A DNA stretch of 53,007 bases, from IMG/VR virus record IMGVR_UViG_3300031519_000027, positions 1 through 53,007 of that record. One strand, given 5' to 3'. The notes beneath the pieces were generated by a model that saw only the letters and a program-made list of their open reading frames with translations, ran no database searches and was not told the DNA's origin. Shown piece after piece: positions 1 to 53,007 of this stretch (positions within the stretch are counted from its first letter, which is position 1; every line of letters begins with the position of its first letter). This DNA comes from a virus (lineage: Duplodnaviria; Caudoviricetes). A program made the translations under genes and the position numbers.

Positions 1-485
1 GCTCTGACGCACCTCCTGATGCTCCATTCATGAACGAATACGGTGGATGCCTTGCTCCTGATGCCGTGAACTATGATGAGATGGCTTCTTGGGACGATGG
101 CTCGTGTTATTGGGACGATTGGAACGATGAACAATGCGAACCGAATCTGGAAGCAGGTGAGTCTTGGGCCGAATCGGTGAAAGGTGAATCGTCGAACATA
201 GAAGTGCATATCGAAGTCAATAACCTGAATCCTGATTGCCACATTGAAATCGAAGTCCTCATCTCCGTGTATCTCAATAACTCGTATCAATTCACTATGG
301 AGCCTGATGAACTTGGCCGCTATTGGGTGTATGATAGCGTTGATGTAAAGATTCGAGATGAGAGAATAGACAACCTCGGTGATGGCGATTGGTCGTTTGA
401 AACGAGATTCATACCGGTCGGTGGGAACGAGTATTGCTGTCAAATGACCAATGTAGTGACCATTGAGGAATCCAAGCCAGAATAA
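1..485 (+). CDS. 5'-truncated acidic protein with a GCxxPxAxNYDxxAxxDDGSCxY cysteine repeat
   Basis: Frame is open from the window edge; motif GCLAPDAVNYDEMASWDDGSCY seen in the translation. Confidence 0.55.
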   Translation, partial: SDAPPDAPFMNEYGGCLAPDAVNYDEMASWDDGSCYWDDWNDEQCEPNLEAGESWAESVKGESSNIEVHIEVNNLNPDCHIEIEVLISVYLNNSYQFTMEPDELGRYWVYDSVDVKIRDERIDNLGDGDWSFETRFIPVGGNEYCCQMTNVVTIEESKPE

Positions 486-492
486 ATATATC

Positions 493-528
493 CGTAAGTG
501 TTATATAGGCGACCCCCTATGGAGTAAC
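493..528 (+). promoter_or_regulatory. Class I archaeal promoter (BRE-TTATATAGG) with ATAGG-N6-CCTAT inverted repeat, leaderless start
   Basis: cgtaagtg TTATATAGG cgaccc CCTAT ggagtaac ATG; TATA at 501, ATG at 529. Confidence 0.8.
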
Positions 529-753
529 ATGGACGAAACACAGACCCCCAGCCGAAAAGCAAAGCGAACTATGGAAATGTACGAAGCGTGCATGTTCATG
601 GCGACATACACCGCAACCAAATACAAAGAGGGTTTCCCTTGCTCTATCACCGATTGTGGAGATGGTAAGGCAATCATCGTGTCAACCGAAGCGGCGTTTG
701 TCGATTGGAAGGAAGCAAACCGGTACACATCCCCTTGCGTCTATTGGCCTTGA
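529..753 (+). CDS. Small orphan protein (MDETQTP...)
   Basis: In-frame ATG 28 nt after TTATATAGG; track start 463 is probably too long. Confidence 0.65.
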   Translation: MDETQTPSRKAKRTMEMYEACMFMATYTATKYKEGFPCSITDCGDGKAIIVSTEAAFVDWKEANRYTSPCVYWP

Positions 754-790
754 GCAACAGGCTTTAGAACCTGTGGGCCAACCCCTGTCT

Positions 791-2626
791 ATGGCAGACG
801 AAGGGCGAAGGCGTTTTTGGCAACGAAAAATACCCAAGACCATCGAGCCTGTTTCCTTGGACTACAAGGCGTTGGCGTCGTTATCCAAAATAGGAACATA
901 CACCACTTCTCAAGGCCGGACAGGTAAGGCAGGTGGCGGCGCAAGTCCAACACTTGACTACTCGGTCATCCGTGAAATCAGTATGAAGTCAGAAGTCATT
1001 GCCGCAATCGTCAGACGAACTGTTGACGATGTATTAGGCAACGGATACCGATTTGACCTTGCCGAAGGTATCGAGGAAGCCAATCAGGCTGACTTGAAAA
1101 AATTACATCTATTCTTCACCATGCCAAACCCCGAAGACTATGGGAATGAATGGCTTGAATCATTAGTCTATGACCTATGCCTCTTTGGAGACGCATACTT
1201 GGAGATGGACGGTTCTCGTGATAAGTCGTCAGATAGTGGCGAGGATTGGGTCTTTGGGGGCAAGTTATCATCCATTTGGAATGTCCCTGCTGACACCATA
1301 GAGATTCTACCCGCACCACGATTACCTGCACCGCCGGAGATGGCATACATTCAGGTAATCAACGGTGAGACACGGCGATTTGCTTCAAACAAAATAATGC
1401 ACATCAGCAAATACAAACAGGGACGAGGATACGGAACTTCGCCCATGATACCCCTATTGCAAACCATAACCGGTATGTTGCACCTGTCGAATTACATCAA
1501 CGAACAATTCACAGGAACATTGCCGAAGACCATTCTCAATGTTGGTGATATTTCAAACAGTGAGATGAAGACAATGCTTGCCATGCTTGAGCAACAATTG
1601 AGTACCGGCAAATCACCATTCGGATTAGTCGCAGTCAATGGTGGAAAAGGGTTTGAAACACACCGTCTAATTGACTCAATCAAGGACGGACAGCACCTCG
1701 ACCTGCTCTACTACTACCGTGAAGAGATATGCGCTGTATTTGGCATCCCGCCGATGAAATTGGGTTGGGTTCAAACAGGTAAAATGTCGAACCCCGAATC
1801 TCAATTAGAGGCTTGGTATGATGTAGTCGAATCGTATCACCACCGTATATCGTCCTTAATCAATTATCGAATACTACCACTACTCGGAGTCACCGATTAT
1901 GTATTCAAGTTCAATACAATCAGGCCATCCAAGGAGAAGTTACAGGCGGAAGTGATTCGCTCTCAAGGTGCGGCGATAGCGTCACTAAGACAGGAGGGAG
2001 TCATCTCGATTAACGAGGCTCGGAAAATGCTTGGATACGATTTGATTCAAGACGACGATGCAAACGACCCATACTACCTATCGCCAAAATTAGCCATCAA
2101 CAGAGGTGCTGACTCTGATGAACCCGATGATGAAGAGGTCGAGCGCATGTATCGAAGATTGACCCCCCGTGATTTGAAACCGCCGCAGGGAGTGAGAGAT
2201 GCCTGCAAGACGGGCATACAACTCTTTGAGGACGGCTATGGAGGAAGTGGCCTTGAAGCCGCTACAATCCGTGAGGCTCGTGGTATCGTAAGAGGAAATA
2301 ATATCACCGTCGCCAAGGCCGGAAAAATGATTCGTTGGTGGGGCCGCAACTCAAGGTTCCTTGATGAGCCTAAAGACAGTGCCGCTTGGACTGCCGCCAT
2401 GTTATGGGGTGGTCGTGCGGGCAAGTCATGGGCTTCTAAATTGAAACGCGCTCAGGACTCAGAAGAAAAGGCCGAACCGGTATATCCTCACGAAATGTAT
2501 GACTGTGAAACGGGTGAGAGTTACACTGCAAACAATGAAGCCGAACATCAGGAATACGCTGACTTAGGCTATGTTCATTCGATGAGCGAATGTGAACTCA
2601 AAGAAGAGGGAGAGCATGGACTTTGA
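791..2626 (+). CDS. Portal protein with C-terminal accessory domains
   Basis: Portal-like motifs (MPNP, LCLFGDAYLE, GYGTSP, EEICAVFGIPP, GVISINEARKMLG); start reassigned to ATG 791, 28 nt after TTTAGAACC. Confidence 0.9.
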   Translation: MADEGRRRFWQRKIPKTIEPVSLDYKALASLSKIGTYTTSQGRTGKAGGGASPTLDYSVIREISMKSEVIAAIVRRTVDDVLGNGYRFDLAEGIEEANQADLKKLHLFFTMPNPEDYGNEWLESLVYDLCLFGDAYLEMDGSRDKSSDSGEDWVFGGKLSSIWNVPADTIEILPAPRLPAPPEMAYIQVINGETRRFASNKIMHISKYKQGRGYGTSPMIPLLQTITGMLHLSNYINEQFTGTLPKTILNVGDISNSEMKTMLAMLEQQLSTGKSPFGLVAVNGGKGFETHRLIDSIKDGQHLDLLYYYREEICAVFGIPPMKLGWVQTGKMSNPESQLEAWYDVVESYHHRISSLINYRILPLLGVTDYVFKFNTIRPSKEKLQAEVIRSQGAAIASLRQEGVISINEARKMLGYDLIQDDDANDPYYLSPKLAINRGADSDEPDDEEVERMYRRLTPRDLKPPQGVRDACKTGIQLFEDGYGGSGLEAATIREARGIVRGNNITVAKAGKMIRWWGRNSRFLDEPKDSAAWTAAMLWGGRAGKSWASKLKRAQDSEEKAEPVYPHEMYDCETGESYTANNEAEHQEYADLGYVHSMSECELKEEGEHGL

Positions 2627-3011
2627 GGTCAACGGAGGGGTCTTCAACAGAGCCGCCCGTTCCTTCGCATACTTGGGCGCATTCTTATCCGGCCCTGCTA
2701 CGATAGCCATGCAAAAGGAGTTCGGTGAAATCATCCTTGCGAAAGCAAAGCAGTTAGTGCCGGTTAGGACAGGTGCTTTGAAGAACAGTGGCCGTGTGGT
2801 CATGTCTCAAAGTCGAAAGGGCGTCGAAGTTAGGTTTGGTAATTCAGGAGTCCGATACGCTATGGTAGTCGAGTATGGACGATTCTCATACGCTCCATTT
2901 GCACCCCGACCATACATTAGACCCGCCGTCCGATACGCAAGCAAGAAGTTCAGAGCAAGCAAACAAATGAAGATAGCGGAGCGAAAAACACTGCCTCGCC
3001 GTTGGATTTAA
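2616..3011 (+). CDS. HK97 gp10-like tail completion/neck protein
   Basis: AKQLVPVRTGALKNSG...YAMVVEYG...PRPYIRPA signature; SD-like GAGGGAG before ATG 2616. Confidence 0.8.
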   Translation: MDFEVNGGVFNRAARSFAYLGAFLSGPATIAMQKEFGEIILAKAKQLVPVRTGALKNSGRVVMSQSRKGVEVRFGNSGVRYAMVVEYGRFSYAPFAPRPYIRPAVRYASKKFRASKQMKIAERKTLPRRWI

Positions 3012-3048
3012 CGACACGATTATATAGGTGGGGATTTGTATTCGGAAC
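3012..3048 (+). promoter_or_regulatory. Class I promoter
   Basis: cgacacga TTATATAGG at 3020, ATG at 3049. Confidence 0.75.
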
Positions 3049-3330
3049 ATGCGTGGACGAAAGGGCGGAGACAGAGTGTTGAATAAAACACCACATTGGG
3101 TCATAGAAGGATTGGCTCAAATGGAGGTCACTGAACCCATGCCAACACCCGACATTCTTCTCGAATTAGACCATTACAGGGCAGGACTCACCAATCCGAG
3201 TCGCAACCGTCACGCAACTCACCGATACTACGACCACAGCCCCCAATTCATCGTATTCGTATTGAAGCGATTGGGATGGCGCAACACCACACAGGGAACA
3301 GGCAAAGCCGCTATGTGGGTCAAGGGTTAG
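3049..3330 (+). CDS. Small basic hypothetical protein, possibly winged-helix-like
   Basis: Leaderless ATG 29 nt after TATA; fold is a guess. Confidence 0.55.
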   Translation: MRGRKGGDRVLNKTPHWVIEGLAQMEVTEPMPTPDILLELDHYRAGLTNPSRNRHATHRYYDHSPQFIVFVLKRLGWRNTTQGTGKAAMWVKG

Positions 3331-3362
3331 AGTCTTAAACCACTTCGCACAGACGATAGGGC

Positions 3363-4829
3363 ATGAGCCGCCTTAGTGATGCAGTCGTAATTGACTCTGA
3401 CGATTTATTCAACGCCATTGAGGGCGATTCAAAAGAGGCAGTGTTTGAATACCGATTCAACATGCCATTTACTGTTGACAAGGCACATAAGCCTGAACAT
3501 GACGAGGGTGACACAGTAGTCTATGGCCCCGTCTATGTTGGAGACGAGAAGATGCTCGACCGACACCGTGAATTGGTGGACGCCGAGGCAATCATGAAGT
3601 CTTGGGATACATACTCTAAGAATCCGGTTATCCTCTACAATCACCGAAAGGACTACGGCGTCATTGGTTTGATGGAGTCCGTTGAGATGGGTATGTTCAC
3701 AGCCGAGGACGGGACAGAGATGGAAGCAGTCTTTGGACGGGCAGTCATTGACAGTGGTGAAATTGACATCACTCGTAAAATCAACAAAGGTATGCTACGA
3801 GCATTCTCTATTGGCTTCATGGCTAAGGCCGCAGTCAAGGAAGGCACAGGCGACGAGGCATATATTAGATTCACCAACATCGAATGGATTGAGACGAGTG
3901 TGGTTGACATTCCCGCAAGTCCAAACGCACTGTTCAATGTGAGCAAGTCCCTCGTTTCCTATGGAGATGAGATTATTGCCGAGCAACCAAGAGCCGATTC
4001 AATCTCTGAAATGTCCGAAAAATTGGATTTGTTGATTACTCACCTCTCAACACCTATCGGAGACAATACCCTTAAAGACCATGTGCCGGAGGTAATTGCT
4101 ATGACCGAAGCGAACCTTACCGACGCAACAGAAGAAGAAGTGGTTGTTGAAGAAGCACTTATTGAATTATCAGAACCAACAGAAACCGTCTTACTAAAGA
4201 CAGAAGAGGTTCTCGAAGAAGAGGAAGAAGTTCTTGAAGAAGAAGTCCTTGAAGAAGAAGTCCTTGAAGAAGCCGAAGAGGCTGTCGAAGAAGAAGTTCT
4301 TGAAGAGGAAGTCCTTGAAGAAGAAGTTCTTGAAGAAGAAGTTCTGGTCGAAGAGGTTGCCGAAGCAACCGAAGAAGAATCACTTGGAGACGAACTCGTT
4401 GAATTATCTATGGATGAAGACACTCCAACACTCGCAATCCTCTCTGAAGTCGTCTTGGCTTTGTCACAGGTTGAAGAAAGTGTCAAATCAATGCACACCT
4501 TCTTTGCCGAGGTCGAATCACTCAAGGCCGCACTTGCTGAAAAGGAATCAATCATTGCCTCTATGACAGAGCAAACCAAAGCCGCCGAAGCCGAAGCCGC
4601 TATCGAAGCCGAGGTTTCACGCCGACTCGCTGAAAAAATGGCCGAAGCAAATCTCGCTCCGACCGCCGCAAGTCCAAAATCACTTTCCACATCGTCCAAG
4701 ACTCTGAAAGTCAAGACCGGAACAACCAAGCATGACCCAACGCCCGAAGTTAGCAACGGAATGGCGCACTTAGGCTCATGGTTGGAGAACCGACTTGGTG
4801 CTAAGAGAACCGGATATATGGATGAATGA
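3363..4829 (+). CDS. HK97-family prohead protease fused to acidic scaffold
   Basis: DRHRELV, NPVILYNH, GMLRAFSIGF, ETSVVDIPASPNA motifs; lies between portal and capsid genes. Confidence 0.9.
   Translation: MSRLSDAVVIDSDDLFNAIEGDSKEAVFEYRFNMPFTVDKAHKPEHDEGDTVVYGPVYVGDEKMLDRHRELVDAEAIMKSWDTYSKNPVILYNHRKDYGVIGLMESVEMGMFTAEDGTEMEAVFGRAVIDSGEIDITRKINKGMLRAFSIGFMAKAAVKEGTGDEAYIRFTNIEWIETSVVDIPASPNALFNVSKSLVSYGDEIIAEQPRADSISEMSEKLDLLITHLSTPIGDNTLKDHVPEVIAMTEANLTDATEEEVVVEEALIELSEPTETVLLKTEEVLEEEEEVLEEEVLEEEVLEEAEEAVEEEVLEEEVLEEEVLEEEVLVEEVAEATEEESLGDELVELSMDEDTPTLAILSEVVLALSQVEESVKSMHTFFAEVESLKAALAEKESIIASMTEQTKAAEAEAAIEAEVSRRLAEKMAEANLAPTAASPKSLSTSSKTLKVKTGTTKHDPTPEVSNGMAHLGSWLENRLGAKRTGYMDE
4101..4829 (+). 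CDS. Putative nested in-frame scaffolding protein (MTEANLTD...)
   Basis: GGAGGT at 4088-4093 and TTAAAGACC at 4072, 29 nt before in-frame ATG 4101; acidic coiled-coil sequence. Confidence 0.6.
   Translation: MTEANLTDATEEEVVVEEALIELSEPTETVLLKTEEVLEEEEEVLEEEVLEEEVLEEAEEAVEEEVLEEEVLEEEVLEEEVLVEEVAEATEEESLGDELVELSMDEDTPTLAILSEVVLALSQVEESVKSMHTFFAEVESLKAALAEKESIIASMTEQTKAAEAEAAIEAEVSRRLAEKMAEANLAPTAASPKSLSTSSKTLKVKTGTTKHDPTPEVSNGMAHLGSWLENRLGAKRTGYMDE
4203..4350 (+). repeat. Tandem 15-bp repeats encoding EEEVL pentapeptides
   Basis: Repeated GAAGAAGAAGT(T/C)CTT units. Confidence 0.9.
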
Positions 4830-4870
4830 ACCAAAACGGTTAATACCCACAACGACAGGAGATTGAAAAC

Positions 4871-5956
4871 ATGAGCCAAGAAATAGACTTTACAGAATTG
4901 ACAGAAAGAGTGAAGAACGCTCTCGCAGGAGCCGCCGCCGCAACCGGTGCTACCATGCTTCCAACTGAAACCGCCGAGGAAATTATCGGAATCGTGTATG
5001 AACGCAACTTCATGCGCTCCCTTTTCCCTGCAATGCCAATGTCCCGCCGAATCATGAAAGTGCCAAAATTGAGTGGCTCTGTTGACTTCCACGGAATGAC
5101 CCTCGGTAATGTTGACGCCGGAACTGCCGCTGATGAATCCCGTCACGCAACCGCAGAGGTTGACTTGGAACTCAAGACAATGATTGCAAACATCCCAATC
5201 GGTAACTACCTCGTCGCTTACGGTGTCGAAGGTTTGATGTCCGTCCTTCGTGATGACATTGCTTCCCGTCTCGCTTTCAACGAAGCAAGTCTCCTTATCA
5301 ACGGCGATACCAACATTGCCGCATCAGGAGTCGCAGGCGGCCCATGGCCCGCTTACTCAGGAAACATCAACGGAATCTATGCCGCTGTCGGAAACGCATC
5401 TGGTGTCTCCGCTACTGCAAACGATTACCTTCTTCTCTTTGACGGTCTTCGCAAATTGTCAACGGCTACAAATGTCGTCGCAGGTGGCGCATTCACTCTT
5501 GCTCACCTCCGAAACGCTATCTCCAACCTTGGAGTATATGCTGACAACCGTGATGACCTTGCTCTGATTGTTCCTCGAAACCTTGAAGTCCAACTTCTCG
5601 GTTTGACCGAACTTCAAACCGTTGACAAATACGGACTCGGTGCAACAATCCTCTCAGGCGAGATTGGACGAATCTACGGCATCCGTGTCTTTGGAACCGG
5701 TGCTATCGCAACCAACCTTGGATTGGACGGAACATTCGATGTAACCGCCGTAACTGCTGACAAAACAGTGGCTATCTTGACTCACATTCGCTCCCCAATG
5801 ATTGGCAACCCAACCGTTGCTGAACGCCGATTCAGTGTTGGATACGAAGATGAACCGACCAAAGACCGATTCGTGCTTATCCCTAAGCAAGACATTGCCT
5901 TTGCAGTCCGACATCCTGAAGCAATCTGTAAGATTGTTGGTATTGACACCATTTGA
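4871..5956 (+). CDS. Major capsid protein (HK97 fold)
   Basis: 361 aa after protease; GATMLPTETAEEII, LLINGD, DGLRK, GRIYGIRV, RHPEAI motifs; SD AGGAG. Confidence 0.9.
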   Translation: MSQEIDFTELTERVKNALAGAAAATGATMLPTETAEEIIGIVYERNFMRSLFPAMPMSRRIMKVPKLSGSVDFHGMTLGNVDAGTAADESRHATAEVDLELKTMIANIPIGNYLVAYGVEGLMSVLRDDIASRLAFNEASLLINGDTNIAASGVAGGPWPAYSGNINGIYAAVGNASGVSATANDYLLLFDGLRKLSTATNVVAGGAFTLAHLRNAISNLGVYADNRDDLALIVPRNLEVQLLGLTELQTVDKYGLGATILSGEIGRIYGIRVFGTGAIATNLGLDGTFDVTAVTADKTVAILTHIRSPMIGNPTVAERRFSVGYEDEPTKDRFVLIPKQDIAFAVRHPEAICKIVGIDTI

Positions 5957-5986
5957 TTCTGACTTTGCTTAGTGGCGTACTTCTCA

Positions 5987-6011
5987 CGATTGCCTCTAAG
6001 CGAGGCAATCG
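5987..6011 (+). terminator. Hairpin downstream of the capsid gene (attenuator or mRNA stabiliser)
   Basis: CGATTGCCTC-taagc-GAGGCAATCG, perfect 10-bp stem. Confidence 0.55.
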
Positions 6012-6026
6012 AAGGAGGACACTATC

Positions 6027-6653
6027 ATGACAGGAATTGACTACTGCACCACCGCTGATGTTGAGATATACAGCGGCGTGGACTTTAGCGCAGGCATTGG
6101 GCCATCAACGGCTCAAGTCGCCACGATGATTAGCAATGCTTCACGGCTCGTTGACACTTACGCAGGCCGAACATTGGCAGGCATAGAGTCCATTGTCGAG
6201 TATCAAGACGCCTCACGATTGATGGAACACATGGTTCTACGAAGTCGTCCCGTGGCGGCGGTAGCAAGCCTTGAGGAAGTCAAATCAGACGGCTCATTGG
6301 TTACTCTCGTTGAAGGACGGAATCGGACTAACTGTGATTGGTGGCTCGACGATGCTGAATCAGGCATCATACGCTTCCATGGTCAAATCGGAATCACTGC
6401 TCGGCAGTATTTCAAGGTCACATACACGAGTGGCTACACAGCCCCTCCTATGGAGGCTAAAATGGCTACGATAATGCTTGTCGTAAGACAGGCCGCACGA
6501 GCCGCCATGAATGACGAGAATTGCTCTGATAGAATCAAGGATTTATGGCGACCACTACTTGCCACCACCGAGGCCGAATACAGAGAGATGCTTGACCGTG
6601 TTAAACGCAATTCTATGATGGCAGTAACCGTCTTTGGAAACGGCGGTGTTTGA
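6027..6653 (+). CDS. Head-tail adaptor/connector protein
   Basis: YCTTADV start, ASRLVDTYAGR, VTYTSGY motifs; follows MCP. Confidence 0.8.
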   Translation: MTGIDYCTTADVEIYSGVDFSAGIGPSTAQVATMISNASRLVDTYAGRTLAGIESIVEYQDASRLMEHMVLRSRPVAAVASLEEVKSDGSLVTLVEGRNRTNCDWWLDDAESGIIRFHGQIGITARQYFKVTYTSGYTAPPMEAKMATIMLVVRQAARAAMNDENCSDRIKDLWRPLLATTEAEYREMLDRVKRNSMMAVTVFGNGGV

Positions 6654-6654
6654 A

Positions 6655-7137
6655 ATGGTTGGCGGTCAGCCACCACTAATCGACCCTCACACTCTTATCA
6701 AGGGTCTTATCGAAGACAATACCCCTGCCGTCGGTGCATGGACTGTTGTTGTCAACGATGGTTGGCTTGAATCCAAATTACAAAAGACATACCAAATCTC
6801 GCTGTATCAAGAATATGCCGAGACGAGGACTTCTCGATTCAATACCGATGACGCCGTTCCTCATACCATATCTCAATTCCTCGTGATAGCATTGTTCCAC
6901 CCGACACGAGTCGGCGTGTGGACGCTATACAGAGCCTTGACAACCGTTCTAAACGATGCGAGCCTCACCACACAGGGGGTCAACGGCAATACCGACTACC
7001 AATGGTGCAGGTTGGCCCGTTCTGAAGAGGCCAAGGCACTGAATAGCATAGATAAGTTATGTGGCCCTGAGACGCCCAAGGATGCCTGTATAGGCTATCG
7101 CATGGACTTATCACTCGAACTTCGATGGGAAGAATGA
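6655..7137 (+). CDS. Putative tail terminator/neck protein
   Basis: Position after adaptor, size and alpha/beta pattern; inference. Confidence 0.5.
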   Translation: MVGGQPPLIDPHTLIKGLIEDNTPAVGAWTVVVNDGWLESKLQKTYQISLYQEYAETRTSRFNTDDAVPHTISQFLVIALFHPTRVGVWTLYRALTTVLNDASLTTQGVNGNTDYQWCRLARSEEAKALNSIDKLCGPETPKDACIGYRMDLSLELRWEE

Positions 7138-7142
7138 GTAAG

Positions 7143-7179
7143 CGACACTGTTATATAGGTGAGGCGACAACGAGTAGAC
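7143..7179 (+). promoter_or_regulatory. Class I promoter
   Basis: cgacactg TTATATAGG at 7151, ATG at 7180. Confidence 0.8.
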
Positions 7180-7491
7180 ATGCCGACCGAAATCGCCGAC
7201 CCGCAACCGCTAACCAAAGACCAACTGAACATATACGCAATGCAACTACGGAAGGTTGTTGGTCACATAAACGACTACTGCGTTGAACGCACTCATCTAC
7301 ACAGTGCCATGGCCCAGATTGGAGAAGGACAGAAAGCATACCTTGAAATCAATCCCCATTTGAAATATACCCCAAGCGGTTACAATACTGCAATGGATGG
7401 GATTCAAGCACTTCTCACTCTCAACTTTGCTCGCCGAGATAACCTCTTGAGAGAACACGAACGAATCCTCGAACTCATGATGGTGAGATAA
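7180..7491 (+). CDS. Helical hypothetical protein
   Basis: Leaderless start; stop overlaps next start (TAATG). Confidence 0.6.
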   Translation: MPTEIADPQPLTKDQLNIYAMQLRKVVGHINDYCVERTHLHSAMAQIGEGQKAYLEINPHLKYTPSGYNTAMDGIQALLTLNFARRDNLLREHERILELMMVR

Positions 7492-8051
7492 TGAACATTT
7501 TCGTTCTCGACACCAACCCTGAAACCGCCGCCCAAATGCAGTGCGATAAGCATATTCCAAAAATGATTCTTGAGTGCGCTCAAATGATGGTTTCAGCACT
7601 TCGCCGATATGGTGTAACCGATGAATACCTCGTTGACAAAGGCGTAGTGACTAAGGCCGGAACTCCATACAAAGAGACTCATAAGAACCACCCTTGCACT
7701 CGTTGGGCCGGTGACAGCCGTGACAATTTCAAGTGGCTCGCTCGTCATGCTCAAGCACTGCTTACTGAATACTCAAATCGCTTTGATAAAGTCCATGCTT
7801 GCAATGGCCCTGTCCATATCATGTCCTGTAAAGACCACATCATTCCCGAAGGTGGACTGACACAGTTCGCATTGGCTATGCCCGATGAATACAGACCCGA
7901 ACCTATTGATGGTGAAACGGTGTATCATGCTTACCCAAAGTTCGCAATCAAAGCATACCAAAAATACTACCACAGCAAGACATTCGCCAAGTGGGAGAAG
8001 GGAAGACCTGCACCTGATTGGTGGAAAGGTTTGACCGGCACTGTTATATAG
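7491..8051 (+). CDS. Pyrimidine-dimer DNA glycosylase / T4 endonuclease V-like family protein
   Basis: MNIFVLD...CDKHIPKMILECAQM...HKNHPCTRW...EY..RF.KVH...QFALAMPDEY...AYQKYY signature. Confidence 0.8.
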   Translation: MNIFVLDTNPETAAQMQCDKHIPKMILECAQMMVSALRRYGVTDEYLVDKGVVTKAGTPYKETHKNHPCTRWAGDSRDNFKWLARHAQALLTEYSNRFDKVHACNGPVHIMSCKDHIIPEGGLTQFALAMPDEYRPEPIDGETVYHAYPKFAIKAYQKYYHSKTFAKWEKGRPAPDWWKGLTGTVI

Positions 8052-8071
8052 GACACCCCCTATGGATATAC
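8036..8071 (+). promoter_or_regulatory. Class I promoter with ATAGG-N6-CCTAT repeat
   Basis: cggcactg TTATATAGG acaccc CCTAT ggatatac ATG; TATA 8044, ATG 8072. Confidence 0.8.
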
Positions 8072-8434
8072 ATGGTCAGCAACACATACGAGATAGCCCA
8101 AGCCGTGAGTGCATTGGAAACAATTCCTCTTGGTGAAACAATAATCGCCCCTTTGAACGCATGGTTCGGATTGGACGAGATGAACGCACCCATCACTCTC
8201 CACTACTGCGGAGTTACTTCTAACGATGATGAAGAAGTCGTCGTTATCTCCGGTAACAAATCATTCCCTGCATGGGCTGTTAGCGAAGTTATGGACGATG
8301 TTCACATGACCAATGCTGTGCGCTCTGAGCGTTCCACAGGCACTCGAATGGCTATCTCCTTTGGAATGAGCCGTGGCAAGACCTCACAGGCCGTTAAGGC
8401 GGCTTACTTGGCTACTTTCAAGCGAATCGCTTAA
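8072..8434 (+). CDS. Orphan protein
   Basis: Leaderless ATG 28 nt after TATA. Confidence 0.65.
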   Translation: MVSNTYEIAQAVSALETIPLGETIIAPLNAWFGLDEMNAPITLHYCGVTSNDDEEVVVISGNKSFPAWAVSEVMDDVHMTNAVRSERSTGTRMAISFGMSRGKTSQAVKAAYLATFKRIA

Positions 8435-8460
8435 GAACCCTATAAGGGACTTGAACGGTT

Positions 8461-8814
8461 ATGGCAAAGAAGGCTACATCCAAAAAAACAGAAGAGAAAG
8501 AACTCGTTGAAGAGGTTCTCGCACCTGTTGTCGAGGAACCCGTTGTCGAGAAGAAGGAAACCAAGTCGAGTAAATTGCCGGCAATTCCTGACCCTCAGAC
8601 ATGCGCTCTACCGACTCTCGACTTCATCAAGGTATCATTCCTTTCGATGACAGGCGTTGAAGCAACCGAGGCTGAAATCGCACACTACACACGCTCTCTT
8701 GATGTTCTCAAGTTCCCAAAGGTCGATTTGCATTATGATATCAAAAAGGGCGGTGCGTATCAATCACTGCATGTTATTCCATTCCTATCCTCCGCTAACC
8801 GGAATGAACGATAA
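8461..8814 (+). CDS. Hypothetical protein with low-complexity K/E/V N-terminus
   Basis: ORF preceded by late-type TTAAGAACC at 8431. Confidence 0.55.
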   Translation: MAKKATSKKTEEKELVEEVLAPVVEEPVVEKKETKSSKLPAIPDPQTCALPTLDFIKVSFLSMTGVEATEAEIAHYTRSLDVLKFPKVDLHYDIKKGGAYQSLHVIPFLSSANRNER

Positions 8815-8825
8815 GGGGTGCTTGA

Positions 8826-9341
8826 TTGCCCTTCAAGGATGCCTCTAAGCGTAAGTCCTATCAGAAGAGGTATCACGAAGGTTGGTATGCCGAGAATGGC
8901 GACCACCGAAAGCAACAGGTGAAGAATCGCCGTCGTAAATTGAAGCAACGATTTGCTGATTACAAACAAACATTGGAGTGTCATAAATGCGGCCTATCGG
9001 GCAAGGACAACCAATGGGCGTTAGAACACCACCACCTCGACCCAAATGAAAAGGTGACTTCGATAGCCCACTTGGTTACGAGTGGCTACTCGTGGGACAC
9101 CGTAATGGAAGAGGTTGCGAAGTGTATCGTGATATGTGCCAATTGTCATCGAATGGAACATTGGGAAGAATACAAACAGAAAGTCCTGAATGGAGAACCA
9201 ACAGCCAACGAACCTCGTGGTTATCCTATCGGACAGAATAGAAGGGCCAAGCGGAAAAAACGCGAACGCGATAGACTTGCTGAAATAAATGACAAAACCC
9301 GTGAAGGCGACCGAAGCGGCCCCGAACGAACGAATCATTGA
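8826..9341 (+). CDS. HNH endonuclease
   Basis: CxxC...LEHHHLDP...KCIVICANCHRMEH. Confidence 0.85.
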   Translation: MPFKDASKRKSYQKRYHEGWYAENGDHRKQQVKNRRRKLKQRFADYKQTLECHKCGLSGKDNQWALEHHHLDPNEKVTSIAHLVTSGYSWDTVMEEVAKCIVICANCHRMEHWEEYKQKVLNGEPTANEPRGYPIGQNRRAKRKKRERDRLAEINDKTREGDRSGPERTNH

Positions 9342-9342
9342 C

Positions 9343-9380
9343 CGACACTGTTATATAGGTGGGTTCGTCTTTCTACAAAT
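9343..9380 (+). promoter_or_regulatory. Class I promoter
   Basis: cgacactg TTATATAGG at 9351, ATG at 9381. Confidence 0.8.
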
Positions 9381-9599
9381 ATGCGAATAAAGAGCATCGG
9401 CCATGCCGAGTGGGAAATCCTAAACGAGATGATAAGTAATATAGCGATTGATGGACTCAAGCAAGAGATGTGTCCTGATGAACACGCTTCCAAGCGATTC
9501 GATAAAGCGGCGAGTAACATGGCGTCCATGCTCAATAAAATGCTATCAACACGGCGAAAGCACCTGCCTGCCGAACACACTCACTACAAAGGTGATTGA
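9381..9599 (+). CDS. Small orphan protein
   Basis: Leaderless start. Confidence 0.6.
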   Translation: MRIKSIGHAEWEILNEMISNIAIDGLKQEMCPDEHASKRFDKAASNMASMLNKMLSTRRKHLPAEHTHYKGD

Positions 9600-9926
9600 A
9601 TGCCTTGCCCGAACTGCGGTCAAAATGTGCATTACTACAATTCCTCACCGTCGAATCTCAAAGGTCGAGAATACGATTATTCCTTTGCCAAGTGCATCGG
9701 CAAAATAGAACGAGAAGGATGGTCAGCAACCAAGCAAGGTGTCAAGAAGTGGCGCATCAAATACAAAGAAGGCAAGGAGCCGTGTGGGTGGCAAGACGGT
9801 GCATCATCCAAACCCAAAACGATTCAACCAATTAGTGGCGGAACGGAGGCCGACGAACCCAAGAAGCACACACCGGTAAAAACCGACCCCCGAACCTATT
9901 TGATTGATTGGCACGATGGTAATTAA
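9600..9926 (+). CDS. Zn-ribbon (CPxCG) protein
   Basis: MPCPNCG...C...CGW; SD GGTGA. Confidence 0.6.
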   Translation: MPCPNCGQNVHYYNSSPSNLKGREYDYSFAKCIGKIEREGWSATKQGVKKWRIKYKEGKEPCGWQDGASSKPKTIQPISGGTEADEPKKHTPVKTDPRTYLIDWHDGN

Positions 9927-9949
9927 CCATTGACCACCTAACCTCATCT

Positions 9950-11098
9950 ATGCAACGGAATCACTACGCATCAGGATTGCTTCGTGCGTGCCGTCAAGTC
10001 CCAAATTGGGCGTCATGGGGTGGGCGAACCAACGCCTATGCGGCGGAGTGGATTCAATTGACATCGGCTCAGAAGTTCTATCGAAAAGCGGCTGTGAACC
10101 ACAGCGAACCTTCATCCATGACGATATGGTTCAAGTCAACCGAGTTAAACATTGCAAATGGAGTCAAGCGCAATCTCTTCGCCGTCTATGATGCAGGTGT
10201 TGCACACGATATATTCTCATTAGAATTGGAAGGCTCGACTGCCAATGGAAACATGTTGAACTTTTTGTTTATGGGAATTGCTACACCCGCTTATACACAG
10301 CCCACCAACCTCGGAATCAATTGGCATAATGTCACGATGGTATGGGATGGCGGGGTTACTGAAATATGGCTCGACGGTAGCATGATTCATACAGGGCCAC
10401 AGTCATACAATGGGGCTATTTCAGCACATACCCTTGGACTCGGTACGCCCGCCGGAGGTGCGGCTCCCGTTTATCTCGACAAATGTATCATAGACGAGGT
10501 GGCATTCTTCGATGTTCCCGTTAATCCCGTTACGATTTACAACAATGGAACTCCACTTGACTATGACGCATATGGGATTGTCTTTGTCGGACTAAACGCA
10601 TCATACGACTTCGACAGTCAGAGTGGTGCTATCAATGCCAAATACATTAGCCCTGCGGCGTTCCCGTCGGGAACCTCACCTTTACCATTCTCGATGGTGG
10701 ATAGTCCAACAGGTTTTGTAGAGATAACAACCAACGCTCTAAAGTCCACGGACACGACTCAATTCACATCTATGGCGGAAAAATATGGTGATTATGTGGC
10801 GGGGTTATACTTGCAATCTCTGTCGTTTAGAAACCCGATTGGCCTTAATGTAGATATGTCAATTGAAGCATGTGGGTTAATGCCATACCCTGCCGGTGGA
10901 GGATTCAATTCGTTAGGCTACACAGGGGCTTGGGTAGCCAAGGAAGACCCGTTTAGGACACCTCACATGAGCAAGGCGACCACGATGGTCACAGAGGACT
11001 CCACAGCCTATGCGGCCATGGGTGGCTCGGCTTCCCTGACCGGAGTCACTGATGCACGAGCAGGACGACTGTTCTTGCCACGATTTGTCAAGAGGTGA
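9950..11098 (+). CDS. LamG/concanavalin A-like domain protein, probably virion-associated
   Basis: SMTIWFK, WHNVTMVWDGG..EIWLDG, IDEVAFFD..IYNNG motifs. Confidence 0.75.
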   Translation: MQRNHYASGLLRACRQVPNWASWGGRTNAYAAEWIQLTSAQKFYRKAAVNHSEPSSMTIWFKSTELNIANGVKRNLFAVYDAGVAHDIFSLELEGSTANGNMLNFLFMGIATPAYTQPTNLGINWHNVTMVWDGGVTEIWLDGSMIHTGPQSYNGAISAHTLGLGTPAGGAAPVYLDKCIIDEVAFFDVPVNPVTIYNNGTPLDYDAYGIVFVGLNASYDFDSQSGAINAKYISPAAFPSGTSPLPFSMVDSPTGFVEITTNALKSTDTTQFTSMAEKYGDYVAGLYLQSLSFRNPIGLNVDMSIEACGLMPYPAGGGFNSLGYTGAWVAKEDPFRTPHMSKATTMVTEDSTAYAAMGGSASLTGVTDARAGRLFLPRFVKR

Positions 11099-11134
11099 TT
11101 TGCATTTATCCGTTTGACGAATGGGGCTTTTGAG

Positions 11135-11184
11135 AGATACTGTTATATAGGCCGACTTGCTACGATAGAACAGAGGGAACAAAT
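11135..11184 (+). promoter_or_regulatory. Class I promoter with short leader and SD
   Basis: TTATATAGG at 11143; GAGGGA before ATG 11185. Confidence 0.7.
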
Positions 11185-11382
11185 ATGACCTATACACACG
11201 GACTTGGAGACGCACAGGAAAACATGAACGACGACGACGACCACTCGCCTGAGTGTTGCGAATGTGGTCACGAAACAGAATACGACGGAAAAACCACTTT
11301 TGGTAGTCTCGTTGCATACAATTACATTTGCCTTGACGAAGACTGCGGCGGCGAGACGGAAGTCGAATACGACTTTGCGTGA
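11185..11382 (+). CDS. Small acidic Zn-finger-like protein
   Basis: CCECG...CLDEDCG. Confidence 0.6.
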   Translation: MTYTHGLGDAQENMNDDDDHSPECCECGHETEYDGKTTFGSLVAYNYICLDEDCGGETEVEYDFA

Positions 11383-11483
11383 TTCACATGCTCGTTGAAT
11401 GGTTGATTGGACTCGCCATTCGCTACAATCAGTGGCGATTCGATGAGTAAGCCTCATAAACATGGGGTCGCCGTTCAAACATT

Positions 11484-12842
11484 ATGAGCAAGGGCAACAA
11501 GCCGGCTAAAATCAAAAAGGACAAGCCGAAGCCCATGAGCATCCTATGGGCGTCTGAGCAACCTGTTCGTCCATCCGGCTACGGTGTAGTCACACGAGAA
11601 TTGGTTAAGCGTCTCGTTCAACGAGGCCACGAAGTCAATGTGATGGGTTGGGACTACAACGGCGAGGACATGAAGCACGAAGAGGGGTGGACTATGGTTC
11701 ACGCAGGCATCGGAGCATTCGGCTCTGAACTACTCAACGATGCGTCAAATGCACCAACGGTCACTGACATGAACCTTGCAAGACTGCAACCTGATGTGTT
11801 CTTTAGCCTGTGTGAGATTTACCACACTGCTCACATGGTTCGCTCATGCAATCGCATGAATGTGCCTCATATTTCATACCTGCCGATTGATGGAATCCCC
11901 TTCATCTATGCTTGGAAGGACATCATCAAAATGACGCACACTCCACTTTGGATGAGTGCATTTGGACGACATCAATTCCTGCAATTCATCAATGAGTATC
12001 ACACCGAAGGTGAGGGTGCTGAATCAAAGAAAGACCCGTTCCTTGACCGTTTCGTGCATGAAAACATTCCAATTCTGTATCACGGTGTTGACATAGACAT
12101 GTTTCAGCCGATAAGCGACGAAGAGAAGGCTGAAATGCGTGAACAGGTGGGCTTAGGACAGTGGAAAACAGTGTTCACATCTGTTGGTCGCAATGGCAAC
12201 AGAAAACAGCAACCACGCCTCTTAGAAGCATTTGCTTTGATGTTGAGTGAATTGGAGAATCCACACGAAGTCGGAATGATATTACACACCGGCGACCCAA
12301 CCAACAGCAAGAATCTCGGCGGGTGGCATCTACCTCACTTGGTCAAGGACTTGGGATTGGAAAACAATGTCACATTCTCTGACACCGACGGCAACCCCGT
12401 TCACGGAATCCCACGAAATGATGTTGCAAAATTGTATCAAATCGCTGACTGCCATGTATTGGCGACCAGCGGCGAGGGATTCGGAATCCCATCGGCCGAA
12501 GCAATGGCCTGTGGCATACCAATTATCCTTCCCGATAACTCGACCGGCCCTGAATTGGTTGGAGAGGACAGAGGACTTCTCGTTGGCCTTGACACGATGA
12601 TTAGCGGCCCGACATTCGGAGTCAAATTGGGCGTAGTCTCGGTCGGACACTTGGCTCAACAAATGAAGCACATGGTTGAGAATCCCAAAGAGCGAAAGGA
12701 GATGGGTGTAAATGCACGACGGTTTGCCGAAGAATCATTCAATTGGGAAGTGCTAACAGACAGGTTAGAAGAACTTCTTAGGGATGCGGTGGGTAAGCCT
12801 CATCCCAATGGAAACAATGCGGTGGTGAAGCATCATGAGTGA
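11484..12842 (+). CDS. Glycosyltransferase family 4 (GT-B)
   Basis: SGYGVVTREL, HGVD..MFQP, VGRNGNRK, EGFGIPSAEAMACGIP motifs. Confidence 0.9.
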   Translation: MSKGNKPAKIKKDKPKPMSILWASEQPVRPSGYGVVTRELVKRLVQRGHEVNVMGWDYNGEDMKHEEGWTMVHAGIGAFGSELLNDASNAPTVTDMNLARLQPDVFFSLCEIYHTAHMVRSCNRMNVPHISYLPIDGIPFIYAWKDIIKMTHTPLWMSAFGRHQFLQFINEYHTEGEGAESKKDPFLDRFVHENIPILYHGVDIDMFQPISDEEKAEMREQVGLGQWKTVFTSVGRNGNRKQQPRLLEAFALMLSELENPHEVGMILHTGDPTNSKNLGGWHLPHLVKDLGLENNVTFSDTDGNPVHGIPRNDVAKLYQIADCHVLATSGEGFGIPSAEAMACGIPIILPDNSTGPELVGEDRGLLVGLDTMISGPTFGVKLGVVSVGHLAQQMKHMVENPKERKEMGVNARRFAEESFNWEVLTDRLEELLRDAVGKPHPNGNNAVVKHHE

Positions 12843-13200
12843 TAAATTAACAGCAAAACAACAGAGAGTAGCGGAACAAAAAATGATGAAGCGTATGCGT
12901 GGAACCATGTGCAAACACATGTGTGAAATACATGGTGAAAAATGCAATGTCATCGTCAAATACAAAGATAAGAGAATCCAAGCAACCGTTGATATGATTG
13001 CCGCTATACAGGGCGCACCGCCACACTCGGCTGACAGCAAGCACTACTGTGCAGTGTGTGCCGTCGCTATCCGTGACAATAGGCCGGTGGACGCATATCA
13101 TAAGACCGCCAATGGAATCATCACACTCAAGAACTTCGGGAAAAATCGTTTGAAAGAAGTCAATGGTGAACTTCTTGACACGACCTTTGAAGAAGAATAG
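12835..13200 (+). CDS. Hypothetical Cys/His-rich protein
   Basis: ORF overlapping GT stop; CxxxCxxHxxxC and HYCxxC. Confidence 0.55.
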   Translation: MSDKLTAKQQRVAEQKMMKRMRGTMCKHMCEIHGEKCNVIVKYKDKRIQATVDMIAAIQGAPPHSADSKHYCAVCAVAIRDNRPVDAYHKTANGIITLKNFGKNRLKEVNGELLDTTFEEE

Positions 13201-13201
13201 G

Positions 13202-13237
13202 CGATATGCTTATATAGGGCAGGCCGTATGGATATAC
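13202..13237 (+). promoter_or_regulatory. Class I promoter with imperfect inverted repeat
   Basis: cgatatgc TTATATAGG gcaggc CGTAT ggatatac ATG; TATA 13210, ATG 13238. Confidence 0.8.
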
Positions 13238-13534
13238 ATGGACGAACATATCCGAGCCACCGAGCCTAAAATATACACGATTTACGATTGGGAAGGTGTG
13301 ACAATGCACCTTTGCGACTGCGAAAGCGACCTATGCACCTTTTACTCATGCAATATCACCGACCAACCTTCAAAGTGTGAAGTCGTTGGTTGCAAGGGAA
13401 AAATTACAACAGACTTTGGAACATGTGGTTGGGGCAGTAATGCACTTTCAGGGCAAACCGGATGTTGGGGCCACCACTGCCAAGAAAAGCACATGGTATC
13501 GTGCAACGAATGCACATTCACATACCGAGCATAA
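13238..13534 (+). CDS. Cys-rich orphan protein (MDEHIRA...)
   Basis: Leaderless start; many Cys/His. Confidence 0.6.
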   Translation: MDEHIRATEPKIYTIYDWEGVTMHLCDCESDLCTFYSCNITDQPSKCEVVGCKGKITTDFGTCGWGSNALSGQTGCWGHHCQEKHMVSCNECTFTYRA

Positions 13535-13572
13535 GCGGTTTGGTTATGAACCAAGCCGGTTAAGGCATAAGC

Positions 13573-16500
13573 ATGGCCGTTCCAAGCACACGGGCAGACC
13601 TCATCCCCCCAATTGGGGCGGGTGCAGGTTTGCCTCTCACATTAGTGTGGGCTGACGACCTGTCAGATGCCGGTGGCGCAGGTACAGAGGGGTACGCTCT
13701 CTTCGACACCACGCTATGGAAAACACCATCAGCGACACAGGTCGCACCGGCTGTTCCAACCGTTGTATCGGGTTCAAGTGCATCGACTCCACACACGACC
13801 ACACTCGACATGAACGACTTGAACTTCCTTGGATTGACAACGGCATTGAACGCCCCTCGTTTGAACTTTGGAACAGGTTGGCTTGAACACGGTCAGGCCA
13901 TCCAAGACGCAGGTTTTAGTCGCCACTCGGCAAGTGAAATCAAATCATTCGCACCTGCGGCCACCTCGACAATTACAGAAGCAGGTCGGCATGTTGCCAA
14001 CCCCCGAAGAACAGCGTTTAACGATGCGGCAAGGCCGGCGAATCACACTTGGCAAACACCACGCCATAACACACTCAAGCGAGCCATACCGTCATATGAT
14101 TTGCAAATCGGTTCGGTGATTGATGTGGATACAGGTTCAATCGGAACAGTGGAGGCAATCACTCACTCGGCACTAACAGACCTGCCAAGCAACGGCATCG
14201 GTGCTACATACGGCGACAGGCATAACAGTGCGTACCTCACCACTCTATGGTCAGCACCAATTTACGATACAACCACACCAACGGGTCTTGACTTATCCTC
14301 AATTGTGGACTCAGACATGAAGGCGTTCTCCGCACATTGGGGTGTGAACATGATGGTCAATCAAGAAGTGCTTGAATCAGGAATTGGATTATCCGCACCC
14401 GATTCTTTGAACACCGCAATCCTTCATGGGCTTATTGACGGCGATACCCTCAACCTTCCCGCTGAAACAATACAAACAGTTCTCGTCCGTGATATTTTCA
14501 AAGACAGTGTGACAGTCATTGATGAGGAAAACACTTTTCCATTGGGTCGGTGTGATTTGGGTAACTCGATGGTGATGGATTCATGTGGCCTAATCGGTTA
14601 CGAGGGAACCGTGACCGCTACTGCGTTCACATCGGTATCACGATGCTCTAATCCGCCCGAAGTGGTTGCTCCACCTGCTCACCCACTCGTTCCCGACACC
14701 GCATGGAACGAGGATGGTGTTGGAACTTTTTCAGCAATCAACATTCAGGTCAGTAGTGGTTTGCCACTAAGACGCAATGGGTTATCGTGGAGTACCCCTC
14801 ACGACCCGTTGTATCAATACGGTAGTGATGGTGCATACATCGAACCAATGACCGAGGGAGCGATAACAACGGGTATTAGAACACCATTTAAGGGACAGTC
14901 ATTCCTCACTAATGCCAATCTAACCAAGTTCCACACCGGACGAACAAATCATGTAATCACGGGTGCGAATCGCAATCATTTGGATAGGACGCAATTCAAC
15001 GAAGTAAATGTGAATGGGCCGAGTGCGCCAAACACCAAATCTACTTGCAATGTTGCATCTCGATATATTCTCGGCGATAACTACGCTTCAGGACAATGGA
15101 CTGCAACATTGAATCTAAGTCAAGACTTCATGAAGGATAAAATACCAACAAAGGTCAAGGTCGTTCCTGTTCTAATTGGATATAAAACCGTCAATGTTGA
15201 GGCAGGAGCAAGTCATCCCGACTCTTCATCAATCGCATTTAAGAAGCCTATTGTTGACTACCATGTTATCGTCAGTCTTGCTCCAACAGTGCGACTAAAT
15301 GCAACAGTCAATCTAAACAACACTCGAATCGGAAACCCGATAGCACGCAATTTTCCCCAATCAAAACGACTCACCGTGAACACCAACCTTGAGGATGAAG
15401 GATGTGAGATTTACCATGCAGTATTCAGAATCAATCCAACCTTGGAACGAGTATTCTTCGACGCCACCTCGCCCTCGGTAGCCGGAATGGGTGTCAACGC
15501 AAGCGACTCATCCATGCCGAACACTGTTATGCCACGGCATGACGCTACAAACGGTGGATGGGGTCTTCATCAATTGACTCCGTTTAGGCCCATGGCGAAT
15601 GCGGATTGGGCGCAGGTTCCTCTCATGTGCGCCGCGATTGAGACAGGTGGATTCTATCAACGGGGAGGTATCTCTCATCTATGGGATGCCGATGCTTACG
15701 GTTCAGAATTATTCGTCGGTGCTGACGCCATAGATGCGAGTCATTTCACCCCCGATACATGGGGAACCGGACAGGTGTGGGCCGATGGGACAGGTGCGCT
15801 AACGCTACCTCGTGGTAGTGAATTGATGGTGTTCAAATACACACCATCTATGGATTCATACCATACAATTAGAGACACGAGTCCAACAGATAATCCCCTC
15901 TATGCAATGACGGTGTTATCGGCGTCAGCGGATTGGTTGAACTCATACCAAGCAGGTTCATTCGCTGTTGTTGGCAATACCCATAAGCAGTATTCAGGAT
16001 GGCATATTCACGATTGGGTATTCCCCCAAGTCGAACTAATGAGATACTTGGGACGAGAGGACAAAGCGAATGCTCGACATCCTCGTCACAGTCTAAATCC
16101 ATCAGGAACTCCGATATTCCATCCAACCCTTCACTGTGCTTCCCTCCGCTTCATGGACGACGGCAGGATGGCTATGGCGGCCGTTCACAGAGACTATATC
16201 GGCTCCACCGAAGAATACCCATCGTCCGACATTTCATACCCGTATAACCCAGACAGTGGCTCAGGCTCAGGATGTCCGGCAGGGTATTATCGAAGTGGCT
16301 CACAGTGCATACCAATTACATCGGGTGACAATCCCGACGGTGAGGACAACCACACCGACCCGATAACAGGTGAGGTGATTGAAGGCCCGCCGCCCGCACC
16401 AAGCAATGGAAACGGGCAAGGTCACACAGGTGGTGGAGACAACTTCACATTGTATCCATCATGGAGTCGTATTCAAGCCAACACATCGGGACGCTCTCTC

Positions 16501-19500
16501 ATCCTCATGTGGTCGGATGCGAAGGCACAGGATGGCAGGGCTAAGGGTGGGAACGCTCTATTCGACGCCAAAGCAATTAGGGTCGATGGCGCAACATATC
16601 ACACTCAAAATTGGACTTTTTCCGATACATGGTGGAGTGGCTCACGCATCTCATATTGGTATGGTGAAAGTGGTCAAAGAGCAATACCAATCACATACGG
16701 TTCATACCCCGAAGTGAGAATGTCCCATGCCAATTTGCCAAAATGTCTTCCACATTTGATGACCACGGGAATCGTACACGGTTATCCCCTATTACAACCG
16801 ATAGACCGAATGAGCATAGCGTCAGGGACTCTCAGGGATTTTGCCGGAACAGATGTTTGGGCGCAAGACCGATATGACTTTTTGAAGCGAACACGATTCG
16901 TTCCGACCACGATTGGATTCGCCGACTTTGGGGCAGGTGCAAATCCACATCAAGAGATGGGTTGGTCGGGTTGGTCATTTGCTCAGGGATTATACGACCC
17001 AATCGGATTCGGTAACAACACCATATTCTTCTCGGATGACCCCGAATCAATGAACAAACCCGACGGCACAGCGATAATTCCCATTGCACAGGGTCAATGG
17101 TCAGGCTTTGGGTCATCAACCCAATTCGGCCACATGAAAGGCCCACAGACCGCTATTAGCCACCACGGGCCACTAAGTTATGGCTTGGCGACGACAGACC
17201 ACCCATTCAAGGCCGACAGGATATGGAAGAATGTTCATGGCGGCGTTGGTTATGACATTCCATTACACTTACTTGCACCGGCACAGGTGGCGGTACGCGC
17301 TCGTGCAGGCGGCCGCAACAGCCTCGATTTGGAGATGGAGACACCATTCCATAGGACGGATACTCTACACCTCGACGGGGCCGCCTTATTCAACACAGGA
17401 TTCGACTTGGGTGGCAAGGCCACACCCGCATCAGCGAGAACTCAATTGGGGCAGTATTACCTCCGAAGTAATCTATGGAACGACGACTCAAGGGACTTCA
17501 TTAGCAAGACCGGAGGACTTGAAGCCAAGGACAGGGTGCATGGGCCACTTATTGAGGGCGACGGATTGGAAGTATTTTGGAACGACCACCCGACCGAACA
17601 CTTTCACGCCGGTGCAATCCCATTGATGCCAAGCACAGATTATGATATTGCAGTAATCGAGAACGAGCGTTATGCACCCGCCCTATTGGGACGGATAGAT
17701 GAAATCAGTGATTTGGATTATGTTGCAGTATCAGAACAATTGCAATCATCAGTCGATGTGCATGTTGCATCATCGGTTAGACCAATGTGGGATTCGGGTG
17801 CAATCGTTTCAGGACGAGGAACAGGGATGCGGGATAATGCAAAGAATGCTTTCGTCTCGACGCAACGAAACGAGATGGATGGCTCGGCTATACCGCCAGC
17901 GGCGCAAGCCGTGACAGATAACGGACTCGGTAAGGGACAGCGCGTTGTTAGAACAGATGACGGCACGCTACACATGTTCAACATAGAACGGTCAGGGATG
18001 CTCAATGCGAACGAACTACCCGTATTCACCCACTACACCAAGCCCTTGAATAGTGACATGTTTTGGAATCGAAAAGCCCAAAAAGTCAACCCATCAGTGT
18101 CAACATATAGTGGCAAGGATGAAGTCGGCCCACACTTGAATAGCGGAGAGGTTCTACGGTCAGCGGCTTTCACTTCAGACAGTGAAGGAACAATTCACGC
18201 AGTCATCGAGATAACCCCAAATGGTGATACCAAGCACGCAATGTATTACACATACGCCAAGCGGGTTTTGAAGAATTACAACCCCCACCCCGTCTATGAA
18301 TGGGATTGGACGGTGCATACACCGGTGCTATTGTCAAATCCAGCATCGGGATACAATCTACGAACACCGACATTGGCATGTGATTCTCAAGACAGGTTAC
18401 ACTTTGCCTGTCGAATGGTATCGACTCAATCCCATATTATCTACACGACCAAGTTAGCAGTCGAAACGACATTTGTTTCGTTGCCAACATTTGCCGACGA
18501 CCCCGCTACATGGCCGGAGGGACAGTGGTCTAAGGTCAATAAAACACTATCAGACCCTCCGGTAATCGGAGATAATTCAGCAGGCAATACGAGTCATGCT
18601 GTGCGTGACTGTGACCACCCCAAAATATGCCTGCTTGGGAACAACACACCAATCGTGTTTTATCGTGGCGGCATGGCAGTGGACTCACCGTTGTTTGGCG
18701 ATAGGGCAAACGACGCAATCTATTGCAACATCGGGAAGTCTGTGGCGGGTTCACTCGACCCTTCGGGACGATACACATTCAATGACGCCGACGCAATACA
18801 TGTCGTTGGTGTTCAGAACGCATCCCAATATCCCTCATCGAAAGTGATTTACTACGACGCAATCATAGATGAGAGGAACAGAGCATTTGTCACCGTGATT
18901 AAGGGTGATGTTGGGCGAACTGTTTTAGTCAATTCATTCCAAGGCGACAAATCATTCGTGAGCCAATATACGCAGGCGGATGGACTTGGAACAACCAAAG
19001 CACTGTTCATTCCAAAGACTACTGCTGTTCGACCGAATTACCAACACATCACCACGACCACCAATGGTCAAGGTGAGATACACATGATTCTTGGATTCAC
19101 ATTGGGTGGAGATAACGCCGACTACATGGGTGCGACATTTAGGGATGGTACTACAACAGCGACAGTCGGGCCGATGGGATGGCCTGTGACTCCAACAAAT
19201 GCTTCACAGGTTGCAGGGACACCGCCTGCGGGACTTGGTGTGGGTGGAGGGTACGAACTACCACCTGTCGGAACTAATGCAGAGTGGGCGCAAGGTGGGA
19301 CAAATAACACTCCTTTGACCGGTTCGATAACTCACTTCATGGAGGTTTGGATGCCAACATTCGAGTTCTCTCAGGCGGCGGGCGACCCCGACCAAGTGAT
19401 ACGGTCAATCAACATTCGGTGGCTCTCCGTCCCATCTATGAATTATGATGCAACAAACGGTTGGTATCCTGTCGGCTCCGGTCAATCACTATCAGGACAC

Positions 19501-19716
19501 GAGGACTTCACACACACTAACCCCCAATTAAGGTATCAGCGGTTTTGGGGATTCGATGCAGGCGAATTGGATTTGAAGTGGAACACCAACGAATTGTCTT
19601 GGATGAACACACCACATGGCGGCTCGAAAGTATTCTACCCATACAGTGGAGGTTCATTCGTGACAGTCGGTGAAGGTGAAATCACAGGTGACGGTGTAGC
19701 AGGTTGGCCCCTTTGA
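13573..19716 (+). CDS. Giant (2047 aa) putative virion/receptor-binding protein with beta-propeller-like C-terminal repeats
   Basis: G/T/S/P-rich; repeated DxxGxxH(hydrophobic) blades; late-type TTATGAACC 29 nt upstream. Confidence 0.65.
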   Translation: MAVPSTRADLIPPIGAGAGLPLTLVWADDLSDAGGAGTEGYALFDTTLWKTPSATQVAPAVPTVVSGSSASTPHTTTLDMNDLNFLGLTTALNAPRLNFGTGWLEHGQAIQDAGFSRHSASEIKSFAPAATSTITEAGRHVANPRRTAFNDAARPANHTWQTPRHNTLKRAIPSYDLQIGSVIDVDTGSIGTVEAITHSALTDLPSNGIGATYGDRHNSAYLTTLWSAPIYDTTTPTGLDLSSIVDSDMKAFSAHWGVNMMVNQEVLESGIGLSAPDSLNTAILHGLIDGDTLNLPAETIQTVLVRDIFKDSVTVIDEENTFPLGRCDLGNSMVMDSCGLIGYEGTVTATAFTSVSRCSNPPEVVAPPAHPLVPDTAWNEDGVGTFSAINIQVSSGLPLRRNGLSWSTPHDPLYQYGSDGAYIEPMTEGAITTGIRTPFKGQSFLTNANLTKFHTGRTNHVITGANRNHLDRTQFNEVNVNGPSAPNTKSTCNVASRYILGDNYASGQWTATLNLSQDFMKDKIPTKVKVVPVLIGYKTVNVEAGASHPDSSSIAFKKPIVDYHVIVSLAPTVRLNATVNLNNTRIGNPIARNFPQSKRLTVNTNLEDEGCEIYHAVFRINPTLERVFFDATSPSVAGMGVNASDSSMPNTVMPRHDATNGGWGLHQLTPFRPMANADWAQVPLMCAAIETGGFYQRGGISHLWDADAYGSELFVGADAIDASHFTPDTWGTGQVWADGTGALTLPRGSELMVFKYTPSMDSYHTIRDTSPTDNPLYAMTVLSASADWLNSYQAGSFAVVGNTHKQYSGWHIHDWVFPQVELMRYLGREDKANARHPRHSLNPSGTPIFHPTLHCASLRFMDDGRMAMAAVHRDYIGSTEEYPSSDISYPYNPDSGSGSGCPAGYYRSGSQCIPITSGDNPDGEDNHTDPITGEVIEGPPPAPSNGNGQGHTGGGDNFTLYPSWSRIQANTSGRSLILMWSDAKAQDGRAKGGNALFDAKAIRVDGATYHTQNWTFSDTWWSGSRISYWYGESGQRAIPITYGSYPEVRMSHANLPKCLPHLMTTGIVHGYPLLQPIDRMSIASGTLRDFAGTDVWAQDRYDFLKRTRFVPTTIGFADFGAGANPHQEMGWSGWSFAQGLYDPIGFGNNTIFFSDDPESMNKPDGTAIIPIAQGQWSGFGSSTQFGHMKGPQTAISHHGPLSYGLATTDHPFKADRIWKNVHGGVGYDIPLHLLAPAQVAVRARAGGRNSLDLEMETPFHRTDTLHLDGAALFNTGFDLGGKATPASARTQLGQYYLRSNLWNDDSRDFISKTGGLEAKDRVHGPLIEGDGLEVFWNDHPTEHFHAGAIPLMPSTDYDIAVIENERYAPALLGRIDEISDLDYVAVSEQLQSSVDVHVASSVRPMWDSGAIVSGRGTGMRDNAKNAFVSTQRNEMDGSAIPPAAQAVTDNGLGKGQRVVRTDDGTLHMFNIERSGMLNANELPVFTHYTKPLNSDMFWNRKAQKVNPSVSTYSGKDEVGPHLNSGEVLRSAAFTSDSEGTIHAVIEITPNGDTKHAMYYTYAKRVLKNYNPHPVYEWDWTVHTPVLLSNPASGYNLRTPTLACDSQDRLHFACRMVSTQSHIIYTTKLAVETTFVSLPTFADDPATWPEGQWSKVNKTLSDPPVIGDNSAGNTSHAVRDCDHPKICLLGNNTPIVFYRGGMAVDSPLFGDRANDAIYCNIGKSVAGSLDPSGRYTFNDADAIHVVGVQNASQYPSSKVIYYDAIIDERNRAFVTVIKGDVGRTVLVNSFQGDKSFVSQYTQADGLGTTKALFIPKTTAVRPNYQHITTTTNGQGEIHMILGFTLGGDNADYMGATFRDGTTTATVGPMGWPVTPTNASQVAGTPPAGLGVGGGYELPPVGTNAEWAQGGTNNTPLTGSITHFMEVWMPTFEFSQAAGDPDQVIRSINIRWLSVPSMNYDATNGWYPVGSGQSLSGHEDFTHTNPQLRYQRFWGFDAGELDLKWNTNELSWMNTPHGGSKVFYPYSGGSFVTVGEGEITGDGVAGWPL

Positions 19717-19787
19717 ATAGTTATCGAAACGCATAACCTCCCTCCACTTTTCTGTTTTCTTTATAAAGGGTCGGCAGTTCCTTTGTC

Positions 19788-19824
19788 CGACATGCTTATA
19801 TAGGGGCGTCTGCTACGATTAAAC
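19788..19824 (+). promoter_or_regulatory. Class I promoter
   Basis: cgacatgc TTATATAGG at 19796, ATG at 19825. Confidence 0.8.
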
Positions 19825-19995
19825 ATGGACGAAGCAAGCATCATTCAAATAACAATCCGAAACATACGCCGCCAAATCGACGAACTCATTGAAAGTCAAT
19901 GTGACTTTTACCTTTTCCTTGAATTAAGCGACAGACTCGACGACCTGTTGGTTCACGCTGACGCTCTAAAGCGGTCTGCATACAATGTGGCTTGA
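19825..19995 (+). CDS. 56-aa helical orphan (MDEASIIQITIRNIRRQIDEL...), absent from the ORF track
   Basis: Translated by hand; leaderless start; fills the gap up to the next TATA. Confidence 0.7.
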   Translation: MDEASIIQITIRNIRRQIDELIESQCDFYLFLELSDRLDDLLVHADALKRSAYNVA

Positions 19996-20024
19996 TTATA
20001 TAGGTGGGACACGAGTCTCAACAT

Positions 20025-21785
20025 ATGACCGTAGTCCGTATCAACATTCCATCCAAAAGTGGACTTCCCGATGAGTGGGACAGGGTTCGCCCTGACTTCC
20101 CCATGCCGTCTCCGAGACTGTATCAAAAGGAGGCACTGTCCGTGGCCTATTGGGCTTTGGAGAACGACGACTTCGATAACATAGTCATCCAAGCACCAAC
20201 GGGAATCGGAAAATCGGCAATCGCCATGACTGTTCAAAATCAATTCAAATCAGCATACCTGTTGACCCCATCACTCGGTCTTGCCGAGCAATACAAAAAT
20301 GACTACGGCCACCGACTCTCTGAAGTCCGAGGCCGGTCTAATTTTGATTGTTGGGCGAGGTCGGGAACTGCCAAAGGTGCGCCATGTTATTCTAAGAAAA
20401 CAGGCTCCTGCAAGCACGCTAAACGCAGTGAAGACGGGGGAGAGCCATGTGGATACTACGAACAACGATTCGAGGCCGAGGATGCCCGTTTAACCCTCTC
20501 AAATCCGGCATACCTGTTTAGGGCTGTTCGAGGCTATACCAATTTTGACCAACGAGAGTTCGCAATCATAGACGAAGCGCATGACATGGAGGGATTCATC
20601 CACGATTTATTGGAGGTTCGATTATCCGCCAAGGAGTGGACGACAGTGTTCGGCAAAGAGGTGTTTCCACATCATCTGACACCCAAGGATTGGCGTGCTG
20701 AAATCAACGAGAGAATCGAGGTGGCTCGCTCTGTTCTAAGCCAAGCCGAGGGTGACTTGGGAATGACCAAAAAAGAGAAGGAAGTCGAGGCCATTCGTGA
20801 GTCGGTTTCCAAAATGGAAACGGCACTTGAGATTCTGACCAAGCCGTCCAATGTTCACATATCGTTTGAGCATAACAAATGGGGAGATTACCTATGCCTC
20901 AAGCCTATCCGTGTGAGAGATTATGCGGCGGAGATACTTGAGAGCATATCGAAGAAGCGAGTGCTGTTATCGGCGACCATACTTGACATTGATACATTCC
21001 TCCACGGACTCGGTTTGGAGAACCAAAAGACGCTTTACATCAACATCACGAAGTCACCATTCCCATCCGAGAACTTCAATGTTCACTTCGTCCCATGTGG
21101 TTCGATGTCATGGGCGAAGCGAAAGCATACAATTCCAAAGCAAATCAAGGCGTTGGATGCCATCCTGAGACAATTCCCCAATAAGCGAGGGGTTATCCTG
21201 CCACATAGCCATGCGATACGCAAGGAAGTGGTGGATGGACTGATTGCATTGGGTCACGGAGACAGAGTGAGGACTCACGATTCAAATGCTCGCGCTCGTG
21301 ATGAAGTTCTAAACGAGTTCTTCACGAGTGAGCGAGATGATTTGGTTCTCATCTCAACCTATGTCAAGCAGGGATTTGACTTCAAGGGCAAATTGGCCGA
21401 GTGGCTTTGCATACTCAAAGTGCCATACCTGCCGACTCAAGACCCTGTTATCTCTGAACGAATGATGCAAGACGAATTGGCATGGCGAAAGGTGCATGAA
21501 GACACTCCATCATGCCCGTATCAACCTCCGAACAAATACACAGGTGACTTATGCGGGGCCGGATTCACTTGCCCTGCACCGTGTCAAAAGTGGTATCAAT
21601 TGCAAACGGCTCTCTCCATCGTGCAAGGCGCAGGTCGTGTCGTGAGAACGCCTGACGATGTGGGACACCTGTTCATTCTCGATGGTGCGTGGACTCGATT
21701 CGCCCGTAACAGCGGGCATCTCATACCTTCTTGGTTTAGAGACAATGTTCAAGACGCACCAAAGTGGCTGAAAAGACAATTGTAG
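20025..21785 (+). CDS. XPD/Rad3/DinG-family SF2 helicase
   Basis: Q-motif, APTGIGKS, Fe-S cysteines, DEAH, SAT, GFDF, QGAGRVVR..DD.G; TTATATAGG at 19996. Confidence 0.9.
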   Translation: MTVVRINIPSKSGLPDEWDRVRPDFPMPSPRLYQKEALSVAYWALENDDFDNIVIQAPTGIGKSAIAMTVQNQFKSAYLLTPSLGLAEQYKNDYGHRLSEVRGRSNFDCWARSGTAKGAPCYSKKTGSCKHAKRSEDGGEPCGYYEQRFEAEDARLTLSNPAYLFRAVRGYTNFDQREFAIIDEAHDMEGFIHDLLEVRLSAKEWTTVFGKEVFPHHLTPKDWRAEINERIEVARSVLSQAEGDLGMTKKEKEVEAIRESVSKMETALEILTKPSNVHISFEHNKWGDYLCLKPIRVRDYAAEILESISKKRVLLSATILDIDTFLHGLGLENQKTLYINITKSPFPSENFNVHFVPCGSMSWAKRKHTIPKQIKALDAILRQFPNKRGVILPHSHAIRKEVVDGLIALGHGDRVRTHDSNARARDEVLNEFFTSERDDLVLISTYVKQGFDFKGKLAEWLCILKVPYLPTQDPVISERMMQDELAWRKVHEDTPSCPYQPPNKYTGDLCGAGFTCPAPCQKWYQLQTALSIVQGAGRVVRTPDDVGHLFILDGAWTRFARNSGHLIPSWFRDNVQDAPKWLKRQL

Positions 21786-21822
21786 CGACACTGTTATATA
21801 GGTGATACACACAGGAGTAGAT
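21786..21822 (+). promoter_or_regulatory. Class I promoter
   Basis: cgacactg TTATATAGG at 21794, ATG at 21823. Confidence 0.8.
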
Positions 21823-22131
21823 ATGCCCCGACGAACCCTGCATAAACCGAGCGAAGAAAACATCAGTCGAATGATGATTACTGATAAAACAGTCGAACTC
21901 AACCATTGGAACAACGAAGATTGGTTCGGCCACACTTGCATGGTATCGGGAACAGGAAAATACCGATTCAACCAATACGGGACAACAGGATTCGCACATT
22001 GGCAATACCGTTTCAGTTCTAAGGATGCGGCTATTTCGTGGCTATGTTGGACACGAGGCGTCACTGTCCGTCGAGTCGAAAAAGACCACCCTCAATACGA
22101 AGTTCGCACATACCGGTTGGGTGATTACTGA
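21823..22131 (+). CDS. Orphan protein
   Basis: Leaderless start. Confidence 0.6.
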   Translation: MPRRTLHKPSEENISRMMITDKTVELNHWNNEDWFGHTCMVSGTGKYRFNQYGTTGFAHWQYRFSSKDAAISWLCWTRGVTVRRVEKDHPQYEVRTYRLGDY

Positions 22132-22316
22132 TGACCGAGAAGAAAGCAGGAGTAATCGCAATTGACCTCAACCACACTAAATATATCGTGAAGGCAGTGA
22201 ATGCTCTCGTGAACATGAATCAAGACATTGACATCGACCTCAACGCTTTGGTTTTGGCCGCAGGTGAAGGGCCATTCGTCCCGAACATTATGCAATTATT
22301 TGCCAATAGTGATTAA
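22131..22316 (+). CDS. Small hypothetical protein
   Basis: TGATG coupling; SD GGTGA. Confidence 0.55.
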   Translation: MTEKKAGVIAIDLNHTKYIVKAVNALVNMNQDIDIDLNALVLAAGEGPFVPNIMQLFANSD

Positions 22317-22338
22317 CCATAGTCGGCCTTGAACGGTC

Positions 22339-24150
22339 ATGGGCGACGAGACAAACCGCTTTATTCGGATTGTCAGAGCGCCGGAAGACGACCCGTTCAT
22401 CATCACGCCACCGAAGGTATTACTCGATGAAGTCGAGCGTTTAGGGCAAGACCCACGGCGACCAAGAACGGCTGTTGCACGATGGGCTACGAGCATTTGG
22501 GCTGAAACCCGAAGAGAGTCAATACGCAGGGGAATAGATGCTCCGGTGCAAATGGATAACATACCCGTCGAGAAGGAATTGATGGAGCGACCTGCTCACT
22601 ATCCGTCTGACTTTGGACTCGGCCTAATACCGTTCCCGAATGAATTGGGTGGATGGCAATTGGATAAGACAGAAACCACCTGCTACACGAGCCTATCCGC
22701 ACCAAGACCGTTTGACCCTCACCTGCATGGAGACATGACAGCAAAGACTGTTGGGTATGGTTATCAATATCACGGCAAGTCTCCGTTCCCCGATAGGTAT
22801 GACATCGTGAATCGCCGTGGAGGTGGGCCGAGAGGTGGGTTTGCATACACGACAGGGCCGACCGAAGGCAATTATCCTCAAACGATTCTACCATCTCCAA
22901 CATTCAATTTGGGCGAACTCGGATTCTCTGATGGCGGGTGGAATCCCGAAGGACTCCAATACACCAACAGGCCACGCAGGATGCGCTTAACGGGCCTCCG
23001 CAACTCTTGGCCTCATCGTGCATACTTTGTTCGGTCGAGACAGGTCATGTTTAGGAATGTGTATGGCCCGATGTCAACCGATGAAGCAACACCTCAAGCA
23101 CCAACAGTCATCATAAATGGGTCACGGCCGATTCACGGAATCCTTGGAATTGGTAGTTCACATGAATTGAATGCACCACGAAGGTTATCGGTGTCAATAT
23201 CCTCGGTAGCAGGACGCCGGTCGGGAACTGCAAAAATCGGTGACACTGTTCAGGTTTTTCTTGCACCCCGACGGTGGGCCAATCCGCCGTTAATTTTCAC
23301 AGGATATGTTTCTGACATCGTAGAGACGACGAACCAAATCAATCTCACATGCCTCGATACACTTGGGTTCTTATCGAATGAAACAATCACCGATGAATCA
23401 ATCTCGATGAACGGTGATGCGGCTTCAATTTTGAAAGGCATCATTGCCGGTTCGTCATACTCTCCCCCTATCGGGCGCATTAGCACACAGAGTCGGGTGA
23501 TAATCCCATCAGGACAAACGCTGAAAGGAAAATCGAGGCTCGATGCGGTTCAAATGGTATTGGGATTCATCAACATAAATCCCGAACCGATGAACATTTA
23601 TTCTGATGCTCAAGGGTATATCAACCTGCGAAAATTGAAAGATGCGGAAGACACCGACATCACACCGCTTGTCGCAGGTCGCTTGCCGAGAACTGATGTG
23701 CCGCAGGACTTCTACCCAACGAGTGTAGAGAACAGTGCCGGCGACCTCGACTTCTACAATGTCGTGACGGTTCAAAATGATGCGCTGGGCATTAGTGTGA
23801 CCTATCCGGCTGTCACGGATTCATTCTACCCACTCCGCCCTGTTCATCGAGTGGTGCATGAGGATAGCGTCAAGAACGATGACCAAGCACTTAGATTCGC
23901 AAAATTGATGCTATCTAACAACGGTCGAGTCAAGCAACAATTCATCGTTGAAGGTTTGCCTGAACGATTTGACATTTACGCCGGAGATGTGATGCAATTC
24001 GCCACGGCATCCGGTATTGCAGGCAGGCATAGAATATACGGAGTGTCGTGGAGTATGACACCCGACGGGTCTTCCATGACCCTGACGGTCGGCAAACAAT
24101 CGGCCAATTTAATCTCGACAATTCGGTACGCCAACCAACTGTCTCTGTGA
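22339..24150 (+). CDS. Baseplate hub / Tal-like tail protein with N-terminal extension
   Basis: GDTVQV, IFTGYVSDI, LTCLDTLGFL, YSDAQGYI, DIYAGDV, MTLTVG pattern typical of gp27/gpD-like hubs. Confidence 0.7.
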   Translation: MGDETNRFIRIVRAPEDDPFIITPPKVLLDEVERLGQDPRRPRTAVARWATSIWAETRRESIRRGIDAPVQMDNIPVEKELMERPAHYPSDFGLGLIPFPNELGGWQLDKTETTCYTSLSAPRPFDPHLHGDMTAKTVGYGYQYHGKSPFPDRYDIVNRRGGGPRGGFAYTTGPTEGNYPQTILPSPTFNLGELGFSDGGWNPEGLQYTNRPRRMRLTGLRNSWPHRAYFVRSRQVMFRNVYGPMSTDEATPQAPTVIINGSRPIHGILGIGSSHELNAPRRLSVSISSVAGRRSGTAKIGDTVQVFLAPRRWANPPLIFTGYVSDIVETTNQINLTCLDTLGFLSNETITDESISMNGDAASILKGIIAGSSYSPPIGRISTQSRVIIPSGQTLKGKSRLDAVQMVLGFININPEPMNIYSDAQGYINLRKLKDAEDTDITPLVAGRLPRTDVPQDFYPTSVENSAGDLDFYNVVTVQNDALGISVTYPAVTDSFYPLRPVHRVVHEDSVKNDDQALRFAKLMLSNNGRVKQQFIVEGLPERFDIYAGDVMQFATASGIAGRHRIYGVSWSMTPDGSSMTLTVGKQSANLISTIRYANQLSL

Positions 24151-24159
24151 GGAATCAAT

Positions 24160-24318
24160 ATGAAATGCAAACGCCCAACTAAGCACACACCCCAATTTGA
24201 GGGCAAGAAAAAATGCAAGCAATGTGAGTGTGAGGCTTCCACCCACTCCGCCGAGAATACTCGCCCTCCCCTTTTTAACGGCGGGTTGGGGCCACTCCTG
24301 CCACGAAGGCAGGCTTAG
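24160..24318 (+). CDS. 52-aa Cys/Lys-rich microprotein (MKCKRPTKHTPQFEGKKKCKQCEC...), absent from the ORF track
   Basis: Translated by hand; GAGGA before ATG. Confidence 0.45.
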   Translation: MKCKRPTKHTPQFEGKKKCKQCECEASTHSAENTRPPLFNGGLGPLLPRRQA

Positions 24319-24326
24319 TCGGCTCT
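24205..24326 (-). ncRNA. Putative ~120-nt structured antisense RNA
   Basis: Minus-strand class I promoter with no ATG at the expected start; two GC-rich hairpins; ends in a U6 tract. Confidence 0.5.
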
Positions 24327-24363
24327 GATTATTCCTTGTAGCCACCCCTATATAACCTTGCCG
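24327..24363 (-). promoter_or_regulatory. Class I promoter on minus strand
   Basis: Reverse complement cggcaagg TTATATAGGGGTGGC; 15 nt identical to the promoter at 41296. Confidence 0.75.
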
Positions 24364-24399
24364 GTATATATGTTTAATGATGGGGGCTTTTTGCCAAAA

Positions 24400-24615
24400 T
24401 CGGTCATGAAGGTTTTGAACGCATATAGGTTCCATGTGTTTTCCACACCGTAAAACATGAAAAAGCCCTATTCTTTAATCCCCCCTGTAAGGGGGGATTA
24501 ACTTTTTCGATTCATTGGTGCAAAGGGTCTTACAGACACACATGTTATTTATTGTGTATGTGTATATTATAGAAAGAAGAAAGAAGAGAATAAAAGAAGA
24601 ATAGAAAAGAAGTGA
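24400..24615. other. Candidate replication origin (AT-rich, inverted repeat, purine tract)
   Basis: TAATCCCCCC-tgtaa-GGGGGGATTA at 24476-24500; AT-rich 24541-24612; directly upstream of the helicase. Confidence 0.45.
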
Positions 24616-24647
24616 TTGATAAAGGTGGGCTTGGGCTGTTGGAGAGT

Positions 24648-26648
24648 ATGACCCCCGAACTCGTAGTGAATCAATCGAATGAATCTTCATCCGACTTCCT
24701 GTTTGAATGTGCAGGACTGCCTGTTAAATTGACATTCCTTTCATCCACCAAGGGACGGATGGAGTTCGCCGCCGAAATTGACGGTGAGCCAAAAGGCAAA
24801 ATCAATGTGCTATCACAGCACAGTATCACTCGCATGTCGAAGTCTGTTGACGGCATAGATGTCAAGGACTTCACCACGACCATGCTCAAAGCAGGCGTTA
24901 TTCTCCGTGACGGAACTTATGTGATTGCCACAGTAGCCGATAAGAAAAACGCTGAAATCGAATCTCTGACAGGTGCGTTATCGTCATACGGGGAGATTGA
25001 AGAAAAAAGCATCAAATCATTCTTGGGTGAGCGTTTCCTGTTCGATAAAATCAACAACATATTGCACGAAAGCCGTGAGACTCCGTTCGTCGGTGATGAT
25101 GCAAACCTGCTCTTGACATTCCTCGTTTTCCTATCCTGCAAGACAGACAATCCACTCAACCTTGAGATGATTGGGCAGTCGTCAAGTGGAAAGACATACA
25201 TGACTCTGACAGCCCGTAACGGCTTCCCTAAGAGCATGATTATGGTTCTCGCCGGTGCTTCAAAAGAGGCTCTCAAATACGACTACGATGAAGTGGATGA
25301 GGAAGGTAATTTTATCGTCAATGTTGACGGTCGGTGCATCGTGGTTCTTGAGAAGGACGAGTCGTATGGATTCATCAAGAAAATGAAGCCCATCATGTCC
25401 GGTGACGACGACGAATTGGTCTGGAAGACGCCTATCAAAAACGAACTAACAGGTGAGATTGAGACTCGTGACTTTATCATTCGTGGACGACCTTCATTCA
25501 TCACATTGACCACTCGCAATCCAAGTGAAGAGGAACAGATAACTCGTCAATTGATTATGACCCCCGATACAACGGTTGAGAAGGTTGGTGATGTGGTTAG
25601 AAACGCTCTGTTGGCGAAGGCTCGACCGGAACAGTTCACAGTCCACACCGATTTGAAAATGCTTCAAGCATCCATGTTATCTCTGAACCGATACAAAGTT
25701 CGCAACATATTCGCTCCACTCATGGTCAACTTTTTCCCTGCCCGCAACGCTCAACACCAACGGGACATCGGCAAGGTATTGAGCATAATAGATGCGGTGA
25801 CATTGCTCCATCAAAATCAACGACCGGTGCAAACCGGTGCTGATGGAACACAGTATTTGCTCTCATCAATCGAAGACAATGTGTTGGCATTGGTGCTATG
25901 TGACCTCGTTCTCCGAGCAAGTCTATCCGGCGTTCCTGATGATACATGGTCTATCTATCAACAGATGGCGTCAATGGAGGAAGCAAAGCGTCCACTGACG
26001 GAAGACAATATCCTTCAATGGCTTAGTCTCCACGCCTTTACAGTCACCAAGAACACGCTCAAGGACACGCATTTGCCGACCCTTGAGGATGCAGGACTAA
26101 TCGAGGTTGCTCGCCGTGGCGGTGGCCGTGGCGGTGGCAAGAAGGCATTCAAAATGGTGAAGTCACGAGCAGGTCTGATGGATGACTACGCACTCTCACC
26201 ACTCTTCGTTGATTCGGCGTCGCAGAACTTGCCGGATTTGATTGCCGAGTTCTCTGATGTCATCGAACAGTGCGCCGCACCTATCAAGTCATTCCCGCTA
26301 CGGGGAGAAGACACCAAAATCATTCGCCGATTGGGTTGCCCAAGCAAAGAAGCATCTCTCGTTTGGCGTTCCCTATTCCTGCCGTCCTATCTCCGACCGA
26401 GTGGCAAGAACACACTTCTTTGGGATATTGTCGGGAAGGACTCAAAACATCGTGAGAATCTATTCAACGGCGAAGCATGGTTTGGCAAGACATCCGATAC
26501 AATTGGTGTCGCTACGAAGGCTTTAGATAAGCGTCGAGAAGTCAAGCAGGCAATTAGAACAGCCTCGCAGTCCGGCGATTTGGCCGACTCTGACCTATGG
26601 GAATCAATGATGGAAGCGCAACTCGCTTCACTTGAGGAAGATGTTTGA
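24648..26648 (+). CDS. AAA+ (MCM-like) replicative helicase/initiator
   Basis: Walker A GQSSSGKT, LTTRN sensor-like, EEQITRQ, C-terminal wHTH-like LEDAGLIE. Confidence 0.65.
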   Translation: MTPELVVNQSNESSSDFLFECAGLPVKLTFLSSTKGRMEFAAEIDGEPKGKINVLSQHSITRMSKSVDGIDVKDFTTTMLKAGVILRDGTYVIATVADKKNAEIESLTGALSSYGEIEEKSIKSFLGERFLFDKINNILHESRETPFVGDDANLLLTFLVFLSCKTDNPLNLEMIGQSSSGKTYMTLTARNGFPKSMIMVLAGASKEALKYDYDEVDEEGNFIVNVDGRCIVVLEKDESYGFIKKMKPIMSGDDDELVWKTPIKNELTGEIETRDFIIRGRPSFITLTTRNPSEEEQITRQLIMTPDTTVEKVGDVVRNALLAKARPEQFTVHTDLKMLQASMLSLNRYKVRNIFAPLMVNFFPARNAQHQRDIGKVLSIIDAVTLLHQNQRPVQTGADGTQYLLSSIEDNVLALVLCDLVLRASLSGVPDDTWSIYQQMASMEEAKRPLTEDNILQWLSLHAFTVTKNTLKDTHLPTLEDAGLIEVARRGGGRGGGKKAFKMVKSRAGLMDDYALSPLFVDSASQNLPDLIAEFSDVIEQCAAPIKSFPLRGEDTKIIRRLGCPSKEASLVWRSLFLPSYLRPSGKNTLLWDIVGKDSKHRENLFNGEAWFGKTSDTIGVATKALDKRREVKQAIRTASQSGDLADSDLWESMMEAQLASLEEDV

Positions 26649-26717
26649 CCTTCATATAGGTGGGGCGACGATGGAAGGTTGCTAAGACAGCACACACACA
26701 ACATAAGGTGAAAAAAT

Positions 26718-27896
26718 ATGGCTACACAGAAAGGAAAAACACTGCCCGCAAGCGTCCAAAAGAGACTACAACCGTTCATTGACAAAGGGATTCAAAATGG
26801 AATCTTCTCTGACAATCAACCGGTCGTTGCCCTCTACCGTCGTAAAGCAACTGAACTGAAAGACACTGTTACCGAATTGGGTGGCATGAAGAATGCAAAC
26901 GCACAGCGATTCGTCGCCAACTGCGTTATGACTGACCTCTCGGCTATGCTTCGTCAAAAGTCCTATGTCGGGCATCTCGACATTTGGTCATGTGACTCAC
27001 GAACAACCCGAACAGGCCGTCAAATGGCTAACATCTTCGGCCAAGTCGTCATTGAAGACGGTGACTCCACCATGGACTCCGCACTTTTCAAAATGTCTCT
27101 ATGGGATGAAGACGCAAGCCTCGCTGATGACATTGCAAGTGGCATCACATACAGTGCAAGCATCTCATGCAAGAACCTTGACATGGAAATCCTTGACCTC
27201 AAACCACTCTCTGGTATGACCGTATTCACCGAAGAAGAATACGAACACGCCGACCGAACTCAAATCCTCCGTGACACTTACGAAGTGACTCCGATTGCTG
27301 AACTTGAAGAAAACATTTCACGCAACCGTAACGACTTCCGCATGGTCGAAGCAACCGTCTCTTACGCAGGTGTTCAAACCTCAAAGACAGGCAACGCTTT
27401 CGGCAAAATGTTGCTCAAGGACGAGTCAACCATGACCATCGAAGCGATTGAATCCGGCGAAGGTCTGATGCTCAACGCTCTGTGTGACACCGAGACTGCA
27501 AACCGATTCGGAAAATACTCTGAAGTCCTTGCTCTCGTGACCACATCAATGTCCGACCAATACGGTTTATCATCCAACATCCAATGCGCTGTTGGTATCG
27601 TGACAATTGCACCACCTGTTGTTGAAGCACCTTCGAGTGGCGACGACAAAGAGGACAACGCCTCTGACTACTTCAATAAGTCAGCGGAAGCCGTTGAAAC
27701 AATCACTCTTGATGACGACGAAACAGAGGATGCTGACGATGCACCGCCTGTTGACGCCGCAGTCGAAGAAGAAGTCGAAGAAGTGGTTGAAGAAGCCACT
27801 CCTGAGCCTGCCAAGAAGGCCGAAGCACCCAAAGAGGGTGAAGAAGGTTGGACTGCCGAGGGCGACGACGAAGAATGGGACGACGATTGGGACTGA
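26718..27896 (+). CDS. RPA/SSB-like OB-fold protein with acidic tail
   Basis: KMSLWDE and LLKDES OB-fold patterns; tail ends EEWDDDWD; SD GGTGA. Confidence 0.7.
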   Translation: MATQKGKTLPASVQKRLQPFIDKGIQNGIFSDNQPVVALYRRKATELKDTVTELGGMKNANAQRFVANCVMTDLSAMLRQKSYVGHLDIWSCDSRTTRTGRQMANIFGQVVIEDGDSTMDSALFKMSLWDEDASLADDIASGITYSASISCKNLDMEILDLKPLSGMTVFTEEEYEHADRTQILRDTYEVTPIAELEENISRNRNDFRMVEATVSYAGVQTSKTGNAFGKMLLKDESTMTIEAIESGEGLMLNALCDTETANRFGKYSEVLALVTTSMSDQYGLSSNIQCAVGIVTIAPPVVEAPSSGDDKEDNASDYFNKSAEAVETITLDDDETEDADDAPPVDAAVEEEVEEVVEEATPEPAKKAEAPKEGEEGWTAEGDDEEWDDDWD

Positions 27897-27916
27897 TACC
27901 AACTACTCCAACTCAA

Positions 27917-28065
27917 GCGGCCCTGCGGGGTCGCACGAGAACAGGGGGGCATAGGTGTCACTGCCTGCGAAGGCGTGAAAGGTTTCCACTACCTCACATC
28001 ACCTATGCTCTCCGCCTCTGATTCAATTGGGGCAGGGGAGTTAGGGGTTTCGCCCCTGCTCCTTT
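27917..28065 (+). ncRNA. Putative structured RNA (cUGCGg hairpin, three-way junction, two hairpins)
   Basis: Manual folding; 14-bp stem 27944-27957/28000-28013 with G-U pairs. Confidence 0.5.
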
Positions 28066-28068
28066 GAG

Positions 28069-28104
28069 CGAACTACTTATATAGGGGAACTCACTACGAG
28101 TAAC
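28069..28104 (+). promoter_or_regulatory. Class I promoter
   Basis: cgaactac TTATATAGG at 28077, ATG at 28105. Confidence 0.8.
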
Positions 28105-28716
28105 ATGGACGGAGCAACAACCCCCCAAGAAGCATACGACATGATGGCATACCAAGTAAGTGAAGGCAACCTTAACGCCTCCAACTTCGTGAAGTCAATG
28201 ATGAGCCAATTTGAAACCAAAGGACGACTAAGCCCAAAACAGATTACATGGGCTATCAAATTGTCAACAGAAGCCGCACATAAGGAAGCCGACCCAATGG
28301 CTTTTGAAGACGAAGACGAAGACGACGGTGACTTCATCGAAGTCCTGACATTCATGACCGAAGTCGGTCTAACCAAGGCTCGCCTAACATTCGTTCACGG
28401 TGCAAAGAAAGTGACATTCTCTCGCTCTCCTGCACACGGCAAGAACCCTAACCACATCTATGTCAAGGTCGAAGGAGATTATGTCGGAAAAATTACACCG
28501 ACAGGACACTTCGTTGGCCCTTACTCGTGGTCATTCCCATACGCTACCTCTATTATGTACGATATGGTTGATGCAGGTGTTTCAGAATACATTCTCGCAT
28601 ACGGCAAGCACTCCGGTATATGCGCTTGCTGTGGACGAACTCTAACAGACGAGCGTTCACTCACAGCCGGTGTCGGCCCTGTTTGCGCCAAGCATTGGAA
28701 CATCATTTGGGGCTGA
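28105..28716 (+). CDS. DUF6011-like Zn-finger protein (MDGATTP...)
   Basis: C-terminal CACCGRTLTDERS..AGVGPVC. Confidence 0.7.
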   Translation: MDGATTPQEAYDMMAYQVSEGNLNASNFVKSMMSQFETKGRLSPKQITWAIKLSTEAAHKEADPMAFEDEDEDDGDFIEVLTFMTEVGLTKARLTFVHGAKKVTFSRSPAHGKNPNHIYVKVEGDYVGKITPTGHFVGPYSWSFPYATSIMYDMVDAGVSEYILAYGKHSGICACCGRTLTDERSLTAGVGPVCAKHWNIIWG

Positions 28717-28755
28717 ATAACGGCCTTCATATAGGTGTGGTTCTCTAAACGGGTT

Positions 28756-29655
28756 ATGAGCAACCCAAGGAACTCGAAAAAGAAAGCGGAGAATTATGCG
28801 AACCTAATCGCTTCATGCGATACAGGTGAAGACATGATTCGCAACCGTTCCCGCCACATGAAGATTCAAGGATTTTCAGGGTCGGGCAAATCAACATACG
28901 CACTCACATTCTTCGCACACCAAGCGAAAGACATTGCACCCGAAGAGGCTCTTATGCTCATCGTGGACTGCGACCTTGAAGGCCAAGCCGACTTGGTGGC
29001 TCGTGATGAAATCGTCCCGCCCACGCTACGCTCACGCATTCTACGCAAGGTGTGCCGAACTCCTGACGATGTGAACGACATCTCTCTCGCATTCATTGAC
29101 TTGATGCGACAACATCAAGCCGACCATCCCGACGGTGTTCGTGTGTTGGTCATGGAGAACGAGGGTGCATTCTATCTCTCGTGCCGTGAGCATTACTCCG
29201 TGAGCGTTCACGGCAAGACAGAGGGCGACCTGTTGCTCTCAAGGCAACAGGAGGCACTAAGCCAAGGGAAGAAGACTCTCCCTGCCTATGCCGAGGGACA
29301 GATGCACGCATACAAAGTCATCAACAAATTATTCTATTCGCCATACGAGCGACTCAAGATTGGAGGGGAAATGTATTCCTATCACTTCTTGAGTACGGTG
29401 CTTCTAAAGACCAAGACAGAGAATTATGGAACTCCAAACGAGAACCGAATCGTGTTGGCCGCAGGTCGTCCTGACATGACAGACCCACTGTTTGATTGGA
29501 TTGTCGAGATGAGCCAACAACAGCGAACTGTTAAGGGTGAGATACAGGTGCGACACTTTGCACACATCAAGAAGTCTCGTGCCTGCAAGCCATTTAGACT
29601 TGAAGACCCGACTCAGAAACGATTTTGGCAAGCAGTCGAAAAGGCATCAGAGTGA
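28756..29655 (+). CDS. RecA-fold P-loop ATPase (AAA_24/Sak4-like)
   Basis: GFSGSGKST, LIVDCDLEG; adjacent to the nuclease; TCATATAGGTG 29 nt upstream. Confidence 0.7.
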   Translation: MSNPRNSKKKAENYANLIASCDTGEDMIRNRSRHMKIQGFSGSGKSTYALTFFAHQAKDIAPEEALMLIVDCDLEGQADLVARDEIVPPTLRSRILRKVCRTPDDVNDISLAFIDLMRQHQADHPDGVRVLVMENEGAFYLSCREHYSVSVHGKTEGDLLLSRQQEALSQGKKTLPAYAEGQMHAYKVINKLFYSPYERLKIGGEMYSYHFLSTVLLKTKTENYGTPNENRIVLAAGRPDMTDPLFDWIVEMSQQQRTVKGEIQVRHFAHIKKSRACKPFRLEDPTQKRFWQAVEKASE

Positions 29656-30893
29656 GTAGAATGAAAGTCCCATACATCTCCGCATCAAGGCTACGCACAG
29701 CGCAAGAATGTTCCTTGAAATACCACTACCACTACGAAGAACCAAACGCCGATGCGATTGCATTGAAGGCGATTGGAAACCATCGTGATGAGAGTCAAGC
29801 GGGACGATTGGGAAACAATGTTCACGACGCCTTAGAAGAGTGGCGACGACCTGATGAGAAGGGTGCTACACCCAAGCCATCATTCGGACGCCTAATGACG
29901 CTCTACAAAGAGGTTTCAGCGAAGCGTGAGGTTGACTTATCATTCTATGAAGACGGCAAGAACATGCTTCGCCGTTGGTTCGACCGCCGTGGTCGTGAAC
30001 CGGTTCGTGCGCTCTATGTCGAGCGAATGTTTGGTTCATTCGACCCTCTCGTCGGGCCGCATATTCTTGAAGGAACGGGAACCCCCGTACTTGGATTCAT
30101 TGACCTTATCGTGGAACATAAGGACGGCACTATCGAACTGATTGACTACAAAACCCAACGCATGGATATGACGCAGGGTGAAGCCGACCATAATACTCAA
30201 GCCGCAATTTACCTCGCCGTGGCACGAGAATGGTGGCCCGACCGACCACTCCAATTCACATTTGATTTACAACGACATGGAACGGTTACGACCGTATGGA
30301 CGGACGAGCGTCTTGAGACATTCAAGGATTGGCTACACAGCCAATACCTGTCAATCCTCGCCGTTGATTCATCCAACACTACCGAGGTTCCTGCAACCAT
30401 CGGAAAGGGCTGTCAGTGGTGTTCATTCACTGATATATGCCCGACTGCTCAACAGATGATGCACAATGGTGCGTGGGACATGTTGAATCCAACCGACGGT
30501 TCAGACCTGAATGATTTGCTAAACGAATTGGCAGTCATCAAGGCGAGTACAGCCATGCTTGGAAAGCGAAAGAAGTCGATTGATGAACACATCAAAACAC
30601 AGGTGTTCGACCGAGAGATGAAGGTTGAAGACTGTAAAGCCGAGACTGATAATTGGTCTATCGAATGGCGAGAACAAACCCGCCGTTCATACATTCCAAC
30701 GGAAGTCCAACGACTCATTCCATCAACTGTATTCGGAACAATGGTTTCGTTATCCAATTCAGCAGTGGATAGGATACTACCTATTCTTCCCGATGATGTG
30801 GCCGCCGCAGTTAAGCGAACTCAAATCAGCAAACCACAGCGAATGTTGATAATCAAAGCAAAGGATGATGGAGCCGAAGATGACCAACAATGA
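29652..30893 (+). CDS. PD-(D/E)XK exonuclease, Cas4/AddB-like with Fe-S cysteines
   Basis: SASRL...C, GNNVHDALE, GFIDLI, IDYKT, QAAIY, CQWCSFTDIC. Confidence 0.85.
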   Translation: MSRMKVPYISASRLRTAQECSLKYHYHYEEPNADAIALKAIGNHRDESQAGRLGNNVHDALEEWRRPDEKGATPKPSFGRLMTLYKEVSAKREVDLSFYEDGKNMLRRWFDRRGREPVRALYVERMFGSFDPLVGPHILEGTGTPVLGFIDLIVEHKDGTIELIDYKTQRMDMTQGEADHNTQAAIYLAVAREWWPDRPLQFTFDLQRHGTVTTVWTDERLETFKDWLHSQYLSILAVDSSNTTEVPATIGKGCQWCSFTDICPTAQQMMHNGAWDMLNPTDGSDLNDLLNELAVIKASTAMLGKRKKSIDEHIKTQVFDREMKVEDCKAETDNWSIEWREQTRRSYIPTEVQRLIPSTVFGTMVSLSNSAVDRILPILPDDVAAAVKRTQISKPQRMLIIKAKDDGAEDDQQ

Positions 30894-31230
30894 TGATGAA
30901 GAAGTGAAGAAACCTGAAGAAGTGCCGTCATCAAAATACGGCTCTCGGCGAAAAGGCCGATTAGGTAAATCCGACGGTCGCAATGTGCGACGACTTCATC
31001 AAGCCATGCTCACAGCAGGTGCAGTATTTCCTGAAGGCGACCCAATCTCAACAGGTGAGATACTGTCTTTGCCCAACCAACCGTTTGAGATGAACAGGCT
31101 ATCGAACCACTTAGCCAAGAAGCCTCATTTGTTCTTCAACGCAGGCTCGGTCAGAATCGCTTCACTCGATGGACGAACCAAATATCCTCAGAAGGTATGG
31201 CTCGCTTTTCCAGACGCATACGATGAGTAG
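30880..31230 (+). CDS. Hypothetical basic protein, possible winged helix
   Basis: ORF overlapping nuclease end; ISTGEIL...NRLSNHL pattern. Confidence 0.5.
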   Translation: MTNNDDEEVKKPEEVPSSKYGSRRKGRLGKSDGRNVRRLHQAMLTAGAVFPEGDPISTGEILSLPNQPFEMNRLSNHLAKKPHLFFNAGSVRIASLDGRTKYPQKVWLAFPDAYDE

Positions 31231-31231
31231 C

Positions 31232-31267
31232 CGGAAGTGTTATATAGGGCGCCCCCTATGGATATAC
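31232..31267 (+). promoter_or_regulatory. Class I promoter with ATAGG-N6-CCTAT repeat
   Basis: cggaagtg TTATATAGG gcgccc CCTAT ggatatac ATG; TATA 31240. Confidence 0.85.
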
Positions 31268-31504
31268 ATGCCCCGATACGAAACAGCAGTCCGACGCCTA
31301 ACCAAAAGAGCCGACACATTTTTCGGAATGGAATTATATGATTACATTCTGACATTTGCATACCTTAGAGATGACCGAATCGTGTTCAACGAAAACCGAA
31401 CCATGCAAGACAATTTTAGCGTATGGCTTGCCTTCGACTCCAATCACCACGCATTGCACACTGTTCTTTTGAATCGTTTGGCCCGCCAAGAAGCCACCGC
31501 TTGA
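31268..31504 (+). CDS. Orphan protein
   Basis: Leaderless ATG 28 nt after TATA. Confidence 0.65.
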   Translation: MPRYETAVRRLTKRADTFFGMELYDYILTFAYLRDDRIVFNENRTMQDNFSVWLAFDSNHHALHTVLLNRLARQEATA

Positions 31505-31512
31505 AATATAGC

Positions 31513-31548
31513 CGGAATACTTATATAGGCCACCCCCTATGGATATAC
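31513..31548 (+). promoter_or_regulatory. Class I promoter with ATAGG-N6-CCTAT repeat
   Basis: cggaatac TTATATAGG ccaccc CCTAT ggatatac ATG; TATA 31521. Confidence 0.85.
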
Positions 31549-31707
31549 ATGGACGGAACAACACTCGCCACCCCCGAAGCCAGCATTGAAAGCATTGACC
31601 TATACGCTAATGAAATTGAAAGACTACATGTCATCATTATCAAAGCACGCAACGCCCTGAAAAACAAACAATACGAAACCACTAAGGTTTATCTGAATGA
31701 GGCTTGA
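31549..31707 (+). CDS. 52-aa helical orphan (MDGTTLATP...)
   Basis: Leaderless start. Confidence 0.65.
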   Translation: MDGTTLATPEASIESIDLYANEIERLHVIIIKARNALKNKQYETTKVYLNEA

Positions 31708-31738
31708 TTGAAATAGGTGGGACGAAGGTGTTAGAGGC

Positions 31739-32548
31739 ATGAGCCTCACACCGAACAGCAAAGTTAGTCGCTCTGTTCGCCTTAGTGCGAATGGAACTTC
31801 TCTTGCGGCGTTCTTGAGCAGGCTTGCTTTAGACAGCCCTCCTGTGCCGGTTCGCATACTCTTTGAGCCGGAAGGTGCATCGTGTTGGACTTTGAACGCA
31901 GGCAAGACCCTGATGGTCATGTTTGACCGACATCCGATTGTTGGGTTGAAGGTCAAGCAACCGTGTGCCATCGTGTGCAACCCGAAAGAGTTAGCCGACT
32001 TGGTTCGTTCCAAATCGAAGGGTGAGACAATCAAGGTCATGACCGATGCCAACGAGCCAATCAAAATCCTAACCAAATCAAACGGCGGTGCGGAGATAAT
32101 GCCTGCCGATGAAAACGATTGCATGACAATCCCTGACAGGAACATAATGCCTATCGCCGATGATAAGAGATTGTTCCCAATGTTCGATGACGAACCCGCC
32201 ACGAGCGAGGCAGTATTTTCACATACCGAATTGACGAAAGCCAATATGGAAATGAAGACAGCAAATGCACCGTATGTCGTGATGACATTTGGTGACAAAA
32301 GCGAGGCAAGAAGTGGTCATTGGAATGGTAAGACTACACGGTCTTGGACGCCGATTGTATCGACCTTGACAGGAGTACCATTCACAGTCTCATTCACCGA
32401 TACGCTAAACGATGTCATTAGCGTGCTTGCAGGGACGACAGACAGCCTCAAGGTATCCAAGCATACCAAAGGGCAGTTCGTCGTCGTAGAGAGCCTTACA
32501 GGACATAAAACAACCATAGTCGCCACAGAAGCCATAAAGGAGATATAA
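31739..32548 (+). CDS. PCNA-like sliding clamp
   Basis: 269 aa; N-terminal helix then F.PEG..WTLNAGKTLMV resembles PCNA strand pattern; replication context. Confidence 0.55.
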   Translation: MSLTPNSKVSRSVRLSANGTSLAAFLSRLALDSPPVPVRILFEPEGASCWTLNAGKTLMVMFDRHPIVGLKVKQPCAIVCNPKELADLVRSKSKGETIKVMTDANEPIKILTKSNGGAEIMPADENDCMTIPDRNIMPIADDKRLFPMFDDEPATSEAVFSHTELTKANMEMKTANAPYVVMTFGDKSEARSGHWNGKTTRSWTPIVSTLTGVPFTVSFTDTLNDVISVLAGTTDSLKVSKHTKGQFVVVESLTGHKTTIVATEAIKEI

Positions 32549-32550
32549 CC

Positions 32551-32757
32551 ATGAAAAACGAACGATTTATTGATACCGCACAAGCCGCCTTGCACATGAA
32601 CGAAGATGATATTGCTCACCTGAAAATGTTGGTCAGTCTTGACCTCCTTCTCGCCGAAGCAGGAATAACGGATGAGCAGGTGTCGCTTGCTTATGCCAAC
32701 AGACTTCGGTCAGAGATTGGGAACGCCGCCGCCGACCTAAATCTTCTTCTTGATTGA
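32551..32757 (+). CDS. Small helical hypothetical protein
   Basis: SD AGGAG. Confidence 0.55.
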   Translation: MKNERFIDTAQAALHMNEDDIAHLKMLVSLDLLLAEAGITDEQVSLAYANRLRSEIGNAAADLNLLLD

Positions 32758-32793
32758 ACACCGTTAAGAACCCCTTTGACCACAGGGTTAGGT

Positions 32794-33204
32794 ATGACCG
32801 TTCACTCCTTCTCAGGCGTAACCGCAAAAATCACCGTATCATCGTCACTCGTTGGCTTCGTGTCGGGTGACTTTTCAGTCGCAGTCGCAACAGGCAAATA
32901 CATCGAATTAGACTCAACAGTGGCAACGAGTCACACCCGTGGTCTTCGCTCCGGTTCAGGCTCGTTAAAATTGGCTTGGGGTATCTCTGATGCCACACTC
33001 TATGCAATGTTCAATGCAGGTGATGTTTTTGATGTCACCTTCGATAATGATAGTCCAGCAACAGGAGTCGCAGGCGCTCACCAATACACACTTGCGTCTT
33101 GCGTCTTCACCGACCTCGCAGTCGAAGGAGTCGAGGCAGGAGCAGAGGGTGCGCTAATGATTAACGCATCCTTTGAAGCCCTCGATTGGTCAAGAGTTGC
33201 TTGA
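32794..33204 (+). CDS. Tail tube (major tail) protein
   Basis: Beta-rich 136 aa with SGSGSL; upstream of chaperones and TMP; TTAAGAACC 30 nt upstream. Confidence 0.75.
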   Translation: MTVHSFSGVTAKITVSSSLVGFVSGDFSVAVATGKYIELDSTVATSHTRGLRSGSGSLKLAWGISDATLYAMFNAGDVFDVTFDNDSPATGVAGAHQYTLASCVFTDLAVEGVEAGAEGALMINASFEALDWSRVA

Positions 33205-33233
33205 GGACAAAAAACGCTTAGGAGGCACACCCT

Positions 33234-33572
33234 ATGACATGGTTAGATAACGCAATAGAAAAAGCAGGCGAAGCAATAGAGGTTGATGTCCGACATCTAA
33301 ACCTCGATGTTGAAACGATTCAAGTGAAACCACTTTCCGCAAGTGAGTATCAAGCACTCAAAGCACACCCCGACATTCGTAAATTGTCTTCTGAAGAAGA
33401 CAGAACCGAGCAATTGGGAATGATGATGGTTTGCGAGATGATGAGTAAATGCGACAGTTCAATTTCATGGACGAAAATGAAGAAAATGCCTCTAACTCTC
33501 ATCGGTAGTCTATCCACAGCAATAACCGACGCCATCGGACAGATTGGCGGCGGCGGTGCGTTGGGGGAATAA
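33234..33572 (+). CDS. Tail assembly chaperone (gpG-like)
   Basis: Between tube and TMP; ends TTG GGG GAA TAA. Confidence 0.75.
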   Translation: MTWLDNAIEKAGEAIEVDVRHLNLDVETIQVKPLSASEYQALKAHPDIRKLSSEEDRTEQLGMMMVCEMMSKCDSSISWTKMKKMPLTLIGSLSTAITDAIGQIGGGGALGE

Positions 33573-33757
33573 TCGCCCTTGCCGAATCGGACGAGGGCCA
33601 ACATTACTACGAACTATTCACCGACCTTGGAATGACACCTGCCGAATGGCGGGAACTTGACCAAAGGGATTCACTGTTCTTACTCAAGGCCAAGAGTGAG
33701 AAAAATAAAAGGCTCAATAACCATAACCGCCAAAGTCAATCTCGTAGCCGGAGGTGA
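33566..33757 (+). CDS. -1 frameshift extension of tail chaperone (gpT-like)
   Basis: GGGGGAA slippery site; -1 frame open for 63 codons (..LFTDLGMTPAEWRELDQRD..), stop overlaps TMP ATG. Confidence 0.75.
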   Translation, partial: GIIALAESDEGQHYYELFTDLGMTPAEWRELDQRDSLFLLKAKSEKNKRLNNHNRQSQSRSRR

Positions 33758-36087
33758 TGACAATGGAGAAGCACGAAATAATACTCGCACTCAAGGCCAA
33801 GACCGGTGCTTTTAGGAAGGATATGACGGCCGTCTCGGCCTCGCTATATGCGGCGGGTGGTGCGGCATCCCGTATGGGAACTGTCGCTCGTGGCGCACTA
33901 ACAGGCGTCGGTGCGGCAATGACTGCTACCGCCATATCGGCGAAGTTAATGTCAAAGTTGATTATTGAATCATCCAAATTATTCGTTGAATACAACGACA
34001 CTTTGGCTCGCACAGGAGCAATTCTCGGAACCAATGCGGCAGGTATGAAGGACTTAGCCGATGAAATACGAGAGGTTGGACGAACCACACGATTCACAGC
34101 AACACAGGTCGGAGAAGCGGCAAATGCACTTGCGATTGCAGGTGTCACAGCCGATGAGATGATTAGCGACGAAGCACTTCAGAACCTCGTTAAGTTCGCT
34201 ATCGCCGGTGGCGTGGATATTCAGACAGCAACCAACATCGGTATTGCAGGTGTGAAAGCCTTCGGTATGGAGATGGATAAGTTAGGGTTCGTATCCGATG
34301 TTCTAACCCGAACATTTACTCGCTCAAATGTAGATATGGTCACACTCGGAGAGGGTTTGAAGTTCGTAGCACCGGTCGCTCACTCGGCGGGTATTTCAAT
34401 TGAAGAAACCGCATCAGCAATAGGTGCATTGGGGAACGCAGGTCTTCGTGGTACAGTGGCAGGTACAGGTCTTCGTATGGCAATCAACAAATTATTGAAG
34501 CCGTCGTTTGATTCTCAACGAGCAATCTCCGACTTGGGACTTAGTGTTCAGGTTTTATCACCAAGAGGTGAAGCGGCCAAGGCGACTTTGCAAAAAGTAA
34601 CTCGACAGATGGATGCGACCAAGGTTCAGACATCGGCCCTATCGAGTGAGATAAGGATGTTGAACGGTGAACTAACCGAGTTGAGCATCGAACAACAATC
34701 GAACACTCTTGCCATTGAACAAATTAGAGCAAGGGCATCCAAGTCAAATCGTGATTTGACGGACAGTGAATTGCAGATGATTGGCAAGTTAGAAGAGGCC
34801 AACAACACACTCCGTCTTAGCGAGATGACGCTTGATTTACAGCGAGCAAAATCGCAACACGCCTTGACTCAACAGACCTTCATAGAGAAGGAGTTGAACG
34901 CACAGTCAAAAGACCTCATCAAGACGGTTGAGCAACAGGCTGTCGGTATCACATCCTTTGGTGATGTTCTTGACCAATTGGCATCATCAGGAGCGACGAC
35001 CACTCAAATCTTGGAGATATTCGGTGTTCGTGGTGGAACAGCCATGGCATCTCTGTTAAGTCAACGAGCATCATTTCACGAATTGGTTGTTGAGACGGAA
35101 AACGCATCCGGTGCAACAAAGGAGTTCATGGAGTCAATTCAGATGTCAGCCGCCGCCGGTGGTTCGGCGAAGGAAACATTCTTCCTGTTATTCTCGGCGA
35201 TACAGGACGCCATGCTCGACATTGGAGAACCATTCGTTCTCATGCTCTCGGAGATGGCTTTGTTGTTCAAGGATAAGATTGCATCAGCATTGAAGGACAA
35301 CAAAGATTTGTTTGCTGAATTGGCCCTATCAATCAAGGGCGCATTGGAAGTCATCATCCCATTGGCGATTAGCATGTTGCCGGACATGTTGATGGCTCTA
35401 AAGGCGATTGTTCCGGTCATCACGATTCTCGTTTTGGCTTTCAAATTGCTAATGTTCGTTCTCTCACCCGTTCTTCAATTATTGGCCGGAATAGGTGGTA
35501 TTCTTCAAGGCATAATGACGATGATAAGCGGCGATATGAAGGGTGGACTTAAGCAAATTGGTGTTGGACTCAAGGATAGTGTAGTCGGCTTGGCCGGAAC
35601 CGCAATCATGGTCGCCACAGGAGGCATGGGCAAAGTCGGGGCTAAGGCGGCAGGTATGGCAATCAGCAAGGGCATGGGTGCTAAGGGTGCATTTGGCGCA
35701 GGTAAGACAGCGGCGGTGGCGCGTGGAACAAACATGAGTATGAGGAAAACCGGTGCGGCAGTCGGAGTGACTGCGGCCGAGTCGGCGCGACCTTCCTATG
35801 ATGCTATGTTTGCCGATGGAGGATTTGTCAATCAGCCAACGAGCGCACTCATTGGAGAAGCGGGGCCGGAGGTTGTTATCCCACTCGGCGCCGGTAAAGA
35901 ACATCAGAGAAACCAATTGGCACAGCAGGCAGGCTTAACAGGCGGTGGCTCTACCGTCAACATAGGCGATATAGTCATTAACGGCGGGTCTAACCTTTCA
36001 ACACACGAGGTTCGTCAGATACTTCAGACGGCCTTACCACAGGCGATTAAACAGGCAATGCTACGAGGAACTTCAAGGGTGATTTGA
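33757..36087 (+). CDS. Tail tape measure protein (TP901-type core)
   Basis: TTRFTATQVGEA, LGNAGLRGTVAGTGLR, C-terminal FADGG..IGEAGPEVVIPL. Confidence 0.9.
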   Translation: MTMEKHEIILALKAKTGAFRKDMTAVSASLYAAGGAASRMGTVARGALTGVGAAMTATAISAKLMSKLIIESSKLFVEYNDTLARTGAILGTNAAGMKDLADEIREVGRTTRFTATQVGEAANALAIAGVTADEMISDEALQNLVKFAIAGGVDIQTATNIGIAGVKAFGMEMDKLGFVSDVLTRTFTRSNVDMVTLGEGLKFVAPVAHSAGISIEETASAIGALGNAGLRGTVAGTGLRMAINKLLKPSFDSQRAISDLGLSVQVLSPRGEAAKATLQKVTRQMDATKVQTSALSSEIRMLNGELTELSIEQQSNTLAIEQIRARASKSNRDLTDSELQMIGKLEEANNTLRLSEMTLDLQRAKSQHALTQQTFIEKELNAQSKDLIKTVEQQAVGITSFGDVLDQLASSGATTTQILEIFGVRGGTAMASLLSQRASFHELVVETENASGATKEFMESIQMSAAAGGSAKETFFLLFSAIQDAMLDIGEPFVLMLSEMALLFKDKIASALKDNKDLFAELALSIKGALEVIIPLAISMLPDMLMALKAIVPVITILVLAFKLLMFVLSPVLQLLAGIGGILQGIMTMISGDMKGGLKQIGVGLKDSVVGLAGTAIMVATGGMGKVGAKAAGMAISKGMGAKGAFGAGKTAAVARGTNMSMRKTGAAVGVTAAESARPSYDAMFADGGFVNQPTSALIGEAGPEVVIPLGAGKEHQRNQLAQQAGLTGGGSTVNIGDIVINGGSNLSTHEVRQILQTALPQAIKQAMLRGTSRVI

Positions 36088-36088
36088 C

Positions 36089-39000
36089 ATGGCTTCGTTT
36101 CAGAAAAATCCAATCACCAAGTTCTCACGGGTCAAAAACGACCTTGCCGAATTACAGCGGTGGTGGCCGGTCAACATCAGAGATGATGGGACGCTTGGAA
36201 TTACTGTTGACCCTGTTCTATTCAAGACCGACTTTGGCACTCAAATAATGAATCGAACCGATGGTGAGGCAGAGGTTGCAGGTGTTCGGGTCGAGGCAAT
36301 TAACGACGATGGAACTTCTCTTGCAGGGACAGAGCCGACGATTACCATATCAGGTTCAGGTACATTCTCACCGGTATGCACTGTCAATCACACCGACGGG
36401 ACTACGACCAAGTTCATGCTCGTCGCACCGTCTTTGAAAATTACAAGTGGGCCTGTTTCAAATGGAGTATGGACGGACATCAATGCGACAGGAACAGACG
36501 GCCTCACGATGCTCTCAGGCGCAGGTGACGGGACGGGAGTCAATGCGGGCAAGGTTCACCTTCCCATGAACCTTAGTGAATCAGGTAAAACGAACAGGGA
36601 CGGGCCTTATCCAATCTTTATGACCGTTCAAGAGTTCGTTGAAATGATTGACACTTACCGACATGTTGGCAATGTTGATTCAGATAAGCCGGCTTGGATA
36701 CCACACCGACAGGAACCCCAAACAGTCGATTATGAAATGTCATCTCCGGCGTTTCCAGACATAACTGCCGACCCTCGTACACCGGTTGTGGGAACAGACG
36801 CCTTTCCAACCACATCCCCATATCGTGCAACGGTCTTCATGCCTATGATGCTCGATAACAACCAAATGGCAATTCAGGCGGGCGGTAGTACCCTTTGGGG
36901 AACAGCAGGTGGGTCAATGACCGCCGGCCAATGGAACAAAAATGGAATAACACGATACAATCAATCTCCACTCATATCACCATTGGTAGTGTATAAGCGG
37001 GTTGGAACGAGTGGCGACCATCAAGAAAATCTCAACATATCACTAACCCAAGATGAAGACCTCAACCGAGCCGCAATATACACATCAAGTGATACGACCG
37101 AATCACCTTCTCCAAAATATCGAATGGCTATGGCTCTTGCATGTTTCCTCAAGGATGGAACATACAGCCTCAACGATGGCGTACTCATACCATATTCATA
37201 CGACGCAAGTCGGGATATCGGAGGCGTCAATACAAACACTCTCTACACTACATGGGATGGACTAAAGGGATACGGCGACTTCGTAACAACCGAAGAATGG
37301 CAAAAGACATCAGCAGGCGTATATCCACTCTTTGACTTCGTACAGGGGCCAATTACTCCACGAGCGCAGGGTTCCAATTGGACTCAAGCGGTGCTATCCG
37401 ACCACATTCAAGCCAACGCACCACTTCGATACGAAGTGCCTCCAAACGCCAAAGAAAGTCCCGTCACAGGCATCGAAATGGCAGTGGGTGTAGTAGACGG
37501 AGCAGGGACGCAAGCCGACCCCAATAGAACAAATACTTACCTAAAGGTCACAGTTCTCGCCGAGGCCACATTTTCAGCAAGTGGCGCTACTGACCCCCAA
37601 CATGTACCATTTACCATCGGTGATTCATTCTATCTAAAAGGCGTCACCGGCGAACTTGGAACAGAAGGGACTGTTAGTAATGGGAAAATATGGCCGACTC
37701 GATATTCTTCACGAAGAAAATTACTTCTTGGTGATGACTTGGATTGCAATGGTTGGTGGAAGGTCAGTAAGGTAACAACAGTCGCCGTTGGTTCGGATTC
37801 AGCAGTGACATATTGGTGCATTCTAAACCCCAAGTGGGACTTACCGGCAGTCACCGCCTATGTTCCGTCTGATGCAAAAATACTTGCAGGTAGAACAGGT
37901 GGCCCTGAATACAAATACAACACGAAGTTCTTCGACTATGTTATGTCGGATGCAAGTAATTCACACACTATCGCATCTATCGAAGACGGTATGGGTGCTA
38001 CTTGGAACGACTACCAAATAACCGACCCAAATGCGCCCGATAACTTTCAAACAGAGCCGCCGGTATCAAATCAATCGTGGCCTGCTCTTAGCAAGATTGG
38101 AACGGGTTATCAAGCAGGTATGAATCAAGGAGATAACAATGTCCCACCTGCCTCATCAAGTAACGATACATACCCTGCAAGGCCGACATTGGGCCAAGTC
38201 GGATTCAAGGATACATTTGGGAAGTATTTGCCAACACGGATTATTCCTCGTGGCATTGCAATTCAAACAATCGGAACAGATTATGTGAAGGGTATTGACC
38301 CCGATATATCAAAAGGCAATGGCTCTCTAAGAATCCCATCACCACTTGGTCACGATTTATGCACTCGATACAACAATGTATCAGTTCGAGGTGCGCTTTC
38401 TGTTTCCGAAGCCGGTAATTTATCCGAGACTGATGCCCTCGTGAACATCGGTCAGTCGTCGTGGAGAGTAAGAACCGACATGCCACTTGAACCCGAACAG
38501 AAGGGGCTGTTCGACCGAGATAAATGGGCGTGGAGGGGTGTATCAACACCTCTATGGTCGTTTATGGATAGTGAAACCGGAAACCACGCATGGGATTATA
38601 TCAAGCCCACAGGAGTGACAGGGATATGGACTCACGGACGGAACCGACCATGGCCTGCTCACGAAAGAATGGGAACACGCCTCTCCATGTCTCCGAGCCT
38701 GTTGCCGACCGGTGTTGGTTCCGATGCCGGATGGGTGAATGGTGGTATCGAGACGAATAACATGGGAATGTCAGAGATAGGGTGTTCCCCGATTCACTTG
38801 GATATTGAACTTGGATTGTTCATCCCAAACAAATCCAATCGGATGTCAATTATCGAGTTCGATATGAACGACGCCGATTCTGAATTGGGACGCCATCACA
38901 TGATTTATGGAACCAATAATCGTGACAAAGGATTCGGTTTTCAGCCACTATGGAACGGAAACGAAGCGGGAACATACCAAATTGATTCGATATACATGGA

Positions 39001-41278
39001 CGCCTCCGGCTCCGCATTAGTCCCACAGCCACCACTCACAGCAACAATCGCAACCGTTAGAGATGCTATCGACCGTACGCTCGCCGCAGTATCGGGTGGC
39101 AATGTCGCCTTTTCCAATTTTGCATTTAAGTCAGGTTCGGCCAACCAACCTCAAAAGGATACGGCAACCACAGAACCATTCCCTAAAGGTGGTACTGCGA
39201 ACAGACCTGCCATTTGGTTTAGTGGTGCGGCCCCACACTTTACGACCCCTGTTGATTCGGTGGCAATATGGCAAGGAACAGAAGGATTCGCACTTCCGGC
39301 GCAGGGTGGATTCGGACGAATGGGAACAGGATTCGGACAGGGTGCATCATTCACATACAACGAGGGATTCAATACAGTTCGCTCAACCTTCACCGACGGT
39401 GGAATGTCCCTCTCATTCAATGGCATAGCAGTCGGAACCGACGAATCAGCGGCGGAACCCGTATGGGCTTTCCAAATCAAGTCGTGTGCAGTATCCGCAT
39501 CCCGTGACCGTCGTCCATATTGGCTCAAAATGGGTTCGACTACCATGCCCGTCGAATACTCGTTACTAAGCAATGAGGAACCGGTGGTTGTTGGTAAGAA
39601 TGTCACAAACATTCACGACGACCCATTCGCTGTCTACCGAACCGGCACTGATAGGTCATACTTCCACCAACCGGCGGTTGAAACATTATTGGGTCTAATG
39701 GATACTTACTTTCCCGAACAATTCCCTGAAGGTCTAAGCAGAGGTAAGGACTCCGCAGGATACCTTCTTGCACCCGACAATCCAATGATACAGACTTCCA
39801 ATGTTGATTTGCAAGTGGACTCTATGACACTTCGTCACATACCAACACCGGCAATGTTGCCGTTCACGGTTGATACGATTGCTCAACGCGCACCGGACGG
39901 AGTATCGGGATACATCACATTGGCAAGATACACGCAATTGGTCATTGAAGCCGAAAACATAGAACCTGATAAGCGTAACTTCATCACAGTATCACTATTC
40001 AATCCACCATCAAGCACTACAATTGCCAAGGAGGCTACGAGTCCAATTACAGGTTTCCAAGACTTAGACCCTGAGTTCTTGGGCGGAGTGGGTGCAGTTG
40101 ACCTAACGGGTTTGCCAAGTAACATCCGAGAAACAGGGTTCGTCGTCCGATTCAATTTCTATGTACCTGACACCACATATCCTGAATTGCACCCGATAGA
40201 TTGGAGGAAGACTCCGATTATCCGGTCGTATCGAGTGTTTTACGACCATCGTCCGACCGCTAACGCAACAATCGTTGGCAACACCTATGACGGCTCAACG
40301 GCTACAACCGTTGGCTTGCCATTCGGTTCATCTCCGGTCGGATTCAATTCAAAGGTCGGCCACATCGTATCGCTGAAAATGGCAGGAACCACGACTGACC
40401 CCGATAGAAAAATTGCCAAATTGAGAGCGTTTTGGGGAGACGGGACTGACACTGATTGGATAGATATAGTGACCCCTGCGTCCACTGTTGATTATGATGT
40501 GAGCCATGTGTATTCGACACGGCCTTCCTCACCATTCAAATACGACATCATCGTGTACGCAATGGATGACGCAGGCAACATCTCGTTCCCAAGCGTGACT
40601 GTTCAAGCACTCATAAATGCGGCCGAGCCGGTTGCAATTTTGAGAGCCGTTCCATCAATGGTTAGGGCAGGGCAAGTAATCCGAATGGACGGCTCTGACT
40701 CATACACTATTGACACCGATACCACATTATCGGCATACACTTGGACTTTTGGTGACGGGTCATCACAGGTTGTCGGTTCGACAGTAAATCAAGACCACAC
40801 CTATGCTATCGCCGGTGAATACATGGCGACTCTTATCGTAACCGATAGCATTGGGACAGTTAGTCCATCGGCAAAGGCGGTCGTCAAAGTATTGCCTGCC
40901 ACACTCGTCGTTCCACTGACGCTCTCCACCAAGCCGACTTCATTCACACGAACACGCTCGGCCAATTTGGCAAGCACACCAATCCTCGATGCAGTGTATC
41001 CTGAAGTCTCTGACATGGGAACCCGTGGAGATGTCTTCTCACTAAGCGGTATGTTCCTGCAAGCGACCCAAGAGACTGACATAGCCTTCATGGAGGAACT
41101 GTTGTTATCGGGTGCATTAGTCGAGTTCGAGTATCGTGCAGTGAACTTTGTCGGCACTGCTGACAGCAAGACATTCACAGGTCGCATGACTTCATTCGAT
41201 TACAACCGACAGGGTGGAAGCAACGACCGAACGCCATACTCCGCCACATTCATCCGTGAAGCCGGATTGGGTGCATGA
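36089..41278 (+). CDS. Large tail/baseplate protein with PKD domains and a C-terminal Dit-like domain
   Basis: FWGDGT and WTFGDGS...HTYA..GEYMATLIVTD PKD motifs; immediately after TMP. Confidence 0.7.
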   Translation: MASFQKNPITKFSRVKNDLAELQRWWPVNIRDDGTLGITVDPVLFKTDFGTQIMNRTDGEAEVAGVRVEAINDDGTSLAGTEPTITISGSGTFSPVCTVNHTDGTTTKFMLVAPSLKITSGPVSNGVWTDINATGTDGLTMLSGAGDGTGVNAGKVHLPMNLSESGKTNRDGPYPIFMTVQEFVEMIDTYRHVGNVDSDKPAWIPHRQEPQTVDYEMSSPAFPDITADPRTPVVGTDAFPTTSPYRATVFMPMMLDNNQMAIQAGGSTLWGTAGGSMTAGQWNKNGITRYNQSPLISPLVVYKRVGTSGDHQENLNISLTQDEDLNRAAIYTSSDTTESPSPKYRMAMALACFLKDGTYSLNDGVLIPYSYDASRDIGGVNTNTLYTTWDGLKGYGDFVTTEEWQKTSAGVYPLFDFVQGPITPRAQGSNWTQAVLSDHIQANAPLRYEVPPNAKESPVTGIEMAVGVVDGAGTQADPNRTNTYLKVTVLAEATFSASGATDPQHVPFTIGDSFYLKGVTGELGTEGTVSNGKIWPTRYSSRRKLLLGDDLDCNGWWKVSKVTTVAVGSDSAVTYWCILNPKWDLPAVTAYVPSDAKILAGRTGGPEYKYNTKFFDYVMSDASNSHTIASIEDGMGATWNDYQITDPNAPDNFQTEPPVSNQSWPALSKIGTGYQAGMNQGDNNVPPASSSNDTYPARPTLGQVGFKDTFGKYLPTRIIPRGIAIQTIGTDYVKGIDPDISKGNGSLRIPSPLGHDLCTRYNNVSVRGALSVSEAGNLSETDALVNIGQSSWRVRTDMPLEPEQKGLFDRDKWAWRGVSTPLWSFMDSETGNHAWDYIKPTGVTGIWTHGRNRPWPAHERMGTRLSMSPSLLPTGVGSDAGWVNGGIETNNMGMSEIGCSPIHLDIELGLFIPNKSNRMSIIEFDMNDADSELGRHHMIYGTNNRDKGFGFQPLWNGNEAGTYQIDSIYMDASGSALVPQPPLTATIATVRDAIDRTLAAVSGGNVAFSNFAFKSGSANQPQKDTATTEPFPKGGTANRPAIWFSGAAPHFTTPVDSVAIWQGTEGFALPAQGGFGRMGTGFGQGASFTYNEGFNTVRSTFTDGGMSLSFNGIAVGTDESAAEPVWAFQIKSCAVSASRDRRPYWLKMGSTTMPVEYSLLSNEEPVVVGKNVTNIHDDPFAVYRTGTDRSYFHQPAVETLLGLMDTYFPEQFPEGLSRGKDSAGYLLAPDNPMIQTSNVDLQVDSMTLRHIPTPAMLPFTVDTIAQRAPDGVSGYITLARYTQLVIEAENIEPDKRNFITVSLFNPPSSTTIAKEATSPITGFQDLDPEFLGGVGAVDLTGLPSNIRETGFVVRFNFYVPDTTYPELHPIDWRKTPIIRSYRVFYDHRPTANATIVGNTYDGSTATTVGLPFGSSPVGFNSKVGHIVSLKMAGTTTDPDRKIAKLRAFWGDGTDTDWIDIVTPASTVDYDVSHVYSTRPSSPFKYDIIVYAMDDAGNISFPSVTVQALINAAEPVAILRAVPSMVRAGQVIRMDGSDSYTIDTDTTLSAYTWTFGDGSSQVVGSTVNQDHTYAIAGEYMATLIVTDSIGTVSPSAKAVVKVLPATLVVPLTLSTKPTSFTRTRSANLASTPILDAVYPEVSDMGTRGDVFSLSGMFLQATQETDIAFMEELLLSGALVEFEYRAVNFVGTADSKTFTGRMTSFDYNRQGGSNDRTPYSATFIREAGLGA

Positions 41279-41287
41279 TACTTTTAG

Positions 41288-41324
41288 AGATACACTTATA
41301 TAGGGGTGGCACACAGGACTAAAC
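41288..41324 (+). promoter_or_regulatory. Class I promoter
   Basis: TTATATAGG at 41296, ATG at 41325. Confidence 0.8.
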
Positions 41325-41510
41325 ATGGACGAAGCAACCCCAACCCAATACGGACTCAAGCGAATCATCATCATGAACTTGAATCGAATAATCACCGACT
41401 ACTACTTGGCCGAGAGCATTCAAGCATACGGAGTGAACAAATTGGCTGACATGAAAGAAGAATGCCTCAACGCTGAACGCACACTCAAGACATTGTATAA
41501 CCTCGATTGA
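41325..41510 (+). CDS. 61-aa helical orphan (MDEATPTQ...)
   Basis: Leaderless start. Confidence 0.65.
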   Translation: MDEATPTQYGLKRIIIMNLNRIITDYYLAESIQAYGVNKLADMKEECLNAERTLKTLYNLD

Positions 41511-41536
41511 AATAGGTGGGAGTGGCAAGAACAGCC

Positions 41537-42697
41537 ATGCTGAATCCTAAACAGGTTGACGACTTGGCGGAGACGCTTGGTTTCAATCATTGGCCGAGAG
41601 CCATAGGGAATCCACGACAACACTTCGTCTATGCAACCGAGCAGGTCTATTCGTCCTTCAAGGATTGGTGGGGCGAGTCATCGTGCTTCATATCCACGAC
41701 GGGCTACGACAACCTCATATTCGACAACGGCAAGCAATCACCCCGTTCCATTATCTACGGCCTAACCTTCTTTGACTTCGACAATGACACCAAGCCGGAG
41801 AACGCATTTGCTGACGCACAGCGACTATCGCAATTCCTGACCGAACTCAATGTGGCACATTGGGTGCAATACAGTGGCTCAAAGGGCTACCATGTGTTCA
41901 TCGTGCATAAACCGACCCGCTTTAGATTTGAACACAGGGACGGCTCGGCAGAGGCTCTGAAGACTCTCGTGAACCAAACCCAAACGCACTTGAAAAAGAC
42001 GCTCGGATTGAACACACTTGATGAACAAACAACAGGCGACCCCAAGCGTCTTTGTCGTTTCCCGTTCACCCCGCACATCAACCGACACGGTGACAAATCG
42101 GGCAGGCACTCAATGCCCGTCCGAACAGAAGACCTGAACACGATAAGCCACTTCGATATTGAGAACATGTCGTATCGGCCAAAATACTTCTTGCCTGAAA
42201 TCGTCGGGGATAGGCTTACCTTGCCCGAACTAATCGAACTTCTTGATGTCAAATTGCATAAGCCGGAGACAGAGATTAAGCCTGTCATCAACGCCGACTT
42301 TGGCTTCACTGATTCAACGAGTGAAACAGCCGTATTTACAGCCGCCCTTGAGCATCGGTGCATGGGAGTGGTCAATGAACTCAAGCGACGCAATCCAAGC
42401 CACTCAAGCAGGGTTTATTCGGCTCTATTCGCTAAGACCGTTGGTATGCCTATGGATGTCTTTGAGCAAGTGTGGATGGAGTTAGGAACTCGCATGGGTT
42501 ATGTTGACTTGCATAACACCGAACACAGGCAGTATCAAATGAAGACTCTCTTCGATGACCCACGCTTCGTATCATTCCCCAATTGCTCGACGCTCAAGGC
42601 GAAGGGTTGTTGCGTGGGCGAGGTATGTCCTCGCTTCATTGACATGGGCGAAGCAGTGCCAAAACGCATCATCAAACGAGGGTGGAATAAAAAATGA
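41537..42697 (+). CDS. Archaeo-eukaryotic primase, PriS catalytic domain fused to PriL-like Fe-S domain
   Basis: FFDFD, YSGSKGYHV, D.KRLCRFP; C-terminal C...H..R...PNCSTLKAKGCC...C. Confidence 0.85.
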   Translation: MLNPKQVDDLAETLGFNHWPRAIGNPRQHFVYATEQVYSSFKDWWGESSCFISTTGYDNLIFDNGKQSPRSIIYGLTFFDFDNDTKPENAFADAQRLSQFLTELNVAHWVQYSGSKGYHVFIVHKPTRFRFEHRDGSAEALKTLVNQTQTHLKKTLGLNTLDEQTTGDPKRLCRFPFTPHINRHGDKSGRHSMPVRTEDLNTISHFDIENMSYRPKYFLPEIVGDRLTLPELIELLDVKLHKPETEIKPVINADFGFTDSTSETAVFTAALEHRCMGVVNELKRRNPSHSSRVYSALFAKTVGMPMDVFEQVWMELGTRMGYVDLHNTEHRQYQMKTLFDDPRFVSFPNCSTLKAKGCCVGEVCPRFIDMGEAVPKRIIKRGWNKK

Positions 42698-43488
42698 GAA
42701 TTACACGATTAGACAAAATAGTGGACGACGAAGTGGCGATTGGAAAAATTGCTGACACGGGAACTCTGGGACAGAAGTTGGGCCTGTTGCGGGTTATGTC
42801 ACCCGATAACATCCACAGGCAAACCGTTGGAACTTCGATACTGACTGAAATGTTGAGTCGCCATCGAAGGATTGACCACAGGGAACACCCTCTTATGATA
42901 GGGTATTTCAGCACACTCGGATTTGAAGTGGCTCACCTAAAGACCGGAGAGGGCGACATGTCTGATGGAACTACGAGCATTGAACGCAAGGAAGACGACT
43001 TCATGGATAGCCTGTTCGATGACCGATGGCTTAGGCAATTGGGCGCAATGCGTGAAGAGGCCGAGCATTCGTTTTTGGTAGTCACGAAGTCGTATAACGA
43101 CATCAAGAACGAAGTCTCTGAGCGTGGAGTGTCTGAGCAGGTGCTAACCGGCTTCATAGCCGCACTGTGCGCCGTTGGCTACATTCCTCTATTCGTGGAC
43201 GATAAGTGGGATGCAAGCGTCATCATGCGTAAAATCATGGATAAAATCGTGGACGATACCTCACGACTCTATGTTCCAAGACCCCGTTCACCAAAGGCGA
43301 GTGCATACCGCAACGCCGTGATAGAGTCATTCCCCAAAATAGGAATCAAGACACGGCGAAAAATCGTGGCTGAATATCCATCTCTCGCTGACCTGACAAC
43401 AGCAACCGTCGAGAGCCTAATGGGAATCGAGGGAATCGGCAAGAAGACTGCCGAACGCATCTATGAGATTCTAAACGCAAACGATTGA
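42694..43488 (+). CDS. XPF/ERCC4 nuclease with HhH repeats
   Basis: IDHRE, GD, IERKxxDF, FPKIGIKT, IEGIGKKTAERI. Confidence 0.85.
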   Translation: MRITRLDKIVDDEVAIGKIADTGTLGQKLGLLRVMSPDNIHRQTVGTSILTEMLSRHRRIDHREHPLMIGYFSTLGFEVAHLKTGEGDMSDGTTSIERKEDDFMDSLFDDRWLRQLGAMREEAEHSFLVVTKSYNDIKNEVSERGVSEQVLTGFIAALCAVGYIPLFVDDKWDASVIMRKIMDKIVDDTSRLYVPRPRSPKASAYRNAVIESFPKIGIKTRRKIVAEYPSLADLTTATVESLMGIEGIGKKTAERIYEILNAND

Positions 43489-43490
43489 GC

Positions 43491-43542
43491 CGGCACAGTT
43501 ATATAGGTGAGGCTACGACAATAGAACACAGGAGACATAAAC
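43491..43542 (+). promoter_or_regulatory. Class I promoter with short leader and SD, heading an operon of small genes
   Basis: cggcacag TTATATAGG at 43499; AGGAG before ATG 43543 (21-aa ORF). Confidence 0.7.
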
Positions 43543-43610
43543 ATGAGCGAATTGAAAATACGAATTGAAACAGACGAATACATCTACGAAGAATATACGG
43601 AGGCTTGAAT

Positions 43611-43985
43611 GTGGCACGAGGCAACAGCAAAGGCATACGCCGTGACAAATTGGTGACGGATGCAATTGACCTGATGAAAGGTGAGCCGTTCACGGCAAGC
43701 GACATCATGGATACAATCAAAACACTGACATCGAGAGCGCCGTCTGTTCGTGAAATCGGAATGGTTCTAAGCAAGAAAAAACGCTTGGAAGAGATTCGAT
43801 ACATCGGCGAAGTCGGCACGAAAGGCAATCGAGAGATGCTTGAAGCGGCGGGATTGACTCAAGCAGGTGTCCGTAAGTCGGGTCTGTATATTGCCGGTGC
43901 GCCACCAATAGGTGATGTCGTATCCAACAATCGAAAGGCCAAGTCGGCTCAAGTCATCAAAGACCTGACAGGTGAGGAAGAATGA
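43611..43985 (+). CDS. Putative winged-helix DNA-binding protein
   Basis: FTASDIMD...PSVREIGMVLS; GGAGG before GTG 43611. Confidence 0.55.
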   Translation: MARGNSKGIRRDKLVTDAIDLMKGEPFTASDIMDTIKTLTSRAPSVREIGMVLSKKKRLEEIRYIGEVGTKGNREMLEAAGLTQAGVRKSGLYIAGAPPIGDVVSNNRKAKSAQVIKDLTGEEE

Positions 43986-44161
43986 AGCAATTCGACTGCT
44001 GTCTATGCGGTGAACTCGATGTCAAAGGTTGGGGCAACAACCCTCATCCATTTGGCCCACATGAAGGTCGGTGTTGCGACGAATGCAACATGGAGTTCGT
44101 GTTACCACAGCGGCTAAGGAACATTCTTATGGCAGAGGATACACGGAAGGTCGATGGCTAA
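43982..44161 (+). CDS. 59-aa Zn-binding protein (CCLCG...GNNPHP...CCDECN), absent from the ORF track
   Basis: Translated by hand; ATGA overlap; motif common in small phage proteins. Confidence 0.7.
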   Translation: MKQFDCCLCGELDVKGWGNNPHPFGPHEGRCCDECNMEFVLPQRLRNILMAEDTRKVDG

Positions 44162-44357
44162 GTATCAAGGGAACATTGCAATCAAGAATGACAGTCGTTG
44201 TTGCTACCTATGCGGTGGCAAAGTGATATGGGATTCTGAGGAATTGACAGACGAGGGCAATGGTGTGTATTTTGAAATATACCTCCACTGCACCGTATGC
44301 CGAGCCATGATTCAATATGTAATCCCAATCGAAGATGAAGGAGATGAATTAAAATGA
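44154..44357 (+). CDS. Zn-ribbon protein
   Basis: CYLCGG...CTVC. Confidence 0.6.
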   Translation: MAKYQGNIAIKNDSRCCYLCGGKVIWDSEELTDEGNGVYFEIYLHCTVCRAMIQYVIPIEDEGDELK

Positions 44358-44983
44358 AAGACTCATACTGTATAGTGATAAAGAATGGAGAAGATTGGAG
44401 AGTCCGATACGGATTGATGTTCGGCTCTGAATGGCAACCGTTGGAATGGACGGGTCGGGACTTATCACATGGAATAGACATCATGGTTGATGCCGGATTC
44501 AAGTTCCAAGAATTGGAGGAATGCACTTCTGACATTAACCGAATGGTCACATTCGACGGAGTGGAAAAGGAGACACTGATGAAGAAGGCTGAATTATTAC
44601 TCGATAATTGGGGCATCGTGGTATTCCAAATGAACGACACCGCATACAGAACACCTCTATGGTTCGCTGTAACAGGATTTAGCGACCAATTGGATGAAGG
44701 TGAATGGGCGACGGCAGAGGCCAATGTAGACCTTGCAGTGGCCTTGAATGGCATAGACCCTGAGAAGGCGTGTACTACGATGGTTTGGCGGCGTGACATG
44801 GTTCACCGTATCTCGGCCCGTAATGCTGACGGTAAGTTAGTGGCACAGGATGAGGACGAAAGAGCAAGGAGACGACCCAAAGAGCAAGCGAGAAGTAACT
44901 ATTGGTCGAAGCGTTTCCACCAATGGCATTATGCCGATAAGTGGGTAGAGATGCTCAACGAAGCAAGTAAAAAGAATTACTGA
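44354..44983 (+). CDS. Hypothetical protein
   Basis: 209-aa ORF in operon; SD GGAG. Confidence 0.6.
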   Translation: MKDSYCIVIKNGEDWRVRYGLMFGSEWQPLEWTGRDLSHGIDIMVDAGFKFQELEECTSDINRMVTFDGVEKETLMKKAELLLDNWGIVVFQMNDTAYRTPLWFAVTGFSDQLDEGEWATAEANVDLAVALNGIDPEKACTTMVWRRDMVHRISARNADGKLVAQDEDERARRRPKEQARSNYWSKRFHQWHYADKWVEMLNEASKKNY

Positions 44984-45020
44984 ACAATTCTTTCATATAC
45001 TTGGGGGTCATCCTTAACAC

Positions 45021-45233
45021 ATGGCATCATACCAAATCAACATCGTATTCAAAACAGACACCGTTCAATTGCACTTTGAGGGTTCACTCAAGGATGGAAT
45101 GAAGGAGGCGTGGTCTGTTTGCTCTAAGCGAAAGAGCGACCCCGTGTCAATCACCATGCAAAAGGCCGGAGCAACCTTGGCTCACGAGCGTGATGGGTGG
45201 CAAACCATTTCACCAATTGAACGAATTGGATGA
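45021..45233 (+). CDS. Small hypothetical protein
   Basis: TTCATATAC 29 nt upstream of ATG. Confidence 0.55.
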   Translation: MASYQINIVFKTDTVQLHFEGSLKDGMKEAWSVCSKRKSDPVSITMQKAGATLAHERDGWQTISPIERIG

Positions 45234-45266
45234 AGGCTAAATAGCCGAGTCATAGTATCATAGGTC

Positions 45267-45632
45267 ATGCACGAAGAGGATGAGGAACGAATGGTAGCGT
45301 TTTCATGGATTGTAGCCGGTACTTCCAACATGGAATTACACGGGTACTGTGACAAAGACGAGCCGAAGGAACCGACCATTCAAGTCCTGATGTCCGGCAA
45401 CGGAGCATGGTCTTTCAAGTTCAAAAAATTGTCCGGCTCCGGTCGGATTCAAGTCACCAAGGGTTGCGATTACAACCCATTAGATTTAATCGAATCTCTG
45501 TATCATCACATCACCAAACAGACACCGGAATCAACCGAAACGAACAAAAACCGCAAACCCAAAGCAACAATAGACTGTGACCCTAACAGGTCATTTGACA
45601 ATGTTATTGACTTTAGGGATGATTGGCAATGA
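45267..45632 (+). CDS. Hypothetical protein
   Basis: ORF track; co-oriented. Confidence 0.5.
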   Translation: MHEEDEERMVAFSWIVAGTSNMELHGYCDKDEPKEPTIQVLMSGNGAWSFKFKKLSGSGRIQVTKGCDYNPLDLIESLYHHITKQTPESTETNKNRKPKATIDCDPNRSFDNVIDFRDDWQ

Positions 45633-45913
45633 TGGCGTGGACGGAAGACGATGGAGACGGAATGACCGTAACCACATTATTCAATCTCAACAAATGGTCT
45701 GAGATTACTGCCTTTTGCGAATTGGTAGAGACTAACGGCGAATGGACGATTGAACTTGAAGACGATTCGTTCACCATGGATAACCCACGAGGTTCGTCTG
45801 ACGATTATCTCGATGTGTTGTTTGGGATTAACCGAGAGAAGACTATTGACACCGATAAGCCATTGGTGAACTTTAGGGGCGGCATGTTCTCATTCGATGT
45901 TTGGGAGGTTTGA
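45623..45913 (+). CDS. Acidic hypothetical protein
   Basis: ORF track; true start probably ATG 45629. Confidence 0.5.
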   Translation: MAMMAWTEDDGDGMTVTTLFNLNKWSEITAFCELVETNGEWTIELEDDSFTMDNPRGSSDDYLDVLFGINREKTIDTDKPLVNFRGGMFSFDVWEV

Positions 45914-45915
45914 GA

Positions 45916-48243
45916 ATGGTTGCGTTGGGAGTATTGACTCCGCTTGAATTGAGAGCATTATTGATTGCCAATGGAATCACGCCAAGCCTAAACGCCACAT
46001 ACGCTTCTATGAGACGAGAGGCCATTATAGCAGGTCTAATGCCTTCACCATCATCACTCGGCGTTGCCGGTGTTACCGGCCCAGCCGGCCCAGCAGGAGC
46101 CGATGGAGCCGATGGAGCCGCAGGGGGAGCGACAGGCCCAGCCGGCCCAACAGGAGCCGCAGGAACAGATGGAACAGATGGAACAGCCGCTACGATAGCG
46201 GTTGGCACTGTAACAACAGGAGCCGCAGGTTCAGCGGCCACAGTTAGTAATGTGGGAACATCATCAGCGGCAGTCTTTGACATGTCTATACCACAGGGAG
46301 TGCAGGGTATCCAAGGGACTGCCGGAACAGACGGCACTGATGGTACAGACGGCACTGATGGTACGGATGGTGTATCGGCAACAATAGCGATTGGTAATAC
46401 AAACACTCTTGCGGCAGGTTCAGCGGCCACAGTCGCCAATGTCGGAACCCCATTAGCGGGGATATTCGATTTTGGAATCCCGCAAGGTATCCAAGGACTG
46501 CAAGGGACAGCGGGAACCGATGGTACAGATGGAACGGACGGCACTGACGGAACAGCGGCGACAATAGCGGCGGGAACTACGACCACTCTTGCGGCGGGGC
46601 AATCGGCGACAGTAACCAACGCAGGCTCGGCATCAGCGGCAACATTCAATTTTGGAATCCCTCAAGGGACAGCGGGTACTGACGGGACAGATGGCACAGA
46701 TGGCACAGACGGGACTGACGGGGCGGCGGCCACGATAGCGGTTGCCTCGACAGCAACGGGTGCGGAAGGAACAAACGCAAGTGTGGTCAATGCAGGAACA
46801 ACATCGGCGGCATCACTCGTATTCACTATACCAAGAGGTGATACAGGAACGGACGGAACCGACGGTACTGACGGAACCGATGGAACGGCGGCCACTATTG
46901 CCGTTGGAACAGTGGCAACCGGTGCGGCAGGTTCAGCGGCCACGGTAGTCAATTCAGGAACGAGTTCAGCGGCAGTCTTTGATATGTCTATACCAACAGG
47001 TGCAACAGGCGCAACAGGTTCAACAGGTGCGGCGGGTGCTGATGGCTATGAAGAGGGTACACAGCAAGATGACCTTGCAACGGGTTGGTGGACTTTTGCC
47101 GTTGTTAAAGGAAGAGATACGGGGGCGGCTCAAAGAGCGCAAGCGCAATTTTACATCACCGACTCTGATAACGGAAGACACCGAACTGCTCACATCATGG
47201 CGGGGCATCAATTTGGTAGAGATGGCTCCAATTTTATCACACTAATGGGAACTTCATCTTACGGAACCAATGTCCCGTATTCGGGATTTAGAATGAAAGA
47301 AGGGAACACTTACGACGGAGCCGCTTTACAAATTAACATTTCCAATGCCCTTAATCGGATAAGACAATTTATGATGTTTAATCTCCAAACAGGCAATGGT
47401 TGGACTCTCCTTGACATTTGGTTGCCTGACGCCGATACAGCGGGTCATGATGCCCTGCTTGGGTTTAGACCAACAGGACTACCACCTCCCAACCAAGGCG
47501 GGGATTATGTGGATTTTCCGACGAGCATGGCTGTTCGTAAAACCCTTGACCTTGATGGTGATGTTGCTGACCCTGACTCCGGCGGAGGTATTGGAACCAC
47601 AGGTGGAATCTTTGCCGACACAGGCGCACGATTTGGCGGGACTCTAAGACAGTCAATCACCTCCGCAGTTATTCACGCCGATAGTAATGGCGACCTTGAG
47701 GCTCTAACGATTGGTTCGGGTCTTGCGCTCTCATCGGGAACACTCTCGGCATCAGGAGGGGTCGCACCCATAACAGGTGAATATGAAAAGTATTACCTCG
47801 ACGGTACTATTGGAACTGTTGCGAACGGCGTAACAACGCAAATTACATTCGGGGGTGCGGGAAGTTCTTTTATTCCCCTCTATAACACACCCGTGACGGC
47901 TTGGACTGTCGCCGGTATCAATACACTTGATATTTTACAATCCGGCCTTTACCAATTCACCTTTAGTGCATTCTTAGCGGCATTGAGTGGCTCGGTTGCT
48001 GATTATCGCATAACCATTTCATCCAATCCGTCACTCACAGGTGACTTACTCTCCTTCCGAAACAGAACATACATCGTTGACAGATACCACGGTTCAGGCA
48101 CAACCACTGTTTATTTGACAGCAGGTCAGCAAGTGTATTTGAGCGTACTTAACAATGGTGCGAATTATCAAGTCGGTGGGTACATAGGCGCAGTTGGTGC
48201 GGGCGAACTCCGAACATTCCTTGATGTAAGGAGGTTTGAATGA
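45916..48243 (+). CDS. Collagen-like tail fibre with five ~38-aa repeat domains and a C1q-like head
   Basis: (GTD)n triplets alternating with AATIAVGT...FD.SIPQG repeats; SGLYQFTFSA and LTAGQQVYL C1q-like motifs; SD GGAGGT. Confidence 0.8.
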   Translation: MVALGVLTPLELRALLIANGITPSLNATYASMRREAIIAGLMPSPSSLGVAGVTGPAGPAGADGADGAAGGATGPAGPTGAAGTDGTDGTAATIAVGTVTTGAAGSAATVSNVGTSSAAVFDMSIPQGVQGIQGTAGTDGTDGTDGTDGTDGVSATIAIGNTNTLAAGSAATVANVGTPLAGIFDFGIPQGIQGLQGTAGTDGTDGTDGTDGTAATIAAGTTTTLAAGQSATVTNAGSASAATFNFGIPQGTAGTDGTDGTDGTDGTDGAAATIAVASTATGAEGTNASVVNAGTTSAASLVFTIPRGDTGTDGTDGTDGTDGTAATIAVGTVATGAAGSAATVVNSGTSSAAVFDMSIPTGATGATGSTGAAGADGYEEGTQQDDLATGWWTFAVVKGRDTGAAQRAQAQFYITDSDNGRHRTAHIMAGHQFGRDGSNFITLMGTSSYGTNVPYSGFRMKEGNTYDGAALQINISNALNRIRQFMMFNLQTGNGWTLLDIWLPDADTAGHDALLGFRPTGLPPPNQGGDYVDFPTSMAVRKTLDLDGDVADPDSGGGIGTTGGIFADTGARFGGTLRQSITSAVIHADSNGDLEALTIGSGLALSSGTLSASGGVAPITGEYEKYYLDGTIGTVANGVTTQITFGGAGSSFIPLYNTPVTAWTVAGINTLDILQSGLYQFTFSAFLAALSGSVADYRITISSNPSLTGDLLSFRNRTYIVDRYHGSGTTTVYLTAGQQVYLSVLNNGANYQVGGYIGAVGAGELRTFLDVRRFE

Positions 48244-48416
48244 TGATTGACATTTTGATTGAACGCTACCCCAATTTTGATTGGGCTACTTTAGAAGTAT
48301 TACCGATTGTCTTCGTATCGGGTAGTGGAGATTATCGAGTCGTTGAATCCCTATGGCCCACTGACCTATATCCTATTATTCCCTCATCGGATGATATTAA
48401 GGATTGGTTGGAGTGA
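48243..48416 (+). CDS. 57-aa protein coupled to the fibre, possible fibre chaperone; absent from the ORF track
   Basis: TGATG overlap, SD GGAGG; MIDILIERYPNFDW...IPSSDDIKDWLE. Confidence 0.6.
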   Translation: MIDILIERYPNFDWATLEVLPIVFVSGSGDYRVVESLWPTDLYPIIPSSDDIKDWLE

Positions 48417-48543
48417 CCGAGCGACAGAAACGATGTGAGAACGATGACTGTCGTGTAGTGCATGGTTCCCAAAAGGTCTTATGGTGTGTGCAGTGCCTCG
48501 TAAGTGATGCGCTCAAATGGGGTCTTGCTTGGTAGTCAATAAG

Positions 48544-48648
48544 ATGAAAGCGTGGTTAATTCAACGCCTCGTAATCTATGGAATAGCCGTTTTTTTGATA
48601 CCGAGCGTGCTTTACAGCATACTCTCTGATTGGTTATCGAAGTCGTGA
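48544..48648 (+). CDS. 34-aa single-TM peptide
   Basis: MKAWLIQRLVIYGIAVFLIPSVLYSILSDWLSKS, translated by hand. Confidence 0.4.
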   Translation: MKAWLIQRLVIYGIAVFLIPSVLYSILSDWLSKS

Positions 48649-48681
48649 GGTTTCATATAGGTGTGGCGGATAAGCCCCTCT

Positions 48682-49005
48682 ATGGAAAGAGACACCTTGC
48701 TTATGGGAATCGCCCTAATTGGAATTGTAGCCGCCGCACTTTATCGTGCTTACCTGAAATTGAAACCAAGCCTCGACCTTGCACTTGAAGACGGCAGTCT
48801 GTCGCTCGATGAAGTCATAGATATGAAGGATGAATTGATTGATGTTGCAGGTGATGTTGGCGACCTTATCAAGTCACTACCTTCCGCTTCTAAAATGAAG
48901 ACAATGAAGAAGGCCGACCTGTTGGCACTCGCTGAAAAGAACAATGTTGAATTGTCATCGGCGACTCTGACAAAGGCCCAAATCATTGCTGAAATGTTGG
49001 AGTGA
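48682..49005 (+). CDS. Membrane-anchored protein with C-terminal Rho-N/HeH-like helical domain
   Basis: N-terminal TM; MKKADLLALAE...TKAQII; TCATATAGGTG 29 nt upstream. Confidence 0.6.
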   Translation: MERDTLLMGIALIGIVAAALYRAYLKLKPSLDLALEDGSLSLDEVIDMKDELIDVAGDVGDLIKSLPSASKMKTMKKADLLALAEKNNVELSSATLTKAQIIAEMLE

Positions 49006-49904
49006 TTCGGGTGAAGAAGCCCGTTATTGCTGTTGACTTATACTGCGGCATTGGCGGGGTCACACAGGGTATGCTTGACGCAGGTGTCAAGGTCGTTCTA
49101 TCCATTGATGGATGGGATGTTGCCGAATACTTGCATAAAGTCAATTACCCAAGCGTTCCATTCGTTAAGCGTATGTTGGGCGAAGCCCCCACAGAGGATT
49201 TGGGTTTGATTCTAAAACACCTCCCTGATGACCGTGACTCGTATCACTTTCATCTACACGGCTCTCCACCATGCCAAGCCTTCTCCGGCCTTGCAGGTGC
49301 TAACAAACGGCACATATCGCAAGGCACGAAGAATGTCGACCACTTCCTATGGTTGGTCAAGCAATTGAAGCCTGACTCGTGGAGTATGGAGAATGTGCCT
49401 GCCACACGAAAACACTACCCTCACTTGCCACATCAAATGTTGGCGGCAAAGAATCATGGGGTTGCTCAATTGAGGAACCGATTCTTCGCAGGTGAAGGAT
49501 GGCGAGTGACAAAGTTCAACGAACACCTCGTCTCGTGGAACAGCGTGATTGCTGACCCAAGCATACCCATCGGTTCTGTTCTGAACACCGTGGGATGCTC
49601 TGTAACCACCTCTCCACGCTCTGAGGCGTCTGACAGCAATTGGGACTGCCCTTCGCTGACAATGACTCGACAATTGCCCTCTATACGCAAGAAACAACCC
49701 GACGGTTCGTTTGTCAAAATACGAAGTGTCACAGTGATGGAGATGGCTCTTTTGTTTGGGTTTCCAAGCACGATGAACTTGGATACTCCGTCATGGTTTG
49801 GGGCCAAGGACTTAACGATGGCGATAGGCAACAGTGTATGCCCGCCGGTGATGACTGCGCTTATCGAATCAATCATTCCAAAGACTTCAACAATTGACTC
49901 GTAG
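49002..49904 (+). CDS. DNA (cytosine-5) methyltransferase
   Basis: DLYCGIGG, GSPPCQAFS, MENV, QLRNRF, IGNSV. Confidence 0.9.
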   Translation: MIRVKKPVIAVDLYCGIGGVTQGMLDAGVKVVLSIDGWDVAEYLHKVNYPSVPFVKRMLGEAPTEDLGLILKHLPDDRDSYHFHLHGSPPCQAFSGLAGANKRHISQGTKNVDHFLWLVKQLKPDSWSMENVPATRKHYPHLPHQMLAAKNHGVAQLRNRFFAGEGWRVTKFNEHLVSWNSVIADPSIPIGSVLNTVGCSVTTSPRSEASDSNWDCPSLTMTRQLPSIRKKQPDGSFVKIRSVTVMEMALLFGFPSTMNLDTPSWFGAKDLTMAIGNSVCPPVMTALIESIIPKTSTIDS

Positions 49905-50121
49905 AGTAGATGCTGTATTCGTTTCCCTGATTGTATTTTCCTCTCCGAGAATTGACTCCCTGCCTTGCAGTAGCGGCGGCGGATAGAGTCTTACTGATTG
50001 CTCTAATGAGGACATCGTGACCATTGCTTCGCAGTATGTCACTCATCTCGGCGGCTGACATGAATTGATTCTCCGGTATCAAGACCATGTGCTTATGCCA
50101 TCTCTTCTTCTTAGATGCCAT
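49873..50121 (-). CDS. 82-aa basic putative winged-helix regulator (MASKKKRW...)
   Basis: CTAAATACGG 29 nt upstream on minus strand; MSAAEMSDIL...RAISKTL pattern. Confidence 0.55.
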   Translation of the reverse strand: MASKKKRWHKHMVLIPENQFMSAAEMSDILRSNGHDVLIRAISKTLSAAATARQGVNSRRGKYNQGNEYSIYSTSQLLKSLE

Positions 50122-50196
50122 ATAATGACCGATGCTTGCTCCGTATTTAGCCTTGATAGGCGCAACCCTCATTAGAGCGAAGGATAACGCATAGAC

Positions 50197-50349
50197 ATGA
50201 AGCGATACGATGCTGATGACCAACCTATTGTAAAGAAACACTCCTGTATGGTGTGCGAACGACAGGCACGAACGGGTAGCAAATCTCTCGTTGCCGACGG
50301 TTGGTTGGAGACTAAATCCGGTTTGGTTTGTCCTCAATGTCCTGAGTGA
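50197..50349 (+). CDS. 50-aa Zn-finger (CMVC...GW...CPQC), absent from the ORF track
   Basis: Translated by hand. Confidence 0.6.
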   Translation: MKRYDADDQPIVKKHSCMVCERQARTGSKSLVADGWLETKSGLVCPQCPE

Positions 50350-50394
50350 TTTTTGACGAAATGGTTAAAAGTGATAGGTTCCGTGGGTTATAGG

Positions 50395-50979
50395 ATGGAT
50401 GACGACGATTGGGACGACGGGCCTGAGTCCGAGGCGACTGCAATTGACACTTGGGGTTCGGGAAAAACCGAAGGAATTGACGACACTTTAATCCGGTGGA
50501 CTTCGATGTTGATGGTTCAAGGGTACAAAGATTCAGAGATAGTGCGGAAGTTGAATGAGGCCGATTTAGACTCGGCTCTCACGAGAGAGGGTCAGACTCG
50601 CCTTATGCGCTTGGCAAGACTCGAAGCGGAGGACTTACGCTACCTAACAGTGGCTCGTGCTGAAATGGGCGATACAGATTGGTTGAGGTTGGACTCTTAC
50701 AGCCGACGAAAGCGAATGCTGTCACTTACCGAGGGCATCGTTCATCAGGCTCATGCAATGGCGGATAATGTCAGCGCACTCAACAATGTTTCCTTCATGG
50801 TAGCAGGCTTAGTCAAGCAACAGGATGCGTTAGATAAGATGTCCGGCGCTCAGGATGCCAAACCTGCAATCACGGTGAACATCAATTATGACCCGATAGA
50901 CCAATTCAGGCAAGTGGTTCAAGAGGAACTACGAATCATTGATGTGGACTCAGAGGCTATCGAGAATGATAGCGATTGA
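50395..50979 (+). CDS. Putative terminase small subunit
   Basis: HTH-like GYKDSEIVRKL, helical middle, ITVNINYD strand; inference from architecture. Confidence 0.45.
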   Translation: MDDDDWDDGPESEATAIDTWGSGKTEGIDDTLIRWTSMLMVQGYKDSEIVRKLNEADLDSALTREGQTRLMRLARLEAEDLRYLTVARAEMGDTDWLRLDSYSRRKRMLSLTEGIVHQAHAMADNVSALNNVSFMVAGLVKQQDALDKMSGAQDAKPAITVNINYDPIDQFRQVVQEELRIIDVDSEAIENDSD

Positions 50980-51035
50980 GACAGGCGGAGTTACCAGACC
51001 ACGAGAACCCACATAAAACCAAATCGGGTTTGAAC

Positions 51036-51134
51036 TTAGCCGATACTTTTAGCCGATACCTTGGATATTGGCTGTGGATTTAGCCGATACTTCGTCAGAA
51101 TCGCTTGGATTTAGCCGATACTTTTAGCCGATAC
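51036..51134 (+). repeat. Five direct copies of TTAGCCGATAC
   Basis: Copies at 51036, 51049, 51080, 51111, 51124. Confidence 0.95.
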
Positions 51135-51491
51135 CTTTGATGTTCCGTGTGGATTTTCGCTCAGGCCGTCGGCTCGGTCGTTCCGCCCATGTTGAACATA
51201 GGGCTGACAGCCTATAAAGGTTACTATGCGACACTTTCCCGCCCGCTATTTCAGGCCCAGAGCGAAAGGGTTATAAAGGTATCGGTGTGGCATTCTCTTT
51301 AGGTCAAAGGAGATTGTCGCACCCATAAGACTATATACTCCCATCGTCACCGTTCAAGTGGATGCGGCTAACAATGGCAAGCCGTCCGAGGGGCCGCCGC
51401 CCCCATGTCCAGAATATCAGAAAATCGTTCATTTTTTACAGTTCGGGCCGACATTTTCAAACCAAAAAACGCTAAAAACGGCATCTATATA

Positions 51492-51528
51492 GGAAGTTGT
51501 TATATAGGGGATGCGTTTATGTCGTACC
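51492..51528 (+). promoter_or_regulatory. Class I promoter
   Basis: TTATATAGG at 51500, ATG at 51529. Confidence 0.75.
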
Positions 51529-52041
51529 ATGCCTCAAGAAGCATTAACCCCCGAAGCCCGAACCCCGACCGCCCTCGCTGTTGAGGTAAGCGTCCTTGCC
51601 CCTGTCGACAAAATCGTAGCCAAGCACATGAAAATTGACATGACCTCGATTCGTGCAAACGAGAACTCAACCACTGCTTACGACATCACCCAAACGGACA
51701 ACCTCACCGGCGTCTCAATCGACATGAAAGGAACCTTTACAGTCGGTCAAGAATCAATGACAACAAAGAGTACACTCGGCTTTGACCTTGATGCCTTCCT
51801 TCGTGCTGTTCACGGCTCAAACAACCCAGCAATGAATAAGTTCATGCGTGCCTTCGCCGACGCTTCAATCATGAAGCAAATGGGCGCTTCTCAAGAAGAC
51901 ATCGACGCACACCACGCCAAGCACCACATCGTTTCTTCAAAGAAGACCGACCTCGACTTCAAGGCATGGAAAAACACACTTCAAACCGACATGGTTCGAC
52001 CATACTCGGCAGTCGTGAAAATCCACCCTTCAACCGAGTGA
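51529..52041 (+). CDS. Orphan early protein
   Basis: Leaderless start; own terminator. Confidence 0.65.
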   Translation: MPQEALTPEARTPTALAVEVSVLAPVDKIVAKHMKIDMTSIRANENSTTAYDITQTDNLTGVSIDMKGTFTVGQESMTTKSTLGFDLDAFLRAVHGSNNPAMNKFMRAFADASIMKQMGASQEDIDAHHAKHHIVSSKKTDLDFKAWKNTLQTDMVRPYSAVVKIHPSTE

Positions 52042-52153
52042 ATAAACACACTCTGAAGACGACCGTTTTCCTGCCCTCCCCCACGGGGGAGGGCGAACCC
52101 CTCCAAGGCGTTACAGCGCACGAGAGGCGACCTCTGACCACCGAGGTTTGACC

Positions 52154-52191
52154 GACCCCTCACCGGTTCGCCGGTGTTGGGGTCTTTTTTT
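52154..52191 (+). terminator. Hairpin plus T7 terminator
   Basis: GACCCC-t-CACCGG-ttcg-CCGGTG-tt-GGGGTC-TTTTTTT. Confidence 0.8.
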
Positions 52192-52363
52192 GCATCCGGC
52201 CGGCTCGCAATCTGGGGCGCCTTTGTTGCTCCCTTGCGCTGGCAGTATATAGTCTTGCCTATCCTATACTCTCCTTCTCTCAAGAGAATGCCACACACAA
52301 AGGTTTATAGGGTGAGGCGACTATGCTCAAGTGGATGATGATGAGGGGGGGAGGGGCAGTCGC

Positions 52364-52385
52364 TCAAACCGCATATGCGGTTTGA
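52364..52385. repeat. Perfect 22-bp palindrome
   Basis: TCAAACCGCATATGCGGTTTGA. Confidence 0.9.
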
Positions 52386-52519
52386 ATACAGTCCTCCGCT
52401 TATTCCCTCTCTTCTCCCGCCCCCGTCATTGGGGGCGGCTATGTTACTGCGTGGGAGTGTTCAGGTATAAAGGTTTCTATCACCGATACCTTTAAGGGGA
52501 GATACCCCCAGCATCAAAC

Positions 52520-52858
52520 ATGGCCCAAGACCTGACCCCAACCCTTGCCCAAAGACGCCGACTGCCTGCAATGCGTGCAACCGAGAACATCGAAGACCCC
52601 GTGGCACATGTGCGGTTCTTCTTCGGTGGCCGTGGTGCTTTCTACGCTACCGAATACGACCACGCAACCGGCGAAATGTTCGGCTTCATGGTGTCCGTCC
52701 TCGGCCCTGACTGTGATGAACTCGGCTACTTGACCCTTGGTGAATTGCAAGCCACTCAAGGTATGTTATTCGGCGGCGCAGAGCGTGACCTTCACTTCAC
52801 CCCTGCACCACTGTCTGAAATCCGTGGCCGCTACCATGCTAATCGCCTATGGGATTGA
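52520..52858 (+). CDS. DUF2958-like protein
   Basis: RFFFGG...FYATEYD...FG...ELGYLTLGEL...ERDLHFTP; CCGATACCTTTAAG promoter about 29 nt upstream. Confidence 0.75.
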   Translation: MAQDLTPTLAQRRRLPAMRATENIEDPVAHVRFFFGGRGAFYATEYDHATGEMFGFMVSVLGPDCDELGYLTLGELQATQGMLFGGAERDLHFTPAPLSEIRGRYHANRLWD

Positions 52859-52904
52859 ACACGCACACGAGAACACCGGCGGCCCTGCGGGGTCGCTGTC
52901 GCCG

Positions 52905-52942
52905 ACCTGCTCACCGCCTCGGCGGTGGGTGGGTCTTTTTTT
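52905..52942 (+). terminator. Hairpin plus T7 terminator
   Basis: ACCTGCTCACCGC-ctcg-GCGGTGGGTGGGT-C-TTTTTTT. Confidence 0.8.
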
Positions 52943-53007
52943 CTGACCGGTGGCCCCTCGGAGCGTCGCCCTTTGTTGTTGCTATGAGATGGGGGTATAT
53001 AGTCTTT

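Follow-up and report, generated by a model that had tools for sequence, protein, structure and literature searches.

Recurrent, apparently archaeal-type promoters head small genes that vary among relatives of a magrovirus-like tailed virus

Results

The stretch of DNA analysed here (the window, 53,007 nt) represents about two thirds of an ~80-kb genome of a magrovirus-like tailed virus. Judging from its sequence, the source looks like a marine tailed virus of this kind, archaeal in appearance, and its host would be a Poseidoniales-type archaeon. The 9-mer TTATATAGG occurs 17 times in the window against 0.17 expected (100 dinucleotide shuffles; the largest count was 2 and none reached 17), and 16 of the 17 copies lie on the coding strand. 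The 9-mer is strict: there are 7 one-mismatch variants versus ~12 expected from 30 mononucleotide shuffles. Three of these 7 are TCATATAGG (26652, 28727 and 48653), two of them with an ATG at +29. The original prediction had listed 17 positions, all of them correct, and the repeat was confirmed in its counts, positions and geometry. This includes a CG placed 8 nt upstream of 13 of the 17 copies and an ATG 28–30 nt downstream of 14 of the 16 plus-strand copies (binomial p about 3e-17).

Relative to the first T of the motif, a G at -7 is invariant (17/17), an A is found at -4 in 14 copies and an A or T at +19 in 16. In the two plus-strand exceptions (11143 and 43499) the ATG is displaced to +42/+44 behind a 13–15 nt leader that contains GAGG or GGAG, and this Shine-Dalgarno-bearing leader starts precisely at the usual ATG position. 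Shine-Dalgarno-like motifs at -16 to -4 precede 2/14 class A genes, 0/2 genes behind TCATATAGG and 2/14 weak-box genes, versus 19/26 internal genes. Most structural and replication genes that are conserved have weaker boxes (GGTTAAGAACC-like and TGAAATAGG) at the same distance; the perfect 9-mer chiefly stands before small accessory ORFans. Sigma-70-type promoters were not enriched (23, 26 and 20 found versus 25.6, 23.9 and 14.4 in shuffles). We found no oligo-T or hairpin terminators at cassette ends, and the units are therefore not insulated.

All promoter copies are on the plus strand except one. At 493–753, a class A promoter (9-mer 501–509) precedes the predicted leaderless gene gA (529–753, 74 aa), whose best coding frame is frame 0 and whose homologue in G001 (48%) occupies the same place behind TTATATAGG. 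The unit at 3012–3330 (promoter 3020–3028) carries g4 (3049–3330, 93 aa, basic) directly 5' of the protease and capsid genes; g4 is a conserved promoter-led gene with 13 weak homologues (28–36% identity, plus the same strain) in unchanged position. The promoter at 7151–7159 (unit 7143–8051) is followed by g9 (7180–7491, 103 aa), an ORFan known solely from its own strain and matched, among 1.84 billion representatives, by its own cluster alone, and by g10 (7491–8051, 186 aa), of the pyrimidine-dimer DNA glycosylase family. Overlapping the g10 stop, the promoter at 8044–8052 (unit 8036–8434) heads g11 (8072–8434, 120 aa), which G002 lacks; G001, G003, G004 and others have homologues (39–51%) preceded by the local promoter. 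At 9343–9599, the promoter (9351–9359) precedes g14 (9381–9599, 72 aa), which heads the conserved g14–g16 group and has a homologue at 29 loci.

The unit at 11135–11382 comprises a promoter (11143–11151), a 13-nt leader with GAGG and g17 (11185–11382, 65 aa, Cys-rich and acidic). No homologue of g17 was found in 84 related sequences, and G003 and G004 have the same promoter and leader in front of unrelated genes. At 13202–13534, the promoter (13210–13218) precedes g20 (13238–13534, 98 aa, 11 Cys). Promoter 19796–19804 (unit 19788–19995) heads g22 (19825–19995, 56 aa), without a homologue among the relatives, and is immediately followed by the next promoter (19996–20004; unit 19988–21785), which heads no microgene; it precedes a core gene, the XPD/DinG-like helicase g23 (20025–21785, 586 aa). 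In G002, g23 has 84% identity and the orthologous promoter is TGAAATAGG. The promoter at 21794–21802 (unit 21786–22131) precedes g24 (21823–22131, 102 aa) and then g25. The sole minus-strand copy (24347–24355; feature 24205–24363) sits in the largest intergenic region with no ORF behind it. A non-coding transcript of ~110 nt, up to a T6 run near 24215, is possible; the region has a non-significant fold z-score (-1.56) and is poorly conserved in G002.

Further along, the promoter at 28077–28085 (unit 28069–28716) heads g31 (28105–28716, 203 aa), with a C-terminal DUF6011 matched in Pfam and PHROG. The variant promoter TCATATAGG at 28727–28735 (unit 28719–29655) heads the conserved g32 (28756–29655, 299 aa), and the identical variant is present at the orthologous G002 site. 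Two cassettes follow in tandem: g35 (31268–31504, 78 aa; promoter 31240–31248, unit 31232–31504), whose predicted fold is confident yet without a match, and g36 (31549–31707, 52 aa; promoter 31521–31529, unit 31513–31707). The unit at 41288–41510 consists of a promoter (41296–41304) and g44 (41325–41510, 61 aa). At 43491–43985, the promoter (43499–43507) and a GGAG leader are followed by a 21-aa micro-ORF (43543–43608) and g47 (probable GTG start 43611, ATG 43674, end 43985), whose G002 homologue appears leaderless, 30 nt behind TTATATAGG. A second TCATATAGG unit (48645–49005; promoter 48653–48661) carries g58 (48682–49005, 107 aa, N-terminal hydrophobic helix), with 40–42% identity in G001 and G002. 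The last unit (51492–52041; promoter 51500–51508, with a second TATA-like CTATATAGG ahead of it at 51485) carries g65 (51529–52041, 170 aa), with 51% identity in G002.

Small and unrelated cargo genes had been predicted, and this was borne out. Behind 12 of the 16 plus-strand copies the first gene encodes 52–125 aa (the micro-ORF at 43499 and products of 170, 203 and 586 aa make up the rest), we found no paralogy among these genes, and most are ORFans. With a codon model built from the virus itself, frame 0 outscores the other five frames in all 17 cassette ORFs, and 2 of the 17 cargo proteins, the glycosylase and the DUF6011 protein, have a Pfam match. The opening ATGGACG[AG]A is found in 6/16 cassettes versus 0/52 other genes, and a leader, CTACGATAGAACAGAGG, is common to three genomes with unrelated cargo. 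Across 85 sequences, promoter-led ORFs (n = 141) have a median length of 88 aa versus 137 aa for others, and 19% of them belong to widely conserved clusters versus 58% of others. The further claim that nearly all copies drive small genes in cassettes was overstated: most do, but TTATATAGG also stands before the helicase gene and before conserved structural operons (g4-protease-capsid, g11–g13 and g14–g16), so the 9-mer is not specific to accessory genes, and the units have no terminators of their own.

We compared the window with related genomes. Five relatives contain 41 T[TA]ATATAGG sites, all on the coding strand (control counts were 0), and in four of these relatives an ATG lies at +28–30 behind 28 of 35 motif sites. 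Variants of the motif follow lineage (TAATATAGG, TTATATACC and ATTGATATA). Orthologous promoters keep 8–9 of 9 core bases, and their flanks match at 4–17/25 and 8–16/30 positions. In the collinear relative G002, 4/14 first genes behind class A promoters are conserved versus 13/13 behind weak boxes (Fisher p = 1.5e-4; small genes only, 2/11 versus 13/16, p = 0.002; gene lists compiled by hand).

The comparison of relatives that had been proposed as a check on cargo turnover came out positive: the promoter stays at shared junctions and the cargo is missing, replaced or moved. Three promoter-plus-gene units are clean indels versus G002, at g16|g18, g19|g21 and g29|g32. The g17 cassette is a clean insertion (gap 385 versus 114 nt), as is that of g20 (372 versus 103 nt), which starts right behind the g19 stop and ends right before the weak g21 promoter; the g31 insertion has a conserved GC hairpin on one side and, on the other, the TCATATAGG promoter that heads g32. 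At two junctions G002 retains the promoter with unrelated cargo: g34|g37, where g35 is missing and a single TTATATAGG precedes an unrelated 81-aa gene, and g43|g45, where the gene behind TTATATAGG encodes 45 aa and is unrelated (z = -1.1, against 16.8 and 35.3 for the positive controls). At the g24 junction, G002 keeps the promoter and g25 and lacks g24; L099, which is more distant, has a g24 homologue (62%) there. For four cargo genes, other relatives have homologues at different junctions: g35 (41–60%) just downstream of g8 in L075–L080, g20 (39%) in L063, behind TTATATAGG and ~2.4 kb before the portal gene, g31 at 2.7–4.0 kb upstream of the portal gene in 14/16 related hits, and g10 in L067, L068, L080 and G002. 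Those of g35, g20 and g31 have a local promoter ~29 nt upstream (ATTGATA-type in 5/5 full-length g35 ORFs examined), and neither of the two g10 homologues examined has a TATA-like box before it. By hand count, the hot-spot from g3 to g5 shows about 21 gene orders in 44 loci and that from g8 to g14 about 12 in 22 loci; 26 of 37 non-core promoter-led clusters keep one context. No contig in one DNA-like run bridges across a cassette.

In a second lineage (G006/G009, 88–92% nucleotide identity), the sole clean presence/absence indel is a 150-nt unit consisting of the promoter module and a 33-aa ORF in G009. This unit lies between the copies of a 66-nt direct repeat; the repeat covers the promoter module, with the upstream stop codon at one end and the first 8 coding bases at the other.

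Discussion

We consider it likely that TTATATAGG belongs to a strong archaeal-type core promoter heading accessory gene units that evolve as wholes, by gain, loss, replacement and relocation. The promoter would consist of a BRE (the invariant G and the frequent A three bases apart) just 5' of the TATA box TTATATAGG, an A/T position ~10 nt before the start and a conserved '...AAC' initiator. Host RNA polymerase with TBP and TFB would read it and initiate at the A of the ATG 28–30 nt downstream or at a neighbouring base, and the mRNA would therefore be leaderless; about a third of the viral genes may begin behind such promoters. The prediction of an archaeal-type promoter on leaderless genes is supported by the geometry, the BRE signature and the Shine-Dalgarno dichotomy. 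A passage of PMC11065993 presents a BRE with G and A three bases apart as a mark of strong TFB binding, and part of PMC4983044 describes haloarchaeal promoter elements and leaderless starts. The label "euryarchaeal virus" went too far: the promoter type is supported, but a euryarchaeal host is something that we only infer.

The same promoters might contribute nothing particular to gene flux. Small genes would then be inserted by illegitimate recombination or born de novo between genes, their survival would require a strong promoter, and the sameness of the promoters would reflect selection for strength. Consistent with this, the insert borders of g17 and g20 (g16|g18 and g19|g21) share merely 2–5 nt with the empty site, g24 uses a resident promoter and brought none of its own, and g9, without relatives anywhere, may have arisen de novo or evolved very fast. 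Similarity of TATA-ATG spacers within the genome is not in excess either (mean identity 9.73 versus 9.76 of 24); a given spacer type recurs in other genomes as much as in its own, which gives no hint of concerted evolution through frequent exchange inside a genome. We nevertheless regard this explanation as rather unlikely, given the 66-nt repeats of an entire module, first codons included, around the G009 cassette, the 40–44 nt modules, 88–90% alike, at 8044, 31240 and 31521 that bound tandem cassettes, and the promoter, leader and first codons common to unrelated cargo (CTACGATAGAACAGAGG; ATGGACG[AG]A).

Two other readings concern the transcription machinery. A T7-like single-subunit polymerase or a virus-encoded initiation factor could start at GG and yield a 20-nt leader. 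The TATAGG half of the motif after CGAC-like bases may resemble T7-class promoters, the 9-mer is much stricter than usual archaeal TATA boxes, and its variants are lineage-specific. A 20-nt leader would, however, leave the fixed ATG distance and the missing Shine-Dalgarno motifs unexplained, and where the ATG is displaced the Shine-Dalgarno leader starts exactly at its normal position. No TFIIB-family gene was detected in five relatives, three of them 100% complete (the control was positive in four archaea), and RNA_pol (PF00940) had no match in them either, as in its own control. We judge such machinery very improbable.

The possibility that the virus is a bacteriophage and the motif a bacterial element, such as an extended -10 box or an operator, seems remote. 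One relative has a GroEL-type chaperonin, the top-scoring models for the helicase are bacterial YoaA/DinG (scores below their cut-offs), and a MAG labelled Legionellales contains the G002 contig, probably through a binning error. Against it, a -10 box ending 21–22 nt before the ATG would, with the spacing that we assume, give a ~14-nt leader without Shine-Dalgarno in 14/16 genes; sigma-70 consensus matches show no enrichment, the CGA(C/A)A ahead of the motif fits a BRE, archaeal Hef and Xpf models give the top scores for the ERCC4-HhH nuclease, and the gene content is of magrovirus type. That the repeat is a replication, packaging or site-specific recombination site and no transcription signal is close to negligible: it is exact and dispersed, with a geneless copy at 24355, but 16/17 copies and 41/41 sites in relatives are co-oriented with genes at a fixed distance from a start codon, and no recombinase is linked to the copies.

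Returning to the archaeal-type promoter, its promoter-plus-gene units would occupy only some of the junctions that separate conserved genes and be gained, lost, replaced and relocated whole as the virus group evolves; with no terminator of their own, they would also feed transcription into the downstream gene. Turnover may proceed by homologous recombination between 45–66 bp promoter modules, for which there is one clear case. The original interpretation was partly supported: promoter type, small ORFan cargo and turnover find support, and a dedicated mobility "system" does not; no recombinase was linked to the cassettes. Immediate-early expression of the cargo, or its action on the host in takeover or anti-defence, is putative. 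In this archaeal-looking virus, small genes behind identical strong promoters come, go and swap places between related viruses.

The virus shares with published magroviruses a family B polymerase, GroEL, GT4, a 6-kb ORF and a PKD protein. Excerpts of PMC11065993 describe small early anti-defence genes of Sulfolobales viruses that are preceded by conserved strong promoters. The cassette turnover resembles that of bacteriophage morons or add-on genes, and the recombination between promoter modules that we propose is like that of the PeSL elements of T4-like phages; moron-like or PeSL-like turnover is supported at the sequence level by the G002 comparisons, the relocated cargo and the 150-nt G006/G009 indel.

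An exact nine-base box at a fixed distance from start codons

The window of 53,007 bases contains the exact 9-mer TTATATAGG, referred to here as the perfect box or class A promoter, 17 times; a single copy is on the minus strand (24347-24355) and the other 16 are on the plus strand. Dinucleotide-preserving shuffles gave 0.17 copies on average, and none of 100 shuffles reached 17. One-mismatch variants numbered seven against about 12 expected, so the 9-mer is stricter than chance. One such variant, TCATATAGG, occurs at 26652, 28727 and 48653 and has an ATG at +29 in two of the three cases.

In the alignment of the 17 sites, counted from the first T of the box, a G at -7 is invariant, A occupies -4 in 14 sites and an A/T position at +19 is kept in 16; further positions are partly conserved up to the start codon. 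Of the 16 plus-strand copies, 14 are followed by an ORF whose start, an in-frame ATG, stands 28-30 nt beyond the first T (binomial p ~3e-17 against three positions at 1/64 each). The exceptions are the sites at 11143 and 43499, where the ATG is at +42/+44 with GAGG/GGAG before it. The original prediction of 17 dispersed copies with regular geometry was thus borne out by the counts, the shuffles and the ATG spacing, and the CG that it placed 8 nt upstream corresponds to a C at -8 in 13 of 17 sites followed by the invariant G. Before g65 (51485-51508), CTATATAGG is followed at a distance of 15 nt by TTATATAGG, a tandem of TATA-like boxes.

Many conserved genes outside the 9-mer set have an A/T-rich box of different spelling (weak box, class B) at the same distance from the ATG and without a Shine-Dalgarno motif. 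Boxes resembling GGTTAAGAACC precede g5 (protease), g6 (capsid), g12, g16, g21, g26 and g39, and TGAAATAGGTGGGA precedes g37 and g45. These second and third box families lie about 30 nt upstream of conserved structural and replication genes, namely those at 3363, 4871, 8461, 9950, 13573, 22339 and 32794 (also 31739 and 41537). At the orthologous sites inspected in the main collinear relative, G002 (g18, g21, g26), the weak boxes are kept. Leaderless starts seem to be used for about a third of the genes of this virus. The perfect 9-mer is one promoter class among several, which may differ in timing. The weak boxes may be a separate temporal class, a late assignment of class B being drawn solely from which genes bear the box.

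We then compared the box between genomes. Five relatives hold 41 sites of the pattern T[TA]ATATAGG, every one on the coding strand, and none of a control pattern. More distant lineages spell the box TAATATAGG, TTATATACC or ATTGATATA. At eight orthologous junctions the core keeps 8-9 of 9 bases, and identity in the flanks is 4-17 of 25 and 8-16 of 30 positions; the helicase promoter, TGAAATAGG in G002, is an exception to this conservation. In the close pair G006 and G009, one orthologous promoter (G006 original coordinates ~46166-46174, minus strand; G009 43827-43835, minus strand) has AGGGGC or ACCCCC after TTATATA depending on the genome, so the GG/CC flank can flip while the site is retained.

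The 20-nt spacers between TATA box and ATG form a few discrete families, for example CCCCCTATGGATATAC, CCTACGATTAAAC and ACACAGGACTAAAC in the window and G001-G004. These are common to non-orthologous sites of diverged genomes, with up to 22 of 24 bases identical, and may be operators or initiator variants. A test for concerted evolution of the spacers was negative, spacer types being common between genomes as much as within them. A scan of IMG/VR for one spacer type matched only L009 and L106, both from the same strain as the window, G003, and an unrelated contig of 35% GC; the last is a chance match inside a gene.

The lone minus-strand box faces away from g28 in the largest intergenic region (24319-24647, 329 nt). 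No ORF lies behind it and the predicted RNA fold is not significant (z = -1.56). Other features of the region are a perfect 12-bp hairpin with T5 behind it (24475-24501) and, at ~24571-24612, a tract rich in purines. In G002 the hairpin and neighboring blocks are conserved, and the presumed ~110-nt minus-strand transcript is not. The region may act as a hub of regulation or as an origin of replication. The adjoining annotated-looking ORF g27 (24160-24318) has a negative coding score.

The promoters are probably of an archaeal, leaderless type

If transcription starts at the ATG, geometry places the TATA box at about -29 to -22, a G/A pair just upstream of it and an A/T position at about -10. 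The spacing from TATA box to ATG is that of archaeal promoters, in which an A/T-rich TATA box is centered about 26-27 nt ahead of the transcript start, at 14 of 16 window sites and at 28 of 35 sites in four relatives (ATG at +28-30), a test of geometry only. Upstream of the TATA box is a purine-rich BRE with G and A three bases apart, and CGAAA-like bases occupy this place in the relatives. Haloarchaeal promoter elements, as given in excerpts of the published work, are TATA, a BRE 'CGAAA' and a -10 'WW' (PMC4983044). The preferred TFB site, in the accessible text of another study, has G and A three bases apart, the strongest TFB-binding arrangement (PMC11065993).

We searched for Shine-Dalgarno-like tetramers at -16 to -4, excluding 13 ORFs with a negative coding score, uncertain start or contig-edge position (g1, g2, g13, g27, g30, g41, g56, g57, g62, g63, g64, g66 and g68). 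Such tetramers precede 2 of 14 class A genes, neither of the two TCATATAGG genes and 2 of 14 weak-box genes; among internal genes they precede 19 of 26. Where the ATG is displaced, a conserved leader starts exactly at the usual place of the ATG (AGAGG, following ...GAAC), an arrangement found in three genomes.

We considered which polymerase could read these sites. Sigma-70-type matches show no enrichment. TTATATAGG bears some resemblance to T7 promoters; the T7-type polymerase model PF00940 had no match in five relatives, its control being likewise silent everywhere. A TFIIB-family protein is encoded by none of five relatives, of which three are complete (the control was positive in four archaea). 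TTATATAGG is likely read by the host's own transcription machinery.

Metatranscriptome contigs (two runs, one sample) fall on the capsid region, g9, g12, g14/15 and g17. They carry neither strand nor transcript starts, and coverage or gaps were thus not interpreted. In one RNA library (run X19), a contig of depth 16.6 has its first base exactly on the ATG of g12 at 8461, behind a weak box; as evidence of a leaderless start this is a weak hint at most. For g9 (7180-7491), public gene calls (the ESM Atlas record and the 83-aa representative P0001) place the start at residue 21; leaderless starts in these viruses seem to escape standard gene callers. The motif offers a way to assign true gene starts in such uncultivated viruses.

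Gene content and presumed host

The window is a linear record estimated to be 66% complete, with nearly all genes on the plus strand. Pfam matches identify a portal (662-2626), a prohead protease (3363-4829), an HK97-type capsid (4871-5956), a GT4 glycosyltransferase (11484-12842), an XPD/DinG-like helicase (20025-21785), a PD-(D/E)XK nuclease (29661-30893), a tape measure protein (33757-36087), a PKD-bearing fibre of 1729 aa (36089-41278), a primase-polymerase (41537-42697), an ERCC4-HhH nuclease (42694-43488), a collagen-like protein (45916-48243) and a C5 methylase (49071-49904). The ERCC4-HhH nuclease scores best with archaeal Hef and Xpf models, below their cut-offs. An ORF of 2047 aa (13573-19716) has no Pfam, PHROG or PDB sequence match and is 61-64% conserved in G002 and G004; it is probably the '6 kb LamGL-like' magrovirus protein mentioned in excerpts of PMC11706807. 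We detected no tRNA and no Rfam family. The strongest hairpin of the window lies near its right end (52904-52935, a 14-bp stem followed by T7) and is a candidate for a true terminator.

The capsid gene has 91 relatives in IMG/VR, of which 80 were kept (61-100% identity), and complete relatives measure 80.6-82.8 kb. Family B DNA polymerase was found in four of the five relatives searched and a GroEL-type chaperonin in one of the five. The accessible text on magroviruses lists a 6-kb ORF, GT4, PD-(D/E)XK, a PKD protein, GroEL and polymerase B (PMC11706807). Taken together, and on gene content alone, the window and its relatives have the tailed module, family B polymerase, chaperonin and 80-100 kb genome size of magroviruses. 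Megablast of 25 kb against cultured phages returned no match, and tblastn with the capsid gave one weak match (27%, Microcystis phage). No cultured phage is close. The host is inferred from the magrovirus-like gene content and would be a Poseidoniales-type archaeon. The only host label encountered is that of a Legionellales MAG containing L098, the same 55.5-kb contig as G002; this label is likely a binning error and could mislead host prediction.

Genes behind the perfect box score as coding and mostly match no known family

We scored ORFs with a codon model trained on window genes of at least 250 aa. Each of the 17 cassette ORFs has its highest score in its own frame of the six, as is true of 27 of 33 other small ORFs, and the codon usage of the genes behind the perfect box (cargo) is indistinguishable from that of resident genes. 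The cassette genes are not paralogues of one another, g4 and g15 being the only pair below E = 0.01 (5e-4). Two of the 17 exceed a Pfam cut-off: g10 (7491-8051; pyrimidine-dimer glycosylase family, 1.4e-6) and g31 (28105-28716; DUF6011). In PHROGs, searched without g10, g31 alone matched, apart from a marginal match of g58. For g9 no relative beyond its own cluster was found among 1.84 billion representatives, and the ESM Atlas gave no usable result for g9 or g11. The N-terminus is strongly conserved in the family of g35 (31268-31504); a g35 model built from four sequences reaches pLDDT 90 and has no convincing structural neighbor (best Foldseek E = 0.97, best VIA Z = 3.8). The AlphaFold model of g47 is poor (pLDDT 46). 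Several cargo proteins are rich in cysteine, including g17, g20 and gA. An anti-defence role of the cargo is a guess by analogy with a system described elsewhere (PMC11065993).

Locus L009 is 99.7% identical to the window over 7.1 kb except for a divergent patch of ~200 nt within g10 (7741-7951), and run X13, a DNA-like sequencing run, has a similar replacement joint at 7553-7704. The patch in g10 looks like a small intragenic mosaic.

Cargo turns over at shared junctions

We compared the window with G002 (55.5 kb), which is collinear with it from g5 to g65. According to gene lists compiled by hand, G002 has a syntenic homologue of all 13 weak-box genes and of only 4 among the 14 genes that come first behind the perfect 9-mer (Fisher p = 1.5e-4). 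The difference persists among genes of at most 125 aa with a positive coding score, where 2 of 11 genes led by the 9-mer have a syntenic G002 homologue against 13 of 16 in the comparison group (p = 0.002). The motif splits a conserved core, with weak boxes, from a fast-turning accessory set with the perfect box.

Three promoter-plus-gene units are clean insertions relative to G002. The gap holding g17 (11185-11382) measures 385 nt in the window vs 114 nt in G002, that holding g20 (13238-13534) 372 nt vs 103 nt, and that holding g31 859 nt vs 341 nt. Each insert begins directly after the upstream stop codon and ends directly before the next gene's own box. A further gene, g24, sits between a promoter and g25, both of which the two genomes share, and is absent from G002. 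At the junctions between g43 and g45 and between g34 and g37, TTATATAGG is retained in both genomes and the genes behind it are unrelated (comparison z-scores of -1.1, -0.4 and 0.9 vs 16.8 and 35.3 for positive controls). Variable cargo at shared junctions with a persisting promoter, as the original prediction anticipated, is therefore seen against G002 in the form of insertions and replaced cargo.

Cargo genes are also found at other positions in related IMG/VR loci. Homologues of g35 (41-60%) stand directly after g8 in L075-L080, where all five full-length ORFs examined lie behind ATTGATA-type boxes. A g20 homologue (39%) in L063 lies ~2.4 kb upstream of the portal gene behind TTATATAGG, and of 16 g31 matches, 14 place the homologue 2.7-4.0 kb upstream of that gene; a further g31 copy may reside in the missing third of the window. 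The homologues of g35, g20 and g31 have a local promoter ~29 nt before the ATG. Those of g10, the second gene of its cassette, stand between g3 and g5 in L067, L068 and L080, and no TATA-like box was found at promoter distance before the two g10 homologues examined (L068 and G002). A g24 homologue occurs at 62% identity in L099, which is more distant than G002.

We assembled a crude pan-genome of 85 sequences with 1456 ORFs, in which an ORF with T[TAG]ATATA at -33 to -26 was taken as promoter-led. The 141 promoter-led ORFs have a median length of 88 aa vs 137 aa for the rest, and clusters present in at least 15 loci hold 19% of them vs 58% of the rest. Promoter-led members occur in 37 non-core clusters; the number of these clusters found in more than one context is 11, which is an upper bound because a missing core gene also alters the context. 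Hand counts in a locus set that is centered on the capsid gene and includes near-duplicates give ~21 gene orders in 44 loci for the hot spot from g3 to the protease and ~12 gene orders in 22 loci for that from g8 to g14. Cassette turnover between relatives is well supported by these observations.

Cassette limits and a possible route of exchange

The collinear close pair G006/G009 (88-92% nucleotide identity) has a single clean presence/absence indel of at least 60 nt. It is a 150-nt unit in G009 consisting of one promoter module (promoter, spacer and first codons) and a 33-aa Cys-rich ORF, at a place where G006 has a single module. A direct repeat of 66 nt flanks the unit and spans the upstream stop codon, BRE, TATA box, spacer, ATG and first 8 coding bases; 64 of 91 compared positions are identical, contiguously over the module. 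The window likewise has cassettes between two promoter copies, at 7151/8044 (g9-g10), 19796/19996 (g22), 28077/28727 (g31) and 31240/31521 (g35), and similarity among the modules at 8044, 31240 and 31521 is 88-90% over 40-44 nt. The similarity reaches into the genes: ATGGACG[AG]A opens 6 of 16 cassettes and none of 52 other genes (p = 7e-5), and in three genomes unrelated cargo has a common promoter and leader, with the first four residues also the same in two.

The borders of the g17 and g20 inserts share homology of only 2-5 nt, which counts against recombination between promoter modules at these sites. Also against such recombination, spacer types recur between genomes as much as within them, and no promoter-to-promoter joint was found in the one DNA-like run compared with the window. 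Run X13 has loose ends at 8044 and 8075 that might be taken for recombinant joints; the paralogous promoter copies at 31240 and 31521 account for them, and none of the X13 contigs spans a cassette junction. Promoter-mediated homologous exchange is plausible, and clear in one case only.

We found no terminator at cassette ends, where there is neither a run of at least five T nor a hairpin, and hairpin-plus-T sites are not enriched. Transcription therefore probably runs on into the next gene, which follows after 26-46 nt and usually has its own weaker box. The original prediction of mobile promoter cassettes holds as regards archaeal-type leaderless promoters and cargo turnover. As a mark of mobile genes it needs qualification, for the same 9-mer also precedes the helicase gene and three conserved groups, g4-protease-capsid, g11-g13 and g14-g16.

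Comparison with known systems

The window and its relatives represent accessory cassettes led by archaeal-type leaderless promoters, with documented turnover, in marine magrovirus-like viruses. In the accessible text of two magrovirus papers the words promoter, TATA, leaderless and intergenic have no occurrence (PMC5434244, PMC11706807), and a full-text literature search for 'magrovirus' with 'promoter' returned no paper.

Like haloarchaeal and general archaeal leaderless promoters, as far as excerpts of that work describe them, these have, in this order, a BRE (CGAAA-like), a TATA box, a -10 'WW' and, presumably, a start at the start codon (Babski et al. 2016, PMC4983044). They differ in a far stricter TATA element, an exact 9-mer followed by GG or CC, and in spacers that fall into discrete cross-genome families such as CCCCCTATGGATATAC and CCTACGATTAAAC.

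Since the window has no integrase, prophage expression is not at issue. A moron, in the concept of Juhala and Hendrix for lambdoid and other tailed phages, is said to be an extra gene with its own promoter and its own terminator. As reported for morons, g17, g20 and g31 are single extra genes between genes that are adjacent in G002, each with its own predicted promoter 28-42 nt upstream; unlike what is reported for morons, no terminator of their own was found, and codon usage does not set them apart from the resident genes.

The promoter-early stem-loops (PeSL) of T4-type phages are described, in the excerpts available, as mobile regulatory cassettes (Arbiol et al. 2010, PMC2839356; Comeau et al. 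2014, PMC4122927). In both systems a repeated strong promoter motif marks hyperplastic regions of small ORFans between core blocks, and indels or replacements between close relatives end in the motif, here as the 150-nt unit with its 66-nt repeat. PeSLs are of sigma-70 type with a stem-loop terminator, whereas here the promoter is an archaeal BRE/TATA, no stem-loop terminator was found and the module reaches into the first codons of a leaderless gene. The cassettes thus lie outside the classical definitions of both morons and PeSLs, having neither their own terminator nor a stem-loop, although their behavior is alike.

A stronger reading, which we put forward tentatively and regard as rather unlikely in full, is that marine archaeal tailed viruses hold an archaeal counterpart of the T4 PeSL, with a dual-purpose module, early counter-defence cargo and sub-regulons set by spacer families. 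The module of 45-66 bp would comprise the upstream stop codon, BRE, exact TATA 9-mer, typed spacer, ATG and first two or three codons, and would act at once as the virus's strongest promoter and as a transferable region of homology. By means of this homology, leaderless microgenes could be excised, inserted and swapped between co-infecting genomes. The cargo would form an early counter-defence and host-takeover arsenal against one of the ocean's most abundant archaeal groups, and the discrete spacer families would be the operators of sub-regulons. If promoter modules are a recombination substrate, modular shuffling of the PeSL type would extend from bacteria to archaea.

The closest archaeal parallel is found in viruses of Sulfolobales/Thermoprotei, in which, according to the portion of the study available, conserved strong early promoters precede small anti-defence genes (Bhoobalan-Chitty et al. 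2024, PMC11065993). Its main text does not use the terms euryarchaeal, haloarchaeal or Caudoviricetes; the supplementary lists might include such viruses. As in that system, a near-identical BRE and TATA core with its surroundings is repeated within one genome, the G/A spacing of the BRE is the same, and the promoter precedes small genes without mutual relation or known function. By the logic validated for Sulfolobales viruses, the motif picks out, in each genome, about a dozen genes as candidates for an early or anti-defence role. Unlike the viruses of that study, this is a marine Caudoviricetes-type tailed virus with a presumed euryarchaeal host, and the cassettes are scattered genome-wide among core genes, some of which the promoter also heads, rather than clustered. 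Set beside that system, what is documented in this group is the turnover of the cargo between relatives.
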